A DNA stretch of 64,000 nt from a virus: positions 64,001 through 128,000 of IMG/VR virus record IMGVR_UViG_3300028394_000045, one strand, 5' to 3'. Below the pieces are notes generated by a model. That model was not told the origin of the DNA. It saw only the letters and a program-made list of their open reading frames with translations, and ran no database searches. Shown here piece after piece: positions 1 through 64,000 of the stretch (position 1 is its first letter; every line of letters begins with the position of its first letter). Both the position numbers and the translations under genes were made by a program.

Positions 1-7628: not shown

Positions 7629-8667
7629 TTTGTAAGTGACTGAACAAGTCCCAGTGATTATATATTGCAGACAAACAAATTCTGTTTTGGAATTGACCAG
7701 CATCAAGATCCAGCTGGTACGTATGCAATAGACCACTGCGATTGTACTGGCTCCAGTCTGCATCGCCAATGGCAAATATAACAGATTGACTGGGAGTCAG
7801 ACCAAGATATCCGCATACTTGCTGTTGTTTTTCCTGATATAGTTTTGCAATGTAGTCACTGGAAAATTTTTGTATGATTTTTAACCCCACCCAGGCACTT
7901 AGGCTGTTATTGTAGTGAGTAGAGTGATGCAGCTTTTGCCCATCAAAAATATTTGGTTTAGTAAATCTCACACCGATACGCAGTCTTGCCACAGTAAACG
8001 CTTTGCTAAGACTGAAAGTCACTGTGTCAATGCAGTCTGCACTGAGATCTGCGCTGACGCCGCGACTGATAAAATAGTAGCAACAATCAACCAACACCGG
8101 TATGCCCAGTTGATTGCATTTCTCTAATACCTGATCAAAATTTTCTAATTGCGTACCGGTATCACAAAAAGGTAAACTCACTACCAGTGCGTCCCCGGCT
8201 GTTAACGGGTCAGCCTCGGATATCATACTCCATGGGGTATTATTACTGATCCAAGTTTTTAGATGATAAAAGTATTCGCCCACGAAGCATCGCATGCGTC
8301 TTGATCTATATCGATAATAAAAACTATCAAAACTCTGAGTAGTGCCGCTGCTGAAATCAGCCTGATATTGATCTAATCCAGTGATTTTGTTCACAGAATT
8401 TTGAGAGATCCATTTGGGCATGCTGTGAACAAAATCATTGAGATTTTGCGGACGATTCAATCCGTCTTGTAGTAGATCCTGGGAAAATATCTCTCTAATG
8501 TAATCACAAAATTCTGGTGGTTCTACAGCTCGTGACCCTTGCAACACAAATCTGACTTGATTTCTAGTGGAAAAAAAATCTGTTTGTTCACAGGCAGCAA
8601 TTGCCCAACTTAACTGTGTTGCTCGATCAAGCAATTTCTGCATCCGTTGAATATGAAGTGAAGCCAT
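7612..8667 (-). CDS. PLP-dependent enzyme (fold type I), paralog of 6121-7182
   Basis: GTTQSFD, VLVDCCY, TFSLSKAF...RIG. Confidence 0.65.
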   Translation of the reverse strand: MASLHIQRMQKLLDRATQLSWAIAACEQTDFFSTRNQVRFVLQGSRAVEPPEFCDYIREIFSQDLLQDGLNRPQNLNDFVHSMPKWISQNSVNKITGLDQYQADFSSGTTQSFDSFYYRYRSRRMRCFVGEYFYHLKTWISNNTPWSMISEADPLTAGDALVVSLPFCDTGTQLENFDQVLEKCNQLGIPVLVDCCYYFISRGVSADLSADCIDTVTFSLSKAFTVARLRIGVRFTKPNIFDGQKLHHSTHYNNSLSAWVGLKIIQKFSSDYIAKLYQEKQQQVCGYLGLTPSQSVIFAIGDADWSQYNRSGLLHTYQLDLDAGQFQNRICLSAIYNHWDLFSHLQNETTS

Positions 8668-10390
8668 TCTCTTTTATCACCTTGAGAATGTTCTCTACCC
8701 TGCTGGTCAGTTCGTCTCTATGACTCACAAGCCAAATGCTCTTGTGTCGTTCGCGACTCATCTTCTTTAACAGGGCCAGGGCATTCTCTACGCCTTGGGT
8801 GTCCAAGCCGGAGTCAATCATCTCGTCAATGAACAAGATGTTGATGGGTTCATACAAACTCTCCCACACATCGCGGAACGCCCAACTCATGCTGAGGATC
8901 AATCGGTTACGCTCACCTCGGCTCAAGTTGTCAAAGTCCAATTCACGACCTAGTTCTTCAATGCTCACTGTAAGATCGTTCTGGAACTTCACAGTATGTG
9001 GTAATCCGATACGATCAAGATAGTGTGTGAGTCTGCTGTTGAGATAACTCAAGTTTTGATCAATGATCTTCTTACGCACAAAACTGTCTTTGCTGGTGAG
9101 CAGTTTGAGCAAAAACTCTTGATGCTCTTGTAATCTAGTGTATTCGTTTAGCGTGTCATACGAAACTACTTGCAGGGCTTGATTCTGCATGTCTGCGATC
9201 TGTTCGCTGTAAGGATCAGTCTCTGCGGATCGTGTGACAAGATCCTTGTTTAGGGTATCCACAGTGTTCTTGTGATTCAGTGCCTGTTCGAGGCTGTCAT
9301 AGAACACCCGGGGTGCTTGCCCTAGTTCGCCAAGTTCTCGCAATCGATCTTGATGTTCGGATCGTTGCGTGTCGTTGGTCAGCACTTGCAATGAGATTTC
9401 TAGCAGAGTCTTTTCACGCTGTGCTTTCACAGTGTCAAGACTGTTGTCGTGTATGTCTGTGCCGCAGGCAAAACACTTGTGGCTGGCAATCTGCGTGAGA
9501 TCTTTTTCAATCTGAGCCATTTGCTTCAGCAGTTTGGTATCGTCGGCATCAATCTGCCGTATCCAACGATTGGCTTCGTCTATGGATTTTTTACGAGCAT
9601 GGTATGCGTCGAGATCTCTGTGTGCTTGTACCTCCGCTGCAATATCGATGTGTTCAAGGTCAGCAATACCTTGTGCTAGACCTTCAGTATCTTCTGTTTG
9701 TTTGCGTAGCCACAAGGTTCTGCGTTTCTCTAAACTGACAATCTGTTCTTCGATGCGTTTGTTGGCTTCTTGCACCGCACGGATACGCAGTTCTTCTGCT
9801 TGGATAGAATCTTTGGTTTGTCTGTTGAGTTCTTTGATACGATCGGCACGCTCACTCAGCAGCGTGATACCCAGCAGTTGTTCAATGATTGTGCGCTGTT
9901 CATTGGCCTTGAGACTCAAGAAAGGCGGTGTGTAAGTGTTCAGTGCTACAATATGCTGGAACATGTCATGGCTCATGCCCAACACACGCTCGATAGCTTC
10001 TTGTGTTTCTCTTGAATCACCTTGTGCTTCGTCCTGTGCTGCTTGATGCTCGTCGTTTACATAGAACTTGAGAACATTGGGTTTGCGACCGCGCTCAATT
10101 CGATAGTTCTGCCCGCCCACAGAGAAGTCCAGGCTCACAAGCATGTGCTTGGCATTGGTCTTGTTTACTAGATTGTCTTTACGAATGTTTGATAATGCTT
10201 GGCCATACAATGCATAGCTTAGTGCATTGATGATTGTGGTCTTGCCTGTGCCATTGCGAGATCCATCGCCTCCCATGTCCAAGTTTTCGCCCAGCACCAA
10301 GGTAAGGTCCGATCGATCAAAGTCAATGGCCTGCGTGGTATTGCCTACGCTCATGAAGTTTTTTACTGTGAGGTCACGAAGATGTATCAT
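8627..10390 (-). CDS. gp46: Recombination endonuclease ATPase subunit (gp46/SbcC/Rad50)
   Basis: KNFMSVGN, Walker A NGTGKT, coiled coil with CFAC zinc hook, LSRGE signature, Walker B ILFIDE, VSH. Confidence 0.95.
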   Translation of the reverse strand: MIHLRDLTVKNFMSVGNTTQAIDFDRSDLTLVLGENLDMGGDGSRNGTGKTTIINALSYALYGQALSNIRKDNLVNKTNAKHMLVSLDFSVGGQNYRIERGRKPNVLKFYVNDEHQAAQDEAQGDSRETQEAIERVLGMSHDMFQHIVALNTYTPPFLSLKANEQRTIIEQLLGITLLSERADRIKELNRQTKDSIQAEELRIRAVQEANKRIEEQIVSLEKRRTLWLRKQTEDTEGLAQGIADLEHIDIAAEVQAHRDLDAYHARKKSIDEANRWIRQIDADDTKLLKQMAQIEKDLTQIASHKCFACGTDIHDNSLDTVKAQREKTLLEISLQVLTNDTQRSEHQDRLRELGELGQAPRVFYDSLEQALNHKNTVDTLNKDLVTRSAETDPYSEQIADMQNQALQVVSYDTLNEYTRLQEHQEFLLKLLTSKDSFVRKKIIDQNLSYLNSRLTHYLDRIGLPHTVKFQNDLTVSIEELGRELDFDNLSRGERNRLILSMSWAFRDVWESLYEPINILFIDEMIDSGLDTQGVENALALLKKMSRERHKSIWLVSHRDELTSRVENILKVIKENGFTSYSTDAEIA

Positions 10391-10401
10391 AAGTGTTTGA
10401 C

Positions 10402-10430
10402 ATTATAACAATATTACCTGTAGATGTAAA
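10402..10430 (-). promoter_or_regulatory. Sigma70-type promoter for the gp46 operon
   Basis: TTTACA-17nt-TATAAT with extended -10 TG, ending 11 nt before the ATG. Confidence 0.75.
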
Positions 10431-10431
10431 C

Positions 10432-11925
10432 CTACATACCCATGGCATGTGCTATTTCGGCATGAGTGCTTGAAAAATTTTGTCCTCGTATGCGATCAAA
10501 GTGTCTACTGAGAGACACAAACCCAACTCCATCTGAACCAGGAAATGACTTTATAGTAGTTAAAATGCTGCTCATCTCGGGCCAAGGATGATCTTGAAAT
10601 TTTTCAAGTATCAATTTTTTAGCAAGTGGAGTGAGATTCTTGATACTGAATTCTTTAGGCGAATCAAGATAGTTAACATTAACAGGTAATCCTAATTTGT
10701 CTGCCCAGATTAATAGTTCATCAAGATAAAAAATATTCATGATACTGATAGTTGGCATTATACTAATTTTTAGATTTGATAAAGAGAGATCTACCAATTT
10801 ACGAATGTTTGATGTTACCTGCTGCCATGAACCCCCGCGTTCGAGATCAAACCGTGCTCCTACGTTGTCGATGCTAAAATGTATATCTACATGAGCAAAA
10901 TGTTGCCAATGTTTGATGAGATGATCAGGATAGACGGAGCCATTGCTATTGTAATGTAATCTTATATGTTTTGCATGTTCTTGTTCCACTGCCTGTGACA
11001 CCAGTTGGTGTAGAGGTTTGATTAAAAACGGTTCTCCGCCATACATATCAATATTAGTCAATGAAGGCAGCAGATCAGATATCTCTTGCATGATTTTGTT
11101 GTCTGACTCGGCCCAGTTAAACGATCTTATGGGTAAAATTCCACTGATTGATTGTACTTCTTGTGCAAACAATGAACTGGCCTTTGGAGTGCATATACGA
11201 CATTTAAAATTGCATGTGTTGCCCGGAGCAATATCTAAACTGGTAATTTTGGGATCATCCAGATACTTGGTCAACAGATCTTTCTTCAACAATCGCATGT
11301 GCATTGTACGGTTGCTGGTTAGTCCGTGTTCCTCGAGATTCCAACAATGATCACATCCTGATACTTTTTTTCCAGATAACAAATTTTGTCTAAGTTGGTT
11401 GTACCCCTGATTATGAAACAATTGATCTATTGAGTTCCCAACAGCATTGCCAACTGGATCTTGGTAAACACAACATGGCTTGGCGTCTCCGGACTGATCG
11501 ATCATCATATGAGACCAAGGCATGGGGCATAAAGTTGCCGGCAATACAAAACCGCTAGACATGGGTTTGGTATCGGTTATATTCACTTGTATCGATTGGA
11601 ATGAAACATTATCTCCAGAATTTTCAAAAGCAATGGCATCAAGTTTGAATGTGAGATCAACTGGAACGCATAACAATACGAAAAAATTGGATACATCTAT
11701 CAATGTTGCGGCTTGATATAAATGTTCCAGCAATTGATCAGATACATCGTGTTTGGTATAAAATACCAATCGATCGTTGAGAGAAAATTCTTGCTGATGA
11801 TGCTGTTGTAAAATTTTATAGGCCTGTGATGGGCCTTTGGTGAGATCTGCCAGATCAACAAAACATTTTATTAAATATTTTTTAGATAGGTCATGTTTCA
11901 ACTGATCAACTGTGAGAGTGCTCAT
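10432..11925 (-). CDS. Radical SAM protein with N-terminal twitch/SPASM-like domain
   Basis: CPMPW...PCC...CDHCW, then CNFKCRIC, GGEP, SNG, FSID. Confidence 0.88.
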   Translation of the reverse strand: MSTLTVDQLKHDLSKKYLIKCFVDLADLTKGPSQAYKILQQHHQQEFSLNDRLVFYTKHDVSDQLLEHLYQAATLIDVSNFFVLLCVPVDLTFKLDAIAFENSGDNVSFQSIQVNITDTKPMSSGFVLPATLCPMPWSHMMIDQSGDAKPCCVYQDPVGNAVGNSIDQLFHNQGYNQLRQNLLSGKKVSGCDHCWNLEEHGLTSNRTMHMRLLKKDLLTKYLDDPKITSLDIAPGNTCNFKCRICTPKASSLFAQEVQSISGILPIRSFNWAESDNKIMQEISDLLPSLTNIDMYGGEPFLIKPLHQLVSQAVEQEHAKHIRLHYNSNGSVYPDHLIKHWQHFAHVDIHFSIDNVGARFDLERGGSWQQVTSNIRKLVDLSLSNLKISIMPTISIMNIFYLDELLIWADKLGLPVNVNYLDSPKEFSIKNLTPLAKKLILEKFQDHPWPEMSSILTTIKSFPGSDGVGFVSLSRHFDRIRGQNFSSTHAEIAHAMGM

Positions 11926-12938
11926 AGATTCTGGTAAATTTTCAACAGTAGTCGGTTATCGTAAAACTCCGATTCAATATTGGTGATCTGATCTGTCACA
12001 ATTTGATCTACTGATTCAAACTTGATCTCACCAGGCGCCATGTCTGTGTCCACAGAACTATTCTTGTTGGGTATCAGGGCCATCTCTCTGAGACTGTAGT
12101 CTTTGATGTAGGTTTCTTTGATGAAGTTGGCTTCTTCGTATGAAATCTCGATGTCCAAGTTCACACGAACATGCATGCGAGGTGCAAGTAATGCGGCTGC
12201 ATTGTCGATGATGTTGGCAAGACCTAACACACGATATCTGGGTTGATCGGGCCACGCATGATACACAGGATCCTGCCCCCACTCCAAGATGGTAAGACCG
12301 CGAGCATCGTCGCCGGCATCTGCGTAGTTGTGGGGAAATGCGTTGCCAATGTATGTAATGTTCTTTTTGGTTTGTCGTTTGTGGAAGTGACCAGTAAACA
12401 CATGTTCAAAATTGTTGAAGTCTTCTCTGCGAACCTCACCGTGATCCGGCATCTCTACCATAGCATTCATCAAATAACCGGGCAGTTCAAAATGCCCAAA
12501 CATATACTTGCCTTTTAGCTTGGGTATGCGTTTGTGATCATCACCACACAGCCAAGGAGCAATCACAACATCGCCACTGCTGAACCAATCGTTACAGATC
12601 TCCACATTGGGCAAATGTCGTGCCCACTCTACACTTTGGATATCACGCTTGTCACGATAGTATAGGTCGTGATTGCCTGGAATAAAGTAAACATGTTCAA
12701 AATTTGCATTCATGTGCTCTAGAGCCCTGAGGCTGTAGTTCAAGGTGACAATGTTGAGACTGGCTCTGTTGTTGTGCCAGTCGCCTAGGAACATGCAGGT
12801 TTCACAACCTTCCTCTCGTGCCTTGGCAGTGGCCCACTTCACAAAGTTTAAGCAGTCTTCATTGTGAGTGGTGCTGTTGGATTTAAGTCCAAAGTGGATG
12901 TCCGTGAAGATTGCGGCTTTGCGGAATAGATTGGTCAT
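11922..12938 (-). CDS. gp47: Recombination endonuclease nuclease subunit (gp47/SbcD/Mre11)
   Basis: Metallophosphoesterase motifs DIHFG, GD, GNHD, GHFE, GHFH. Confidence 0.95.
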   Translation of the reverse strand: MTNLFRKAAIFTDIHFGLKSNSTTHNEDCLNFVKWATAKAREEGCETCMFLGDWHNNRASLNIVTLNYSLRALEHMNANFEHVYFIPGNHDLYYRDKRDIQSVEWARHLPNVEICNDWFSSGDVVIAPWLCGDDHKRIPKLKGKYMFGHFELPGYLMNAMVEMPDHGEVRREDFNNFEHVFTGHFHKRQTKKNITYIGNAFPHNYADAGDDARGLTILEWGQDPVYHAWPDQPRYRVLGLANIIDNAAALLAPRMHVRVNLDIEISYEEANFIKETYIKDYSLREMALIPNKNSSVDTDMAPGEIKFESVDQIVTDQITNIESEFYDNRLLLKIYQNL

Positions 12939-13816
12939 GGTGTATAAAGTAGTTCTTTCAATTGTACACTAGTTGTAGGGAATGTGTCAAGCCCATGACA
13001 TCGGATTTCATATCCTAATTCTCTTAGTCTCCATTGTATCCATGCTTCGCTAACAATAGGTAAAGCATTCCAGGTTATAAAGTCACCATTTAGTATTGAG
13101 TCAATGATATAATTGCAAATTTTATCCTGATCGATGTGTTTTTGTAATTTGATATTTTGTTCATGATATGGCAACAATGCACTGATAGGTCGTTGAACAT
13201 CTAATTTCAAAAAATCTGCAATAGCCGTGATGGTATTCTCAAAATCATGTAGTAAATCCTTGACAAAAATATACCTACATCTTGGAGATTGCCATTTATC
13301 AGGAAAATACCATTCTACTTGAGATTGCCATGATGGAACAAGATACATGCTTAAGAATTCTCGATATATCCACACATCAATGTCCTTTATTGCGGTATCG
13401 GGAGCAATTGGCCAATTCTTGTATATTTTTTTATAATCCACCTCACTACCAATAAAATCAATCCACCGGTTGTACCACACCTTATCTATCCAATTGTTTA
13501 AATTAAGCAACACCGAATCAGTATCAGGGTATAGAAAAATTACCTGGTCAACTGATTGTAAAATCTCGTCGAGATGATTTTTTAGTGAATGATTCTTATC
13601 GGTCTTGGGATGCAATCTTACAAATTTACTATGATCGGAGCCACTTAGATATTGTCGCCAACCTTGCATATTCAGCAGATGGTTACCATCGAAATTATGA
13701 CTAGCACCATTGGCTCTAAATGGAGATGATAATTGGTCAGATGTTGATAGACTGGTCAAACACCATTCTACATAAGTGCCATATGCTCCGCCATTGAACA
13801 ATATTGGAACGGTCAT
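12935..13816 (-). CDS. Hypothetical protein, sulfotransferase/P-loop-like; paralog of 3293-4345
   Basis: Likely start MTVPILFNGGAYGTYVEW at 13816 (overlaps the gp55 stop); GASH, RLHP, WIYRE, FPTTS. Confidence 0.45.
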   Translation of the reverse strand: MTVPILFNGGAYGTYVEWCLTSLSTSDQLSSPFRANGASHNFDGNHLLNMQGWRQYLSGSDHSKFVRLHPKTDKNHSLKNHLDEILQSVDQVIFLYPDTDSVLLNLNNWIDKVWYNRWIDFIGSEVDYKKIYKNWPIAPDTAIKDIDVWIYREFLSMYLVPSWQSQVEWYFPDKWQSPRCRYIFVKDLLHDFENTITAIADFLKLDVQRPISALLPYHEQNIKLQKHIDQDKICNYIIDSILNGDFITWNALPIVSEAWIQWRLRELGYEIRCHGLDTFPTTSVQLKELLYTP

Positions 13817-14721
13817 TCGTCCAAGGTGCTTACAACCGGACCGCTCATGGCAGCCATACCTGCCTTGCCTGAATTCTGTCGAGTCCATGACGGATTGAGT
13901 CCGTTCATCTCAAGGATGTCATCACGGATGTTTTGCATCTTCTTCTCAATGTTCAAGATACGGGTAAAACTGTTGGTGATAGCAGCAGTGTAATACGCAA
14001 ACGGATTCTGCGATTTTGACTCGTCAAACTGCAATCCAATCTGGCTCAACTGTAACAAGGCTTGCCCACGCATCTCTTCATTGTAGGTGTATCCACGCCA
14101 GTTTGATCTAGTGGCATAGCGTTCGCACAACTTCATGAACATGGTGGCCAACTTGCGTGTCATCTCTCCATGATCCTTTGAAAATTCGCCATCATCGAGA
14201 CTGCCCTTCCAATGACTGCGTCCTACGATAAACGGTGCTTTTTCTTCATCTATACGGTAGTGTTCAAACGGTGGAAAATTCAATCTCACGTGATTCAAAC
14301 TCAACACTGGTACATCTAACAACTCGGCCAAAGGATCATCTTCTTCCACAGCATCGTCTAGATCTAGTATGTCTTCCAGGCGTTTGCGTTTAGCTTTGGC
14401 TTCTGCTTTGGTTATTTTCTTCGGAGCCATAGGCACATGGTCCCACACGGTGATACGAAAAACAATATCTGTGTTGGGGATTTTCTTGGGATCAACAATC
14501 TCACCAGTTTCTCTTTTGATGCGATCTGCACGGTTTCGGCGTGCTTCGGCAATGGTGCGTTGATTTATTTTGTCAAGACTGGGCAAGATGATATCAAATT
14601 GATGATCCGCCCCACGGTCTTGATACCAGCAGTAGTTGTTTTTGCTTAGATGTATTTCTTTTAAGATATCTCTGTTGTTGAGATAGTTCACACGGGGGGC
14701 TGACTTTGGTAATAAAGACAT
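13813..14721 (-). CDS. gp55: Late-transcription sigma factor, T4 gp55-like
   Basis: NYLNNRD, NWRGYTYNEEM, FDESKSQNPFAYYT, F.RILNIEKK. AGGAG RBS before ATG 14721; upstream of gp47/gp46 as in T4. Confidence 0.9.
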   Translation of the reverse strand: MSLLPKSAPRVNYLNNRDILKEIHLSKNNYCWYQDRGADHQFDIILPSLDKINQRTIAEARRNRADRIKRETGEIVDPKKIPNTDIVFRITVWDHVPMAPKKITKAEAKAKRKRLEDILDLDDAVEEDDPLAELLDVPVLSLNHVRLNFPPFEHYRIDEEKAPFIVGRSHWKGSLDDGEFSKDHGEMTRKLATMFMKLCERYATRSNWRGYTYNEEMRGQALLQLSQIGLQFDESKSQNPFAYYTAAITNSFTRILNIEKKMQNIRDDILEMNGLNPSWTRQNSGKAGMAAMSGPVVSTLDE

Positions 14722-14737
14722 GAATTCTCCTGATATA

Positions 14738-14770
14738 TATTTATTGTAACACACTGTGTGATGTTGTCAA
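14738..14770 (-). promoter_or_regulatory. Composite sigma70 plus late promoter of gp55
   Basis: TTGACA-16nt-TACAAT (14770-14743) overlapping TAAATA (14743-14738). Confidence 0.6.
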
Positions 14771-14778
14771 CCTTTATA

Positions 14779-14809
14779 TAAACTATGCCGTTTTTCCACC
14801 TGCTAAATA
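14779..14809 (+). promoter_or_regulatory. Late promoter with extended upstream element
   Basis: TAAACTATGCCGTTTTT-N8-TAAATA; same layout at 23370-23400. Confidence 0.6.
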
Positions 14810-14825
14810 AGATACAGGAACAAAA

Positions 14826-16556
14826 ATGGCATACGATCCCAATCAAGCAGGACTATTTAACAAGCTGATACAAACTGGCCTAAACACGGCCAATGCAGCC
14901 GTACAATCCGGCATAGCTGCCACAAAAGATTTTGCACTGGGCAACAACGGCAATCTTGGTTCATTGATACCCGGAGCCAATGCTGTGCCAGCAACTGCAC
15001 AGGCCACATTCCAGGCTGTGGATTTTGCACAAACAGTATCCGGACTACCCACACAGATGGCAGCATTAGCCACTAGTGCATTGCCGCCACTGTCTGCACT
15101 GCCAACTGTAGAGATTGCACCAAGACCGGTAACTGGACTGGACCTTACTGCTACCAGTCCATTTGCTCCATTTGAGCAAGTACAAGCAGTGCCTCGCCCC
15201 ACACTGGCCGCCGAGGCAGCACCCAGTCCTACTCAATTTTCTCCTACAGACCCAAGGGTATCTTCGTCTATCCCTAATCCAGTGATAGTGACCACTTCTG
15301 ATGCTGCACGTGATGCGGCAATCAGTGCATCACGACCTGGGTACGACCAAGCACCGCCGGTGACTGACACAAACATACCAGGGGGCATACGACCACAGGA
15401 TGTGGGACCAGCCAACACCGCTCCTGCACCACAACTGGTACCCACCCAGACACTTGATCCTGCCACTGCCCAACAAGCATTGGCAACAGCGCCTACTCCG
15501 CCCAATGAAAGTGCCGCAGAAACTGCCAGATTGGCCGCAGCCGGAAATGCAGATCCCAACAATTATGTTGAAACTTTTGCGCCACGCCCAGCAGATGAAT
15601 TTGCAGGTATAGACCAGCAGGTGGCTGCAAACACAGCACGCAATGCAGAGAATCAGAGCAACGCCGAAACAGCTCGTCTGAACAATGCCAATCAGCAGGC
15701 TGCAATACAATCCACGTACAAGCAACCGGGCAATATTGAGTGGCGATTCCGTATCAGTCTTGCAGAAGGCGCCGATTATCTTTACAAGGTTCCTCCTAAA
15801 TCTCCTAATAACTCTAACAAAGTTGGCGGTGCCGGCGGGGTTGGTTCTCCGGGTGCCGGCATACTAGAACCTCTAAGAGGAACCAACGGAGTGATATTTC
15901 CCTACACTCCTCAGGTGCAGATGAGTTATAGAGCCAAATACAACAGCTATGAACTGGTGCATTCAAATTATCGAGGCGCATTCTATCAGAACAGCAGCGT
16001 GGATGACATCAGCATACGTGGTACATTCACTGCACAAGATACCAGTGAAGCAGCATACATGTTGGCTGTGATACATTTTTTCAGATCAGTTACCAAGATG
16101 TTCTATGGCCAAGACAAACAACGCGGCGCACCACCTCCATTGGTGTATCTCAATGGATTAGGCGAATATCAATTCAACAATCATCCTGCGGTGGTCACAT
16201 CATTCGACTATTCGTTGCCTGCAGATGTAGATTACATACGAGCCAACAATCCCAACAATTTTGGCACTGATTTGTTGAGCCGCCGGCCATCTTATGCAGC
16301 GCCACCATCCAACCCGCTGGTGGGAATAGCCAGTAGATTGGGATTGTCCGGATTGTTTCCGGGCGCTACCCCAAACAAACCCAGTCCACAGCCTGTAACT
16401 AATTCAGTAAACAACACAGCAGCAGCCACATACGTTCCCACCAAGATAGAGATAAGTCTGACTCTCATGCCTATGCAAACCAGAGAACAAGTCAGCAAAC
16501 TATTCAGCCTGGCTGATTTCGCCAATGGTAACCTAATACGCGGAGGATTCTGGTAA
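14826..16556 (+). CDS. Baseplate/tail-tube initiator-like protein (gp48/gp54-like) with long Ala/Pro-rich N-terminus
   Basis: C-terminal domain GVIFPYTPQV...HSNY...FTAQD...HFFRSVTKMFYG...GAPPP; first gene of the baseplate operon. Confidence 0.55.
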   Translation: MAYDPNQAGLFNKLIQTGLNTANAAVQSGIAATKDFALGNNGNLGSLIPGANAVPATAQATFQAVDFAQTVSGLPTQMAALATSALPPLSALPTVEIAPRPVTGLDLTATSPFAPFEQVQAVPRPTLAAEAAPSPTQFSPTDPRVSSSIPNPVIVTTSDAARDAAISASRPGYDQAPPVTDTNIPGGIRPQDVGPANTAPAPQLVPTQTLDPATAQQALATAPTPPNESAAETARLAAAGNADPNNYVETFAPRPADEFAGIDQQVAANTARNAENQSNAETARLNNANQQAAIQSTYKQPGNIEWRFRISLAEGADYLYKVPPKSPNNSNKVGGAGGVGSPGAGILEPLRGTNGVIFPYTPQVQMSYRAKYNSYELVHSNYRGAFYQNSSVDDISIRGTFTAQDTSEAAYMLAVIHFFRSVTKMFYGQDKQRGAPPPLVYLNGLGEYQFNNHPAVVTSFDYSLPADVDYIRANNPNNFGTDLLSRRPSYAAPPSNPLVGIASRLGLSGLFPGATPNKPSPQPVTNSVNNTAAATYVPTKIEISLTLMPMQTREQVSKLFSLADFANGNLIRGGFW

Positions 16557-16855
16557 TGGCCACCTACGACACAACCAGTCCATACTACAACACACCATTC
16601 ACTCAGTTCTATCTTGACAAGATGGTCAACCGACCTATCCCGGTAGAGAATGATGATCTTACATTTACGATAAATCTCACATATCAATATCGTCCTGACT
16701 TGTTGGCCTATGATCTGTATGGGACTCCGAGTCTGTGGTGGGTGTTCTATCAACGCAATCCTAACACCCTGACCAAACCACCATTTGATTTTGTAGCAAA
16801 CACTTTTATCTATCTGCCCAAACTCGGCACATTGAAAACAGCACTGGGATTCTAA
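16556..16855 (+). CDS. gp53: Baseplate wedge protein, gp53/LysM-like
   Basis: YQYRPDLLAYDLYGTPSLWWVF motif. Confidence 0.75.
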   Translation: MATYDTTSPYYNTPFTQFYLDKMVNRPIPVENDDLTFTINLTYQYRPDLLAYDLYGTPSLWWVFYQRNPNTLTKPPFDFVANTFIYLPKLGTLKTALGF

Positions 16856-16858
16856 CAT

Positions 16859-19753
16859 ATGGCTACTGTTAATAGTAATGGACTTATCAGGAACAAGCAG
16901 GATGAAATTGCGTTTCTTAACAAATACATAGCCAGTTTAGAAGCTGATCTTACCAAACCCGAATACGCTCTTCCGGGATATCAGAAACAATTACTAACGC
17001 GGATTGCTGCCAGCAAAGAACAGCTGGCAGGTGTAGAAACCGCAGTGGCAGAGGCTCCAGCTGTGGCTGCTGCACAACCAACTCCCAGTTCTACTGCCGC
17101 CTCGGCTCCGACCCCTGTTGAGCCGGGACCGGGCACTACCGGAACAGTGGTTGCCAAAGCTGCTCCACCCACGGCTGGTGCTCCCGTCTATGGTCCTAAT
17201 ACAGTATACACAACTGAAGTCAATGGCGTAGGCAATAAGCCTGTTAGTAGAGAAGAAACGGCAGCAACACCTGCTGTTCGAGTTAATGTGACCGGTGTTG
17301 GCCCAAAAATTATATTACCAACACCCAATGTACTGGACAAATTCAGCAGCTACACATATCAGGCGTCGGTCTATCTATTGACTCCTGCACAGTATGGTAA
17401 TTTTCAAGATGGCAATAGGATTATTCCCAACAGCCAACTCTTGTTCCAGAGTGGAGGCAAAGCCCCGGGCACTGGTAATAAATTTTTTGATCATGATTTT
17501 TACATAGACAACATAACCATAGAAACTCTCATGGCCGGCAAACAGACCCAAGGCGCGCACATGGCCACAGATATAAAATTCACTGTGACCGAGCCCACAG
17601 GTATCACACTGTTAGACAGACTAAAAAATGCTGTGAAAGCTCAACGTCCAGCCGGTGATAAATCCAACTGGGCAGCAGCGCACTATCTCATGGTCATAAG
17701 TTTTTTTGGTTACGATCAAACCGGCAATCTAGTCACACCTGGCAATACTGCAACCACAGCCGGCGCTCAGAATTCAAAAGCGGTTGTGGTAAAATACATT
17801 CCTTTTTTGATAAAAGGTGTCAATTGGTCAGTGGGTAACAAATTAGTCAGCTATGAGTTTACTGGTGCACCAGTGGGACAGCTGACTGGCGGCAGTTCAA
17901 AAAGTGGAACTATCTCATCAGATTTTCAGATCACTGCCGGCACGGTGGGTGAATTTTTTGGCGGCAGATCTATCACTTCAGCAGGACCTGCTGACGCTCC
18001 GGCAGATTCTCCTGGGCAGAGCACCACGCCATTCAAAAGCACCGGTGGCGGCGGAGCAAACGCACCCGAACCTGCTGTGGCAGCGCCTACGTCTTCTGCC
18101 GGGGGATTAGTGGAAGCACTAAACGCAAATGCAAAACGAGTAGCAAAGCAATCTGGATGGCAACAGCCCGACACATACGACATTGTGTTTGTGAATGCTG
18201 AAGAAATTAAATCGGCTTCGTTGGGAGCCTTGGAAACTTTCAAAGACAAGAAGATTGTGCCAATGGGTCGACCTGCATTTCTGTCACCTGGCAGTTTGGA
18301 TTCCTCTAAGACCCCTGCTTCCATTACCAGATATACGATTCCCATAACTGCCGGAATGCCTATTATCAAAATGCTGGATCTTGTCATACGTGACAGCCGA
18401 TACATTACACAAAAGCAAATAACAAAAAATGATTCCGACGGCGGCACAGGTGCAAGCAGCAATAACACTGATCCACCAACCTGGTATCTGATCACATTTT
18501 CTGCCAGGCCCATTGGCGACGCCATTGATCCCATCCGAAACGATTATGCCTACAACATGCGATATACCATAACCAAGTATGCAGTACCAAATTTACATAG
18601 CACTAGATTTCCTGTATTGAAAACATTTCCGGGGCTACACAAAGAATACAAATATTGGTTCACCGGAGAAAACAAAGCCATACTTGATTTCTCGGCAAGA
18701 TTTGACAGCATGTACCAAATGACAGTCAATGGTGCCGGCGACACATCGGCCTTGGATGCACAGACGAGGATACTATCTGCCAGCAAAAATGATCTTTATC
18801 GAGATGAAGTTTACCTTTTAAAAACAGGATATGCACCTCGAAGCACACAACCTGTGGGCCTTGGGTCCAACAATGTCAACGAAGGCAGCGCGAATGCTGC
18901 CGAATATCTTTACTCGCCCGAAATGCTAGGCAGCTCTAAGATCCGAATAATCGGCGATCCTGCCTGGATACAGCAAGGTAGTTTGGTTAGCCCTATCGGG
19001 ATCAATGGATTCAAACAAGAAGCTGATCTGGGATTTTTGCCCGACGGCACTATTTCTTTTGATACCGTACAAGCATTATACGAGATTGCATGGCAACGTC
19101 CCGAGGACTATGATATCTCCACCGGCCTGGCTGATCCGTATGCCAAAACATTCCAAAAATATGGCGAACGAGAACCATTGCAAAGTAATATCTATCAGGC
19201 AACAAAGGTAGTGCATGAATTCCGTAACGGACAATTTGAACAGACCATTGAAGGATTGATATGCCTGTTCAACAAACCAAAGCAGATCACCACAGCAGCC
19301 CAATACTCAGCTGCAGATAGTAGTCGAGTGGCCATTGGTGAGTCTCCAAGCGAGCGAACTCAACCTGCAACAGCATCGGCGTCAAACAGATTTGCAACCA
19401 ATACTAATACAGCAGCAGCATCAGTGGTATCGGCAGCAGCACTCAGCACAGGCACCACACCGGCCCCGGCCCAGCCGGCAGCAGTTGCCGGTTCAAATGT
19501 ACCAGCTACCACAGCAGAACAATATGCCGCGATAGATAACGCTCGGGGCCCAATAACTGAAGTGCAAAATGTGGTACCGTCATTGCCTCCCACAGCAGTG
19601 ACCAGCAATGGACAAACAGTGGGCGGATACGGATTTGGGGCAGTACTGAATTCACCTCCGGTACTGGTGCCCGGTGCAGGCCGAACATCAATTGATGCAT
19701 TGCAGGCTTCCGCAGTAAATATACCACCTTATCTAACACGTAGAGATCCATAA
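16859..19753 (+). CDS. Baseplate hub protein (gp27-like position)
   Basis: Lies between the gp53-like gene and the spike gene; FTVTEPTG, IIGDPAWI, Y...V.H.F..GQFEQ; low-complexity termini. Confidence 0.55.
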   Translation: MATVNSNGLIRNKQDEIAFLNKYIASLEADLTKPEYALPGYQKQLLTRIAASKEQLAGVETAVAEAPAVAAAQPTPSSTAASAPTPVEPGPGTTGTVVAKAAPPTAGAPVYGPNTVYTTEVNGVGNKPVSREETAATPAVRVNVTGVGPKIILPTPNVLDKFSSYTYQASVYLLTPAQYGNFQDGNRIIPNSQLLFQSGGKAPGTGNKFFDHDFYIDNITIETLMAGKQTQGAHMATDIKFTVTEPTGITLLDRLKNAVKAQRPAGDKSNWAAAHYLMVISFFGYDQTGNLVTPGNTATTAGAQNSKAVVVKYIPFLIKGVNWSVGNKLVSYEFTGAPVGQLTGGSSKSGTISSDFQITAGTVGEFFGGRSITSAGPADAPADSPGQSTTPFKSTGGGGANAPEPAVAAPTSSAGGLVEALNANAKRVAKQSGWQQPDTYDIVFVNAEEIKSASLGALETFKDKKIVPMGRPAFLSPGSLDSSKTPASITRYTIPITAGMPIIKMLDLVIRDSRYITQKQITKNDSDGGTGASSNNTDPPTWYLITFSARPIGDAIDPIRNDYAYNMRYTITKYAVPNLHSTRFPVLKTFPGLHKEYKYWFTGENKAILDFSARFDSMYQMTVNGAGDTSALDAQTRILSASKNDLYRDEVYLLKTGYAPRSTQPVGLGSNNVNEGSANAAEYLYSPEMLGSSKIRIIGDPAWIQQGSLVSPIGINGFKQEADLGFLPDGTISFDTVQALYEIAWQRPEDYDISTGLADPYAKTFQKYGEREPLQSNIYQATKVVHEFRNGQFEQTIEGLICLFNKPKQITTAAQYSAADSSRVAIGESPSERTQPATASASNRFATNTNTAAASVVSAAALSTGTTPAPAQPAAVAGSNVPATTAEQYAAIDNARGPITEVQNVVPSLPPTAVTSNGQTVGGYGFGAVLNSPPVLVPGAGRTSIDALQASAVNIPPYLTRRDP

Positions 19754-21300
19754 TGGCAAATAATATTCAGCGCAATAAAAAAGACCCCAGTTATAGATTT
19801 GATCGTGGTGGATACCCGGCAGAATTTGGTCCATTCACTGGAGTGATCAAATCTACTGTGGATCCTACTAGATCTGGTAGACTGCAGGTATACATTGACG
19901 CGTTTGTTTCCGGGAATCCCGGAACCAATGTGGTTGCCGCAACTTCGCCCGAGGACGATCCTCAGAATTGGACCACGGTCAGCTACATGCAACAATTTGG
20001 TGGGTCTACCCCTCCACCTCCTGCTGGTGGGTCTACCGACTCACTCGGCAGCTACCCAGGAAATCAAAACAGCTATGGCATGTGGTTTACTCCGCCGGAT
20101 GTGGGTGTGACTGTGCTGTGTGTATTTGTGAACGGTCAACGAGATCAAGGATACTACATTGGTACTGTGCCTGAACAAGGGCTAGGCGGCATGTTGCCGG
20201 CCATTGGGTCCAGTTCACAATATATCATTGATGACAATAACGAAAACCAAAAACAATATTTTAATGCAGTTCCGTTATTGCCAGTATCGGAAATCAATAC
20301 CAATAACTCAGAAATTTTTAATAATCCGGCATTCTTCAATCAACCTAAACCTGTACATAGTTATGTGGCAGGCATCATGTTCCAGCAAGGGCTTATAAAC
20401 GATCCTGAGCGCGGACCCATCAGAAGTTCCAGTCAACGTGAAACACCCAGTGCTGTGTTTGGAGTGAGTACTCCGGGCGGTCCTATCTATCAGGGTGGTA
20501 TGAAACCCAAAAACATTCGAAAGCAAATAAACGACGGAACTATTAAACCAGGGCAGGCAGAGGTGTTAGGGCGGGTGGGCGGTCATACTTTGGTAATGGA
20601 TGATGGTGACCTTGAAGATAACAATCAACTATTCCGACTAAGAACCAGCAAAGGTCATCAGATTACCATGAATGATAGCGGAAACTTTTTCTATATTGTT
20701 CATGCCAATGGGCAAACCTGGTTGGAGTTTGGAGCAGAAGGCACAGTAGATATATATTCTACCAACTCTATCAACATGCGTACCGCAGGGGATATAAATT
20801 TCCACGCGGACAGAGACATCAACATGTTTGCCGGTAGAAACGTACAGATCAAAAGTACTAATCGCATGCAGTTAGAAAGTGCAGGCAACATGGTACTCAA
20901 TGCGCAACAAGACATAACCATGTACAGCAAAGCCACCATTGGAGTCAAAGCTGACGGTGCCCTCACTATCAACAGTGCGTCCGGCAGCTGGGGTAGTGGC
21001 AGTGAATTAATAGTCACTGCGGAGCAGGTTGATATCAATGGACCAGCTGCCGGCCGTGTTGCCACACCCAACCCGGTGACCAAAACTCTTTTTTCAGACA
21101 TACAATTCAGCACCAGCAACGGTTGGGTGGCTGCACCCGATGATTTGAACAGTATTTGCAGCAGGATAGTCACGCATGAACCATATCCATATCACAACAA
21201 AGGTGTGGATGTTCCTACGTTCAACTTTGAAAAAGGAAAACCCACACCGCCACCGGGTGCAGAGCCGGTGCCCGCCGGCGTAGAAATCATAGCGAAATAA
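19753..21300 (+). CDS. gp5: Central spike protein, gp5/VgrG-like
   Basis: OB-fold DPTRSGRLQVYI...GMWFTPPDVG, GH-x-MDD repeats, beta-helix repeats, C-terminal HEPYPYH. Confidence 0.8.
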   Translation: MANNIQRNKKDPSYRFDRGGYPAEFGPFTGVIKSTVDPTRSGRLQVYIDAFVSGNPGTNVVAATSPEDDPQNWTTVSYMQQFGGSTPPPPAGGSTDSLGSYPGNQNSYGMWFTPPDVGVTVLCVFVNGQRDQGYYIGTVPEQGLGGMLPAIGSSSQYIIDDNNENQKQYFNAVPLLPVSEINTNNSEIFNNPAFFNQPKPVHSYVAGIMFQQGLINDPERGPIRSSSQRETPSAVFGVSTPGGPIYQGGMKPKNIRKQINDGTIKPGQAEVLGRVGGHTLVMDDGDLEDNNQLFRLRTSKGHQITMNDSGNFFYIVHANGQTWLEFGAEGTVDIYSTNSINMRTAGDINFHADRDINMFAGRNVQIKSTNRMQLESAGNMVLNAQQDITMYSKATIGVKADGALTINSASGSWGSGSELIVTAEQVDINGPAAGRVATPNPVTKTLFSDIQFSTSNGWVAAPDDLNSICSRIVTHEPYPYHNKGVDVPTFNFEKGKPTPPPGAEPVPAGVEIIAK

Positions 21301-21301
21301 C

Positions 21302-22969
21302 ATGGCCGGATTTACATTTACCTTACCCAATGGTCAGCCGTTTGAAATCAAAGGGCCGCCGGGCCTTAACTTTGATCAAGCCAAGGCCATCTTTGACAAG
21401 CAAGCTGCCACAGGATCATTGATCGGTCTCAAGCCGGGAGATGTGCTGAGTGCATCCACACAAGCCCAGGCTGGATTACAAAGTGCTCAAGCTCAAATAG
21501 GGCAAGCATTGAGTGGGGTCACAGGTTCTTTAGGCGCAGGCATACCCGGCGCAGCCGGCCTTGTAGGCAGTGCATCAAAAAGTCTAGCCGGCATAGGTGG
21601 TGCATTGAGTGGCAGTCTTTCTGCAGGTGTTCCAGGACTGACAGGAGCGATAGGCCCGGCAGTATCAAATCTCCAGGGGTCATTGTCCGGCGCAGCCGGT
21701 ACCATTGGATCATTTGCTACCACTGCTATCGGCACACTCAATAAGGCCATTAGTGGTGTACCTGGCGGTGCAACTATCAATACAGCTGATTTTGCCAAAC
21801 AGATTCCAGCATTGGGCGCAATTGGTAAACTCAGTGTGCCGGATGTGACTGGAATCATGGCATCGGCGAAAAATCTAGTGGGGCAAGCAACAGACAAACT
21901 GAGTAACTTGAAAGGAGCAGGGTCATTTGGGTTCGATGCATCTCAGTTGGAAAAAGCTGGTGTGTTTAAACCCGGAACTTCTTTGTTAGCCGCCGTAAAA
22001 GGTGCATCATTAAATGATCTGTTCAAGAGTGCATCTTCATTCACCGGTAAACTGGGGATCAAAAGTGGAGCAGATTTGCTGGCCAGTGCGCCTGCCCAGG
22101 CAAAAATACAGCAAGATCTAATGGTCAAAGGACTGGCCGGTTTATCAACTCTTGGTGTTCCAACCGGAGCTCTTAGTGCTCCTGCATTGGGTGCTGTTGT
22201 TGTCTTAGCTGCTAAAAGTGTTTCCAATGCTGTAGCTTGGCTCAAAGGAGCGCCAGCTGCGGCCGGGGTGCCAGCGTCGGCCGCAACCGCAGCGGCTGCA
22301 ATCGCACCCGGAGTTTCTAATACAGATGTGGCTAATACAACTGCATATGCGGTAAGATATACTGAACAAAAAGTGCCCGAAGTGTTCAAGGCACAAGTAA
22401 CACCTGTTCCGGCCGAAAATACCACCAATCGAGAAACACTCACTGCGGCTACCACAAGAGTACTGGGCAATGACAAGATACCTGAACCCAGCTATGTTAG
22501 CTATCCGCCAGTGTTGGGCGGAGCCACGCAACGTGCCGACCTATTGGCCGCACTGGAAGCTGCCAAGAATGACATAGAACTCACAACAAAACAACTCAAT
22601 GCCGAGGGTGAAAAATTAAAAGTGTTAGAGAATCAACAAGTAATATCTCAGCAGCAATATGATGACATGAGATTTAGTCTCAAAGCGGCAATAGACTTTG
22701 CGGTAAAAACATATGCCCTCACATATGACCCAGCACTGGCCAAGTATGATGCTGCTGTGTCAGCCGGCGGCGGCAATGGTATAGCAGGCAAGGTTATAGA
22801 AGAAACCGGCGATGTATTTGCAGCAAACAACATCACTCGAGTACAAAGCGAATTCTTTAGAATTGTACTCAGTCTCAAAGCCTTGGTCCGAGAACGGTAT
22901 AAACTAACTGCCAGCCTGGCAGAACGTGCCAAGGCATTGAAGACACGTATCTCTACCAATGTCAGCTGA
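21302..22969 (+). CDS. Gly/Ala-rich virion-associated protein of unknown function
   Basis: In the baseplate operon; long G/A/S/L-rich region and C-terminal coiled coil. Confidence 0.5.
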   Translation: MAGFTFTLPNGQPFEIKGPPGLNFDQAKAIFDKQAATGSLIGLKPGDVLSASTQAQAGLQSAQAQIGQALSGVTGSLGAGIPGAAGLVGSASKSLAGIGGALSGSLSAGVPGLTGAIGPAVSNLQGSLSGAAGTIGSFATTAIGTLNKAISGVPGGATINTADFAKQIPALGAIGKLSVPDVTGIMASAKNLVGQATDKLSNLKGAGSFGFDASQLEKAGVFKPGTSLLAAVKGASLNDLFKSASSFTGKLGIKSGADLLASAPAQAKIQQDLMVKGLAGLSTLGVPTGALSAPALGAVVVLAAKSVSNAVAWLKGAPAAAGVPASAATAAAAIAPGVSNTDVANTTAYAVRYTEQKVPEVFKAQVTPVPAENTTNRETLTAATTRVLGNDKIPEPSYVSYPPVLGGATQRADLLAALEAAKNDIELTTKQLNAEGEKLKVLENQQVISQQQYDDMRFSLKAAIDFAVKTYALTYDPALAKYDAAVSAGGGNGIAGKVIEETGDVFAANNITRVQSEFFRIVLSLKALVRERYKLTASLAERAKALKTRISTNVS

Positions 22970-22989
22970 TTTCTATTGGTAAATACGGT

Positions 22990-23367
22990 ATGGCGCAGAC
23001 ATTCATAGGTTTCAATACCATCAACCAGTATAAGAAATTCACTCTCACTGACTTTGAATTGATCAAACGCGATCTTTCCAATGCATTCAATATCCGGCAA
23101 GGTGAACTGCCAGGGCGTCCTGACTATGGCACCATAATGTGGAACTTCTTGTTTGAAAATCAAATTGAAGAACTACAGAATAGCATAGTGGCCGAAGTGC
23201 AACGTGTGGCCGGAGGAGACCCCAGAGTGTTTATTTCGGACATACAGATATTTCCTGAAGAAAACGGTATCTTGATACAGATAGAAGTCACTGTCACGCC
23301 ATCCACTGATGCCACTCGCCTGGGCATATTCTTTGATATCATAAGCCGACGAGCTAGTTTTGTTTAG
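22990..23367 (+). CDS. gp25: Baseplate wedge subunit gp25-like
   Basis: IKRDL.N.FNIRQGE...PDYGT...LFE...DPRV; TAAATA at 22980-22985. Confidence 0.88.
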   Translation: MAQTFIGFNTINQYKKFTLTDFELIKRDLSNAFNIRQGELPGRPDYGTIMWNFLFENQIEELQNSIVAEVQRVAGGDPRVFISDIQIFPEENGILIQIEVTVTPSTDATRLGIFFDIISRRASFV

Positions 23368-23369
23368 GA

Positions 23370-23400
23370 TAAACTACGCAGTTTTTTGTGTCCATAAATA
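23370..23400 (+). promoter_or_regulatory. Late promoter with extended upstream element
   Basis: TAAACTACGCAGTTTTT-N8-TAAATA. Confidence 0.6.
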
Positions 23401-23428
23401 AACAACAAGGCACAAAAGGTCAAAACCA

Positions 23429-26400
23429 ATGGCAACAACAACTAGACAAACCGCAATCTTTGGAGTAGAGGACTGGAAACAGATCTACCAGACCTATCGC
23501 GAAGCTGACTTCCAAAGCTACGATTTTGAAACTCTGCGCAAAAGTTTTGTTGATTATCTGCGCCTGTACTATCCCGAAACATTCAACGACTACATTGAGT
23601 CTAGCGAGTTTATTGCTCTGCTGGACGTGATGGCATTCATGGGCCAAGCACTGGCTTTCCGTACCGATCTCAACACACGAGAAAACTATATAGACACGGC
23701 CGAGCGTAGAGATTCAGTGGTGCAGTTGGCAAATTTAGTCAGCTACACAGCCAAACGCAACACAGAAGCACAAGGTCTGCTCAAAGTATTTTCTGTTGTC
23801 ACAACAGAAAATGTCACAGATTACAATGGTGTTAATCTCAGCAACGTCACAGTGGATTGGTCAGATCCTACCAACCCCGACTGGCAAGAACAATTCACCA
23901 CTATCATCAATGCGGCACTGGTTGATACCCAACGTGTGGGACGTCCAGGAAATCGACAGACTATCTTGGGTGTGCGCACCGATGAATATGGCATCAATCT
24001 AGTACCGGGTTTCTTGCCGGTGATCCCTTATACTGCCACAGTGGATGGAATCAACATGCCCTTTGAAGCAATGACCAGCACTTCAATTGGTGAAAACTAT
24101 CTATACGAACCAAGCCCTAAACCCAGCCAGGCATTCAACATATTGTTCCGCAATGATCAGCTGGGATTCAACAGCAACAACACCGGTTATTTTTTTATGT
24201 TCAAGCAGGGCGTGCTACAGAATCAAGACTTCAACCTGCCCGAGCGTATTTCTAACCGTACTGTAAATATCAACATTGACGGTGTCAATCAAGAAGATCG
24301 TTGGTTGTTTCAATTGGATAATGTGGGCAACATCAACCGTGAATGGCAGTATCAGGAAAACATTTACTCGGCTGCCGCAGAACAGATTGGAACTAGCCTA
24401 CGTCCTATATTTGCCGTGACCAGCAGAGCCAATGATCAGATCACATTGGTGTTTGGCGACGGCGTATTCAGTGAAATACCAGTTGGTACATTCCGTTGCT
24501 ATGTCCGTGCATCCAATGGATTACAGTACATTATCAATCCTGAAGAAATGCAAGCAGTCAGCTTGCCTATCAGTTATATCAGTCGCAGTGGCAATCTTGA
24601 AACTGTAACTTTCACTTGTGGTATCACACAACCTGTGAGCAATAGTCAATCGCGCGAACCTATCGCTCAGATCAAACAACGTGCCCCGGCACAGTATTAC
24701 ACACAAAACAGAATGGTCAATGGCGAGGATTACAATCTCTTTCCATACACTCAGTATAACTCCATTCTCAAGAGCAAGGCAGTAAATCGTGCCAGCATCG
24801 GCACCAGCCGTTATCTTGATCTAGTGGATAACACCGGCAAATACAGTAGTACCAATACCTTTGGCAGCGACGGCGGTCTATGGGAACAAAATGTATTGCC
24901 TACCATACTATTCACATGGAATACCAGGAATGAAATCGCAGATGTCATAACAAATCAAGTGCAACCACAACTGCTTGCGCCCATTGTAAAGCAATTCTAC
25001 TATGCAAATTTTCCTCGTCAAGCGGTCAATACAGGAACCACAGCACTGAGCACTTGGCAACAAAGTACCACTCTGGCCAATCAAACCACTGGGTTCTTCC
25101 GTAACAGCACGGTCAGCAGCACTTGGCCCAGCGGCACACCCATACCAGTGGGCAATGTTGTGAGCATAACAAACCCATTTTACTTTGTGACACCAGGAGC
25201 ATTGATCAAATTCGTTTCACCCACTGGATACTATTTTGATCGTAACAATCGATTGGTACAAGGATCTCCCACTCGTTCAGATGAAACAGTAGAAATCTGG
25301 GCCAGCCCGTTACAGGTGCTTGGGGATGGGTACAATGGTGGATTGGGTAATCTTCCATCCGGTACAGGACCAATCACATTGAACAATTTTGTCCCTACCG
25401 GCGCTATTGTTGACAGCATCATTCCGTTGTTTGTGACAGACTTGCCATTGTCTCTGGAAACAGCCATCAGTGAGCAGATCGTGTTGTATCGCAATTTTGG
25501 ATTGGGATACGACAACGATGGATCTGTCACAGGAACTCCGTATTCGTGGTATCTGATCACCAGCACCAACTTGGATCAAGATGCTGCCTGGAGCCAAACA
25601 GTACCGGGCCTGGCTGGTAACACCAACGGGGTCAATACAGATGCCAGTTGGTTGATACAGTTTGTCACAGTGAATCAAAGCTACACAATTACTTTCCGTG
25701 GATTACAATACAATTTTGGATCTGTATTACAGACCCGATTCTTCTTTTATGATGGCCAACAAGTTTATGACAGCCGCACTGGCACAGTGATCAAGGATTA
25801 TGTCAATGTGTTGGCAGTCAATACACAACCAGATTCTACTGCACACTTACCTGGTGATATTCCAATGACCATCATCGGCCAACCAGTTGAAAGTGATGGA
25901 TACGTGGATGACTTCCAGGTACTGGTCAGCTATCGAGATTCTGACAGTGATGGTGTGCCGGACAATCCAGACTTCTTTACAGAAATAGTGGCTCCTGCCA
26001 CAAATGCAAATGAAAAATTAGTTTTCTTGCAGCAGACTGTGGATTTTGATAATTTGCAACGCTATCTGTTGGTAGAACAAGGACGAGTGAATTCAGACTA
26101 TGCCACTATAGATGATATTGAATTGGTCAAGAGTGAATGGTCTCCGGGCCAGGTATTTTATGCCTACAGCCAAGACACATTCTACGAACTCAGCATTTCG
26201 GTAACTGGAGTACGCACATTAGTTGAAGTATCAGGGTGGATAGCACGTACAGGACGCCAGAGCCTTTACTATCAGTATCGTCACAACTCACCATTAACCA
26301 ACAGGATAGATCCAGGCACTACCAATATCATTGATCTGTATGTGGTGCCCCAGGCCTATTACACCTCTTATCAAAATTGGATCAGAGATACTACTGGTAC

Positions 26401-26896
26401 AGTAGCACAACCTGATCTACCCACCATTGACGAACTGAACACAGCATACCAAGGGCTGCAGAATTACAAAATGATCAGCGACAACATTATCCTGAACCCG
26501 GTGATATTTAAACCAATGTTTGGTATGAAAGCAGCACCAGAACTTCGTGCTACCATCAAAGTTATTCGCGCTTCTAATAGCACAGCCAGCACCAGTGAGA
26601 TCAAGAGTTCAGTTGTGGCCGAGATGAATACTTACTTCAGCATTGACAAATGGAATTTTGGAGACACATTTTATTTCTCTGAGCTGGCAGCATATCTACA
26701 CCGTATGTTAGGAACCATCATCAGTTCAGTGGTATTGGTACCACTGAACTCACAGAAGTATTTTGGTGATTTATATGAGGTACGGTCGGCCCCCAATGAG
26801 TTGTTCGTTAATGCAGCAACCATTGACAATATTGAAGTGATTGAAGCACTTACCAGTACCAATCTGCGTACTGCACCAGGCAGCGGAGTAATTTAA
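23429..26896 (+). CDS. gp6: Baseplate wedge subunit gp6-like
   Basis: DFETLRKS, DYIESSE, TAERRDSV..LA...SY, FGDGVF, QNRMVNGEDY; follows gp25. Confidence 0.88.
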   Translation: MATTTRQTAIFGVEDWKQIYQTYREADFQSYDFETLRKSFVDYLRLYYPETFNDYIESSEFIALLDVMAFMGQALAFRTDLNTRENYIDTAERRDSVVQLANLVSYTAKRNTEAQGLLKVFSVVTTENVTDYNGVNLSNVTVDWSDPTNPDWQEQFTTIINAALVDTQRVGRPGNRQTILGVRTDEYGINLVPGFLPVIPYTATVDGINMPFEAMTSTSIGENYLYEPSPKPSQAFNILFRNDQLGFNSNNTGYFFMFKQGVLQNQDFNLPERISNRTVNINIDGVNQEDRWLFQLDNVGNINREWQYQENIYSAAAEQIGTSLRPIFAVTSRANDQITLVFGDGVFSEIPVGTFRCYVRASNGLQYIINPEEMQAVSLPISYISRSGNLETVTFTCGITQPVSNSQSREPIAQIKQRAPAQYYTQNRMVNGEDYNLFPYTQYNSILKSKAVNRASIGTSRYLDLVDNTGKYSSTNTFGSDGGLWEQNVLPTILFTWNTRNEIADVITNQVQPQLLAPIVKQFYYANFPRQAVNTGTTALSTWQQSTTLANQTTGFFRNSTVSSTWPSGTPIPVGNVVSITNPFYFVTPGALIKFVSPTGYYFDRNNRLVQGSPTRSDETVEIWASPLQVLGDGYNGGLGNLPSGTGPITLNNFVPTGAIVDSIIPLFVTDLPLSLETAISEQIVLYRNFGLGYDNDGSVTGTPYSWYLITSTNLDQDAAWSQTVPGLAGNTNGVNTDASWLIQFVTVNQSYTITFRGLQYNFGSVLQTRFFFYDGQQVYDSRTGTVIKDYVNVLAVNTQPDSTAHLPGDIPMTIIGQPVESDGYVDDFQVLVSYRDSDSDGVPDNPDFFTEIVAPATNANEKLVFLQQTVDFDNLQRYLLVEQGRVNSDYATIDDIELVKSEWSPGQVFYAYSQDTFYELSISVTGVRTLVEVSGWIARTGRQSLYYQYRHNSPLTNRIDPGTTNIIDLYVVPQAYYTSYQNWIRDTTGTVAQPDLPTIDELNTAYQGLQNYKMISDNIILNPVIFKPMFGMKAAPELRATIKVIRASNSTASTSEIKSSVVAEMNTYFSIDKWNFGDTFYFSELAAYLHRMLGTIISSVVLVPLNSQKYFGDLYEVRSAPNELFVNAATIDNIEVIEALTSTNLRTAPGSGVI

Positions 26897-29800
26897 TGGC
26901 CACTGTACGTTCGGTAGATTTACTCCCACAGATTTTTCAGACTGATACCAACAAGCAGTTTCTAGCTGCCACATTGGATCAACTCACACAAGAGCCAAAG
27001 TTCAAGCAAACACAAGGATACATCGGGCGAACAGTAGGTCCCGGTGTGAATCCCAATGACAATTATGTGGTAGAACCAGATGCTATCAGAACCGATTACC
27101 AACTTGAACCCGGCGTGGTCAGTTTGGTTCCTGATACAAACACTATTAAAAATGCCATCACCTATCCGGGCATCAATGATGCAGTGGGATTCAGTGGTGG
27201 CGATAGTGCTCGACCTGACCGACTGTATGAGAGTGAATACTACAGCTGGGATCCGTTTGTAGATTTTGATACCTTTGTGAATTTCAGCCAGTATTTCTGG
27301 CTGCCGGCCGGACCCGATGCAGTGGATGTACAAGCAGCCGCTATCCCCACCACTGACAACTTTGCAGTCACACGTGAAAATGGAGTCTACACATTCTCAG
27401 GAGTAACTGGCGACAATCCAGTGATCGATCTTGTGCGTGGTGGCAGCTATACATTCCAAATAGCACAGAACACTAAAGAAACTGTGAATTATCGTGTGGG
27501 CAATTCAGGAACGTCTGCATACCTATTGGATGGATTACGCAATCCCACTCTTACACTTGTGCGTGGTAACACCTATGTGTTTAATTTGGTATTTGTCGGA
27601 GACTTTCCATTCTGGATCAAGACAGCACCGGTCACAGGAGTGGGCGATGTGTATGATACTGGAGTCACAAGAAATGGTGCGGTAACTGGCCTGGTCACCT
27701 TCACTGTGCCACAAGACGCACCTAGCACACTGTATTATGCCAGCCAAACACAAATGAACATGCAAGGTACGCTAAACATCGTGGACGGCGTGCCAGGTAC
27801 AGGACCAGGATTTTGGATACAAGCCTTTCCTGGAGTGAATGGCAAAGATCCTAACAATCCAAATATCAGTTCAAGAGATGTGTTGGGAGTATCCGACAAT
27901 GGTACAGACCTTGGTACAGTGGTATTCAATGTGCCACAAAAAACTGCACAGAATTTTTATTATTCATTGACCCCGTTTGGAGTAAATTCTAATGGACTAG
28001 TGATCACTCCTGTAGATATAATTTGTGATCTCAAATTTGAACAGGTCAATAACCAACCGGTGGAGCAGTTCTTGGCCACATACGGCGGCATCGATGGCAC
28101 AGCCAATCTCAACGGCCGCACATTGGTATTCACTGAACCCGTGACTGATGCTGAAGCCGGTGGCTGGCAAGTGAATACGTTCTTTGATCCATTGACCGAG
28201 ACCAGTTCAAACAACGGATTAGTAGGCAGCTATGATACCACATTCTTCAGCCAGTCATCACCTGTGCCTCCTGAAGATCGTTATCAGCTGTGGCAGATCA
28301 ACTATGTGACTGTTGATCATTACACCTACATGACTTTGTCTAAGATCTCGGATATTCCGGTGCTGAACAAATTCACAGCAAGATATGGGATACAATACAG
28401 CAATACCCAATGGTATAAAACCGCAGCTGGTGTATTTGAACGCATTCCTTTGCTGACCGCTGCACAAGATATATTGTATTATCAAGACGGCACAGATCCG
28501 GAGATCTTTGGCCGTATCCGCTTGGTAGAACAAACAGCCAGCACCACTTTGTTTATTGATGCCATCTTGGGCCAGCCATCTTATACTAGCCCAAATGGTG
28601 TGGTCTTTACAAACGGACTCAAAGTAAAATTTGTTGGTGATGTGTCACCGGCCACTTATGGCTCGGGAACTTTTCCATTGGTGATTACTGCCGCTCAGCC
28701 AGGCAGCAATTATCTCACAACAGCATCCACAGCGGATCTGTATGTTGGAGAAAAGATAGTATTCAGTCAAAGCATTGGCGGCGTCTTGCCCGGAACATAC
28801 TATGTACAGAGCATAGCAGCTAATGGGATACAATTTAGCATCAGCACACAAAAAGGTGGTGGGGCATATCCATTGGATATCGGCAGTGGCAATGTCACTG
28901 CCACAGTGGTCAGCGATTTGGAATATTATGTAAGTGGAGTAGGAACTGCAATTGAGCTGTTACCCGTTGAAAACTTTGTGACTCCTGAATTGTATGTGGT
29001 TGATGCCAACGACAGCACAATCTATACAGAACCCGACACAACTGATTATCTTACTATTAATCGTGCTAGCTTGGATCGCAATGCATGGAGCCGTAGTAAT
29101 CGTTGGTTCCACACTGATGTGATTAATGCCACAGCAAAATACAATAATGCTGTGGCAACATTCGATAACAACTATAGAGCCAAACGTCCGATCATCCAGT
29201 TCCGTCCTGATATCAGACTATGGAACATGGGTACCGAAGGTAAAACCCCAGTTGATATAATTGATTTTGCTCAGACCGACGCATTCAGCAATATAGAAGG
29301 ATCCACTGGATATACCATTGATGGATACACATTGATTGACGGCAGTCGAGTGATATTTGCAGCAGACGAAGATCAAAGTGTCAGAAACAAGATATATGTT
29401 GTGTCATTTATTGTGCCAGACACTGTTGCTCCGCTGATCGCACAGCCTATTATCAATCTCACACCGGCGGAAGATGGTGAAGTATTGGCCGATCAATGTA
29501 CTGTATGTCTCAATGGCGTAACATCTGCTGGTGTGACTTTTTGGTTTGATGGCACCAACTGGATCGAAGCACAACAAAAAACCGCAGTACAACAGGCACC
29601 GTTGTTCAATGTATATAACACCTCTGGATACAGCTTTGGTGATCAGACGGTGTATCAAAGCTCAACATTTTCTGGCAGCAAGTTGTTCAGCTATGCAGTG
29701 GGCGATACTACTATAATAGATCCTATATTGCAGTTTCCTTTGCAATATCTCAATATCAACAACGTGGGTGATATTGTTTTTGTTAATAACTTATACAAAG

Positions 29801-32800
29801 ATACTTTCTTGTATGTAGTTGATAATGCCAGCGTGACACTTGACATCAGCTCAGGATCCGTGAGAGAGTATGACACTCGTGCAACTTATCAACGCCTAAT
29901 AGGATGGCAGACTGCTGCAACAAAAAGTCAAACATATCAGCAGTTTAAATTTACCTATACCGGTGCTACACTCAAGCTGGATGTCAAAGCCAACAGTTCA
30001 GTTAATAATACCCCGCCAATTAAAATATATGTAGGGTCAGTATTCCAGGAACCCGGTGTTTATAGCTATCTTACTACTGATACTAGCACAACAATCACAT
30101 TAAACAACACCTATATACCCGGTGATATCATTGAAGTGTTGGTGTTGAGTGATCAGACCAGCGCCACAGCATTTTATCAAGTGCCTATCAATCTGCAGAA
30201 CAATCCGTTGAATGGAAATAGTCCGGAATTTACACTGGGCACCATAAGAACACATTATGAAAGTATCTGTCAAAATCTGTTGACAGTTCAAGGGCCAGTG
30301 AATGGATCTAACAACACCAGAGATCTGGGCAATCTAGTTCCGTATGGATTGACTATATTGCAACAAAGTGCGCCAATGACATTGGCTGGCTATTTTTTAC
30401 GGTCACCGGACTACAATATCTTTGCTTCATTGAGTTTTGCTGCTAGAGAATATAACAAATACAAGTATCAGCTGTTGGATGCAGTGACACAACAAACTAT
30501 TGGTTTTGATACTATCTCGCAAATATTAGACACCGCAATACAAAATGTTACCCTGGGTCGCGTTGAAACACAGCCATTCTATTGGTCTGATATGTTACCG
30601 TCTGGTGCAGTTTATACAACCACTACCTATACCATTGGCTATACTGATACTGGCAGTTTTGATACAGTACAAGTTTATAATTATCGTTCAGCTAATTATT
30701 TGGGAATGAATGTATATCTAGGTGAGGCATTGCTCACAAGAGACCGTGACTATGTAGTGGCCACAGATGGTCCTCGTATAACTGTTCTAGTTGATCTGCC
30801 GTTGGGGAGCCAATTAGTTCTTCAAGAATACAGCGCCACCTATGGAAGTTTTGCTCCCAACACCCCGACTAAACTGGGATTGTATCCAGCATTTGTTCCA
30901 CAGGTTATTACTCAGCGAGCCAGCGGTGGTATGGTGCAGGTAACACAAGGTCATGATGGATCTATCACTCCGCTATTCAACGATATTCGCGACCAGGTAC
31001 TGCTGGAATTTGAAACCAGGATTTATAACAATCTCAAGCTAGATGGAAATCCGGTACCACTTACTATCGAAAATGTCTTACCAGGCCAGTTCCGTGACAC
31101 AGGATTCAGCTATTCTGAAATTACTAACATATTGAATCAAGATTTCTTGAGCTACGTGGGTGCTAACAAACTTGATTACCGCACACAAAATTTCCGTGCC
31201 GACAACAAATTTACTTGGAACTACAGTTCCGCACAGAACAAATTAAACAGCAAAGAAAATCTTCTAGGAGCCTGGCGCGGTATCAATCGTTATTTCTACG
31301 ACACCGAACAACCACAATATACTCCTTGGGAAATGTTGGGCTTCAGCAAGCAGCCGCTGTGGTGGGAAGGCAAATATGGTCCGGCACCATACACCGGCGA
31401 CAACTTGGTGTTGTGGGATGATTTGGCCGCTGGTTATGTTGCTGACCCAGTGGCGCCGTATTTCCGCCCAGAATATGCACGTCCAGCCAGTATAGGATCT
31501 GCTGACGAACCCCCACGTAGCGGTATTTGGGGACCGGGCCCGTATCCTTCCATGGCACCAGTTATTCCCACTGGTGATGAAGGGCAATTACTCAGCCCAT
31601 TCAACAGCACCATGGGAACTTATGCCAATGCTCAATTCCAGAAGAGTTGGGCACCGGGAGATGGCGGCCCAGTTGAAGCTTCGTTCTGGAACAGCTCTAG
31701 CTATCCATTTGCAGTGATGCATGTGCTGGCAGTGACTCGCACAGCCAAGTTTTTTGCATTGTTTGCTGATCGTGACTTGTATCGATACAATGTGGAATTT
31801 GGGCAGTATCTATTGAATGATCGATATCGTCTAGATGCCAATGGCATCGAAGTATATGGTAATGGAGTCAGCAAAGCCAGCTACATTGACTGGATAGTTG
31901 ATTACAATCGCCAAAGTGGTATTAATTCTACTGATGAGCTAACAGCTGATCTGGCCAGTCTTGACGTGAGATTGTGCTATCGCATGGCCAGTTTCTCAGA
32001 CAAACAATACATCAAAATATTCACCGAAAAGTCCAGCCCTAATTCTACCAACACCACTTTGATGATACCTGATCAAAGTTATAATCTGTTGTTGTACAAG
32101 AATCAACCATTTGATCGCACCAGCTACTCGGCAGTGGTCATACAGAATGTGACCGGGGGATATGCTGTGTATGGATACAGTGCGGCACAACCGTATTTCA
32201 ATGTGTTGGCCAGTAAGTCCACAGGGCAACTGCGTACAATAACTTCGGGCGGCGCAACTGTGCGTGTGCCTACCTTCTATACCAACACTGTGGTTCAAGT
32301 TCCGTATGGAACCATATTCACCAATGAAACAAGTGTTTGTGATTTCTTGTTAAGCTATGGGCAATTACTACAACAACAAGGAATAACCTTTACCGATCGT
32401 GCCAATGGATATGTATTGGACTGGGGACAGATGTGCAATGAATTCTTGTACTGGAGCCAACAAGGGTGGGGGGAGAATGCGTTATTGAATCTCAACCCAC
32501 TAGCAGCAAAACTCACAGTCACTCGTGAGCAAGCAGTGGTAGACAGCATCGCGGTACAAACCATAGATAATGTGTTACTGGATCAGAACAATAGAGAATT
32601 GCCCACACGTAATCTCAATGTGGTACGTATAGGCAATACATTTGTTTGTGAGCCATTGACTACTCAGACTTTAAGCTACATTGATCTAAAATACACTACC
32701 TATGAGCACATGATTGTGTTAGACAATCAGAGTGTGTTTGGAGATCTTATGTATCAACCTACCACCGGTGCTCGCCAAAACCGGTTGATACTCATAGCAT

Positions 32801-35800
32801 CCAATACTGCTGATTGGACCGGACAAATTGATACGCCTGGATTCATACTCAATCTAGACAATGTGCAAGAATGGACTGGGTTAAAACGCTATACCAAAGG
32901 GCAGATAGTCAAGTACAAGAATGTGTATTGGAGTGCGCTAAACATCGTACAACCAAGTGCGCAATTCAACTTCAATGATTGGACACAGAGCGATTACACT
33001 CAAATTGAATTGGGATTGTTGCCTAACTTGGCCAACAAAGCTGATCAATTGGCCAACAGTTACAATATCAATTCTGCCAATCTTGAAACCGATAATGATT
33101 TGTTAAGCTATGGACTGATTGGGTTCCGTCCTCGCCAGTACATGGCTGCATTAAATCTAGATGATGTGAGTCAGTTGAATGTGTATCGACAGTTCTTGGG
33201 CTCTAAAGGCACAATCATCAGTGCAGAGCTGTTCTCCAATGCCAATCTAGGAAAAGAAGCGGCTGACTACAGTATCTATGAAAACTGGGCGGTGTTACGA
33301 GCAACATATGGCGCCAATGCCAACCGTAGTTTTGTTGAACTTAGATTGAATCGTGCATATCTCAGCAGCAACCCTAGTCTAGTACAAGTGGTATTGCCAC
33401 AACAAGCTAGCTCTGCAGATCAACAGATATTGTTTAGCGACATATGGAAGCAAAGTTACAAACTGACTTCTCCAGATTTTATGCCGACTACTACTGTATC
33501 GCCTACAGATATACAACTGCCAACTGCTGGATATGTAAATCTTAATGATGCAGATATCACAGTATTTGACATAAACGATCTGGGTAATATCTCGGCCAAC
33601 CTTGATGCTATTGCAGTTGGTACTTCAATATGGGTCGCAAAAGTAAATGACTACGACTGGAATATCTATCGTGCGCAGGCTGTTCCGGGAGCCATACAGC
33701 ACGTATGCGACAATCTTGACGGAACCAGCAGAGTGATATTCAGTCAGCCACACGGCTTATCATACAGCGATACCTTGATCATCAACTTCTTTGATTCCGA
33801 AGTCAATGGCGTATATAATGTACTAAGTGTGCCCAATATAACCACAGTGAATATTGCGTTCCAATTTACCAACCAACGCACAGTGGCCGATGGTACCGGA
33901 TTGGGATTCACATTGAAGACCATGCGTGTGGCACAAGCGTCGGACGTGATCAATCTGCCATACGCCAACGACATCCTGCCAGGTGCCATAGTATGGGTGG
34001 ATAACAATGGTGAAGATCTTTGGGAGGTGATACAGAAACAAGATGTATTCACTAGTTCGTCACAGATCAGCCCAGTACTGTTGGATGCGGGAGAACAATA
34101 TGGTTCTGCTGTGGCACAGGCCAGCGCAAGAGCAGCATTGTTTGTGGGTAGCCCACGATATGGATTTGGTACAGTCACCGAAAAAGGTGCTGTGTATGTA
34201 TATGTTAAAAATTCAGGGGACACATACTCTCCGGTCAGCCCAATAGCCGACGCCGATGGCATCCTGACTCTGGATCGTACCGGTGTTCGCGGTTACGGAA
34301 ATGCTATAGATTTTGGTAATCAAACTTGGGCAGTAGCCGGTGCCAGCAAGAGTCTCGGACCCAGTAGCGAAACTAACAATGGTTATGCTGCGGTGATCTA
34401 CCGAGATCCTGCATTAGGGCAACCTGGTGTGAATCCATTTGCACAATGGCAGCTATTGACCCTGCCAGGCACCACTACATCAACCACTCCTGGTGCCGGA
34501 GAGTTTGGATATTCCGTGGCCATGAGCTTAGATGAACGTTGGATGTACGTTGGTGCTCCAGGGTTGAACACAGTTTATGCTTACGGGCGAGTGACCTGGG
34601 AAGACCAATTTATCACGGTGCTAGGCGACGGGGTTACTACTCAATTCCTTATTGGCAACGTGATACAAATCGACAACAGCAGCCAGCTCAAAGTCACATT
34701 GGATGGCAATATTCAATTGTCAGGCTATTCAGTGGATGCAGCATTCAACAAAGTCACATTTACCACAGCTCCTGCCTCGGGTGTGTTGATAAAAATGCAA
34801 AGAATCAGCAGTCAACAGCTGGATGCACAGACCTATTATGATGTGCCACAGACATCTACCAGTGGCAGCGGCCTTGGTGCTAAATTTACCATAATCCGTG
34901 TGCGCGGTGAAGTTGGACAACCGGGTTCAACACAGGGCGGCGTAGGTGCTACATCATTTGGTTCGGGTTATGCCGTGGGTAATACCATAACCATTGCCGG
35001 CGCAAGTTTTGGTGGCACCAACAATATTGTGCTTACCATTACTTCAATAGGCACTGGCGGTACATTGGGTAATTTCAATATCGCATATACTGCACCTACG
35101 TTGGCTACGGTATTTTCATTGAACGAATATTTCTTCACTGCTACCAACATCTACAGCTTCAGTATTGAAGTCAATAATGTGTTGTATCGCCCCAACATCG
35201 ATTACACATTCAGCACAGTCACCCAGGATTTGACATTTACCGGAACAGGTCCTGCTGCTGGTGCAGTTATTGTGGCCAGGGCAAAAAGCTATTTCACATA
35301 TATTAATTCAATCACAGCCATTGGATTAAGTTCATCTGACAGATTTGGTCATTCAATATCCTGTACCACAGATGGCCGCCAACTATTAATTGGCACACCT
35401 TACAGTACCGAAAGTGGGAATGTTGAAGCAGGATCTGTATATGTGTTTGATCGCAACGTACAAAGATTTATCTATGGTGAAGATGGCTCAACCGTAACAT
35501 TTACATTGTTAGGCACCCCGGTGGCACCGATCGGCGTTATTGTTAATAATGTATTCTTGACCAACCAGACTGACAGTGTAGTTGGTGCAGACAACACCTT
35601 CTACTGGAATGGTGCCAACACAGTGACCATCAATGCGGACTTGCAATATGGTGACGTGATTGAGATTGAAACCAATCAATTTGCACAGGTGCAAGAGCTT
35701 ACTCAAAATACCATAGCCAACTTTTCGAATTTTGGGCAGACTGTGGATATCTGCTCATATGATTGCAGTTTGTATTCGGGTGTTCCGCAAAGCAGCGTAC

Positions 35801-38800
35801 AGATCTACAAAGGCGGCGTGGTCGAACGTGATGTAAATCAAAGCCGCATCTACGGAACTATCACATCCACAGTGGCCAATGCTGCACTGACTTCAGGAAA
35901 TACCTTGCGTGTGAATAACATGGATGTAACAGTTCCTGCTGCCTGGAGCAGCTTGACCACATACAACAAAAATGATGTGGTCTATAACTTGTCAGGTACC
36001 ACATACACCATCTATCTGGCATTGCAGGCTGTGCCTGCTGCCACAGCACTGAGCAATGCAAGCTACTGGTCATCAGTGACCACAACAACTGTGGCTGCCA
36101 GCATCTATGTACGTGCGCTGGCCGCCCACATAAACAGTACAGTTCCAAATGTTGTTGCCATAGTGGATTCAACCGGATATCTTACAGTGTCTGTTAAGAA
36201 CAGCAATGCAGCACCGGCATTTAATAAATTGCAAGTAGCGCCGGGCTCAGTTGGCACAGCATTCACTACATTGGCATTCAAGACATTTGCATTTACACAA
36301 ACGATCCTCAGTCCATATCCTGTAAAATATGGTGCGTTTGGATCCAGCGTGAGTGTTTCGGATCAGGCCACCACTGTGGTCGTGGGAGCACCAAACGGTA
36401 CTCTGTATCTGATCACAGTGTTTGATGATGGCACCACAGATTTTGATGCAGATAGCACCACCTTCATCACCACAGTGAATAACAGTGGTGCTGTGTATGC
36501 ATATGATTATTTGCCATCTTCGACTCTCAGCATATCAAATCCAGGGCAATTTATATTTGGACAACAGATCAACAACAGCCAGATCAACACATTAGATGGA
36601 TTTGGCACAGCCGTGAACTATATAGATGGCATTCTAGTAGCAGGCGCACCAAAGAATGATGTAGGAGACAGCACAGCAGATTACGGTCGTGTGTTTGTAT
36701 TCCAAAATCCCGATCGTAACCCAGCTTGGACAGTGATCAGACAACAACAACCTGTGGTTGATATCAGACTGATCAATGGAGTGTTTGCATATGATCGGGT
36801 CACCAGTGCTACTACACAGTTCTTTGATTTCTTTGATCCATTACAAGGCAAGATTCTAGGTGCAGCTAGACAAAATATTGACTACATCGGCGGTATAGAT
36901 CCGGCCAATTATAATATTGGCCCTACTAGCATCAACGGTGCCACCTGGTGGGACGGACACACAAGCGAAGTATGGTGGGACACCAGTACTGTCCGATTCA
37001 TTGACCCTAATCAAGACGACATAACTTATGCTAGTCGTCGTTGGGGACAACTATTCCCGGGCAGTTCTGTAGATGTATATCAATGGATACTGAGTCCGGT
37101 ACCTCCGATCAACTATACCGGACCGGGAACACCATACAGCACAATCAGCTACAGCATCAATACCAGACTTACCAGAGACGGCATATTTGCTACTGAATAT
37201 TATTTCTGGGTGCGAGGTATCACAACCACAGCTACTCAACAAGGTAAAACACTGAGTGTGGCCACTGTGGCACGATATATCACTGACCCTAAATCCAGTG
37301 GTATCACTTACATGGCACCTATAAATGCTAGCACCATTGCCCTGTACAATGCCGCTGAGTACATCGTGGCATCTGATACAGTGATCAACATATCTTTTGA
37401 CAGAGAAGCCACAGACAGTAACGTACATACTGAATATGAACTAATAGCCGAAGGCAAACCAGACGCCTTCTTGAGTACCAATCTCTATCGTAAGTTACAA
37501 GACAGCTTCTGCGGTGTGGATACCTTTGGCAACAACGTACCAGATCCAAATCTCGGCCCGGCTGAGCGATATGGTGTGCAGTTCCGCCCACGACAAAGTA
37601 TGTTTGTGGATAGATTTGCTGCACTTAAAAACTATCTCACCAGGGTCAATGATGTGTTGTCCATGTATTCAATCTCAGAAAGTCGCAGTTTTAATTTGCT
37701 CAACAGCGCCGAACCTGAACCAAGTGCAGCAACTGGTTTATGGAATCTACGTGTGGCGAATTTAGAGATATTGGGATTCCAAAACATCTATACTGTACCA
37801 TTGGGCTATCGCTATTTGGTAGTGACCGACAGCGACAACAAAGGTCTATGGACCATTTACACAGTGGCAGCCAGCGATCAAACAGCAGGCAAAAGACTTC
37901 TACGACTATCGTTTGTGCAAGGATACAACACAGCCGACTATTGGAGTTATATCGACTGGTATCTTCCAGGATACAATTCCAGCAGTAAAGTCATAGCCAC
38001 AATACCTAATAAAGCTGGATTAGATACATTAACCGTGGCAGTGGGTAGTAGTGTGAAAATCACAGCCAATGCTCAAGGTAAATGGGAAATATATCTATTG
38101 ACCGATGCGGGATGGGAACGTGTGGGATTACAGGATGGTACTATTGCATTCTCGGCCGAATTGTGGGATTATCAATTGGGCAGATTTGGATTTGACATTG
38201 AAGTATTTGATGCACAATATTATGATCAAGAACCTGTAAAAGAAACACGAAAAATCATACAAGCGATTAATGAAGAATTGTTGATTGACGAATTGGCGAT
38301 TGAACGCAATCGTGCATTGACATTGGTATTCAATTTTGTATTGAGCGAATTCTCTGCACCAGAATGGTTAGTCAAGACCAGCTTGATCGATGTGGATCAC
38401 AGAATTCGAAATCTAGTACCTTATCAAAACTATCGTAGGGACAATCAAGAATTTGTGCTGGATTACATAAAAGAAGTCAAACCTTACCATGTGCAATTAC
38501 GTGAGTTCAATCTACGATATAACGGGCTTGATCAATTCCAGGGCAGTCTCACTGACTTTGATTTACCAGCCTACTACAATACCACACTGACCACACCTCA
38601 ATATACTAGTCCTATATTGCTGCCTTATCAACACGGATCGTCAGATGTGGCCAACTTCTTAAGCGATTTGCCTGCTAACAGCACAGTATGGAACACATTC
38701 CCGTACGATCAATGGTACAACAACTATCTGCTGACCCTTACTGCTGTAACAATTGTTGATAATGGTACAGGATACACAGAACCTCCAATAGTGATTGTGG

Positions 38801-41800
38801 GTGATGCATGGACCAGTAATACCTCTGTGACTATCAATCAGCAACTGTTCTATGCAAACAACAACACAACCAATCTCTACACAGTGGTCGTGGATGGAAT
38901 CACTGGAATCGAGCCACCTACTTTCACTACCAGTGGGTTACAAACCAACGGTACTGCTACTCTGGCATATGCTGGACTGGCTGCTGAAGCAACTGCTGTA
39001 ATTAACAGTTTAGGACAAGTAGTGGCAGTGAATGTCACTTACTCTGACGCAGTTTATCGATCGACTCCGAGCATATCGTTCAGCGGCGGTGGCGGTGTTG
39101 GCTCTGGAGCCATAGCATATGCAAGGATCACTCCGGGATTGGCACGTAGCTTCAAGACCACGATCAAGTATGATCGATTCCAATACTTTAGCGATGTAAG
39201 AGATTGGAGCCCGAGCGGAACATATCAAGATGGGCAATTAGTACGCTACGATGATCGTGTGTGGCAAGCTGCCAGTGCAGATTCCACAGCAGTGGTGGGT
39301 CCCACATTCAATCTTGAAGATTGGACATTGATCCCAGCTAGAGATTTAACTGGTGTCGATCGTACCATGGGTCTATATGTTGCCGGACCAAATCAACCCG
39401 GATTGGATTTGCCGTTGTTGATTGACGGTGTGGACTATCCAGGAGTGCAAGTGTATGGAAATTACTTCCTGGACACAGCTCCCGAGGATGCTATATATGC
39501 CAGCACATTCACTGATACAACACTTGGTAACACATTTACCAGCATCAACGTAGATGGCGGTGAATTTATCGGATTGTACGAAGGGCATGCCCCCGAAGAA
39601 CTAGTGAATGGTGCAGAATTTGACACACTTGACCTGCGTGTTTATACACGTCCAGGTGCTGATTGGAACAGAGATGGGCATGGATTCCAATTAGCGGACA
39701 CTCGTTATCTTTACGAGGCTGCGGTAACAGACACATTCAGTTGGGCAGGCCTGGTAGAGAACCCAGTGGGAATCTTCGTAACAAATACCACTACTAATCT
39801 TCCATTGGCTCTGAATATTGATTATTCAGTGGATTGGGTTCTACAAACAATCACAGTACTCACTGTGGCCAACGGAGATATACTTAGCGTCACGGCATAT
39901 GAATTAGGTGGCGGCAATCAATTGTATCGTGATAATTTCACGGGAACAGGATCTCAGACCACAATTATTCCAGTCAATTCTGCACAAATAATCAGTATCG
40001 CAGTATTTGTAAATGGTGTATCTACTACTGTAGTGGGGTGGACTCCATACACACCTAGTGTAGATTGGAATCAACTAAACAGCTATGCCAAACAAGACCT
40101 GGTCAATACCAATGATGGCAGTTCAGCAGAGACTTATTATCGTGCATTAAAAGATGTGCCTGCCGGTATCGATATTGCTGATCCATTGTATTGGTTAGAA
40201 TATGTTCCTACTTTGCAATCAATTGTTGATCTAGGGGCAGTATATGATGATACCGATGGTATAGCACTAGTTGCGTTTGGGGTATCTGTCATAGATGCAG
40301 GGTACTTTATCATTGGCCGACAATATACCATCACAGAAGTGGGTACAACTAATTTTGTGGCCATCGGTGCTGGAGCAAATACTGTAGGAACAGTATTCAC
40401 TGCTAGCGGAATTGGATCGGGCACTGGTAAAGCATCTACAGTGTATAGTTGGAGCGCGCCACAAACACAATATATTGTAGCAGATTCTAATTTTGTCACG
40501 TTCAAGAGTACCACATTGACCAATTCAGTACAAGGTAGCAATCTTGCTAACATGATAGTTGATCGCAATGGGTTGAGATTACAACCTCCGGAAGGTCGTG
40601 AATGGACCAGTGACGGTAGTTCATTGGCATTTGCATTGCCTAACCGTGGGGGGTACAGTCAATCGATTATAAATGCCACAACAGACGTTATTGTGTGGGT
40701 AGATAACATACTACAACAACAAAGTATTGGTGGTGTGCCTGGTGTTTATAGTGTGACACCTTATTCAGGAACTAACGATCGTGAGGTCGTGTTTAATGTA
40801 CCACCTCCTGCTGGTGCTCGTATATTGATCACAGTGACCACTCAAGCTGGATATCAATTGGCCGGTACCACTTTGCAGATTGTGGGAGCAGTCAATCTCG
40901 ACGACTTGTTTAGTGTAACAACCTTCAATGATACTTCACAACAATATCCGCTGACCTTGGTATTCAACGGTCCAATAGTTACTGGTGTGGAAATTGTAGA
41001 TCCATTTGACCCATTGCCAAATGATCCGGCATATAACAGCCAGCCGGGAAGTTTTGATTATGCAACAGTGAATGATACACAATGGAGTTACTCATACAGC
41101 AAAGGAGATGCGGTGTATGACAATCAATTCTGGTTAGAGCGTGCCAATGTCAATGCTGCTAGATTATGGGTCACACTAGATGGATATGCTCTGACCAATA
41201 GCATAGATTACACAGTGGAAGGTGAATATCTCATACTGGGATCAGGTGCCATCGAGCCCGGCCAGATAATGGCCATAACCGAAGTGACCAGCAGCATAGT
41301 GCCTGATGCAATGGCATTCCGCATATTCCAGGACATGCGTGGAGTACAAGCCACATATCGTATCACACCTGCTAGTACCACAGCATTGATGCAACCACTC
41401 ACTGCAACCGGTAATATCATGTATGTTGAAGATGCTAACGCATTGGGACAGCCTAACTTAGATATTGGTGTGTTTGGTGTTTGCACCGTAAATGGCGAAC
41501 GTATCATGTATCGTGGCATTAATCTGGTAGATAACAGTATCAACGGGCTCATGCGAGGTACTGCTGGTACAGCAGCAGCAGATCATGACACAGGCGCAGC
41601 AGTATATGATCTTAGCCGTGGTAATCTGTTACAGAGCAGTTATCAAGATTACATAGTTTCAGACACTAGCATAGGTGATGGATCTACCACGGTATTCTAT
41701 GCACCTAGCATAAATGTTGATGATTTTGTTGACAGCAGTAGCGAAGCACCTGCTATCGAAGTATATGTTGCTGGCATCCGCCAGTATGCCTACAGTGACA

Positions 41801-42036
41801 CCACTGCTACCAGCCAATACCGTTGGTTTGTGACAGATTTTGATCCGTTGGCTGTGGATTTTGTTGTGGATGACACTGCATATCCACCATTGCTACCACC
41901 TGTGGCCAATGTAGAAGTCACAATATTGGTACGCCACGGAGTGACTTGGTATCAACGCGGGCCGACCACTCCAAGTGATGGTATTGCTCTGCAAGATACT
42001 GAAACTATTGCTGCAAGGTTTTTACGTGGTCTATAA
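26896..42036 (+). CDS. Giant (5046 aa) baseplate wedge/adhesin protein (gp7-like position)
   Basis: Uninterrupted 15.1 kb ORF after gp6; FG-GAP-type repeats, W-x5-Y-x3-(D/Q)-x-V modules, cupredoxin-like insert, YIKEVKPYH wedge-type motif. Confidence 0.75.
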   Translation: MATVRSVDLLPQIFQTDTNKQFLAATLDQLTQEPKFKQTQGYIGRTVGPGVNPNDNYVVEPDAIRTDYQLEPGVVSLVPDTNTIKNAITYPGINDAVGFSGGDSARPDRLYESEYYSWDPFVDFDTFVNFSQYFWLPAGPDAVDVQAAAIPTTDNFAVTRENGVYTFSGVTGDNPVIDLVRGGSYTFQIAQNTKETVNYRVGNSGTSAYLLDGLRNPTLTLVRGNTYVFNLVFVGDFPFWIKTAPVTGVGDVYDTGVTRNGAVTGLVTFTVPQDAPSTLYYASQTQMNMQGTLNIVDGVPGTGPGFWIQAFPGVNGKDPNNPNISSRDVLGVSDNGTDLGTVVFNVPQKTAQNFYYSLTPFGVNSNGLVITPVDIICDLKFEQVNNQPVEQFLATYGGIDGTANLNGRTLVFTEPVTDAEAGGWQVNTFFDPLTETSSNNGLVGSYDTTFFSQSSPVPPEDRYQLWQINYVTVDHYTYMTLSKISDIPVLNKFTARYGIQYSNTQWYKTAAGVFERIPLLTAAQDILYYQDGTDPEIFGRIRLVEQTASTTLFIDAILGQPSYTSPNGVVFTNGLKVKFVGDVSPATYGSGTFPLVITAAQPGSNYLTTASTADLYVGEKIVFSQSIGGVLPGTYYVQSIAANGIQFSISTQKGGGAYPLDIGSGNVTATVVSDLEYYVSGVGTAIELLPVENFVTPELYVVDANDSTIYTEPDTTDYLTINRASLDRNAWSRSNRWFHTDVINATAKYNNAVATFDNNYRAKRPIIQFRPDIRLWNMGTEGKTPVDIIDFAQTDAFSNIEGSTGYTIDGYTLIDGSRVIFAADEDQSVRNKIYVVSFIVPDTVAPLIAQPIINLTPAEDGEVLADQCTVCLNGVTSAGVTFWFDGTNWIEAQQKTAVQQAPLFNVYNTSGYSFGDQTVYQSSTFSGSKLFSYAVGDTTIIDPILQFPLQYLNINNVGDIVFVNNLYKDTFLYVVDNASVTLDISSGSVREYDTRATYQRLIGWQTAATKSQTYQQFKFTYTGATLKLDVKANSSVNNTPPIKIYVGSVFQEPGVYSYLTTDTSTTITLNNTYIPGDIIEVLVLSDQTSATAFYQVPINLQNNPLNGNSPEFTLGTIRTHYESICQNLLTVQGPVNGSNNTRDLGNLVPYGLTILQQSAPMTLAGYFLRSPDYNIFASLSFAAREYNKYKYQLLDAVTQQTIGFDTISQILDTAIQNVTLGRVETQPFYWSDMLPSGAVYTTTTYTIGYTDTGSFDTVQVYNYRSANYLGMNVYLGEALLTRDRDYVVATDGPRITVLVDLPLGSQLVLQEYSATYGSFAPNTPTKLGLYPAFVPQVITQRASGGMVQVTQGHDGSITPLFNDIRDQVLLEFETRIYNNLKLDGNPVPLTIENVLPGQFRDTGFSYSEITNILNQDFLSYVGANKLDYRTQNFRADNKFTWNYSSAQNKLNSKENLLGAWRGINRYFYDTEQPQYTPWEMLGFSKQPLWWEGKYGPAPYTGDNLVLWDDLAAGYVADPVAPYFRPEYARPASIGSADEPPRSGIWGPGPYPSMAPVIPTGDEGQLLSPFNSTMGTYANAQFQKSWAPGDGGPVEASFWNSSSYPFAVMHVLAVTRTAKFFALFADRDLYRYNVEFGQYLLNDRYRLDANGIEVYGNGVSKASYIDWIVDYNRQSGINSTDELTADLASLDVRLCYRMASFSDKQYIKIFTEKSSPNSTNTTLMIPDQSYNLLLYKNQPFDRTSYSAVVIQNVTGGYAVYGYSAAQPYFNVLASKSTGQLRTITSGGATVRVPTFYTNTVVQVPYGTIFTNETSVCDFLLSYGQLLQQQGITFTDRANGYVLDWGQMCNEFLYWSQQGWGENALLNLNPLAAKLTVTREQAVVDSIAVQTIDNVLLDQNNRELPTRNLNVVRIGNTFVCEPLTTQTLSYIDLKYTTYEHMIVLDNQSVFGDLMYQPTTGARQNRLILIASNTADWTGQIDTPGFILNLDNVQEWTGLKRYTKGQIVKYKNVYWSALNIVQPSAQFNFNDWTQSDYTQIELGLLPNLANKADQLANSYNINSANLETDNDLLSYGLIGFRPRQYMAALNLDDVSQLNVYRQFLGSKGTIISAELFSNANLGKEAADYSIYENWAVLRATYGANANRSFVELRLNRAYLSSNPSLVQVVLPQQASSADQQILFSDIWKQSYKLTSPDFMPTTTVSPTDIQLPTAGYVNLNDADITVFDINDLGNISANLDAIAVGTSIWVAKVNDYDWNIYRAQAVPGAIQHVCDNLDGTSRVIFSQPHGLSYSDTLIINFFDSEVNGVYNVLSVPNITTVNIAFQFTNQRTVADGTGLGFTLKTMRVAQASDVINLPYANDILPGAIVWVDNNGEDLWEVIQKQDVFTSSSQISPVLLDAGEQYGSAVAQASARAALFVGSPRYGFGTVTEKGAVYVYVKNSGDTYSPVSPIADADGILTLDRTGVRGYGNAIDFGNQTWAVAGASKSLGPSSETNNGYAAVIYRDPALGQPGVNPFAQWQLLTLPGTTTSTTPGAGEFGYSVAMSLDERWMYVGAPGLNTVYAYGRVTWEDQFITVLGDGVTTQFLIGNVIQIDNSSQLKVTLDGNIQLSGYSVDAAFNKVTFTTAPASGVLIKMQRISSQQLDAQTYYDVPQTSTSGSGLGAKFTIIRVRGEVGQPGSTQGGVGATSFGSGYAVGNTITIAGASFGGTNNIVLTITSIGTGGTLGNFNIAYTAPTLATVFSLNEYFFTATNIYSFSIEVNNVLYRPNIDYTFSTVTQDLTFTGTGPAAGAVIVARAKSYFTYINSITAIGLSSSDRFGHSISCTTDGRQLLIGTPYSTESGNVEAGSVYVFDRNVQRFIYGEDGSTVTFTLLGTPVAPIGVIVNNVFLTNQTDSVVGADNTFYWNGANTVTINADLQYGDVIEIETNQFAQVQELTQNTIANFSNFGQTVDICSYDCSLYSGVPQSSVQIYKGGVVERDVNQSRIYGTITSTVANAALTSGNTLRVNNMDVTVPAAWSSLTTYNKNDVVYNLSGTTYTIYLALQAVPAATALSNASYWSSVTTTTVAASIYVRALAAHINSTVPNVVAIVDSTGYLTVSVKNSNAAPAFNKLQVAPGSVGTAFTTLAFKTFAFTQTILSPYPVKYGAFGSSVSVSDQATTVVVGAPNGTLYLITVFDDGTTDFDADSTTFITTVNNSGAVYAYDYLPSSTLSISNPGQFIFGQQINNSQINTLDGFGTAVNYIDGILVAGAPKNDVGDSTADYGRVFVFQNPDRNPAWTVIRQQQPVVDIRLINGVFAYDRVTSATTQFFDFFDPLQGKILGAARQNIDYIGGIDPANYNIGPTSINGATWWDGHTSEVWWDTSTVRFIDPNQDDITYASRRWGQLFPGSSVDVYQWILSPVPPINYTGPGTPYSTISYSINTRLTRDGIFATEYYFWVRGITTTATQQGKTLSVATVARYITDPKSSGITYMAPINASTIALYNAAEYIVASDTVINISFDREATDSNVHTEYELIAEGKPDAFLSTNLYRKLQDSFCGVDTFGNNVPDPNLGPAERYGVQFRPRQSMFVDRFAALKNYLTRVNDVLSMYSISESRSFNLLNSAEPEPSAATGLWNLRVANLEILGFQNIYTVPLGYRYLVVTDSDNKGLWTIYTVAASDQTAGKRLLRLSFVQGYNTADYWSYIDWYLPGYNSSSKVIATIPNKAGLDTLTVAVGSSVKITANAQGKWEIYLLTDAGWERVGLQDGTIAFSAELWDYQLGRFGFDIEVFDAQYYDQEPVKETRKIIQAINEELLIDELAIERNRALTLVFNFVLSEFSAPEWLVKTSLIDVDHRIRNLVPYQNYRRDNQEFVLDYIKEVKPYHVQLREFNLRYNGLDQFQGSLTDFDLPAYYNTTLTTPQYTSPILLPYQHGSSDVANFLSDLPANSTVWNTFPYDQWYNNYLLTLTAVTIVDNGTGYTEPPIVIVGDAWTSNTSVTINQQLFYANNNTTNLYTVVVDGITGIEPPTFTTSGLQTNGTATLAYAGLAAEATAVINSLGQVVAVNVTYSDAVYRSTPSISFSGGGGVGSGAIAYARITPGLARSFKTTIKYDRFQYFSDVRDWSPSGTYQDGQLVRYDDRVWQAASADSTAVVGPTFNLEDWTLIPARDLTGVDRTMGLYVAGPNQPGLDLPLLIDGVDYPGVQVYGNYFLDTAPEDAIYASTFTDTTLGNTFTSINVDGGEFIGLYEGHAPEELVNGAEFDTLDLRVYTRPGADWNRDGHGFQLADTRYLYEAAVTDTFSWAGLVENPVGIFVTNTTTNLPLALNIDYSVDWVLQTITVLTVANGDILSVTAYELGGGNQLYRDNFTGTGSQTTIIPVNSAQIISIAVFVNGVSTTVVGWTPYTPSVDWNQLNSYAKQDLVNTNDGSSAETYYRALKDVPAGIDIADPLYWLEYVPTLQSIVDLGAVYDDTDGIALVAFGVSVIDAGYFIIGRQYTITEVGTTNFVAIGAGANTVGTVFTASGIGSGTGKASTVYSWSAPQTQYIVADSNFVTFKSTTLTNSVQGSNLANMIVDRNGLRLQPPEGREWTSDGSSLAFALPNRGGYSQSIINATTDVIVWVDNILQQQSIGGVPGVYSVTPYSGTNDREVVFNVPPPAGARILITVTTQAGYQLAGTTLQIVGAVNLDDLFSVTTFNDTSQQYPLTLVFNGPIVTGVEIVDPFDPLPNDPAYNSQPGSFDYATVNDTQWSYSYSKGDAVYDNQFWLERANVNAARLWVTLDGYALTNSIDYTVEGEYLILGSGAIEPGQIMAITEVTSSIVPDAMAFRIFQDMRGVQATYRITPASTTALMQPLTATGNIMYVEDANALGQPNLDIGVFGVCTVNGERIMYRGINLVDNSINGLMRGTAGTAAADHDTGAAVYDLSRGNLLQSSYQDYIVSDTSIGDGSTTVFYAPSINVDDFVDSSSEAPAIEVYVAGIRQYAYSDTTATSQYRWFVTDFDPLAVDFVVDDTAYPPLLPPVANVEVTILVRHGVTWYQRGPTTPSDGIALQDTETIAARFLRGL

Positions 42037-42055
42037 ACAAGGTAAATAAAATATC

Positions 42056-42205
42056 ATGCCAACTACAACGCCAACCAAGCCAGTGATACCTGTGCCAGCA
42101 CCACGGCCCAAAAAGCCCAATGAAAATGGGACAATTTCGGTGCAAGCTCACATGAGGATCTACGATCCAAAAACACAAAAAACCTATGTGGAGGGGCGAG
42201 CATGA
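42056..42205 (+). CDS. Small 49-aa protein not in the ORF track
   Basis: MPTTTPTKPVIPVPAPRPKKPNENGTISVQAHMRIYDPKTQKTYVEGRA; TAAATA at 42043-42048; ATGA overlap with the next gene. Confidence 0.65.
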   Translation: MPTTTPTKPVIPVPAPRPKKPNENGTISVQAHMRIYDPKTQKTYVEGRA

Positions 42206-42807
42206 TCACTCCAGGGCTGTGCAAAATTGAAGGATTTGTAAAGATACATGATCCAAATTCCGGAGAAATATTAGTGGATAAAAAGAATGCTATCCACTAT
42301 GAAAACATCTCTATCGCTATGGCGCAAACTCTGAGCAATAGAGATCTAGGATATATCTATCTAATGGCATTCGGCAATGGTGGCAGTTCGGTGGATCCAA
42401 CCGGTGTAATCACATATCTACCCCCGAATACCACTGGGCAAAATGCAGACTTATACAATCAAACCTATCAAAAAGTAGTGGATGATAATTCAGCAGCTGA
42501 CACTGATCCTGAAAATAACAAAATGACTGTGTTACACACATCGGGTAATCTTTACACTGATATTTTGGTAAGTTGCTTGCTGGATTATGGCGAGCCTCCA
42601 ACACAGCAGGCTTTTGATAATTCAACCAATTTCAATGGTGAATATGTTTTTGACGAACTAGGTCTAAAATCCTGGAATGGATCGTCGGAAAATCTTCGAT
42701 TGATTACGCACGTAATTTTCCACCCAGTGCAAAAGAGTTTAAATCGGCAAATACAGATCGACTACACGCTGCGGATCCAGACATTGACTAACATCAATGC
42801 TGTATAA
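42202..42807 (+). CDS. Virion structural protein (baseplate/tail-fibre attachment)
   Basis: MAFGNGG, FDELGL, THVIFHPVQKSLNR.I.IDYTLRI resemble fibre-attachment/baseplate domains. Confidence 0.6.
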   Translation: MITPGLCKIEGFVKIHDPNSGEILVDKKNAIHYENISIAMAQTLSNRDLGYIYLMAFGNGGSSVDPTGVITYLPPNTTGQNADLYNQTYQKVVDDNSAADTDPENNKMTVLHTSGNLYTDILVSCLLDYGEPPTQQAFDNSTNFNGEYVFDELGLKSWNGSSENLRLITHVIFHPVQKSLNRQIQIDYTLRIQTLTNINAV

Positions 42808-42836
42808 ATATTGATAACAGGAACAGGTAATTCAAA

Positions 42837-44843
42837 ATGGCATACACAATCAATCTAACTAACGGTACAATTTTTGCTACTGTCGCAGATGGTACCGTTA
42901 ATACCGCTAGTAGCATGACACTGGTAGGTAAAAACTACGCCGGCTACGGTGAATTTCTAGACGAAAACTTTATCCACTTGCTGGAAAATGCTGCAAATAC
43001 CACTGCACCAGGTGCACCGCTCACTGGGCAATTATGGTGGGACAGCACCAACGCATTGATGAAAGTGTACAACGGTACAGCTTTCAAGGTCATGACCGGA
43101 TCTACCAGCGCATCCAGCGCACCCAGCAATGTTATCACAGGCGACCTATGGTGGGACACAACCAATTCGCAATTGAAAGTTTACAACGGCGCTTCCTGGA
43201 CTGTGGTCGGCCCAGCCTACACTTCTGCTGAAGGAACAGCAGGTGCTATTCCAGAAACGATCACTGATTCGGGCGCTACTCCTCACTATGTGACCAGCTT
43301 GTATGTGAACAATACCAGAGTGGCCATCGTCAGCAAGGATTCCAGTTTTACCCCATCCTCGCCTACCGTTACCACATTCCCTACCATATACAATGGTATT
43401 ACACTGTATAACACTGGTTCTCCTGTGTTTGCAGGCACAGTGACCAATGCAGCATTGTTGGATAACTTGGACAGTACTGACTTCATGCGCGCCACGGCCA
43501 ACACATCCACTACCGGCACATTGGCTGTGCTAAACAATTTTGGGCTTACTGTGGGTGCTGCTAACGTATTTGCAGTGAATACCACCACCACTGATGCCAA
43601 TATCAAGAGTGCAATCTCCGGCGGCAACTTGGTGATCCAGGCCAACGTGGGCGGCACAACTTATAACGTAGCTCAAGCAGTTGGTGCCAATGGTACGTTT
43701 GCTGTGTCAAATGCCATGACTGCTGGCACTACAATTTCTGCTACAGGCAACATCACAGGTGGTAATCTACGAACTGCTGCGCAGGTTAGTGCAACTGGTA
43801 ACGTAACTGGTGGAAATATTATTTCTGTTGCTGCGGTGTCGGGTGTATCACTGGTATCTTCGGGCAACGTGGATAGCGGCAACTTGCGCACCAGCGGATT
43901 GATCTCAGCGGCAGGCAATATTACTGCCGCAGCTAATGTGGCAGGCACTTTCTTCCTGGGCAACGGTAGTCAATTGACCGGTCTAAGTCTGGGTGTTAGT
44001 GTTACCAAGTTTGTTAATGGCACCAGCGAAGGTAATGTGGGTGCTACCAACGGCAACATCAACTTTAACGTGGCTGGTGTAAGCAATGTGGTAGTGATTG
44101 ATACCACCACTTTGTATGCCAATGTACTGAGCGCACAGAGCATCACCAAATCTGGATCCAACGCCGTTGGTAATATTGGATCCAGCACCAGCTTCTTCAA
44201 CACTGTGTTTGGTAACATTTACAATGGCAGTATCCTCAGTGTAACAGGTACCGTAACTGCTGCCGGGGCAGTATTGTCAGGGAACGTCAGTGCTAGCGGT
44301 TATCAAGGAACCACACTTTCGGTGACTGGCAATATCACCGGCGCCAACATAAGTACGTCTAGCATCGCCAAAACTGGCAGCAATGCAGTGGGCAACATCG
44401 GTAGTTCTAGCAATTACTTCAATCAAGTGTTTGCCACAGCTACCACAGCTTTATATGCTGACGTTGCTGAACGCTTTGCAGCCGATGATGTATTAGAACC
44501 GGGCACAGTGGTCGAATTAGGTGGAACCCAAGAGATCACTAGATCTGTTGTGGATCTAAGTGAAAATGTTTTTGGTGTTATCAGCACAAACCCAGCATAC
44601 ACCATGAATGGCGGAGCAGGAGAAGATTCCACTCACCCCAAAGTGGCCATGACCGGACGTGTTCCAGTCAAGGTTGTTGGCGTTATCCGCAAAGGCGATC
44701 GATTGGTTTCTGCAGGCGCTGGCCTGGCAAGAGCAGCAAAAACAGGGGAAGCTACGGCATTCAATGTAATTGGAAGAAGTCTGGTTGACAAACACACCCA
44801 GGATTCAGGTACAATTGAAGCCATAGTAACCATCAAGAACTAA
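42837..44843 (+). CDS. Tail fibre protein with C-terminal intramolecular chaperone/peptidase-like domain
   Basis: GKNYAGYG...ENF, two GxLWWD repeats, GNITGGN repeats, YADVAERF...GVIST.P...GRVPVKV...KGDRLV; TATAAATA at 42803-42810. Confidence 0.8.
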   Translation: MAYTINLTNGTIFATVADGTVNTASSMTLVGKNYAGYGEFLDENFIHLLENAANTTAPGAPLTGQLWWDSTNALMKVYNGTAFKVMTGSTSASSAPSNVITGDLWWDTTNSQLKVYNGASWTVVGPAYTSAEGTAGAIPETITDSGATPHYVTSLYVNNTRVAIVSKDSSFTPSSPTVTTFPTIYNGITLYNTGSPVFAGTVTNAALLDNLDSTDFMRATANTSTTGTLAVLNNFGLTVGAANVFAVNTTTTDANIKSAISGGNLVIQANVGGTTYNVAQAVGANGTFAVSNAMTAGTTISATGNITGGNLRTAAQVSATGNVTGGNIISVAAVSGVSLVSSGNVDSGNLRTSGLISAAGNITAAANVAGTFFLGNGSQLTGLSLGVSVTKFVNGTSEGNVGATNGNINFNVAGVSNVVVIDTTTLYANVLSAQSITKSGSNAVGNIGSSTSFFNTVFGNIYNGSILSVTGTVTAAGAVLSGNVSASGYQGTTLSVTGNITGANISTSSIAKTGSNAVGNIGSSSNYFNQVFATATTALYADVAERFAADDVLEPGTVVELGGTQEITRSVVDLSENVFGVISTNPAYTMNGGAGEDSTHPKVAMTGRVPVKVVGVIRKGDRLVSAGAGLARAAKTGEATAFNVIGRSLVDKHTQDSGTIEAIVTIKN

Positions 44844-44857
44844 ACAGGAACTGACCA

Positions 44858-45823
44858 ATGACTTATTCATCAGGTGGATTAATTCAAGCAACAGACTATA
44901 ATGGTTTTGTTAGCACAACGGCCAATGCTAATATCAATGATGTTTGGAATACTGCGTATGGGCAAACTGCGTTAGCCACAGTGGCTGCTGCCGGCACAGT
45001 ATCTGCCACCCAATGGGCCAGTCTGGTCAATACTTTGAGCAGTCTAGGAAGCCATACCAATACGACTCTTACCGCAAGGTCGGCCCCCACTGCTGGTAGT
45101 ACAATCAGTGTGCTAGCAGCAGTCAACACCGATCTTACCAATGTTACCACCAACAGATACAATGCAGTTTCACAAGGCACGCAATACACTGGGTGGACCG
45201 GTACCAACTCTAAGACAGGCGGTACATCGGGTGCAGCATGGACCATAACATTTACAAACACAGTGACATTCTCCAGTGCTGCGGCTGCCGGATATTTTTT
45301 CAACGCCGGTGGCACTATCAAAATTCAAGTAGCCAAATCTAGTACCGGGCTCACCGGCGATCCACCGTGGAATGACTTGTCCAGCACACTATGCGGTGCC
45401 ATTTATCTTACCGCTGGTGCAGCATCAGCCACCATCGCTGGTACAGCATACACAGGTACAACCAAGATCGGCGGGACAGGAACCCCGGCAATTTTATCAA
45501 CTGGAACTGGATGGAATCAACTTGCATCTGGTGCTGCTGCCACAATCGTTTACAAACAATTTTCTGCAACTGCACCATATACCACTGACTTTATCCAACA
45601 CAGTTTGGCCAAAGATGCAACTGGGTCTGTTCTCACCATCACAACCCTTTGGTCTGCCAACGATTCTGGCCCCGGAGATCCTGACCCAATATCAGGCGGA
45701 ACTGCTGCCAGTGGCGCCACTCCAGGAACTGCACCTTGTACCATTGTCACATACTTTCCCCCAGAAACAACATATCTTTCTAATACATGGGGAACTCCAA
45801 CAGTGACTGCCACCACTGTCTGA
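44858..45823 (+). CDS. Thr/Ala/Gly-rich virion structural (fibre-associated) protein
   Basis: MTYSSGGLIQATDYN, FFNAGG; last gene before the terminator. Confidence 0.6.
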   Translation: MTYSSGGLIQATDYNGFVSTTANANINDVWNTAYGQTALATVAAAGTVSATQWASLVNTLSSLGSHTNTTLTARSAPTAGSTISVLAAVNTDLTNVTTNRYNAVSQGTQYTGWTGTNSKTGGTSGAAWTITFTNTVTFSSAAAAGYFFNAGGTIKIQVAKSSTGLTGDPPWNDLSSTLCGAIYLTAGAASATIAGTAYTGTTKIGGTGTPAILSTGTGWNQLASGAAATIVYKQFSATAPYTTDFIQHSLAKDATGSVLTITTLWSANDSGPGDPDPISGGTAASGATPGTAPCTIVTYFPPETTYLSNTWGTPTVTATTV

Positions 45824-45825
45824 TC

Positions 45826-45853
45826 GTAAAGGGTCCAAAAACCCTTTACTTTT
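45826..45853 (+). terminator. Intrinsic terminator ending the structural operon
   Basis: GTAAAGGGT-CCAAAA-ACCCTTTAC 9 bp stem followed by TTTT. Confidence 0.75.
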
Positions 45854-45873
45854 GATTGCATATCGTGTAATAT
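45845..45873 (+). promoter_or_regulatory. Possible sigma70-like promoter for the modification operon
   Basis: TTTACT-17nt-TAATAT ending 6 nt before ATG 45880. Confidence 0.4.
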
Positions 45874-45879
45874 GCACAT

Positions 45880-46185
45880 ATGGACACAGAAAGTTTAATC
45901 TCACATGCCCGCTCTAGATTCAATCACGAATCTGCTAGACGCTTGCTTAAAGAAAAATATGAGGCTCGGATGCTGTTTGCCCACGCCGGTGGTATGTGGC
46001 GCGCTGGTCCTGAACTCTTGGTATTACTGGCCACTGTGCCACCTGGTGACGCAGTAATATTAGACTTGTACGAAACACCAGTAAAAATCAATCCTGAACA
46101 ACTGAGACTCATGGCCATGCAACACTGGCAAGAACAGATGAATGCCTGGTTAGTAGAACATGATGAGTTAAGCAAAAAACGATGA
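45880..46185 (+). CDS. Hypothetical protein
   Basis: ORF after the terminator, ATGA-coupled to the GT gene. Confidence 0.6.
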   Translation: MDTESLISHARSRFNHESARRLLKEKYEARMLFAHAGGMWRAGPELLVLLATVPPGDAVILDLYETPVKINPEQLRLMAMQHWQEQMNAWLVEHDELSKKR

Positions 46186-47021
46186 CCACTGGTGCATTGA
46201 TATTTGCGTTCAATAATGAAAAAACTGACTATATAGCCATGGCAGCTTGGTCGGCACGAAACATACACAGACATCTTGAGATTCCGGTAGCAGTGGTCAC
46301 TGACTATGAATACCATGCAGATCTGTCAGTATTCGATCAAGTGATCTTTTCAGAGTCCAGCTCAGGTGGCTCAAGGAATTTTGAAGATTACCAAGCAACC
46401 GTGACCTGGCACAACGCCGGCAGACCCGATGCATACCATCTCACACCCTGGCACAATACTCTATTATTGGATGCTGACTACATAGTGGCCAGCGACAATT
46501 TACGTGGCATCTGTAGCAACGGTAGAGATCTGCAGGCCTACGCAAGGTCTGTGGATGTGCATGGAAGGCAAGACCTAGATTGGTTTGGAAATCCGTTGAT
46601 GCCCATGTCATGGGCCACGGTGGTGCAATTTCAAAAATGCCCACAGGCCAAATACATATTTGATTGCATGAACATGATCAAACAGCACTGGCAGCATTAC
46701 AGAGATATCTACCATATTCACAGCAGCACATACCGCAATGATTACTCACTGAGCATGGCCATGAACATCGTGAATGGGCATGTGCTACCCCACAATGCAA
46801 TCTTGGGTGCATTGACCAATGTGTATCCCAGTGACACACTGACACAAACGCAGGAAGATTGCTATCGTATCACATGGACAGATTCAGCTGGAAAGAAACA
46901 CCATGTGGATCTAGCCAATCAGGATCTGCATGCCATGGGCAAAAGAGATTTAGAGGTCATAGTTGAAAGTCATAGAAGAGCAAGGCTATCTCATAGCAGC
47001 CTGGAACTCGCCCACGGTTGA
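46182..47021 (+). CDS. GT-A fold glycosyltransferase-like protein
   Basis: GALIFAFN, VAVVTD, TPWHNTLLLDADY (DxD), YRNDY, HAMGK. Confidence 0.7.
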   Translation: MTTGALIFAFNNEKTDYIAMAAWSARNIHRHLEIPVAVVTDYEYHADLSVFDQVIFSESSSGGSRNFEDYQATVTWHNAGRPDAYHLTPWHNTLLLDADYIVASDNLRGICSNGRDLQAYARSVDVHGRQDLDWFGNPLMPMSWATVVQFQKCPQAKYIFDCMNMIKQHWQHYRDIYHIHSSTYRNDYSLSMAMNIVNGHVLPHNAILGALTNVYPSDTLTQTQEDCYRITWTDSAGKKHHVDLANQDLHAMGKRDLEVIVESHRRARLSHSSLELAHG

Positions 47022-47736
47022 TTACTTCAACTGCGCGAAGTCACTGGCACAAACACTCAAGCACTGGCATCCTGATGCCAGGGTGTGCTTGGTCACGGAT
47101 CAAGATGTCACAGATACTGTATTTGATCATGTGCGTGTGATCACACGAGTCAATCTTGACAATGCCTACGCAGATGATTGGCAAGTGTTCTATCAATCTC
47201 CATTCCGAGAAACCATCAAACTGGAAGCCGACATGTGGATCACCAGTTCAATCGATCACTGGTGGAACCTGTTCCGCAAGCGTGATCTGGTGATCAGCAC
47301 AGGTTGCAGAACCTGGCAAGATCGGGCCAGCCCAGCAAGAAATTATCGCCGAGTGTTTGATGCAAACAACTTGCCCGATGTGTATAACGCTATCACTTAC
47401 TGGAGACTGAGCCCAACTGCAAAAGAGTTCTTTGGGCTGGTGCGTAACATATTCGAGCATTGGGCAGAGTACCGCAAACTACTGAAGTTTCCAGAAGATG
47501 TGCCATCAACTGATCTTGTGTATGCTGTGGCAGCACACATAATAGGACCCGAATCAGTGACTTTGCCGTTTGCTACATATCCCCGGATAGTGCATATGAA
47601 ACGGCATCATGCTGGTACCCAAACAGAAAACTGGACCAAAGAGCTGATCTGGGAATGGGATCGAGGAAATCTGCGTGTTCAGACCCTAGCACAATCAGGA
47701 GCATTTCACTATCATGTCAAACCAACCCTTAACTGA
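46963..47736 (+). CDS. GT-A fold glycosyltransferase-like protein
   Basis: VCLVTD, SPFRETIKLEADM (ExD), STD, FHYHVK; paralogous to the upstream gene; TTG start. Confidence 0.65.
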   Translation: MKVIEEQGYLIAAWNSPTVDYFNCAKSLAQTLKHWHPDARVCLVTDQDVTDTVFDHVRVITRVNLDNAYADDWQVFYQSPFRETIKLEADMWITSSIDHWWNLFRKRDLVISTGCRTWQDRASPARNYRRVFDANNLPDVYNAITYWRLSPTAKEFFGLVRNIFEHWAEYRKLLKFPEDVPSTDLVYAVAAHIIGPESVTLPFATYPRIVHMKRHHAGTQTENWTKELIWEWDRGNLRVQTLAQSGAFHYHVKPTLN

Positions 47737-48064
47737 AGAACAATTCTGGGCTGCATTGTATGCAATGCCCGAGCCTCGACCGGTGTTCTTTAGATTGTAC
47801 CACGACGATCAAGGACGTATATTATTCTACAGCATGGAAGATGTTCCAGGTACATATATTGAGATTGATGCCGAGACTTTTGCGCGGTCCTACACCAACA
47901 TGAGAGTGAAGGATGGAAAGTTGATTGAAATAGCACGGACCACCAGTGTAAAACTCATTCCCGGAGACACTGGCACACCTTGTGATCCTACTGATGTGAG
48001 CATAGTGGTGTCAGAACAACAACCCACTACCAAATGGAGCAAAAGAACATATGAATCAAATTGA
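47714..48064 (+). CDS. Hypothetical protein
   Basis: Coupled ORF inside the GT cluster (FRLYHDDQG). Confidence 0.55.
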   Translation: MSNQPLTEEQFWAALYAMPEPRPVFFRLYHDDQGRILFYSMEDVPGTYIEIDAETFARSYTNMRVKDGKLIEIARTTSVKLIPGDTGTPCDPTDVSIVVSEQQPTTKWSKRTYESN

Positions 48065-48974
48065 TATAGCAGACTTAGATTGTATCTATCTCACCTACGA
48101 CGAGCCACAACGTGAAGAGTTTTGGGTAAAGATAAAAAACATGATCCCGTGGGCCAAGCGTGTGGATGGCATCAAAGGATCGGACGCAGCACACAAAGCC
48201 GCTGCCGCAGCCAGTGATACCGAGCGTTTCATCCTGGTAGATGGTGACAACTTGCCATCCGCAGATTTCTTCAACAAGACATTGCAATTCCCCACAGCTG
48301 ACTATGAACGAGCAGTGTTCCGGTGGCGTGCCAGAAATCATGTGAATGGACTCATGTACGGCAACGGCGGCATCAGCTCATGGACACGTGAATTTGCAAA
48401 TGCCATGCGTACCCATGAAGCCACCGACGGCCGCACAGAAACACAAGTGGAGTTTTGCTTTGATCCGTTGTACTGGGCCATGCATGATTGCTACAGCACA
48501 ACCTACCCGGCTCAATCGCCATTCCATGCATGGCGCGCTGGATTCCGCGAAGGTGTAAAGATGTGTTTGAACAAAGGTGCCCGGCCTACTGTTGAAGAAT
48601 TCAAGAATCAAGTGTTGAGAAATCTCGACCATTTGACCATATGGCATAATATTGGTTCGGACGTGGAAAATGGAGAGTGGTGCATGGCTGGTTCCAGACA
48701 AGGTACCTACATGACCATGCTGACCAATTGGGATCATACGTTGGTTCAAGATTTTGATGCGTTAGCTGAAATTTGGGAAACCGTGAAAGATGTCCAACCA
48801 CGCATACTAAGTAACCAGTTAGGTCCTGAGATTGGTACTCAATTGGACTTGCCAATGGCCATCCTAGAGGCTGAACAGAGTGCGTTTTTCAAATATCACT
48901 ATCGATCAAATTGGCATAACCGTGGTGCCATGGTTCGAGAGATAGATGTAATACGCCAGCAAGAAGGATGGTGA
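48051..48974 (+). CDS. GT-A fold glycosyltransferase-like protein
   Basis: YLTYDEP, RVDGIKGSDAAH, FILVDGDN (DxD), NGLMYGNGG, AWRAGFREGVK. Confidence 0.65.
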   Translation: MNQIDIADLDCIYLTYDEPQREEFWVKIKNMIPWAKRVDGIKGSDAAHKAAAAASDTERFILVDGDNLPSADFFNKTLQFPTADYERAVFRWRARNHVNGLMYGNGGISSWTREFANAMRTHEATDGRTETQVEFCFDPLYWAMHDCYSTTYPAQSPFHAWRAGFREGVKMCLNKGARPTVEEFKNQVLRNLDHLTIWHNIGSDVENGEWCMAGSRQGTYMTMLTNWDHTLVQDFDALAEIWETVKDVQPRILSNQLGPEIGTQLDLPMAILEAEQSAFFKYHYRSNWHNRGAMVREIDVIRQQEGW

Positions 48975-48975
48975 T

Positions 48976-49500
48976 ATGCTTAAAATAATCAATTTAGATT
49001 ATGATTTTTCAAAGATTTTGTCTGCTGACTATGCTCAACATGAAGGTAGCTGTATCAGCCACCAGGTTTATGAACTAACAGATATCCATGATCGGTATGG
49101 AGGATTTCCTACTACCTATTGTTATGAAAATACCAAAATACATCAACTATGGTGGGAAAAAGACGATGTTGATTTTGTAGAGATTGGGCGACAATTAGGA
49201 ATGGAAGTAATTACGGTCAGCAGTATTTCTCAGCCACCGGGATGTGTGATACCGCTACACCGAGATACCTTTTATCAAATCAACAAACAATATCCGGATA
49301 GAACAGAACCCAAAGTCCGTGCCAACATTTATCTTGAAGATTGGAAACTAGGACATTTTCTTCAATACGATGATGAGATAAGTGTTAAATGGAATGCAGG
49401 CGACGGACTATTGTGGGACTCTTCCCACTTGCATCTATCAGCCAATGCAGGCATGCAAAACAAGTACACATTACAAGTATCGGGATTTCTAATAGAATGA
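48976..49500 (+). CDS. 2OG-Fe(II)/cupin oxygenase (Asp/Asn/Pro hydroxylase-like)
   Basis: PPGCVIPLHRD (HxD) and distal His (HLSANAG), KYTLQVSG. Confidence 0.7.
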   Translation: MLKIINLDYDFSKILSADYAQHEGSCISHQVYELTDIHDRYGGFPTTYCYENTKIHQLWWEKDDVDFVEIGRQLGMEVITVSSISQPPGCVIPLHRDTFYQINKQYPDRTEPKVRANIYLEDWKLGHFLQYDDEISVKWNAGDGLLWDSSHLHLSANAGMQNKYTLQVSGFLIE

Positions 49501-50444
49501 GATTTAAAATTATTCCAGCTGATACTTTTATCTGGAATCTGTCAGAGTTGGTTGATTTTTTAATAGAATATCAAAATCAAGACATTGTTATAATCAATGG
49601 CACCGAAGGATGCTGTTCGACCACCATTGGGTTATATAAGTGGTTGGATAAATTTAAATTTAGTAATGTTACCATAGAAACCGGTAACATATTGGAAAGT
49701 CATAATCAATACAAAGTTTCCTATACGGCCCCGTGGAAATTTCTCGACATAGCAAGACCGATTGATCGGGCTCATCATATATGGAATCGTCAATCGATAT
49801 TTGGGACGTTATATGGTCGCCCGCTATGGCATAGAATAGGTATTGCATCCCATCTACTATCGTCGCATAAGTCTATCAGTGAGATTGGTTGTTTGATTAA
49901 TCCTGCAGATTCAGACCAACGAGAACTATTTGAAATTCTAGAATTGTGGAAATATGATCCTAATAGCTTAATTAAATTTTCTAATGTGTTTTCTCAGTTT
50001 CCGTGCTACCATCAAGATGTTGATCAATACACACCTGGTGCAACACTAACTGACGGATTTGTTAAACAAACGGAAAGAGTATACAAGAATTTCTTCATTG
50101 ACATAGTGGCAGAAACTTACACTAGCGGTAATTCTTTTTTCATAACTGAAAAAACAGTACGTCCCATGCTGCTGAAAAAACCATTGATTTTAATGGGTGC
50201 AAAAGATTGCCTAAATTATCTAAGGCAAATGGGATTCAGAACATTCGGCGATTTTTGGGACGAAACATATGATGGGTATGAAGGCCGTGAGAGATATTTG
50301 CGTATATTAGATCTAATAGATTGGATCGCAGGGCATAGTCACGATCGGTTGGAAACCATGTATTGGGATATGCAATATACATTAGATCACAATTATAATC
50401 TACTGATTAATCAGCACTACAACACAGATATAACAAAAATATAA
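49497..50444 (+). CDS. 'TEK'-motif putative GT-B glycosyltransferase
   Basis: DIVAET...FITEKTVRP...LRQMGFRTF..WDETYD; likely start MRFKII at 49497. Confidence 0.5.
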   Translation: MRFKIIPADTFIWNLSELVDFLIEYQNQDIVIINGTEGCCSTTIGLYKWLDKFKFSNVTIETGNILESHNQYKVSYTAPWKFLDIARPIDRAHHIWNRQSIFGTLYGRPLWHRIGIASHLLSSHKSISEIGCLINPADSDQRELFEILELWKYDPNSLIKFSNVFSQFPCYHQDVDQYTPGATLTDGFVKQTERVYKNFFIDIVAETYTSGNSFFITEKTVRPMLLKKPLILMGAKDCLNYLRQMGFRTFGDFWDETYDGYEGRERYLRILDLIDWIAGHSHDRLETMYWDMQYTLDHNYNLLINQHYNTDITKI

Positions 50445-51811
50445 TGAATAAAAGCAATTTTCTATCATCTGCTGAACAGATGCACCGCGATTTGGGGCCA
50501 GCATTGTGCTTGGCCAAATGGAAACAGGTGAGCCTACATTTGCCCACTGGACTCAATAACAGTTGTTATCATCCACCACTACACACAATTGATCCAGTGG
50601 CAATAGCAGTTAATCCTGCGGCTCTGCATAACACTGATCATAAAAAATCTCAGCGAAAGATAATGTTGCAGCAAGAACGTCCTAAAGAATGTAGTTATTG
50701 CTGGAACATGGAAGACCTAGGCCGGCTGAGTGATCGACACTACAGATCAGGTGAGCCGTGGGCAGCCGTGGATTTTGAACAGATAAAAAATTCGACAGGA
50801 GATGAAGATGTTGTTCCCAGTTATGTTGAAGTCAATTTCAATCATGCTTGCAATCTGCGGTGCAGTTATTGCAGCCCTCAGTTTAGTAGTTCATGGGCAG
50901 ATGAAGTGTCTAGACTTGGTGCATATCCTACCCTGGTGCCTCATAATGCTCCTGAGCATTTCACTGGGAGCCGTCGCCCTATACCTGCCCGCGAACACAA
51001 TCCTTATGTAGAAGCATTCTGGTCATGGTGGCCCACTCTGTACCCTGAACTCAAGCACTTCCGCATGACCGGTGGTGAGCCCTTGATGGATCGCAACACC
51101 TATCGAGTGTTTGACTATGTGTTGGATCGCCCCAAGAGTGATTTACACCTAGCAGTGACTTCCAACTTTAGTGTAGAGCCGGAACTATCCAGCAAATACT
51201 TTGACTACGTTAAAAGATTATGCGACACTGATATTGAACATTTCATGCAGTATGTGAGTGTTGATTCGGGCATCGGGCCTCAAGCCGAATACATCCGACA
51301 TGGATTGGATTTTGAACGCTTACAGAACAATGTGGAAACATATCTTCGAGATATTCCACATCGCAATAGCCTTACATTTATTGTGACCATGAACAACTTG
51401 TCAGTCACAGGATTTCTACCACTGATGAAGTGGATCTTAGAGTTGAGAAAAACCCATAGCCGAACATATCAGCGTGTGTGGTTTGATACACCTGTGCTGC
51501 GACAACCTGCGTGGCAAAGCCTACAGACCCTGCCGGAAAGCTATGCTGCAAAGCTAGAACAAGCACGAGACTTCATGTTGGCCAATCTAGAAACAGAATC
51601 AGACTCATTCCATGGATTCAAGGACTATGAAGTTCAACGACTGGAGCGTGACATAGCCTGGATGCGATCAACCGTAAACGCAAGTACCCAAGATCTGGCA
51701 GACTTCTATAGATTTTTCACCGAACACGATCGTCGCAGAGGCACAGACTTTGAGACCACATTTCCCGAAATGCTCACCTGGTGGCGACAATGCAGCTTAC
51801 ATGCTAGGTAA
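50444..51811 (+). CDS. Radical SAM protein with N-terminal twitch-like domain
   Basis: CLAKW...SCYHPP...CSYCW; CNLRCSYC; GGEP. Confidence 0.88.
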   Translation: MNKSNFLSSAEQMHRDLGPALCLAKWKQVSLHLPTGLNNSCYHPPLHTIDPVAIAVNPAALHNTDHKKSQRKIMLQQERPKECSYCWNMEDLGRLSDRHYRSGEPWAAVDFEQIKNSTGDEDVVPSYVEVNFNHACNLRCSYCSPQFSSSWADEVSRLGAYPTLVPHNAPEHFTGSRRPIPAREHNPYVEAFWSWWPTLYPELKHFRMTGGEPLMDRNTYRVFDYVLDRPKSDLHLAVTSNFSVEPELSSKYFDYVKRLCDTDIEHFMQYVSVDSGIGPQAEYIRHGLDFERLQNNVETYLRDIPHRNSLTFIVTMNNLSVTGFLPLMKWILELRKTHSRTYQRVWFDTPVLRQPAWQSLQTLPESYAAKLEQARDFMLANLETESDSFHGFKDYEVQRLERDIAWMRSTVNASTQDLADFYRFFTEHDRRRGTDFETTFPEMLTWWRQCSLHAR

Positions 51812-52916
51812 GTACCGAATCATAGTGGATGAATGGGCTGAGGTTTGGGATCTACTCAAGCCCTATGCCGACGGCAGCTTCTGGCGCTGGAGTGATCTTG
51901 ATCTTGATCCTGATGCAGTGTATGTTGTTGGTCGTGTGGTGCTCAAAGAGAACTGGCAATCCATAACTGACTGGGCACGAGCACATCCAGGTCGCATAGT
52001 GTTTTCCAATCCCGCCGAAGGATCGCAAACCATATTACTGCAACTCAAACGGTTGGTGATTTCTGAACAAATAAAGTCAGGAGAGATATTGCTGCTGACG
52101 TCAGGCGATCTTGAACCAGGTTTGAACTACTGCAAGACTGATTGTTATTTCTCCAACATCGTAGAATACCTTGAAAACATCAGCGCACATGAATCGTGGT
52201 CGCAGGTGTATCACAAAACAAACAAGCCATACGACTTTTTGTTCTTGAATGGGCGACTACGTCCGCATCGTAAGTATCTCATTGATCAACTACGACAACA
52301 TCAGCTGCTGGATCGTGCGCTATGGACCAACCTTGGCGATCAAGTGGAGATGAGTTGGACCAGTGCGTTAGAGACCGAACTTGTCGAGCCAGTGAGATTG
52401 TTGCCTGAACAATATGAAATACCTCGTGCTTTGCCCAACATGCATTCATTGCCCGCAGGATTTGTCAAGCATCATTTGTTTGCCAACACCTGGGGCGATG
52501 CCATAGTCAATCCCGCAGCATACGTAGACACATCCTTTTCACTGGTCACAGAGACCATATTTGATTATCCACACACGTTCCGCACTGAGAAGATCTGGAA
52601 ACCCATGATCATGTGCCATCCATTTGTGGCAGCTGCCAACCGTGGGTATTATCGAGATTTGCATGCAGCAGGGTTTGAAACATTTGGCAAATTGATTGAC
52701 GAGTCATTTGATTACATAGACGATCCTACCGATCGTGCCAACAGAGTGGTCGCAGTTGTTAAAGATATATGCTATAATGGTGCTGAGGCTTTCTTGGAGG
52801 CTGCTAGAGTTACGTGTAAATACAACTATCAGCAGCTTCGTGAGCATAATAAACAAGAACGAGCCCTGCTACCCGCAAATTTACTCCAACACATTGATGA
52901 CCGATCTAGAATTTAA
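51801..52916 (+). CDS. 'TEK'-motif putative GT-B glycosyltransferase
   Basis: FLFLNGRLRPHR, SLVTET, RTEKIWKP, GFETF..IDESFD; likely start 51801. Confidence 0.5.
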   Translation: MLGKYRIIVDEWAEVWDLLKPYADGSFWRWSDLDLDPDAVYVVGRVVLKENWQSITDWARAHPGRIVFSNPAEGSQTILLQLKRLVISEQIKSGEILLLTSGDLEPGLNYCKTDCYFSNIVEYLENISAHESWSQVYHKTNKPYDFLFLNGRLRPHRKYLIDQLRQHQLLDRALWTNLGDQVEMSWTSALETELVEPVRLLPEQYEIPRALPNMHSLPAGFVKHHLFANTWGDAIVNPAAYVDTSFSLVTETIFDYPHTFRTEKIWKPMIMCHPFVAAANRGYYRDLHAAGFETFGKLIDESFDYIDDPTDRANRVVAVVKDICYNGAEAFLEAARVTCKYNYQQLREHNKQERALLPANLLQHIDDRSRI

Positions 52917-54228
52917 GCAACAGGTGTTAGACGCCAAGAGTGCAAGTTTTTGTGCAGCAAAATGGTACAACGCTACCATCTGGTTGGGCAGTGGCATGAC
53001 TACCAGTTGTCATCACCCGCCGGCCCATTTGGTGGACATTGATAAAGTCCGGGCCAACCCTAGGCTGCTGCACAATACTGATCAGAAGAAAGAAGATCGT
53101 CGCAAGATGATAGCAGGTGAACGACCCAGTGGCTGTGAGTATTGTTGGAAGATAGAAGACATGGGCAGTGATGCTGTCAGTGACAGAGTATACAAGAGTA
53201 AAATTTACCCAATAGAGTTGTTAAATGAAGCACATACCAATCCGCCTGATCAAGACTTCAACCTCCGTACCTTGGAGATTGCTTTTGACCGTACTTGTCA
53301 ATTTGCTTGCAGTTATTGTAATCCTGCATTCAGTAGCACTTGGGTTCGGGACATACGCAAAAATGGACCCTATCGAGATCTTGTGTCTGATGGTCGTAAT
53401 CACTTCACTCACGATCATGGCAGTAGTCAGCTTTATAGCTTCGGTGAAACCAATCCTTATGTGGAGGCGTTCTTTGCGTGGTGGGAGTCAGACCTACATC
53501 GAACCCTCCAAGAACTGAGAATAACCGGTGGCGAACCCTTGATGTCGGGCGAGACTTGGAAACTGATTGATTGGTTCCGAAACAATCCAGGGCGCAGCCA
53601 AACACGCCTGGCCATCAATTCAAACCTGGGCACAGCAGTGGATCTAGATCGATTGCTGAACAGCATCGATGGGTTAGAAGTAGATTTGTATACATCTAAC
53701 GAAAGTGTAGGCCTGCAAGCAGAATACATCAGAGATGGATTAGTGTGGGATGATTGGGCCAACAATGTAGAACGCTTGCTGGATAGCAGAAAGTTCCGTG
53801 GCATACACATCATGAACACCATCAATGCATTGTGTTTGTATTCGCTGGATCAGTTCTTGGAATGCATCATGAACTGGAAAATAGAATACGGACGTGATGC
53901 TGTGAGTTTCACTCTAAACATCTTGAGATTCCCCAGCTTTCAGTCGCCCTTGGTGCTGCCCGACGAACTACGCACAATATTTCGCAAGCGGTTGGAAGTA
54001 TGGCTGGACGCTTGGTGGGACAGTGAATTCTTGCATGAGCACGAAGTCAATCATGTGCAACGCTTGATTGATTATCTCGACATTGTGAAGACCCCACATT
54101 CAGAAGCATTTGACCGGCCTCAACTGCTAAATGACTTCAAGCAGTTCTACACACAATACGATCAACGTCGAGGCAAAGTCTTTAGCCTGGCATTTCCTGC
54201 ACTAACCCCCTGGTATGACGCACTATGA
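52897..54228 (+). CDS. Radical SAM protein with N-terminal twitch-like domain
   Basis: CAAKW...SCHHPP...CEYCW; CQFACSYC; GGEP; likely start MTDLEF at 52897. Confidence 0.88.
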   Translation: MTDLEFKQQVLDAKSASFCAAKWYNATIWLGSGMTTSCHHPPAHLVDIDKVRANPRLLHNTDQKKEDRRKMIAGERPSGCEYCWKIEDMGSDAVSDRVYKSKIYPIELLNEAHTNPPDQDFNLRTLEIAFDRTCQFACSYCNPAFSSTWVRDIRKNGPYRDLVSDGRNHFTHDHGSSQLYSFGETNPYVEAFFAWWESDLHRTLQELRITGGEPLMSGETWKLIDWFRNNPGRSQTRLAINSNLGTAVDLDRLLNSIDGLEVDLYTSNESVGLQAEYIRDGLVWDDWANNVERLLDSRKFRGIHIMNTINALCLYSLDQFLECIMNWKIEYGRDAVSFTLNILRFPSFQSPLVLPDELRTIFRKRLEVWLDAWWDSEFLHEHEVNHVQRLIDYLDIVKTPHSEAFDRPQLLNDFKQFYTQYDQRRGKVFSLAFPALTPWYDAL

Positions 54229-55943
54229 CACTAGAAGAAAAAATAACAGAACTCAAATCTCAATTTGATATAGTTGCGATAGTTAATCTTGATCCATGGC
54301 ACGATCTGCACGAACATGATAAAAAGTCTTGGATGAGAGAAACGCTTGGGCCTATATACCGAGACTCTTATCTCGACAAACAGCGTATTTTGTTTACAGT
54401 CTCGCGAGGAGGTGTATACGCAGATCAACAAAGTCTGGCAGGGCAGTTGATCACACAACTACAGCGCAGACTCAACGAAGTAGACATATCTAATTTTTTT
54501 GTTATAGTACTGACCAACGATGTAACAATACAAGAATCTTATATTGCTCATTATCAAGAATTTTCAACCGATATGGTTCCAATGACGATTGACGTTTATT
54601 CTGTTGAAATCACGCAGCGTCGTAGACAAGATAAGATGTCTAAGAAAACAAAACTCGGTAGCTATCAATATACGCATCTAGATCCAATGAAGATTGACAT
54701 TGAAGATCTTACTGAACAAGAACAATTTTTACTCACCAAAAGTTCTACATTTTGCATGTACCCTTGGATACATTTTCATGCTTATCCCACCGGGTCGGCG
54801 CACCCATGTTGCATGGCAGATATGCAATTTCCAATTGGGGATATGAGAAAAAATACCATTAGAGAAATATGGAATCAGGAACCTCTTAAAGAAATACGCA
54901 AGCAGATGCTGAATGAACAAGCAGTAACAGCTTGTAACAGATGCTACGAACAAGAATCCACAGGATTTGTCAGTGGAAGGATGAGTGCTAATAAACATCA
55001 CGGCCATCTAATCAACCGTATACATGAAACCAAACCAGATGGAACATTAGACAGATTTGAACTGACCTACTGGGATATAAGATTCTCAAATCTTTGCAAT
55101 CTCAGCTGCCGCAGTTGCGGTCACATCTTTTCAAGTTCATGGTATAAAGACCAGGCCAAACTAGCAGGGCCTGAATGGAAAAAAACTCACAAGGTATTGA
55201 ACTATGCAGGTAGATTTGAAACTGATGCATGGGATCAACTGGTAGAACATATCGAGCATGTGGAGCAAATCTACTTTGCAGGGGGCGAACCCTTGCTAAT
55301 GGAAGAACATTACAAGATTCTTGATGAACTGGTTCGGCAAAAAAAGTTCAATGTTCGATTGATTTATAATACTAATTTTACACATACCAATCTCAAAGAT
55401 CGGAGCGTGTTCGAATATTGGAAACTATTTGATTCTGTCAGTGTAGGCGCCAGTCTCGACGGTTCAGGGCGTTATGGAGAATACATACGTAAAGGTACCG
55501 AGTGGAACAAGATAGAACAAAATAGAATTGACATGTTAAAGATCTGCCCGGATGTAGATTTTTACATCAGCCCTACTCTTAGTATAATGAATGCGTGGCA
55601 CTTGCCCGATTTTCACCGAGACTGGGTCGAGCGAGGCTTTATTAAACCTCAGGATCTCAATGTAAATATCTTACAAGACCCACCGCACTATCGAATTGAT
55701 ATCGCTACTGTAAAGTACAAACAACGACTACGGTTAAAATATCAAGAACATCTGGAATGGTTAGAAAAAAATCAAGATCCTCTAGAACGTGCCACTGAAG
55801 GATTTAAATCGGCTATTAATTTTATGATGGCAACAGATAACACACATCTCATCGACACCTTTTGGCGTAAGACTCATGAACTGGATATCATACGGTCAGA
55901 AAATATTAGCGATATTATACCCGAACTTGAAGCATTAAAATGA
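54225..55943 (+). CDS. Radical SAM protein with extra N-terminal domain and twitch-like domain
   Basis: CMYPW...PCC...CNRC; CNLSCRSC; GGEP; SLDG. Confidence 0.88.
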   Translation: MTLEEKITELKSQFDIVAIVNLDPWHDLHEHDKKSWMRETLGPIYRDSYLDKQRILFTVSRGGVYADQQSLAGQLITQLQRRLNEVDISNFFVIVLTNDVTIQESYIAHYQEFSTDMVPMTIDVYSVEITQRRRQDKMSKKTKLGSYQYTHLDPMKIDIEDLTEQEQFLLTKSSTFCMYPWIHFHAYPTGSAHPCCMADMQFPIGDMRKNTIREIWNQEPLKEIRKQMLNEQAVTACNRCYEQESTGFVSGRMSANKHHGHLINRIHETKPDGTLDRFELTYWDIRFSNLCNLSCRSCGHIFSSSWYKDQAKLAGPEWKKTHKVLNYAGRFETDAWDQLVEHIEHVEQIYFAGGEPLLMEEHYKILDELVRQKKFNVRLIYNTNFTHTNLKDRSVFEYWKLFDSVSVGASLDGSGRYGEYIRKGTEWNKIEQNRIDMLKICPDVDFYISPTLSIMNAWHLPDFHRDWVERGFIKPQDLNVNILQDPPHYRIDIATVKYKQRLRLKYQEHLEWLEKNQDPLERATEGFKSAINFMMATDNTHLIDTFWRKTHELDIIRSENISDIIPELEALK

Positions 55944-57154
55944 AGATACCTCACGACAAATTTTGTGTATTGCCCTGGATCAGCTTAGAAGCCAGTCCAA
56001 TAGGCACTGTGAGACCATGTTGTCTAGCCGATGATGAAATTGTTGATAATGACGGAAATAAATTTAAACTAGGTCAAGCTGTTTTTGATCATATACAAAA
56101 TAGCGATCACATGCAACAGCTACGTGAAGAATTCTTAGCAGGTGAAAAACCACAAACTTGCCGCAAGTGTTGGAATGAAGAAAGATCAGGTCGCACTAGC
56201 AAACGCATGCACACACTGGATAGACTGAAGCATGTGCTGACAGATGAGTCTTGGAGCTCAGATGCCAAGCCTTTGATGTTCTTGGATCTTAAATTGGGCA
56301 ACATCTGCAATCTCAAATGTAGGATATGTGGCCCCTGGTCCAGCTCGCAATTTGCCAGTGAAGAGATCTCTTGGATGCCACGTGAAGAACAAAAGAGCAG
56401 CCATGCGTATGAGATGCTGAGAGCAGGAGCCTGGCCCAAAGAAAACGATCATTTCTGGTCCGAGATCGATTTGGTGCTCACAGACATACGCTATATCGAA
56501 TTCACTGGTGGCGAGCCATTCATGATTGATCAACACTTTGACATGTTGCAAGGCATAGTGGATCGTGGCATCGCCGGTCAGGTAGAGATACACTACAACA
56601 CCAATGGCACACACTACCCTGAACGTGGGGAAAATATCTGGAAGCATTTTAAAACAGTAGAAGTGGCATTTAGTATAGACGATGTGGGTGCTAGATTTGA
56701 ATATCAGCGCACCAATGCGGACTGGGCAGTGGTGTTGGACACGATTGTGAGTTTTCAATATCTCAAAGATCACATGCCTAACTTGCAGTTACAATGTTGC
56801 AGCACAGTGAATATTTTCAATGTGCGCTACCTTGATCAGCTAGCTCACTGGCTTGCATTGCAACGATTTGACTTTGTGTATTGGAACATGATGCACGATG
56901 CTTGGTATTTTAGTATAGCCACTTTGCCTGATTCTGCAAAAACACAGATCATCTCTCACTTGGAGTCAGCAGATGTTCCTGCACAGTACCAAGATGAATT
57001 TGTACGCATAGCAGATTTCATGCGTAACGGCGCATCCACGGATGGATTCATGACCCGAATGAAGATTGCAGATCTTGACCGTAAACGCAATCAAGATTTT
57101 GAACAAACCAGTCCTGAGATGGCTGTATTGATACAATACAAAAAGAATGGCTAA
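55940..57154 (+). CDS. Radical SAM protein with N-terminal twitch-like domain
   Basis: CVLPW...PCC...CRKCW; CNLKCRIC; GGEP; TNG. Confidence 0.88.
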   Translation: MKIPHDKFCVLPWISLEASPIGTVRPCCLADDEIVDNDGNKFKLGQAVFDHIQNSDHMQQLREEFLAGEKPQTCRKCWNEERSGRTSKRMHTLDRLKHVLTDESWSSDAKPLMFLDLKLGNICNLKCRICGPWSSSQFASEEISWMPREEQKSSHAYEMLRAGAWPKENDHFWSEIDLVLTDIRYIEFTGGEPFMIDQHFDMLQGIVDRGIAGQVEIHYNTNGTHYPERGENIWKHFKTVEVAFSIDDVGARFEYQRTNADWAVVLDTIVSFQYLKDHMPNLQLQCCSTVNIFNVRYLDQLAHWLALQRFDFVYWNMMHDAWYFSIATLPDSAKTQIISHLESADVPAQYQDEFVRIADFMRNGASTDGFMTRMKIADLDRKRNQDFEQTSPEMAVLIQYKKNG

Positions 57155-58160
57155 GCTGGTATTTGTGTACGATCCCAATGGGGCACCAGAAGAAAACATT
57201 CGAATGATCATGCCCCTGGGCATGAACTTTGAGTTTTTTGATCCTACTATAACATACTCATCAGATACTGTGTTTTATTATGACATGTATGGCCCTGGGC
57301 ATAACTGGGTCAGACAGCACTTGCAACAAGGTTATCGTGTAATATTTGATGCCAAGAATGAACATTACATTCATTACGTCATGCATTCTGTGCTGATAGA
57401 CTTCTTGCAGCATCCTGGACAAGGCTGTTTTATCATATCAGGGCACGAGCCCAATCCCTTGCCAGGCGTTGAGATCATTGCAACCCCTTATTGGTACTGG
57501 ATCATGGACCAGATAAAAATGACTCATACCAAAGTAGATCAAATTGCTTGGCAATCAAAATCAAATAAAAAGAAATTCTTCATGAGCCTGGGAAAAAGCC
57601 GGGTGGAACGCGACTATGTATTTGACAGCCTTGGCATTCATTTATCTGACAGTATCTATAGTTATCGAGCTCGTGGCATTGGATTGCCTGATGATTGCAC
57701 TAATTCAGTATTGGTGCAACGCTATATTAATCCTGCCTGGATACACGACACCGCACTCACATTGGCCGTGGAAACCTATGTGGATGAGACTGCAATCACA
57801 GGCTACAGCCTGACACGTCAAGATCATTTGTTTTTGTGTGAAAAAAGCTACAAACCAATGGCAGCACAGCACCCTTTTCTCATGGTATCCACACCGGGTA
57901 ACTTGGCCTACCTGCGCTCGCAAGGGTTTGAAACATTTCCTGAATTGTTTGATGAAAGTTACGACAATGTCGTTGATTGGAAACAACGTGTGATGAATAT
58001 AATCTCAGTATTGGCTGACTTTGATACATGCAGTGTCGATCAACCTATTGTTCTACAAAAGCTGCGGCACAATCAAGCTAGATTTTTTGATAGATCAATA
58101 ACAACAGATCTGGCATTTCGCACAATACAAAAACCTTTGTTTGAATTTATAAATGCATAA
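57147..58160 (+). CDS. 'TEK'-motif putative GT-B glycosyltransferase
   Basis: LAVET, LCEKSYKP, LRSQGFETFPELFDESYD. Confidence 0.5.
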   Translation: MAKLVFVYDPNGAPEENIRMIMPLGMNFEFFDPTITYSSDTVFYYDMYGPGHNWVRQHLQQGYRVIFDAKNEHYIHYVMHSVLIDFLQHPGQGCFIISGHEPNPLPGVEIIATPYWYWIMDQIKMTHTKVDQIAWQSKSNKKKFFMSLGKSRVERDYVFDSLGIHLSDSIYSYRARGIGLPDDCTNSVLVQRYINPAWIHDTALTLAVETYVDETAITGYSLTRQDHLFLCEKSYKPMAAQHPFLMVSTPGNLAYLRSQGFETFPELFDESYDNVVDWKQRVMNIISVLADFDTCSVDQPIVLQKLRHNQARFFDRSITTDLAFRTIQKPLFEFINA

Positions 58161-59451
58161 ACCAGCAACCATGTGCCTTGCACCTTGGGTGCATACATAT
58201 CTTTCTCCACAGACTGAACGACGTATGTGCTGTGCGTCAAGAGAACCTGCGCAGAACTTTCGACAATACATCGATACTGAATCAGGTACCGGAACCTACA
58301 TTCCTATAACATTAAAGCAGCATTGGAACAGCGATCACATGCGATCAGTTCGTCGTCGCATGATGGCCGGAGAACGCTTGCCTGAATGCGAAGTGTGCAA
58401 TGATCAACTGCTGAATACAGATGTATATCGCACATACTTTGACCAGCTGTTTCAACATAAATACCTGGCAATTTTAGAACAAACAGATGCGGATGGCAGA
58501 ACCACCATGCAGCCGGTTAGTTGGGATTACAGATTCAGTAATCTCTGCAATTTCAAATGTAGAACTTGCGGAGACATGTTGAGCAGTAGTTGGGAATCAG
58601 AGCAAAAGACACACCACATGGTCAATTGGTCCAATCCCAAAAACAACTGGATGCGTCCTGAGGTAAGACAACAGATCTCTCAGTTTCAAGACAGCCAAAT
58701 TGAACAAGAGTTTTCGGATGCTGTGGAGCAGCACAGAGTAGAAGAAGTGTATTGGGTAGGTGGAGAGCCGTTGATGTATGAACAGCACTGGCGCTACATG
58801 CAACGCATACTAGAACTAGGAGACGGGCCAAGAGTATATGCTAGATATAATACAAATTTATCCAGGGTGGAGTATCGTGGCATCAATCTCTATCGTGATA
58901 TTTTGCCTGGGCTACGCGATTGGCAGATATGTGCAAGTCTCGACGGCACAGGCTCAGTTGGAGAATACATTAGAACAGGCCTTGACTATGATCGATGGGT
59001 TGACAACTTCAGTCAAGCAGTTGCGATCCAACGTCACCCACGTCAGGTCAGAATTGACTTTACGCTTACTCTGCCCGGAATGTTCGAAGTTGGCCCAATT
59101 ACAAAACTTGCTAGACAACTTGAAGTAGATATACTGGCCAAAGTTATCTTTAGTTTCTCTCCAGAAATCATCATGAGCCCACTGGCGCTGCCTAGACACT
59201 TGTTGGAACCTTGGTTGGATGAACTGATAGCGGATACCACAGGTGCCATGCGAGATGTGCTAGCACAATTGAAGAACCGTCCCACATTTGAAGAACAATG
59301 GCCCGACACTTATCAGCAAAGTCTTGCTCAAGGCCGTGATCGTGTGCTACAGTTAGAGCAGATAAGAACACAATCTGTGACCATGACTGATATCCTATCA
59401 GCCAGGCCAGCAGTATTAGAATGGTGGATGAACATTGACAAACTCAATTGA
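58153..59451 (+). CDS. Radical SAM protein with N-terminal twitch-like domain
   Basis: CLAPW...MCC...CEVC; CNFKCRTC; GGEP; SLDG. Confidence 0.88.
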   Translation: MHKPATMCLAPWVHTYLSPQTERRMCCASREPAQNFRQYIDTESGTGTYIPITLKQHWNSDHMRSVRRRMMAGERLPECEVCNDQLLNTDVYRTYFDQLFQHKYLAILEQTDADGRTTMQPVSWDYRFSNLCNFKCRTCGDMLSSSWESEQKTHHMVNWSNPKNNWMRPEVRQQISQFQDSQIEQEFSDAVEQHRVEEVYWVGGEPLMYEQHWRYMQRILELGDGPRVYARYNTNLSRVEYRGINLYRDILPGLRDWQICASLDGTGSVGEYIRTGLDYDRWVDNFSQAVAIQRHPRQVRIDFTLTLPGMFEVGPITKLARQLEVDILAKVIFSFSPEIIMSPLALPRHLLEPWLDELIADTTGAMRDVLAQLKNRPTFEEQWPDTYQQSLAQGRDRVLQLEQIRTQSVTMTDILSARPAVLEWWMNIDKLN

Positions 59452-60472
59452 AATAGATCTTCGAAGCAAAAACAATCAGATTCTGACTTTGCACATTGAT
59501 GTAGAGAACAGCAGCCTTTCGCAAAAATGGTTATCTGCGTTGGATCATTTGATCCAAAACAATTATCATCTAGAAAAAAACTACTGTTGGCTAGGATGGG
59601 CCGAAGGCGATCGAACATTGGAATATGTTTGTGAGCAGATCAATCGAAGCATCAGAGCTATCAATTCTGCAAAATTAGGATACGTGATCCAGGATGTTTT
59701 CACACCGGAAAACACTGTGACAGATGATCTAGGAGTCTGCCAAGACCACATGAATCAATTGCATAGATACTTCGAGGATCTTCAAGGTACCTCGGGCGCA
59801 ATGAGTCCTTACTATACCCACGCGGATGATACCACGCGATGGCATATACGACAGTTAAATCTGCTGTGTCACGAACATGAAAGTCTGGTGTTGAGTATTC
59901 GCAAATTAAAAACAGCACCTGAGTGGCGTAGGCCTTCGCAACTGATGTGCTGGTTGCAAGCGCCAAGATTTGTATTAGATACCAAAGATTATGAATTGTT
60001 TGGCATTGAAACTATCAATAGATCATTGGGCGGCGTATATGTGGGTGTAAATAAAGCAGTGGGCAAAAATCATTGGGAAGTATTCCATGATGAAGGGCGC
60101 GACAGCCGAGTAGGCGAATTAGTTACCAGTGCATTACGGCCGCAGACTGAAGCAGCAGGGGATTTTGACATCGAATGGGCCAACGACCCTGGGTCATACC
60201 ATTGGCAGATCAAGGCGCTGGCTGAGTTCAGAACATGGCTTGTACAAAACGGATTTGACCCTGACGATAAATCATTGACAATTGGGCATCCAAAAGTAGC
60301 TCAAGTAGATTTGATTCGCAGTTTTGGTACAGTCGATCCAGATGAAATATGGCAACAATTAGCAGCTCATCAGGATGTGTATAAAATAAGGACCAGTTGT
60401 ACTCAAGCTACATATGAGTATCGGTGGAGCGATGATGATTACGAATTGCAACAAATAAGGAGTATGCGATGA
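59435..60472 (+). CDS. Hypothetical protein
   Basis: Long coupled ORF; NQLHRYFE, LNLLCHEHE, VGKNHWE motifs. Confidence 0.55.
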   Translation: MTNSIEIDLRSKNNQILTLHIDVENSSLSQKWLSALDHLIQNNYHLEKNYCWLGWAEGDRTLEYVCEQINRSIRAINSAKLGYVIQDVFTPENTVTDDLGVCQDHMNQLHRYFEDLQGTSGAMSPYYTHADDTTRWHIRQLNLLCHEHESLVLSIRKLKTAPEWRRPSQLMCWLQAPRFVLDTKDYELFGIETINRSLGGVYVGVNKAVGKNHWEVFHDEGRDSRVGELVTSALRPQTEAAGDFDIEWANDPGSYHWQIKALAEFRTWLVQNGFDPDDKSLTIGHPKVAQVDLIRSFGTVDPDEIWQQLAAHQDVYKIRTSCTQATYEYRWSDDDYELQQIRSMR

Positions 60473-60570
60473 ATTGGATTAAAAACATATGGAGCAGGAT
60501 CATGCTAGAGATCCGCTATCGCAAAAAACTGCGAGAACTGCGCAAGCGAGACCCGTTTATCTACAAATGA
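60469..60570 (+). CDS. 33-aa basic peptide ending PFIYK (not in the ORF track)
   Basis: MNWIKNIWSRIMLEIRYRKKLRELRKRDPFIYK; ATGA-coupled on both sides. Confidence 0.7.
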   Translation: MNWIKNIWSRIMLEIRYRKKLRELRKRDPFIYK

Positions 60571-62048
60571 ACTATGTGGGTATATCAGCCGGATTCCATG
60601 ACGCTGCGGTCAGTGTGATCAATCAGGCTGGCGATATACTATTTGCTGCTCACAGCGAACGCTACAGCAAGAAAAAACACGATCAAAATCTCTGCGCAGA
60701 TGTGTTGATAGATGCATTGTCTCACGTAAAATTTCCTGAGATTGAATATCACTATTATGAACGTCCGTGGCTCAAGGCCATGCGTCAATTCTACAGCGGA
60801 GAAGGATTTCGCTGGCCCACATGGAATCGACTGCTGGGACCTACATATGATTTCTTAGGACGTCCTCGAATCAACACACATGATCATCATCTGTGCCATG
60901 CAGCAGCAGGATTCCAGACCAGCGGATTTGACGAAGCAACTGTGATCATAATAGATGCCATTGGTGAGTTCGATACCATAACCATATGGGATGCAGCATA
61001 TGATAACGACACCGGTCGTGCTGAGTATAAAAAATTATGGAGTCAGCGTTACCCACATTCAATTGGGTTGATGTATTCGGCTATTACTGCTCGGGTGGGA
61101 CTGCGACCATTGGATGAAGAGTACATACTCATGGGCATGGCAGCCTACGGCGAACCCAAGTATCTAAGAGAAATGCAGCAGGCATTTTTGAACCCTAGAG
61201 AAAAATTACAATTTACTCAGAATCTTCATGTGGGAGTAGGTGATGATTTCTTGCCCCATGCTGATCCAATGGACATTGCCTGTAGCGCACAGCTGGTGGC
61301 AGAGCAGTTGATCCGCAATGTACTGGGTCGTGCCAGAGGTGTGGGTCGCAGTAGGAATCTAGTGTATGGTGGTGGTGTGGCCTTGAACTGTGTGGCCAAT
61401 CGAATGCTAGGAGATTACTATGAACGCATATGGATCATGCCGAATCCTGGTGATGCTGGCAACAGTCTTGGGTCTGCTTGCCTAGGATACGGAAAAAAAG
61501 TCACCTGGAATAATAGTTTCCTGGGCCATGATATTCCCGGCAGTTATCCTGTCAATGCCGTATTGGATCATCTCCTCACAGACAAGATAGTAGGTGTGGC
61601 ATCAGGCCGAGCAGAGTTTGGACCACGAGCACTGGGCAATCGCAGTCTTCTTGCAGATCCCAGGGGATATTCGATCAAGAACCGTGTGAATGAAATCAAA
61701 CGCAGACAAAAGTTTCGACCATTTGCACCTGTGATCTTAGAAGAGTTTGCGAATGATTACTTTGAAATGCCTTATGGATTTAAGACCAGTCGTTACATGC
61801 AAACCATAGCTGCATGCAAGAACCCAGATCGGTTTCCAGCCATAGTGCATGTGGATGGCACCAGCAGAGTGCAAACTGTTCCCAAGGACGGATCGGGCAT
61901 ACGTGAGCTGCTGGAAAAATGGTATTTCATGACCAAGTGCCCTATGCTGCTTAACACCAGTTTGAACATACGTGGTGAGCCCATGGTGAACGATCGCGCA
62001 GATGCCGATAGATTTCAACGCCTGTACGGCGTCAAGGTGTGCAGTTAG
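60567..62048 (+). CDS. Carbamoyltransferase (NodU/CmcH/TobZ family)
   Basis: GFHDAA, ERYSKKK, HHLCHAA, DAIGE, MGMAAYG, GGVALNC, GRAEFGPRALGNRS, FRPFAP, HVDGTSRVQTV, LNTSLN; true start likely 60567. Confidence 0.93.
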   Translation: MNYVGISAGFHDAAVSVINQAGDILFAAHSERYSKKKHDQNLCADVLIDALSHVKFPEIEYHYYERPWLKAMRQFYSGEGFRWPTWNRLLGPTYDFLGRPRINTHDHHLCHAAAGFQTSGFDEATVIIIDAIGEFDTITIWDAAYDNDTGRAEYKKLWSQRYPHSIGLMYSAITARVGLRPLDEEYILMGMAAYGEPKYLREMQQAFLNPREKLQFTQNLHVGVGDDFLPHADPMDIACSAQLVAEQLIRNVLGRARGVGRSRNLVYGGGVALNCVANRMLGDYYERIWIMPNPGDAGNSLGSACLGYGKKVTWNNSFLGHDIPGSYPVNAVLDHLLTDKIVGVASGRAEFGPRALGNRSLLADPRGYSIKNRVNEIKRRQKFRPFAPVILEEFANDYFEMPYGFKTSRYMQTIAACKNPDRFPAIVHVDGTSRVQTVPKDGSGIRELLEKWYFMTKCPMLLNTSLNIRGEPMVNDRADADRFQRLYGVKVCS

Positions 62049-63082
62049 AGATAGGTCTCTAATCCACCACGACGACGTATATCTTGTGTGCAGCAACTGA
62101 TGCCACCATCCCAGAAGTAACTGTGTCTTAGTTCACTAATGATAGATTCTATCTTATGCTTGCGACAGTAGTCAAAAACTTCCTTGTTATAAGCACTGAA
62201 TATCACGTGACTTTCATCTAGCACAAGACAATTAACATCAAACACAGTCTCGGCAACAAATCCTGTCCATTTGGTTAGATAGGTATTTACAAATTCAGTA
62301 AATTCGGGAGTAGGTGTTTGACCTTGTACATACCAGGCACCTGGTGATTGTTCGTATTTGAACTTGCCAACCTCCATTGCAGCCCAGATCGAGCTATCCC
62401 AGATCTTGCACACATCCCATCCAGGAAAGTCTGCGGCCAAGTTTAAGTTCACATCGTGCTTGCTGCTCAACAACACCCCGGGCTTGAGTATGGCAAACAC
62501 AGCATCACCATGTCCGTCTGTTATGGCTTCGTGTATGCGATACTCTGGTCCTAACACATTATCCACTATCCAGCGAGACTGATCAGGACGCAAGAAATCA
62601 CTGTTGTCAAAGAACACATCTCTCCCCACACGAACAATGCACGATGCCGATGCTTGATTGAGTATACAGTCCGCATCCCAATTTCTGCCATGTGGATTGA
62701 TCACTCCACCCGGTTGTGCAGCTTCATACTCTTTACATAGACTATCCAGTTCTTGTATTGGCAGCACACGCAGCAACTTGTCGCCCAGTGTGATCTGCCA
62801 GTCTCGTGGAGTAAGTGGAGGCAAGGGAGCGCCGCCGCCGGCAATCTGATGTTGTATGAAATTGCGTTTATTTGGAAGATCGGGTCTACGCACACGCGCA
62901 CCAAATTGCTCAATAGTCTTCTGTAATGCAGATAGATCTTCTTCAGTCTCTACCAGTATCTGTTGCAGTTGATTGCGAACCTGAGCGTTTTCAATAAAAT
63001 CAAAGTAGTCTGGTGTGTAAGCGCGGCCCACGATCACTTCTTCAAGTGGTTGCCAGCTGGTGTAGGAATTAATAGTGTTCAT
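62045..63082 (-). CDS. Amidinotransferase (glycine/inosamine-phosphate amidinotransferase family)
   Basis: NSYTSWQPLEEVIVGR, PRD, GHGD, and terminal GGISCCT with the catalytic Cys. Confidence 0.85.
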   Translation of the reverse strand: MNTINSYTSWQPLEEVIVGRAYTPDYFDFIENAQVRNQLQQILVETEEDLSALQKTIEQFGARVRRPDLPNKRNFIQHQIAGGGAPLPPLTPRDWQITLGDKLLRVLPIQELDSLCKEYEAAQPGGVINPHGRNWDADCILNQASASCIVRVGRDVFFDNSDFLRPDQSRWIVDNVLGPEYRIHEAITDGHGDAVFAILKPGVLLSSKHDVNLNLAADFPGWDVCKIWDSSIWAAMEVGKFKYEQSPGAWYVQGQTPTPEFTEFVNTYLTKWTGFVAETVFDVNCLVLDESHVIFSAYNKEVFDYCRKHKIESIISELRHSYFWDGGISCCTQDIRRRGGLETYL

Positions 63083-64000
63083 ATAGTTTGGTTAGTAGAG
63101 TATTTAATCTGTCGGTTTTGTTGGCACAAAATAACTGTTGGTTGTGTTCGACATCGCCACGACATTGGCGGAATAGATCCGGCAAATGTGCTTGAGCACA
63201 TTTGATTGCTCGTGCCAATATCTCCCACCGTTGAGTGTGATCAGTTTCTTGATCGTATCTGTTGTCTAAAACTGAATCAAATACCCGGTAGCCCAGGTCA
63301 CGCAACAATTGTAGGCTTCCGGCTGCCCCTGCAATGAAAAACATCTGCCCGTTCTTGATTGGTTTGAATGTTTTTTCAGTTAGGAATGTGCCGCCACTCT
63401 GATCAGCATCAAAATGTGTTTCCATCACGATGTTGCAATAGCTATCCGTGTGATACTTGGATTCCGTCATGCTGTGATTGTTGCGCTCATTGTTGGTCAG
63501 TGTATCACTGAAATACGGTGCTAATTTTAAAAATTCATCCACGTTGGTCCGCAGACCTGTGATGCTGTCAATTTCGATAGGACACTCATCATCTCGGAAT
63601 TCACCGGACTCGCAATAACTCCAATACGAACTATCCAACACACCCAGCTGTTTTAGATCAGCCATGCCAGCAGCTCGCCAAGATTTATGCAATCTATTCA
63701 ACACAGTAAATTCATGTTGTCTTGTTTCTGTGTTTATAGGTGCAGCTGGTACATTGTAATTGCGTTGATAGTACCACAATTCAAAATCAGTAAAATAAAC
63801 AAATCCTGGAAGAGCCTCGGCAGCAGTATTAGCACTGATGAATCTATAACAGTTGGGTGGCATCAAGTGATCTTCGGCCAGCTGATCTAATCGTTGTTTG
63901 ATGCGAGCAGGGTTATCACCTTCGTGATAGCAGAACAGAACTTGTAATTGTTCCTGCCGCAGTTTTTTACGGACATCTGGCGACATCAAACTAAAGTAGT
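63069..64000 (-). CDS. 'TEK'-motif putative GT-B glycosyltransferase (5' end probably outside the window)
   Basis: FTVLNR, NIVMET, FLTEKTFKP, LRDLGYRVF...YD. Confidence 0.5.
   Translation of the reverse strand, partial: YFSLMSPDVRKKLRQEQLQVLFCYHEGDNPARIKQRLDQLAEDHLMPPNCYRFISANTAAEALPGFVYFTDFELWYYQRNYNVPAAPINTETRQHEFTVLNRLHKSWRAAGMADLKQLGVLDSSYWSYCESGEFRDDECPIEIDSITGLRTNVDEFLKLAPYFSDTLTNNERNNHSMTESKYHTDSYCNIVMETHFDADQSGGTFLTEKTFKPIKNGQMFFIAGAAGSLQLLRDLGYRVFDSVLDNRYDQETDHTQRWEILARAIKCAQAHLPDLFRQCRGDVEHNQQLFCANKTDRLNTLLTKLYEHY

Follow-up and report, generated by a model that had tools for sequence, protein, structure and literature searches.

The block of genes that lies directly behind the tail-fibre genes of this phage raises the question of what is made by such a set of transferases, radical SAM enzymes and tailoring enzymes, and which molecule receives the product. 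The phage is giant, uncultured and of freshwater origin, and is also called T4-like. From 45880 to the end of the window (the whole stretch of DNA analysed, 64,000 nt), 18 plus-strand genes, each overlapping or abutting the next, are met head-on by minus-strand genes; from h101 through the carbamoyltransferase gene, none of the 17 junctions has a gap above 1 nt, which is operon packing. The reading preferred here, with a probability of about 0.5, is that this island encodes a conserved cytoplasmic pathway, autonomous to the phage, by which a sugar-based decoration is built and then extensively edited, the acceptor most likely being a phage-made protein.

The gene order and enzyme classes that a preliminary description gave for 45880-64000 hold, but the block does not stop at the window end. 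It reaches about 7 kb further and includes two more TEK genes, one of them TEK5 (L009:2216-3379, minus strand), the gene of a 737-aa protein, h737 (L009:3378-5591, plus), and, all on the minus strand, SDR1 (L009:5577-6533), a DegT aminotransferase (L009:6530-7561), a PIG-L deacetylase (L009:7563-8183) and SDR2 (L009:8180-9160). Genes of an NDP-amino-sugar pathway (SDR, DegT, PIG-L) thus adjoin the island just outside the window. This extension had been missed, as had a 33-aa peptide gene and how strongly the block is conserved in the clade. On the upstream side, a terminator-like hairpin (45826..45849, plus strand; 9-bp stem followed by TTTTGATT) is located in the 56 nt that separate the island from the last gene of the fibre block. 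It suggests that the island is a separate, putative transcription unit, so the adjacency to the fibres may mirror a conserved genome order instead of a functional tie.

One group of transferases forms the TEK family. TEK1 (49497..50444, with an ATGA start), TEK2 (51801..52916) and TEK3 (57147..58160) are interleaved with radical SAM genes on the plus strand, and TEK4 (63069..64000, minus strand) leaves the window, its full product having 393 aa in the contig (L009:1069-2250). All are mutually homologous; TEK1 and TEK2 are accessory and TEK3 is present only in part of the relatives. The AlphaFold model of TEK5 (pLDDT 92.6) matches GT-B glycosyltransferases exclusively: T4 beta-glucosyltransferase with Foldseek (E 6.6e-5), and with VIA the same enzyme (Z 11.0), the alpha-1,3-fucosyltransferase of H. 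pylori (Z 10.2) and FUT11 (Z 9.8). A structure search had been proposed as one way to check these proteins, and for TEK5 it returned the glycosyltransferase fold. Judging by this model and, for TEK1, the family alignment, TEK1-TEK4 would be GT-B-fold paralogues too, and fold and context suggest that the family transfers glycosyl groups. The two-Rossmann fold is shared, at Z 8-11, with the minimal GT-B enzymes, namely the GT10 alpha-1,3-fucosyltransferases (H. pylori FucT, FUT9/FUT11) and T4 beta-glucosyltransferase. Unlike these, TEK proteins match nothing in Pfam or among PDB sequences, not even when a profile of 92 sequences is used, and they stand as a separate, very large family that comprises about 13,600 clusters when grouped at 50% identity. 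The C-terminal domain carries an invariant E...TEK...P block, which we take to recall the donor-binding motif of GT10. Each complete relative has 3-10 TEK matches, and TEK3 and TEK5 have none among 50,697 deposited phage genomes.

The first part of the operon is less clearly assigned. It opens with h101 (45880..46185), a conserved 101-aa protein without a Pfam match whose orthologues (25-61% identity) are found at the equivalent place in four complete relatives. GTA1 (46182..47021), with a DAD motif, and its paralogue GTA2 (46963..47736, start codon uncertain) follow; their joint profile has glycogenin-1 (GT8) as its sole match, at E ~0.05 and with the DxD motif in register, and GTA1 is probably a GT8-like GT-A glycosyltransferase. 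After a conserved 116-aa protein, h116 (47714..48064), comes GTA3 (48051..48974; DGD motif), probably a GT2-like GT-A protein. GTA3 gave no Pfam and no PDB sequence match; its neighbours in the Atlas are viral clusters, one of them named GT2-like, it is 61-72% identical in the relatives, and it is homologous to the C-terminal domain of h737 (residues 510-723, E 8e-14). For the three GT-A proteins announced before, the glycogenin match with its DxD motif and, for GTA3, the Atlas lead give the assignment weak support. The same can be said of the oxygenase, a small cupin-like protein (48976..49500) whose HxD...H motif makes it a candidate 2OG/Fe enzyme, with E 0.065 to Pfam Asp_Arg_Hydrox and no PDB match; this accessory gene is present in G005 and was not detected at the same position in G001, G002 and G004. 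Further downstream, the conserved protein h345 (59435..60472) has no match in Pfam, PDB sequence or Foldseek searches; its AF2 model (pLDDT 88.3) is a cyclophilin-like barrel carrying an inserted helical bundle, with VIA Z ~8 to cyclophilins.

The five radical SAM genes are confirmed: all products belong to NCBIfam NF033640 (N_Twi_rSAM), at 288-401 bits where the curated cut-off is 170 bits. They are rSAM1 (50444..51811, 316 bits, CxxxCxxC motif present), rSAM2 (52897..54228, 290.6 bits), rSAM3 (54225..55943, 400.9 bits, with an extra N-terminal region of ~170 aa), rSAM4 (55940..57154, 328.8 bits) and rSAM5 (58153..59451, 288 bits), and full-length matches (203-402 bits) were given by all five and by nine enzymes in the contig. 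As in the rest of NF033640, the Cys-rich auxiliary domain stands ahead of the CxxxCxxC core: SPASM covers residues 177-241 of rSAM3 and 9-78 of rSAM4, followed by Radical_SAM at 286-428 and 119-269, respectively. The twitch domain is thus N-terminal, whereas that of BtrN, to which these enzymes had been likened, is C-terminal. NF033640 is a catalogued family without an assigned reaction; in the phages it appears as 6-12 paralogues per complete relative, and the five island enzymes are distinct, old, separately conserved orthologue groups beside transferases. The most conserved group, rSAM5, mostly shows 66-89% identity, with a minimum of 61% among the loci spanning it. NF033640 paralogues also occur in tandem on Bacteroidota chromosomes, near genes for a carbamoyltransferase, GT2, GT11, polysaccharide deacetylase, PhyH, a B12-radical SAM enzyme and GDSL proteins, and this context suggests that the phage enzymes edit sugars.

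The operon ends with a carbamoyltransferase of the NodU/NovN/TobZ type (60567..62048), already recognised as such and now placed by both Pfam domains (Carbam_trans_N 124 bits, Carbam_trans_C 161 bits) and by matches to NovN (E 6.5e-49) and TobZ (E 3e-33); its start is at 60567 and not at 60489 as given earlier. The Kae1-like and YrdC-like domains of the NovN/TobZ/GdmN/NodU O-carbamoyltransferases are both present. The phage enzyme differs from these in two ways: it lacks 8 residues at the C-terminus, seen against two bacterial homologues and missing in 15 of 15 phage carbamoyltransferases, and it is always preceded by a peptide of 33-45 aa with an invariant tail. Here the peptide is basic and has 33 aa (60469..60570, plus strand), with an AGGAG ribosome-binding site and the near-invariant tail ELRKRDPFIYK. 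ATGA overlaps at both ends of its gene indicate translational coupling to the carbamoyltransferase. Strong purifying selection acts on this gene, which is genuine: it was found in all 68 loci spanning its junction, and of its codon differences 16,786 are synonymous and 2,794 non-synonymous.

SPASM/twitch radical SAM enzymes are for the most part peptide maturases, and in mycofactocin biosynthesis an enzyme of this kind acts on a short peptide to which a glycosyltransferase adds sugars afterwards. It could therefore be proposed that the 33-aa peptide is a precursor or scaffold, cross-linked or trimmed by the radical SAM enzymes and then glycosylated, carbamoylated and amidinated to give a glycosylated RiPP or a peptide-derived cofactor. 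A near-invariant peptide encoded, with a strong ribosome-binding site, within an operon that holds enzymes of this class is indeed a point against the glycan reading; weak NCBIfam matches of the radical SAM genes to XyeB, WgkB, PapB and StsB point the same way, and HypF-HypE offers a precedent for a carbamoylated protein C-terminus. Nevertheless, the peptide accompanies the carbamoyltransferase and not the radical SAM enzymes: it occurs in at least 120 IMG/VR stretches, is directly followed by the carbamoyltransferase gene in 46 of 54 loci and has a radical SAM gene upstream in just 2 of 65. It lacks Cys as well as any conserved Ser or Thr, an RRE domain is not visible, and a similarity search in three Bacteroidota genomes found no such peptide beside NF033640 and carbamoyltransferase genes. 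Besides, its tail resembles the C-terminal piece that the phage carbamoyltransferases have lost, which points to a subunit and not to a substrate. A peptide-derived product is for these reasons unlikely.

The distribution of the block bears on a second proposal, that the LPS, capsule or S-layer glycan of the host is altered during infection, blocking superinfection or the sticking of progeny to debris. In T4-like marine pelagimyophages, glycosyltransferases and radical SAM cassettes lie in the tail-fibre 'host recognition cluster', and modification of the O-chain was favoured for them (PMC7029224); the arrangement beside the fibre genes, also seen in cyanomyophages, is that of the island, although both that study and PMC12801897 mention the genes only briefly and define neither the radical SAM and TEK families nor the peptide and the conserved core. 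GT10-type fucosyltransferases and the bacterial contexts of NF033640 are likewise related to surface polysaccharides. On the other hand, membrane-like segments are absent from all island proteins, and neither the island nor the complete relatives tested yielded a membrane protein, flippase, polymerase or initiating phosphoglycosyl transferase (for PF02397 and PF00953, four relatives, complete or near-complete, were covered). Most of 80 IMG/VR loci keep the order SDR2-DegT-h737-TEK5-(TEK4-AmidT)-CarbT-h345-rSAM5-rSAM4-rSAM3-rSAM2 (carbamoyltransferase in 72, radical SAM in 68, h345 in 66, SDR in 65, DegT in 63), and the whole block lies 3' of the giant fibre gene in G001, G002, G004 and G005, complete relatives of 328-354 kb. 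The island enzymes of G004 are 61-74% identical, against 42% for the baseplate wedge; across the phages compared, the fibres have diverged to 28-49% identity. Core enzymes better conserved than the baseplate wedge are the reverse of what a quickly changing, host-specific accessory set would show, and the host surface, one of the targets first suggested, is now quite improbable.

Opposite the operon, an accessory amidinotransferase of the AGAT/StrB1 type (62045..63082, minus strand; TAAATA motif 19 nt 5' of its start) is 58-91% identical where present. Its profile matches AGAT (E 6e-21) and StrB1 (1.6e-14) with the catalytic Cys aligned, which confirms the earlier assignment, and also SxtG. Together with the StrB1, SxtG, TobZ and NovN matches, the overlap of amidinotransferase, O-carbamoyltransferase, DegT, SDR and twitch radical SAM enzymes with aminoglycoside and saxitoxin pathways could suggest an aminoglycoside- or nucleoside-like metabolite, produced inside the infected cell, that inhibits competitors or host functions or serves as a cofactor, and three genes of cyanophage S-SCSM2R, for a DegT protein, a radical SAM enzyme and an amidinotransferase, have been labelled 'antibiotic synthesis genes' (PMC12801897). 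However, the S-SCSM2R amidinotransferase (30% identical) lies among KdsA, KdsB and glycosyltransferase genes, a glycan context. The island has no cyclitol synthase, resistance gene or exporter, and at least 8 transferases go well beyond the needs of small pseudo-oligosaccharides, which makes a small molecule very unlikely. Of the elaborately decorated glycan first proposed, a sugar-building and tailoring pathway is upheld by the TEK5 fold, the SDR/DegT/PIG-L genes and the Bacteroidota context; the aminoglycoside analogy reduces to a resemblance of enzyme classes.

T4 alpha- and beta-glucosyltransferases glycosylate phage DNA bases, and to our knowledge no DNA modification involves amino-deoxy sugars, carbamoylation or five radical SAM steps. 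DNA hypermodification, with GT-B proteins glycosylating bases and the remaining enzymes elaborating the sugar, would suit a T4-like phage, the T4 beta-glucosyltransferase match of TEK5 and the conservation expected of essential genome protection, but it is the most improbable of the proposed products, because that match ties with the fucosyltransferases (Z 11.0 vs 10.2), the contig encodes ThyX, Tet_JBP was not found (in a search run without a positive control) and G001, G002 and G005, three of the five complete relatives, yielded no dCMP/dUMP hydroxymethylase of the ThyA family. G003 and G004 have ThyA-family matches of ~350 bits to the thymidylate synthase family model, which may be of either the hydroxymethylase or the synthase type.

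A virion protein is thus the best remaining candidate acceptor for the sugar-based decoration, even if such a conserved core would also suit a product other than a virion coat. Starting from the observed enzyme families, TEK fold, operon structure, conservation, peptide gene and lack of membrane or lipid-carrier parts, we infer the following reactions, order and acceptor. An SDR of the NDP-hexose 4,6-dehydratase/epimerase type and the DegT 4-aminotransferase would form an amino-deoxy sugar, with a second SDR and the PIG-L de-N-acetylase taking part in some genomes. Soluble GT-A-like (GT8-like, GT2-like) and GT-B TEK proteins with the GT10-like motif would then add sugars sequentially to a soluble acceptor. 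The five N-terminal-twitch radical SAM enzymes may edit these sugars (epimerisation, oxidation, deoxygenation and C-C chemistry are candidates), the NovN/TobZ-type enzyme, probably a split enzyme completed by the 33-aa peptide, would carbamoylate a hydroxyl or an amine, and in part of the clade the AGAT/StrB1-type enzyme would convert an amine to a guanidine.

Virion glycosylation by virus genes is known from the capsid glycans of the chlorovirus PBCV-1, the fibril polysaccharides of Mimivirus (viosamine, bacillosamine) and the capsid and tail of mycobacteriophages. The island resembles these systems in its soluble glycosyltransferases, its 4,6-dehydratase and aminotransferase genes, its position near structural genes and its independence of host lipid carriers. 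To these it adds an amidinotransferase, radical SAM enzymes and a carbamoyltransferase that has a peptide as its partner, none of which we know from those three. The acceptor would most likely be the upstream fibre proteins, which are rich in Thr, Ser, Gly and Asn and nearly charge-free: the neighbouring 321-aa and 668-aa proteins contain 20.6% and 13.9% Thr and almost no charged residues, and, as the TAAATA motif precedes the amidinotransferase gene, the late-promoter core TATAAATA precedes the 668-aa fibre gene.

The gene block that begins at position 45880, called the island here, most likely encodes a cytoplasmic pathway for building and editing a glycan on a soluble acceptor made by the phage. 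This phage-autonomous pathway would assemble a glycan containing amino-deoxy sugars, which would then be altered by radical chemistry, by carbamoylation and, in some phages, by amidination. The probability that the product is sugar-based is put at about 0.7.

The source contig, an IMG/VR viral sequence whose bases 64001-128000 form the window, has 151,644 bp and a completeness of 44% according to CheckV. Matches to PHROG families in the window include the baseplate hub, the baseplate wedge and virion proteins, and the wedge shares 31-34% identity with its counterparts in Rak2-like and other phages of 310-490 kb, so the genome is assigned to a jumbo myophage with T4-type modules. Upstream of the island lies a block of fibre genes in the order 5046-aa giant fibre (26896-42036), 201-aa protein, 668-aa fibre and 321-aa protein, with TATAAATA (42803) standing ahead of the 668-aa fibre gene. 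Threonine makes up 13.9% of the 668-aa protein and 20.6% of the 321-aa protein, and charged residues are nearly absent in both. The 56-nt gap ahead of the first island gene contains a terminator-like hairpin (45826-45849). Related to transcription, TAAATA is scarcer than expected across the window (18 sites versus 36.7 expected); several sites are found just 5' of structural gene starts and one 19 nt 5' of the start of the amidinotransferase gene (AmidT), a depletion and a placement that fit T4-type late promoters.

Eighteen plus-strand genes occupy positions 45880-62048, with a gap of at most 1 nt at all 17 junctions, which are mostly overlaps. After correction of the starts, the order runs h101, GTA1, GTA2, h116, GTA3, a cupin-like gene, TEK1, rSAM1, TEK2, rSAM2, rSAM3, rSAM4, TEK3, rSAM5, h345, a gene for a 33-aa peptide and CarbT, where h denotes conserved proteins named by length in residues, GTA candidate GT-A glycosyltransferases, TEK paralogues sharing a TEK motif, rSAM radical SAM enzymes and CarbT a carbamoyltransferase. 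AmidT and TEK4 converge on this operon from the minus strand. The gene inventory of the preliminary description was correct in content but was cut by the window edge, which TEK4 crosses: in the contig the island continues with TEK5, h737 (plus strand), SDR1, DegT, PIG-L and SDR2, after which comes ThyX. No match to the 18-kb island was obtained by megablast against 50,697 phage records.

All five radical SAM enzymes recognised previously belong to the NCBIfam family NF033640 (N_Twi_rSAM), since their full-length HMM scores (rSAM1 316, rSAM2 291, rSAM3 401, rSAM4 329 and rSAM5 288 bits) are above the curated cut-off of 170 bits. The CxxxCxxC motif is readable in all of them, and in rSAM3, rSAM4 and rSAM5 the Pfam SPASM match lies N-terminal to the Radical_SAM match. 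Each gene forms an orthologue group of its own, with around 44-95% identity to its orthologues versus 20-33% between paralogues. Searches of the 50,697 phage records with the radical SAM enzymes and with AmidT returned distant matches only, in three or four records.

The TEK proteins share a C-terminal block (..ET..(x)..TEK..KP....GF.TF...DESYD) and form a family of 13,599 clusters at 50% identity (E ≤0.001), with at least 576 loci in IMG/VR. The AlphaFold model of TEK5 (pLDDT 92.6) consists of two facing Rossmann-like domains, that is, a GT-B fold. In Foldseek all six matches of this model at E ≤0.001, and nearly all the rows listed, are GT-B enzymes, the first being T4 beta-glucosyltransferase (E 6.6e-5). 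The alignment by VIA-align with this enzyme (1c3j) gives Z 11.0 and rmsd 4.2 over 270 residues, and Z values of 10.2 and 9.8 are obtained with the alpha-1,3-fucosyltransferase of H. pylori and with FUT11, respectively. The structure search, in which matches to other enzymes could have spoken against the earlier proposal that the TEK proteins are glycosyltransferases, thus comes out in its favour, and the TEK proteins are predicted to be GT-B-fold glycosyltransferases; the fold was modelled for TEK5 alone and the paralogues are connected to it through alignment. At sequence level, Pfam searches with 92 members (E up to 1) listed 25 families, each matched by at most two members and none of them a glycosyltransferase family, and searches of PDB with single sequences and with the 92-sequence profile gave nothing meaningful and no fucosyltransferase. 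The family differs from GT10 (Glyco_transf_10) in lacking a sequence match to that family's model; candidate counterparts of the donor-binding Arg and Glu-Lys of GT10 are the nearly invariant R176 and the fully invariant E274 and K275 of the TEK alignment, and fucosyltransferase structures align at Z 8-10. No match to TEK3 or TEK5 was found by tblastn in the 50,697 deposited phage genomes, and an alignment-based search of genome contigs yielded three loci, two from a Haliscomenobacter MAG and the third from an Enterobacteriaceae MAG, all of them on phage-like contigs.

The remaining candidate transferases are less well defined. All 17 PDB profile matches of GTA1 and GTA2 are to glycogenin-1 (GT8), weak as they are (E 0.05-0.18), with DxD in register, and neither protein matches Pfam. 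GTA3 has no match in Pfam, NCBIfam or PDB; Atlas places it with viral clusters at 0.99, one of them auto-named GT2-like, and with a cluster of 21% PF00535 membership at 0.87, and a DGD motif is visible in its sequence. A homologous domain makes up the C-terminal part of h737 (3378-5591, plus strand, in L009, the contig stretch covering part of the region beyond the window), where the DGD motif is absent; the N-terminal 500 residues of h737 carry repeated short motifs, such as VFGNQW(Y/W)P and DF.W.P..WQS, that match nothing in the databases. The cupin-like protein, a tentative assignment, gave nothing meaningful against PDB. The confident model of h345 (59435-60472; pLDDT 88) resembles, according to VIA, a cyclophilin-like barrel (Z around 8, a level rated common by the tool); Foldseek found no match to it, PDB sequence and profile searches gave nothing meaningful and Atlas was uninformative. 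The TEK block was absent from h345 in the first TEK alignment, and h345 was discarded as a TEK paralogue.

The carbamoyltransferase of the preliminary description is confirmed by both of its domains of NodU/CmcH/TobZ type, the Kae1-like N-domain (123.8 bits, cut-off 24) and the YrdC-like C-domain (161.4 bits, cut-off 27), and by matches to NovN (E 6.5e-49), GdmN and TobZ. CarbT starts at 60567, and not at 60489, because its orthologues do not reach across the frame of the preceding peptide. The C-terminus is short: the phage protein covers only positions 3-152 of the 170 of Carbam_trans_C, and all 15 phage carbamoyltransferases examined end eight residues before two bacterial homologues, which fill positions 1-170 and finish in ..LDNVIFYK and ..IEHILIEK.

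The 33-aa peptide, overlooked in the preliminary description, is encoded on the plus strand at 60469-60570; AGGAG stands 7 nt ahead of it, and ATGA overlaps join it to both the h345 stop and the CarbT start. All 68 related loci spanning the junction contain it, and its last 21 codons, in 61 distinct nucleotide versions, show 16,786 synonymous versus 2,794 non-synonymous codon differences; at residues such as L24 six codons are in use and the residue is never altered. Occurrences were sought with a back-translated DNA pattern for ELRKRDPFIYK, which was found in at least 120 IMG/VR stretches, the N-terminal half being variable and the total length 33-45 aa. In 46 of 54 loci a carbamoyltransferase gene follows directly; the 5' gene varies, and for this reason the peptide cannot be a frameshift tail of h345. 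No meaningful match to it was found in PDB. Judging from these sequences, we infer that the peptide may supply in trans the terminal strand missing from CarbT, the two forming a split enzyme. Alternatively, it could serve as acceptor or carrier of the carbamoyl group, or as a precursor peptide, and the product of the island could then be centred on the peptide instead of on a sugar. This is the rival that survives best; nevertheless, the peptide is linked to CarbT, whereas a radical SAM gene directly precedes it in only 2 of 65 loci, so that the linkage of peptide and maturase of RiPP type is absent.

The sugar-based reading is in agreement with the other genes. AmidT had been described as an amidinotransferase, and it falls in the AGAT/StrB1 branch of the guanidino-group-modifying enzyme (GME) superfamily: its profile matches AGAT (E 6.4e-21) in three stretches, with GGISCCTQD opposite GGFHCWTCD, the C-terminal catalytic Cys is conserved, and the invariant H191 and D193 align with the HiD motif of AGAT; StrB1, SxtG and HsvA are matched as well. 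The SDR proteins resemble NDP-hexose 4,6-dehydratases/epimerases and DegT resembles 4-aminotransferases (PseC, WecE and DesI), all with matches under the equivalog cut-offs.

The block is conserved in related phages. Most of 80 IMG/VR loci, considered within 10 kb of TEK5, show the order SDR2-DegT-h737-TEK5-(TEK4-AmidT)-CarbT-h345-rSAM5-(TEK3)-rSAM4-rSAM3-rSAM2. In four complete or near-complete relatives (G001, of 352,754 bp with terminal repeats, G002, G004 and G005) the whole block lies 3' of the giant fibre gene, in an unchanged order that runs from h101 by way of GTA1-3 to rSAM1-5. The cupin-like protein, TEK1-4, AmidT, SDR1 and PIG-L are variably present. Between G004 and the source contig the baseplate wedge is 42% identical whereas rSAM1, rSAM2, rSAM5, GTA3 and CarbT reach 61-74%, so the core belongs to the clade's most constrained genes. 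These phages devote at least 25 kb to a block whose enzymes are more conserved than the wedge, and the complete relatives contain 6-12 NF033640 genes each, whose products are oxygen-sensitive Fe-S enzymes, together with 3-10 TEK matches. Besides, two contigs of a Haliscomenobacter MAG, NZ_JBBAKG010000001.1 (183 kb) and NZ_JBBAKG010000003.1 (148 kb), are phage contigs of the clade that carry the same block and yet differ from each other; they are a lead to the host unless the binning is an artefact.

An independent carbohydrate-tailoring setting is found in Bacteroidota, where the link between radical SAM enzymes and a carbamoyltransferase is repeated. NF033640 genes occur in 4 of 400 other Bacteroidota genomes sampled (three above the family cut-off and one, G290, slightly below it) and they are tandem paralogues. 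In both annotated contexts (G086 and G290) the neighbours are a carbamoyltransferase, GT2, GT11, a polysaccharide deacetylase, PhyH dioxygenases, a B12-radical SAM enzyme and GDSL genes. In G086 the NF033640 pair is also adjoined by a gene for a secreted protein of 842 aa (L117:6075-8603), which combines a type IX secretion sorting tail with the Peptidase_S74 (endosialidase chaperone) domain known from phage tail fibres.

Concerning the target, virion proteins are given slightly less than even odds, and the Thr-rich neighbouring fibres are the best candidate acceptor. Remodelling of the host surface, which the preliminary description had also proposed, is less probable: in marine pelagimyophages glycosyltransferases and 'radical SAM cassettes' lie within a tail-fibre host-recognition cluster and modification of the O-chain was favoured (PMC7029224), but in the present clade the initiating phosphoglycosyl transferases PF02397 and PF00953 were not found in the four relatives, with control genomes positive, and no island protein has membrane-like segments, both of which speak against a pathway on a lipid carrier. 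The product could also be a small molecule. A trio of DegT, radical SAM and amidinotransferase in cyanophage S-SCSM2R has been labelled as antibiotic genes (PMC12801897); the neighbours of that amidinotransferase are KdsA, KdsB and glycosyltransferase genes. DNA modification, the other target considered earlier, is the weakest option, because the match of TEK5 to T4 beta-glucosyltransferase ties with fucosyltransferases and there is no known route to a glycosylatable base, as ThyA-family enzymes (PF00303) were not found in G001, G002 or G005 and Tet_JBP (PF12851) was not found in any genome in a search run without a positive control.

The component families are catalogued or their folds are known, and virus-encoded glycosylation is known too. 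Literature searches by radical SAM family name or by gene combination returned no paper defining this system, and the battery of radical SAM enzymes, the TEK family, the pairing of peptide and CarbT and the clade-wide conservation of the block are undescribed in the literature searched. To our knowledge, no function has been assigned to the NF033640 radical SAM enzymes or to the TEK family of predicted GT-B fold, both of which are very large. Here both families, TEK with around 13,600 clusters and no Pfam model, are found in a defined, conserved and experimentally approachable setting. The most specific reading, namely a glycan on the virion fibres of a whole clade of aquatic jumbo phages, attached by the TEK GT-B enzymes, edited during or after assembly by at least five radical SAM enzymes through new carbohydrate chemistry, and carbamoylated by a CarbT split with the 33-aa peptide, is rather unlikely as a whole; if true, it would be the first case of a viral glycan tailored by such enzymes, and NF033640 would gain its first assigned function. 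The identity of the product would give new radical chemistry of carbohydrates (or peptides), would show whether the virion glycosylation of giant eukaryotic viruses has a parallel in large aquatic phages, and would explain the 'radical SAM cassettes' that were noted without explanation in the host-recognition clusters of T4-like phages from the sea. With the invariant peptide beside a truncated CarbT, the idea of a split enzyme, or of a carrier peptide, is open to experiment.

NF033640 genes are not confined to the island, the whole contig having nine. A sixth paralogue, rSAM6 (10432-11925, minus strand), is 31% identical to rSAM4 and sits between an SbcC-like gene (8627-10390) and an SbcD-like metallophosphoesterase gene (11922-12938), remote from any transferase gene. 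Three further paralogues are placed in the contig outside the window (17649-20493 and 142726-144003 in contig coordinates), and in complete relatives up to seven are dispersed outside the main block. Finally, a plain radical SAM gene (5214-6116, minus strand) adjoins two paralogous genes of around 350 aa (6121-7182 and 7612-8667), which are 32% identical, one of them with a weak class I/II aminotransferase match; the minus-strand region 5214-8667 may be an additional small tailoring module.
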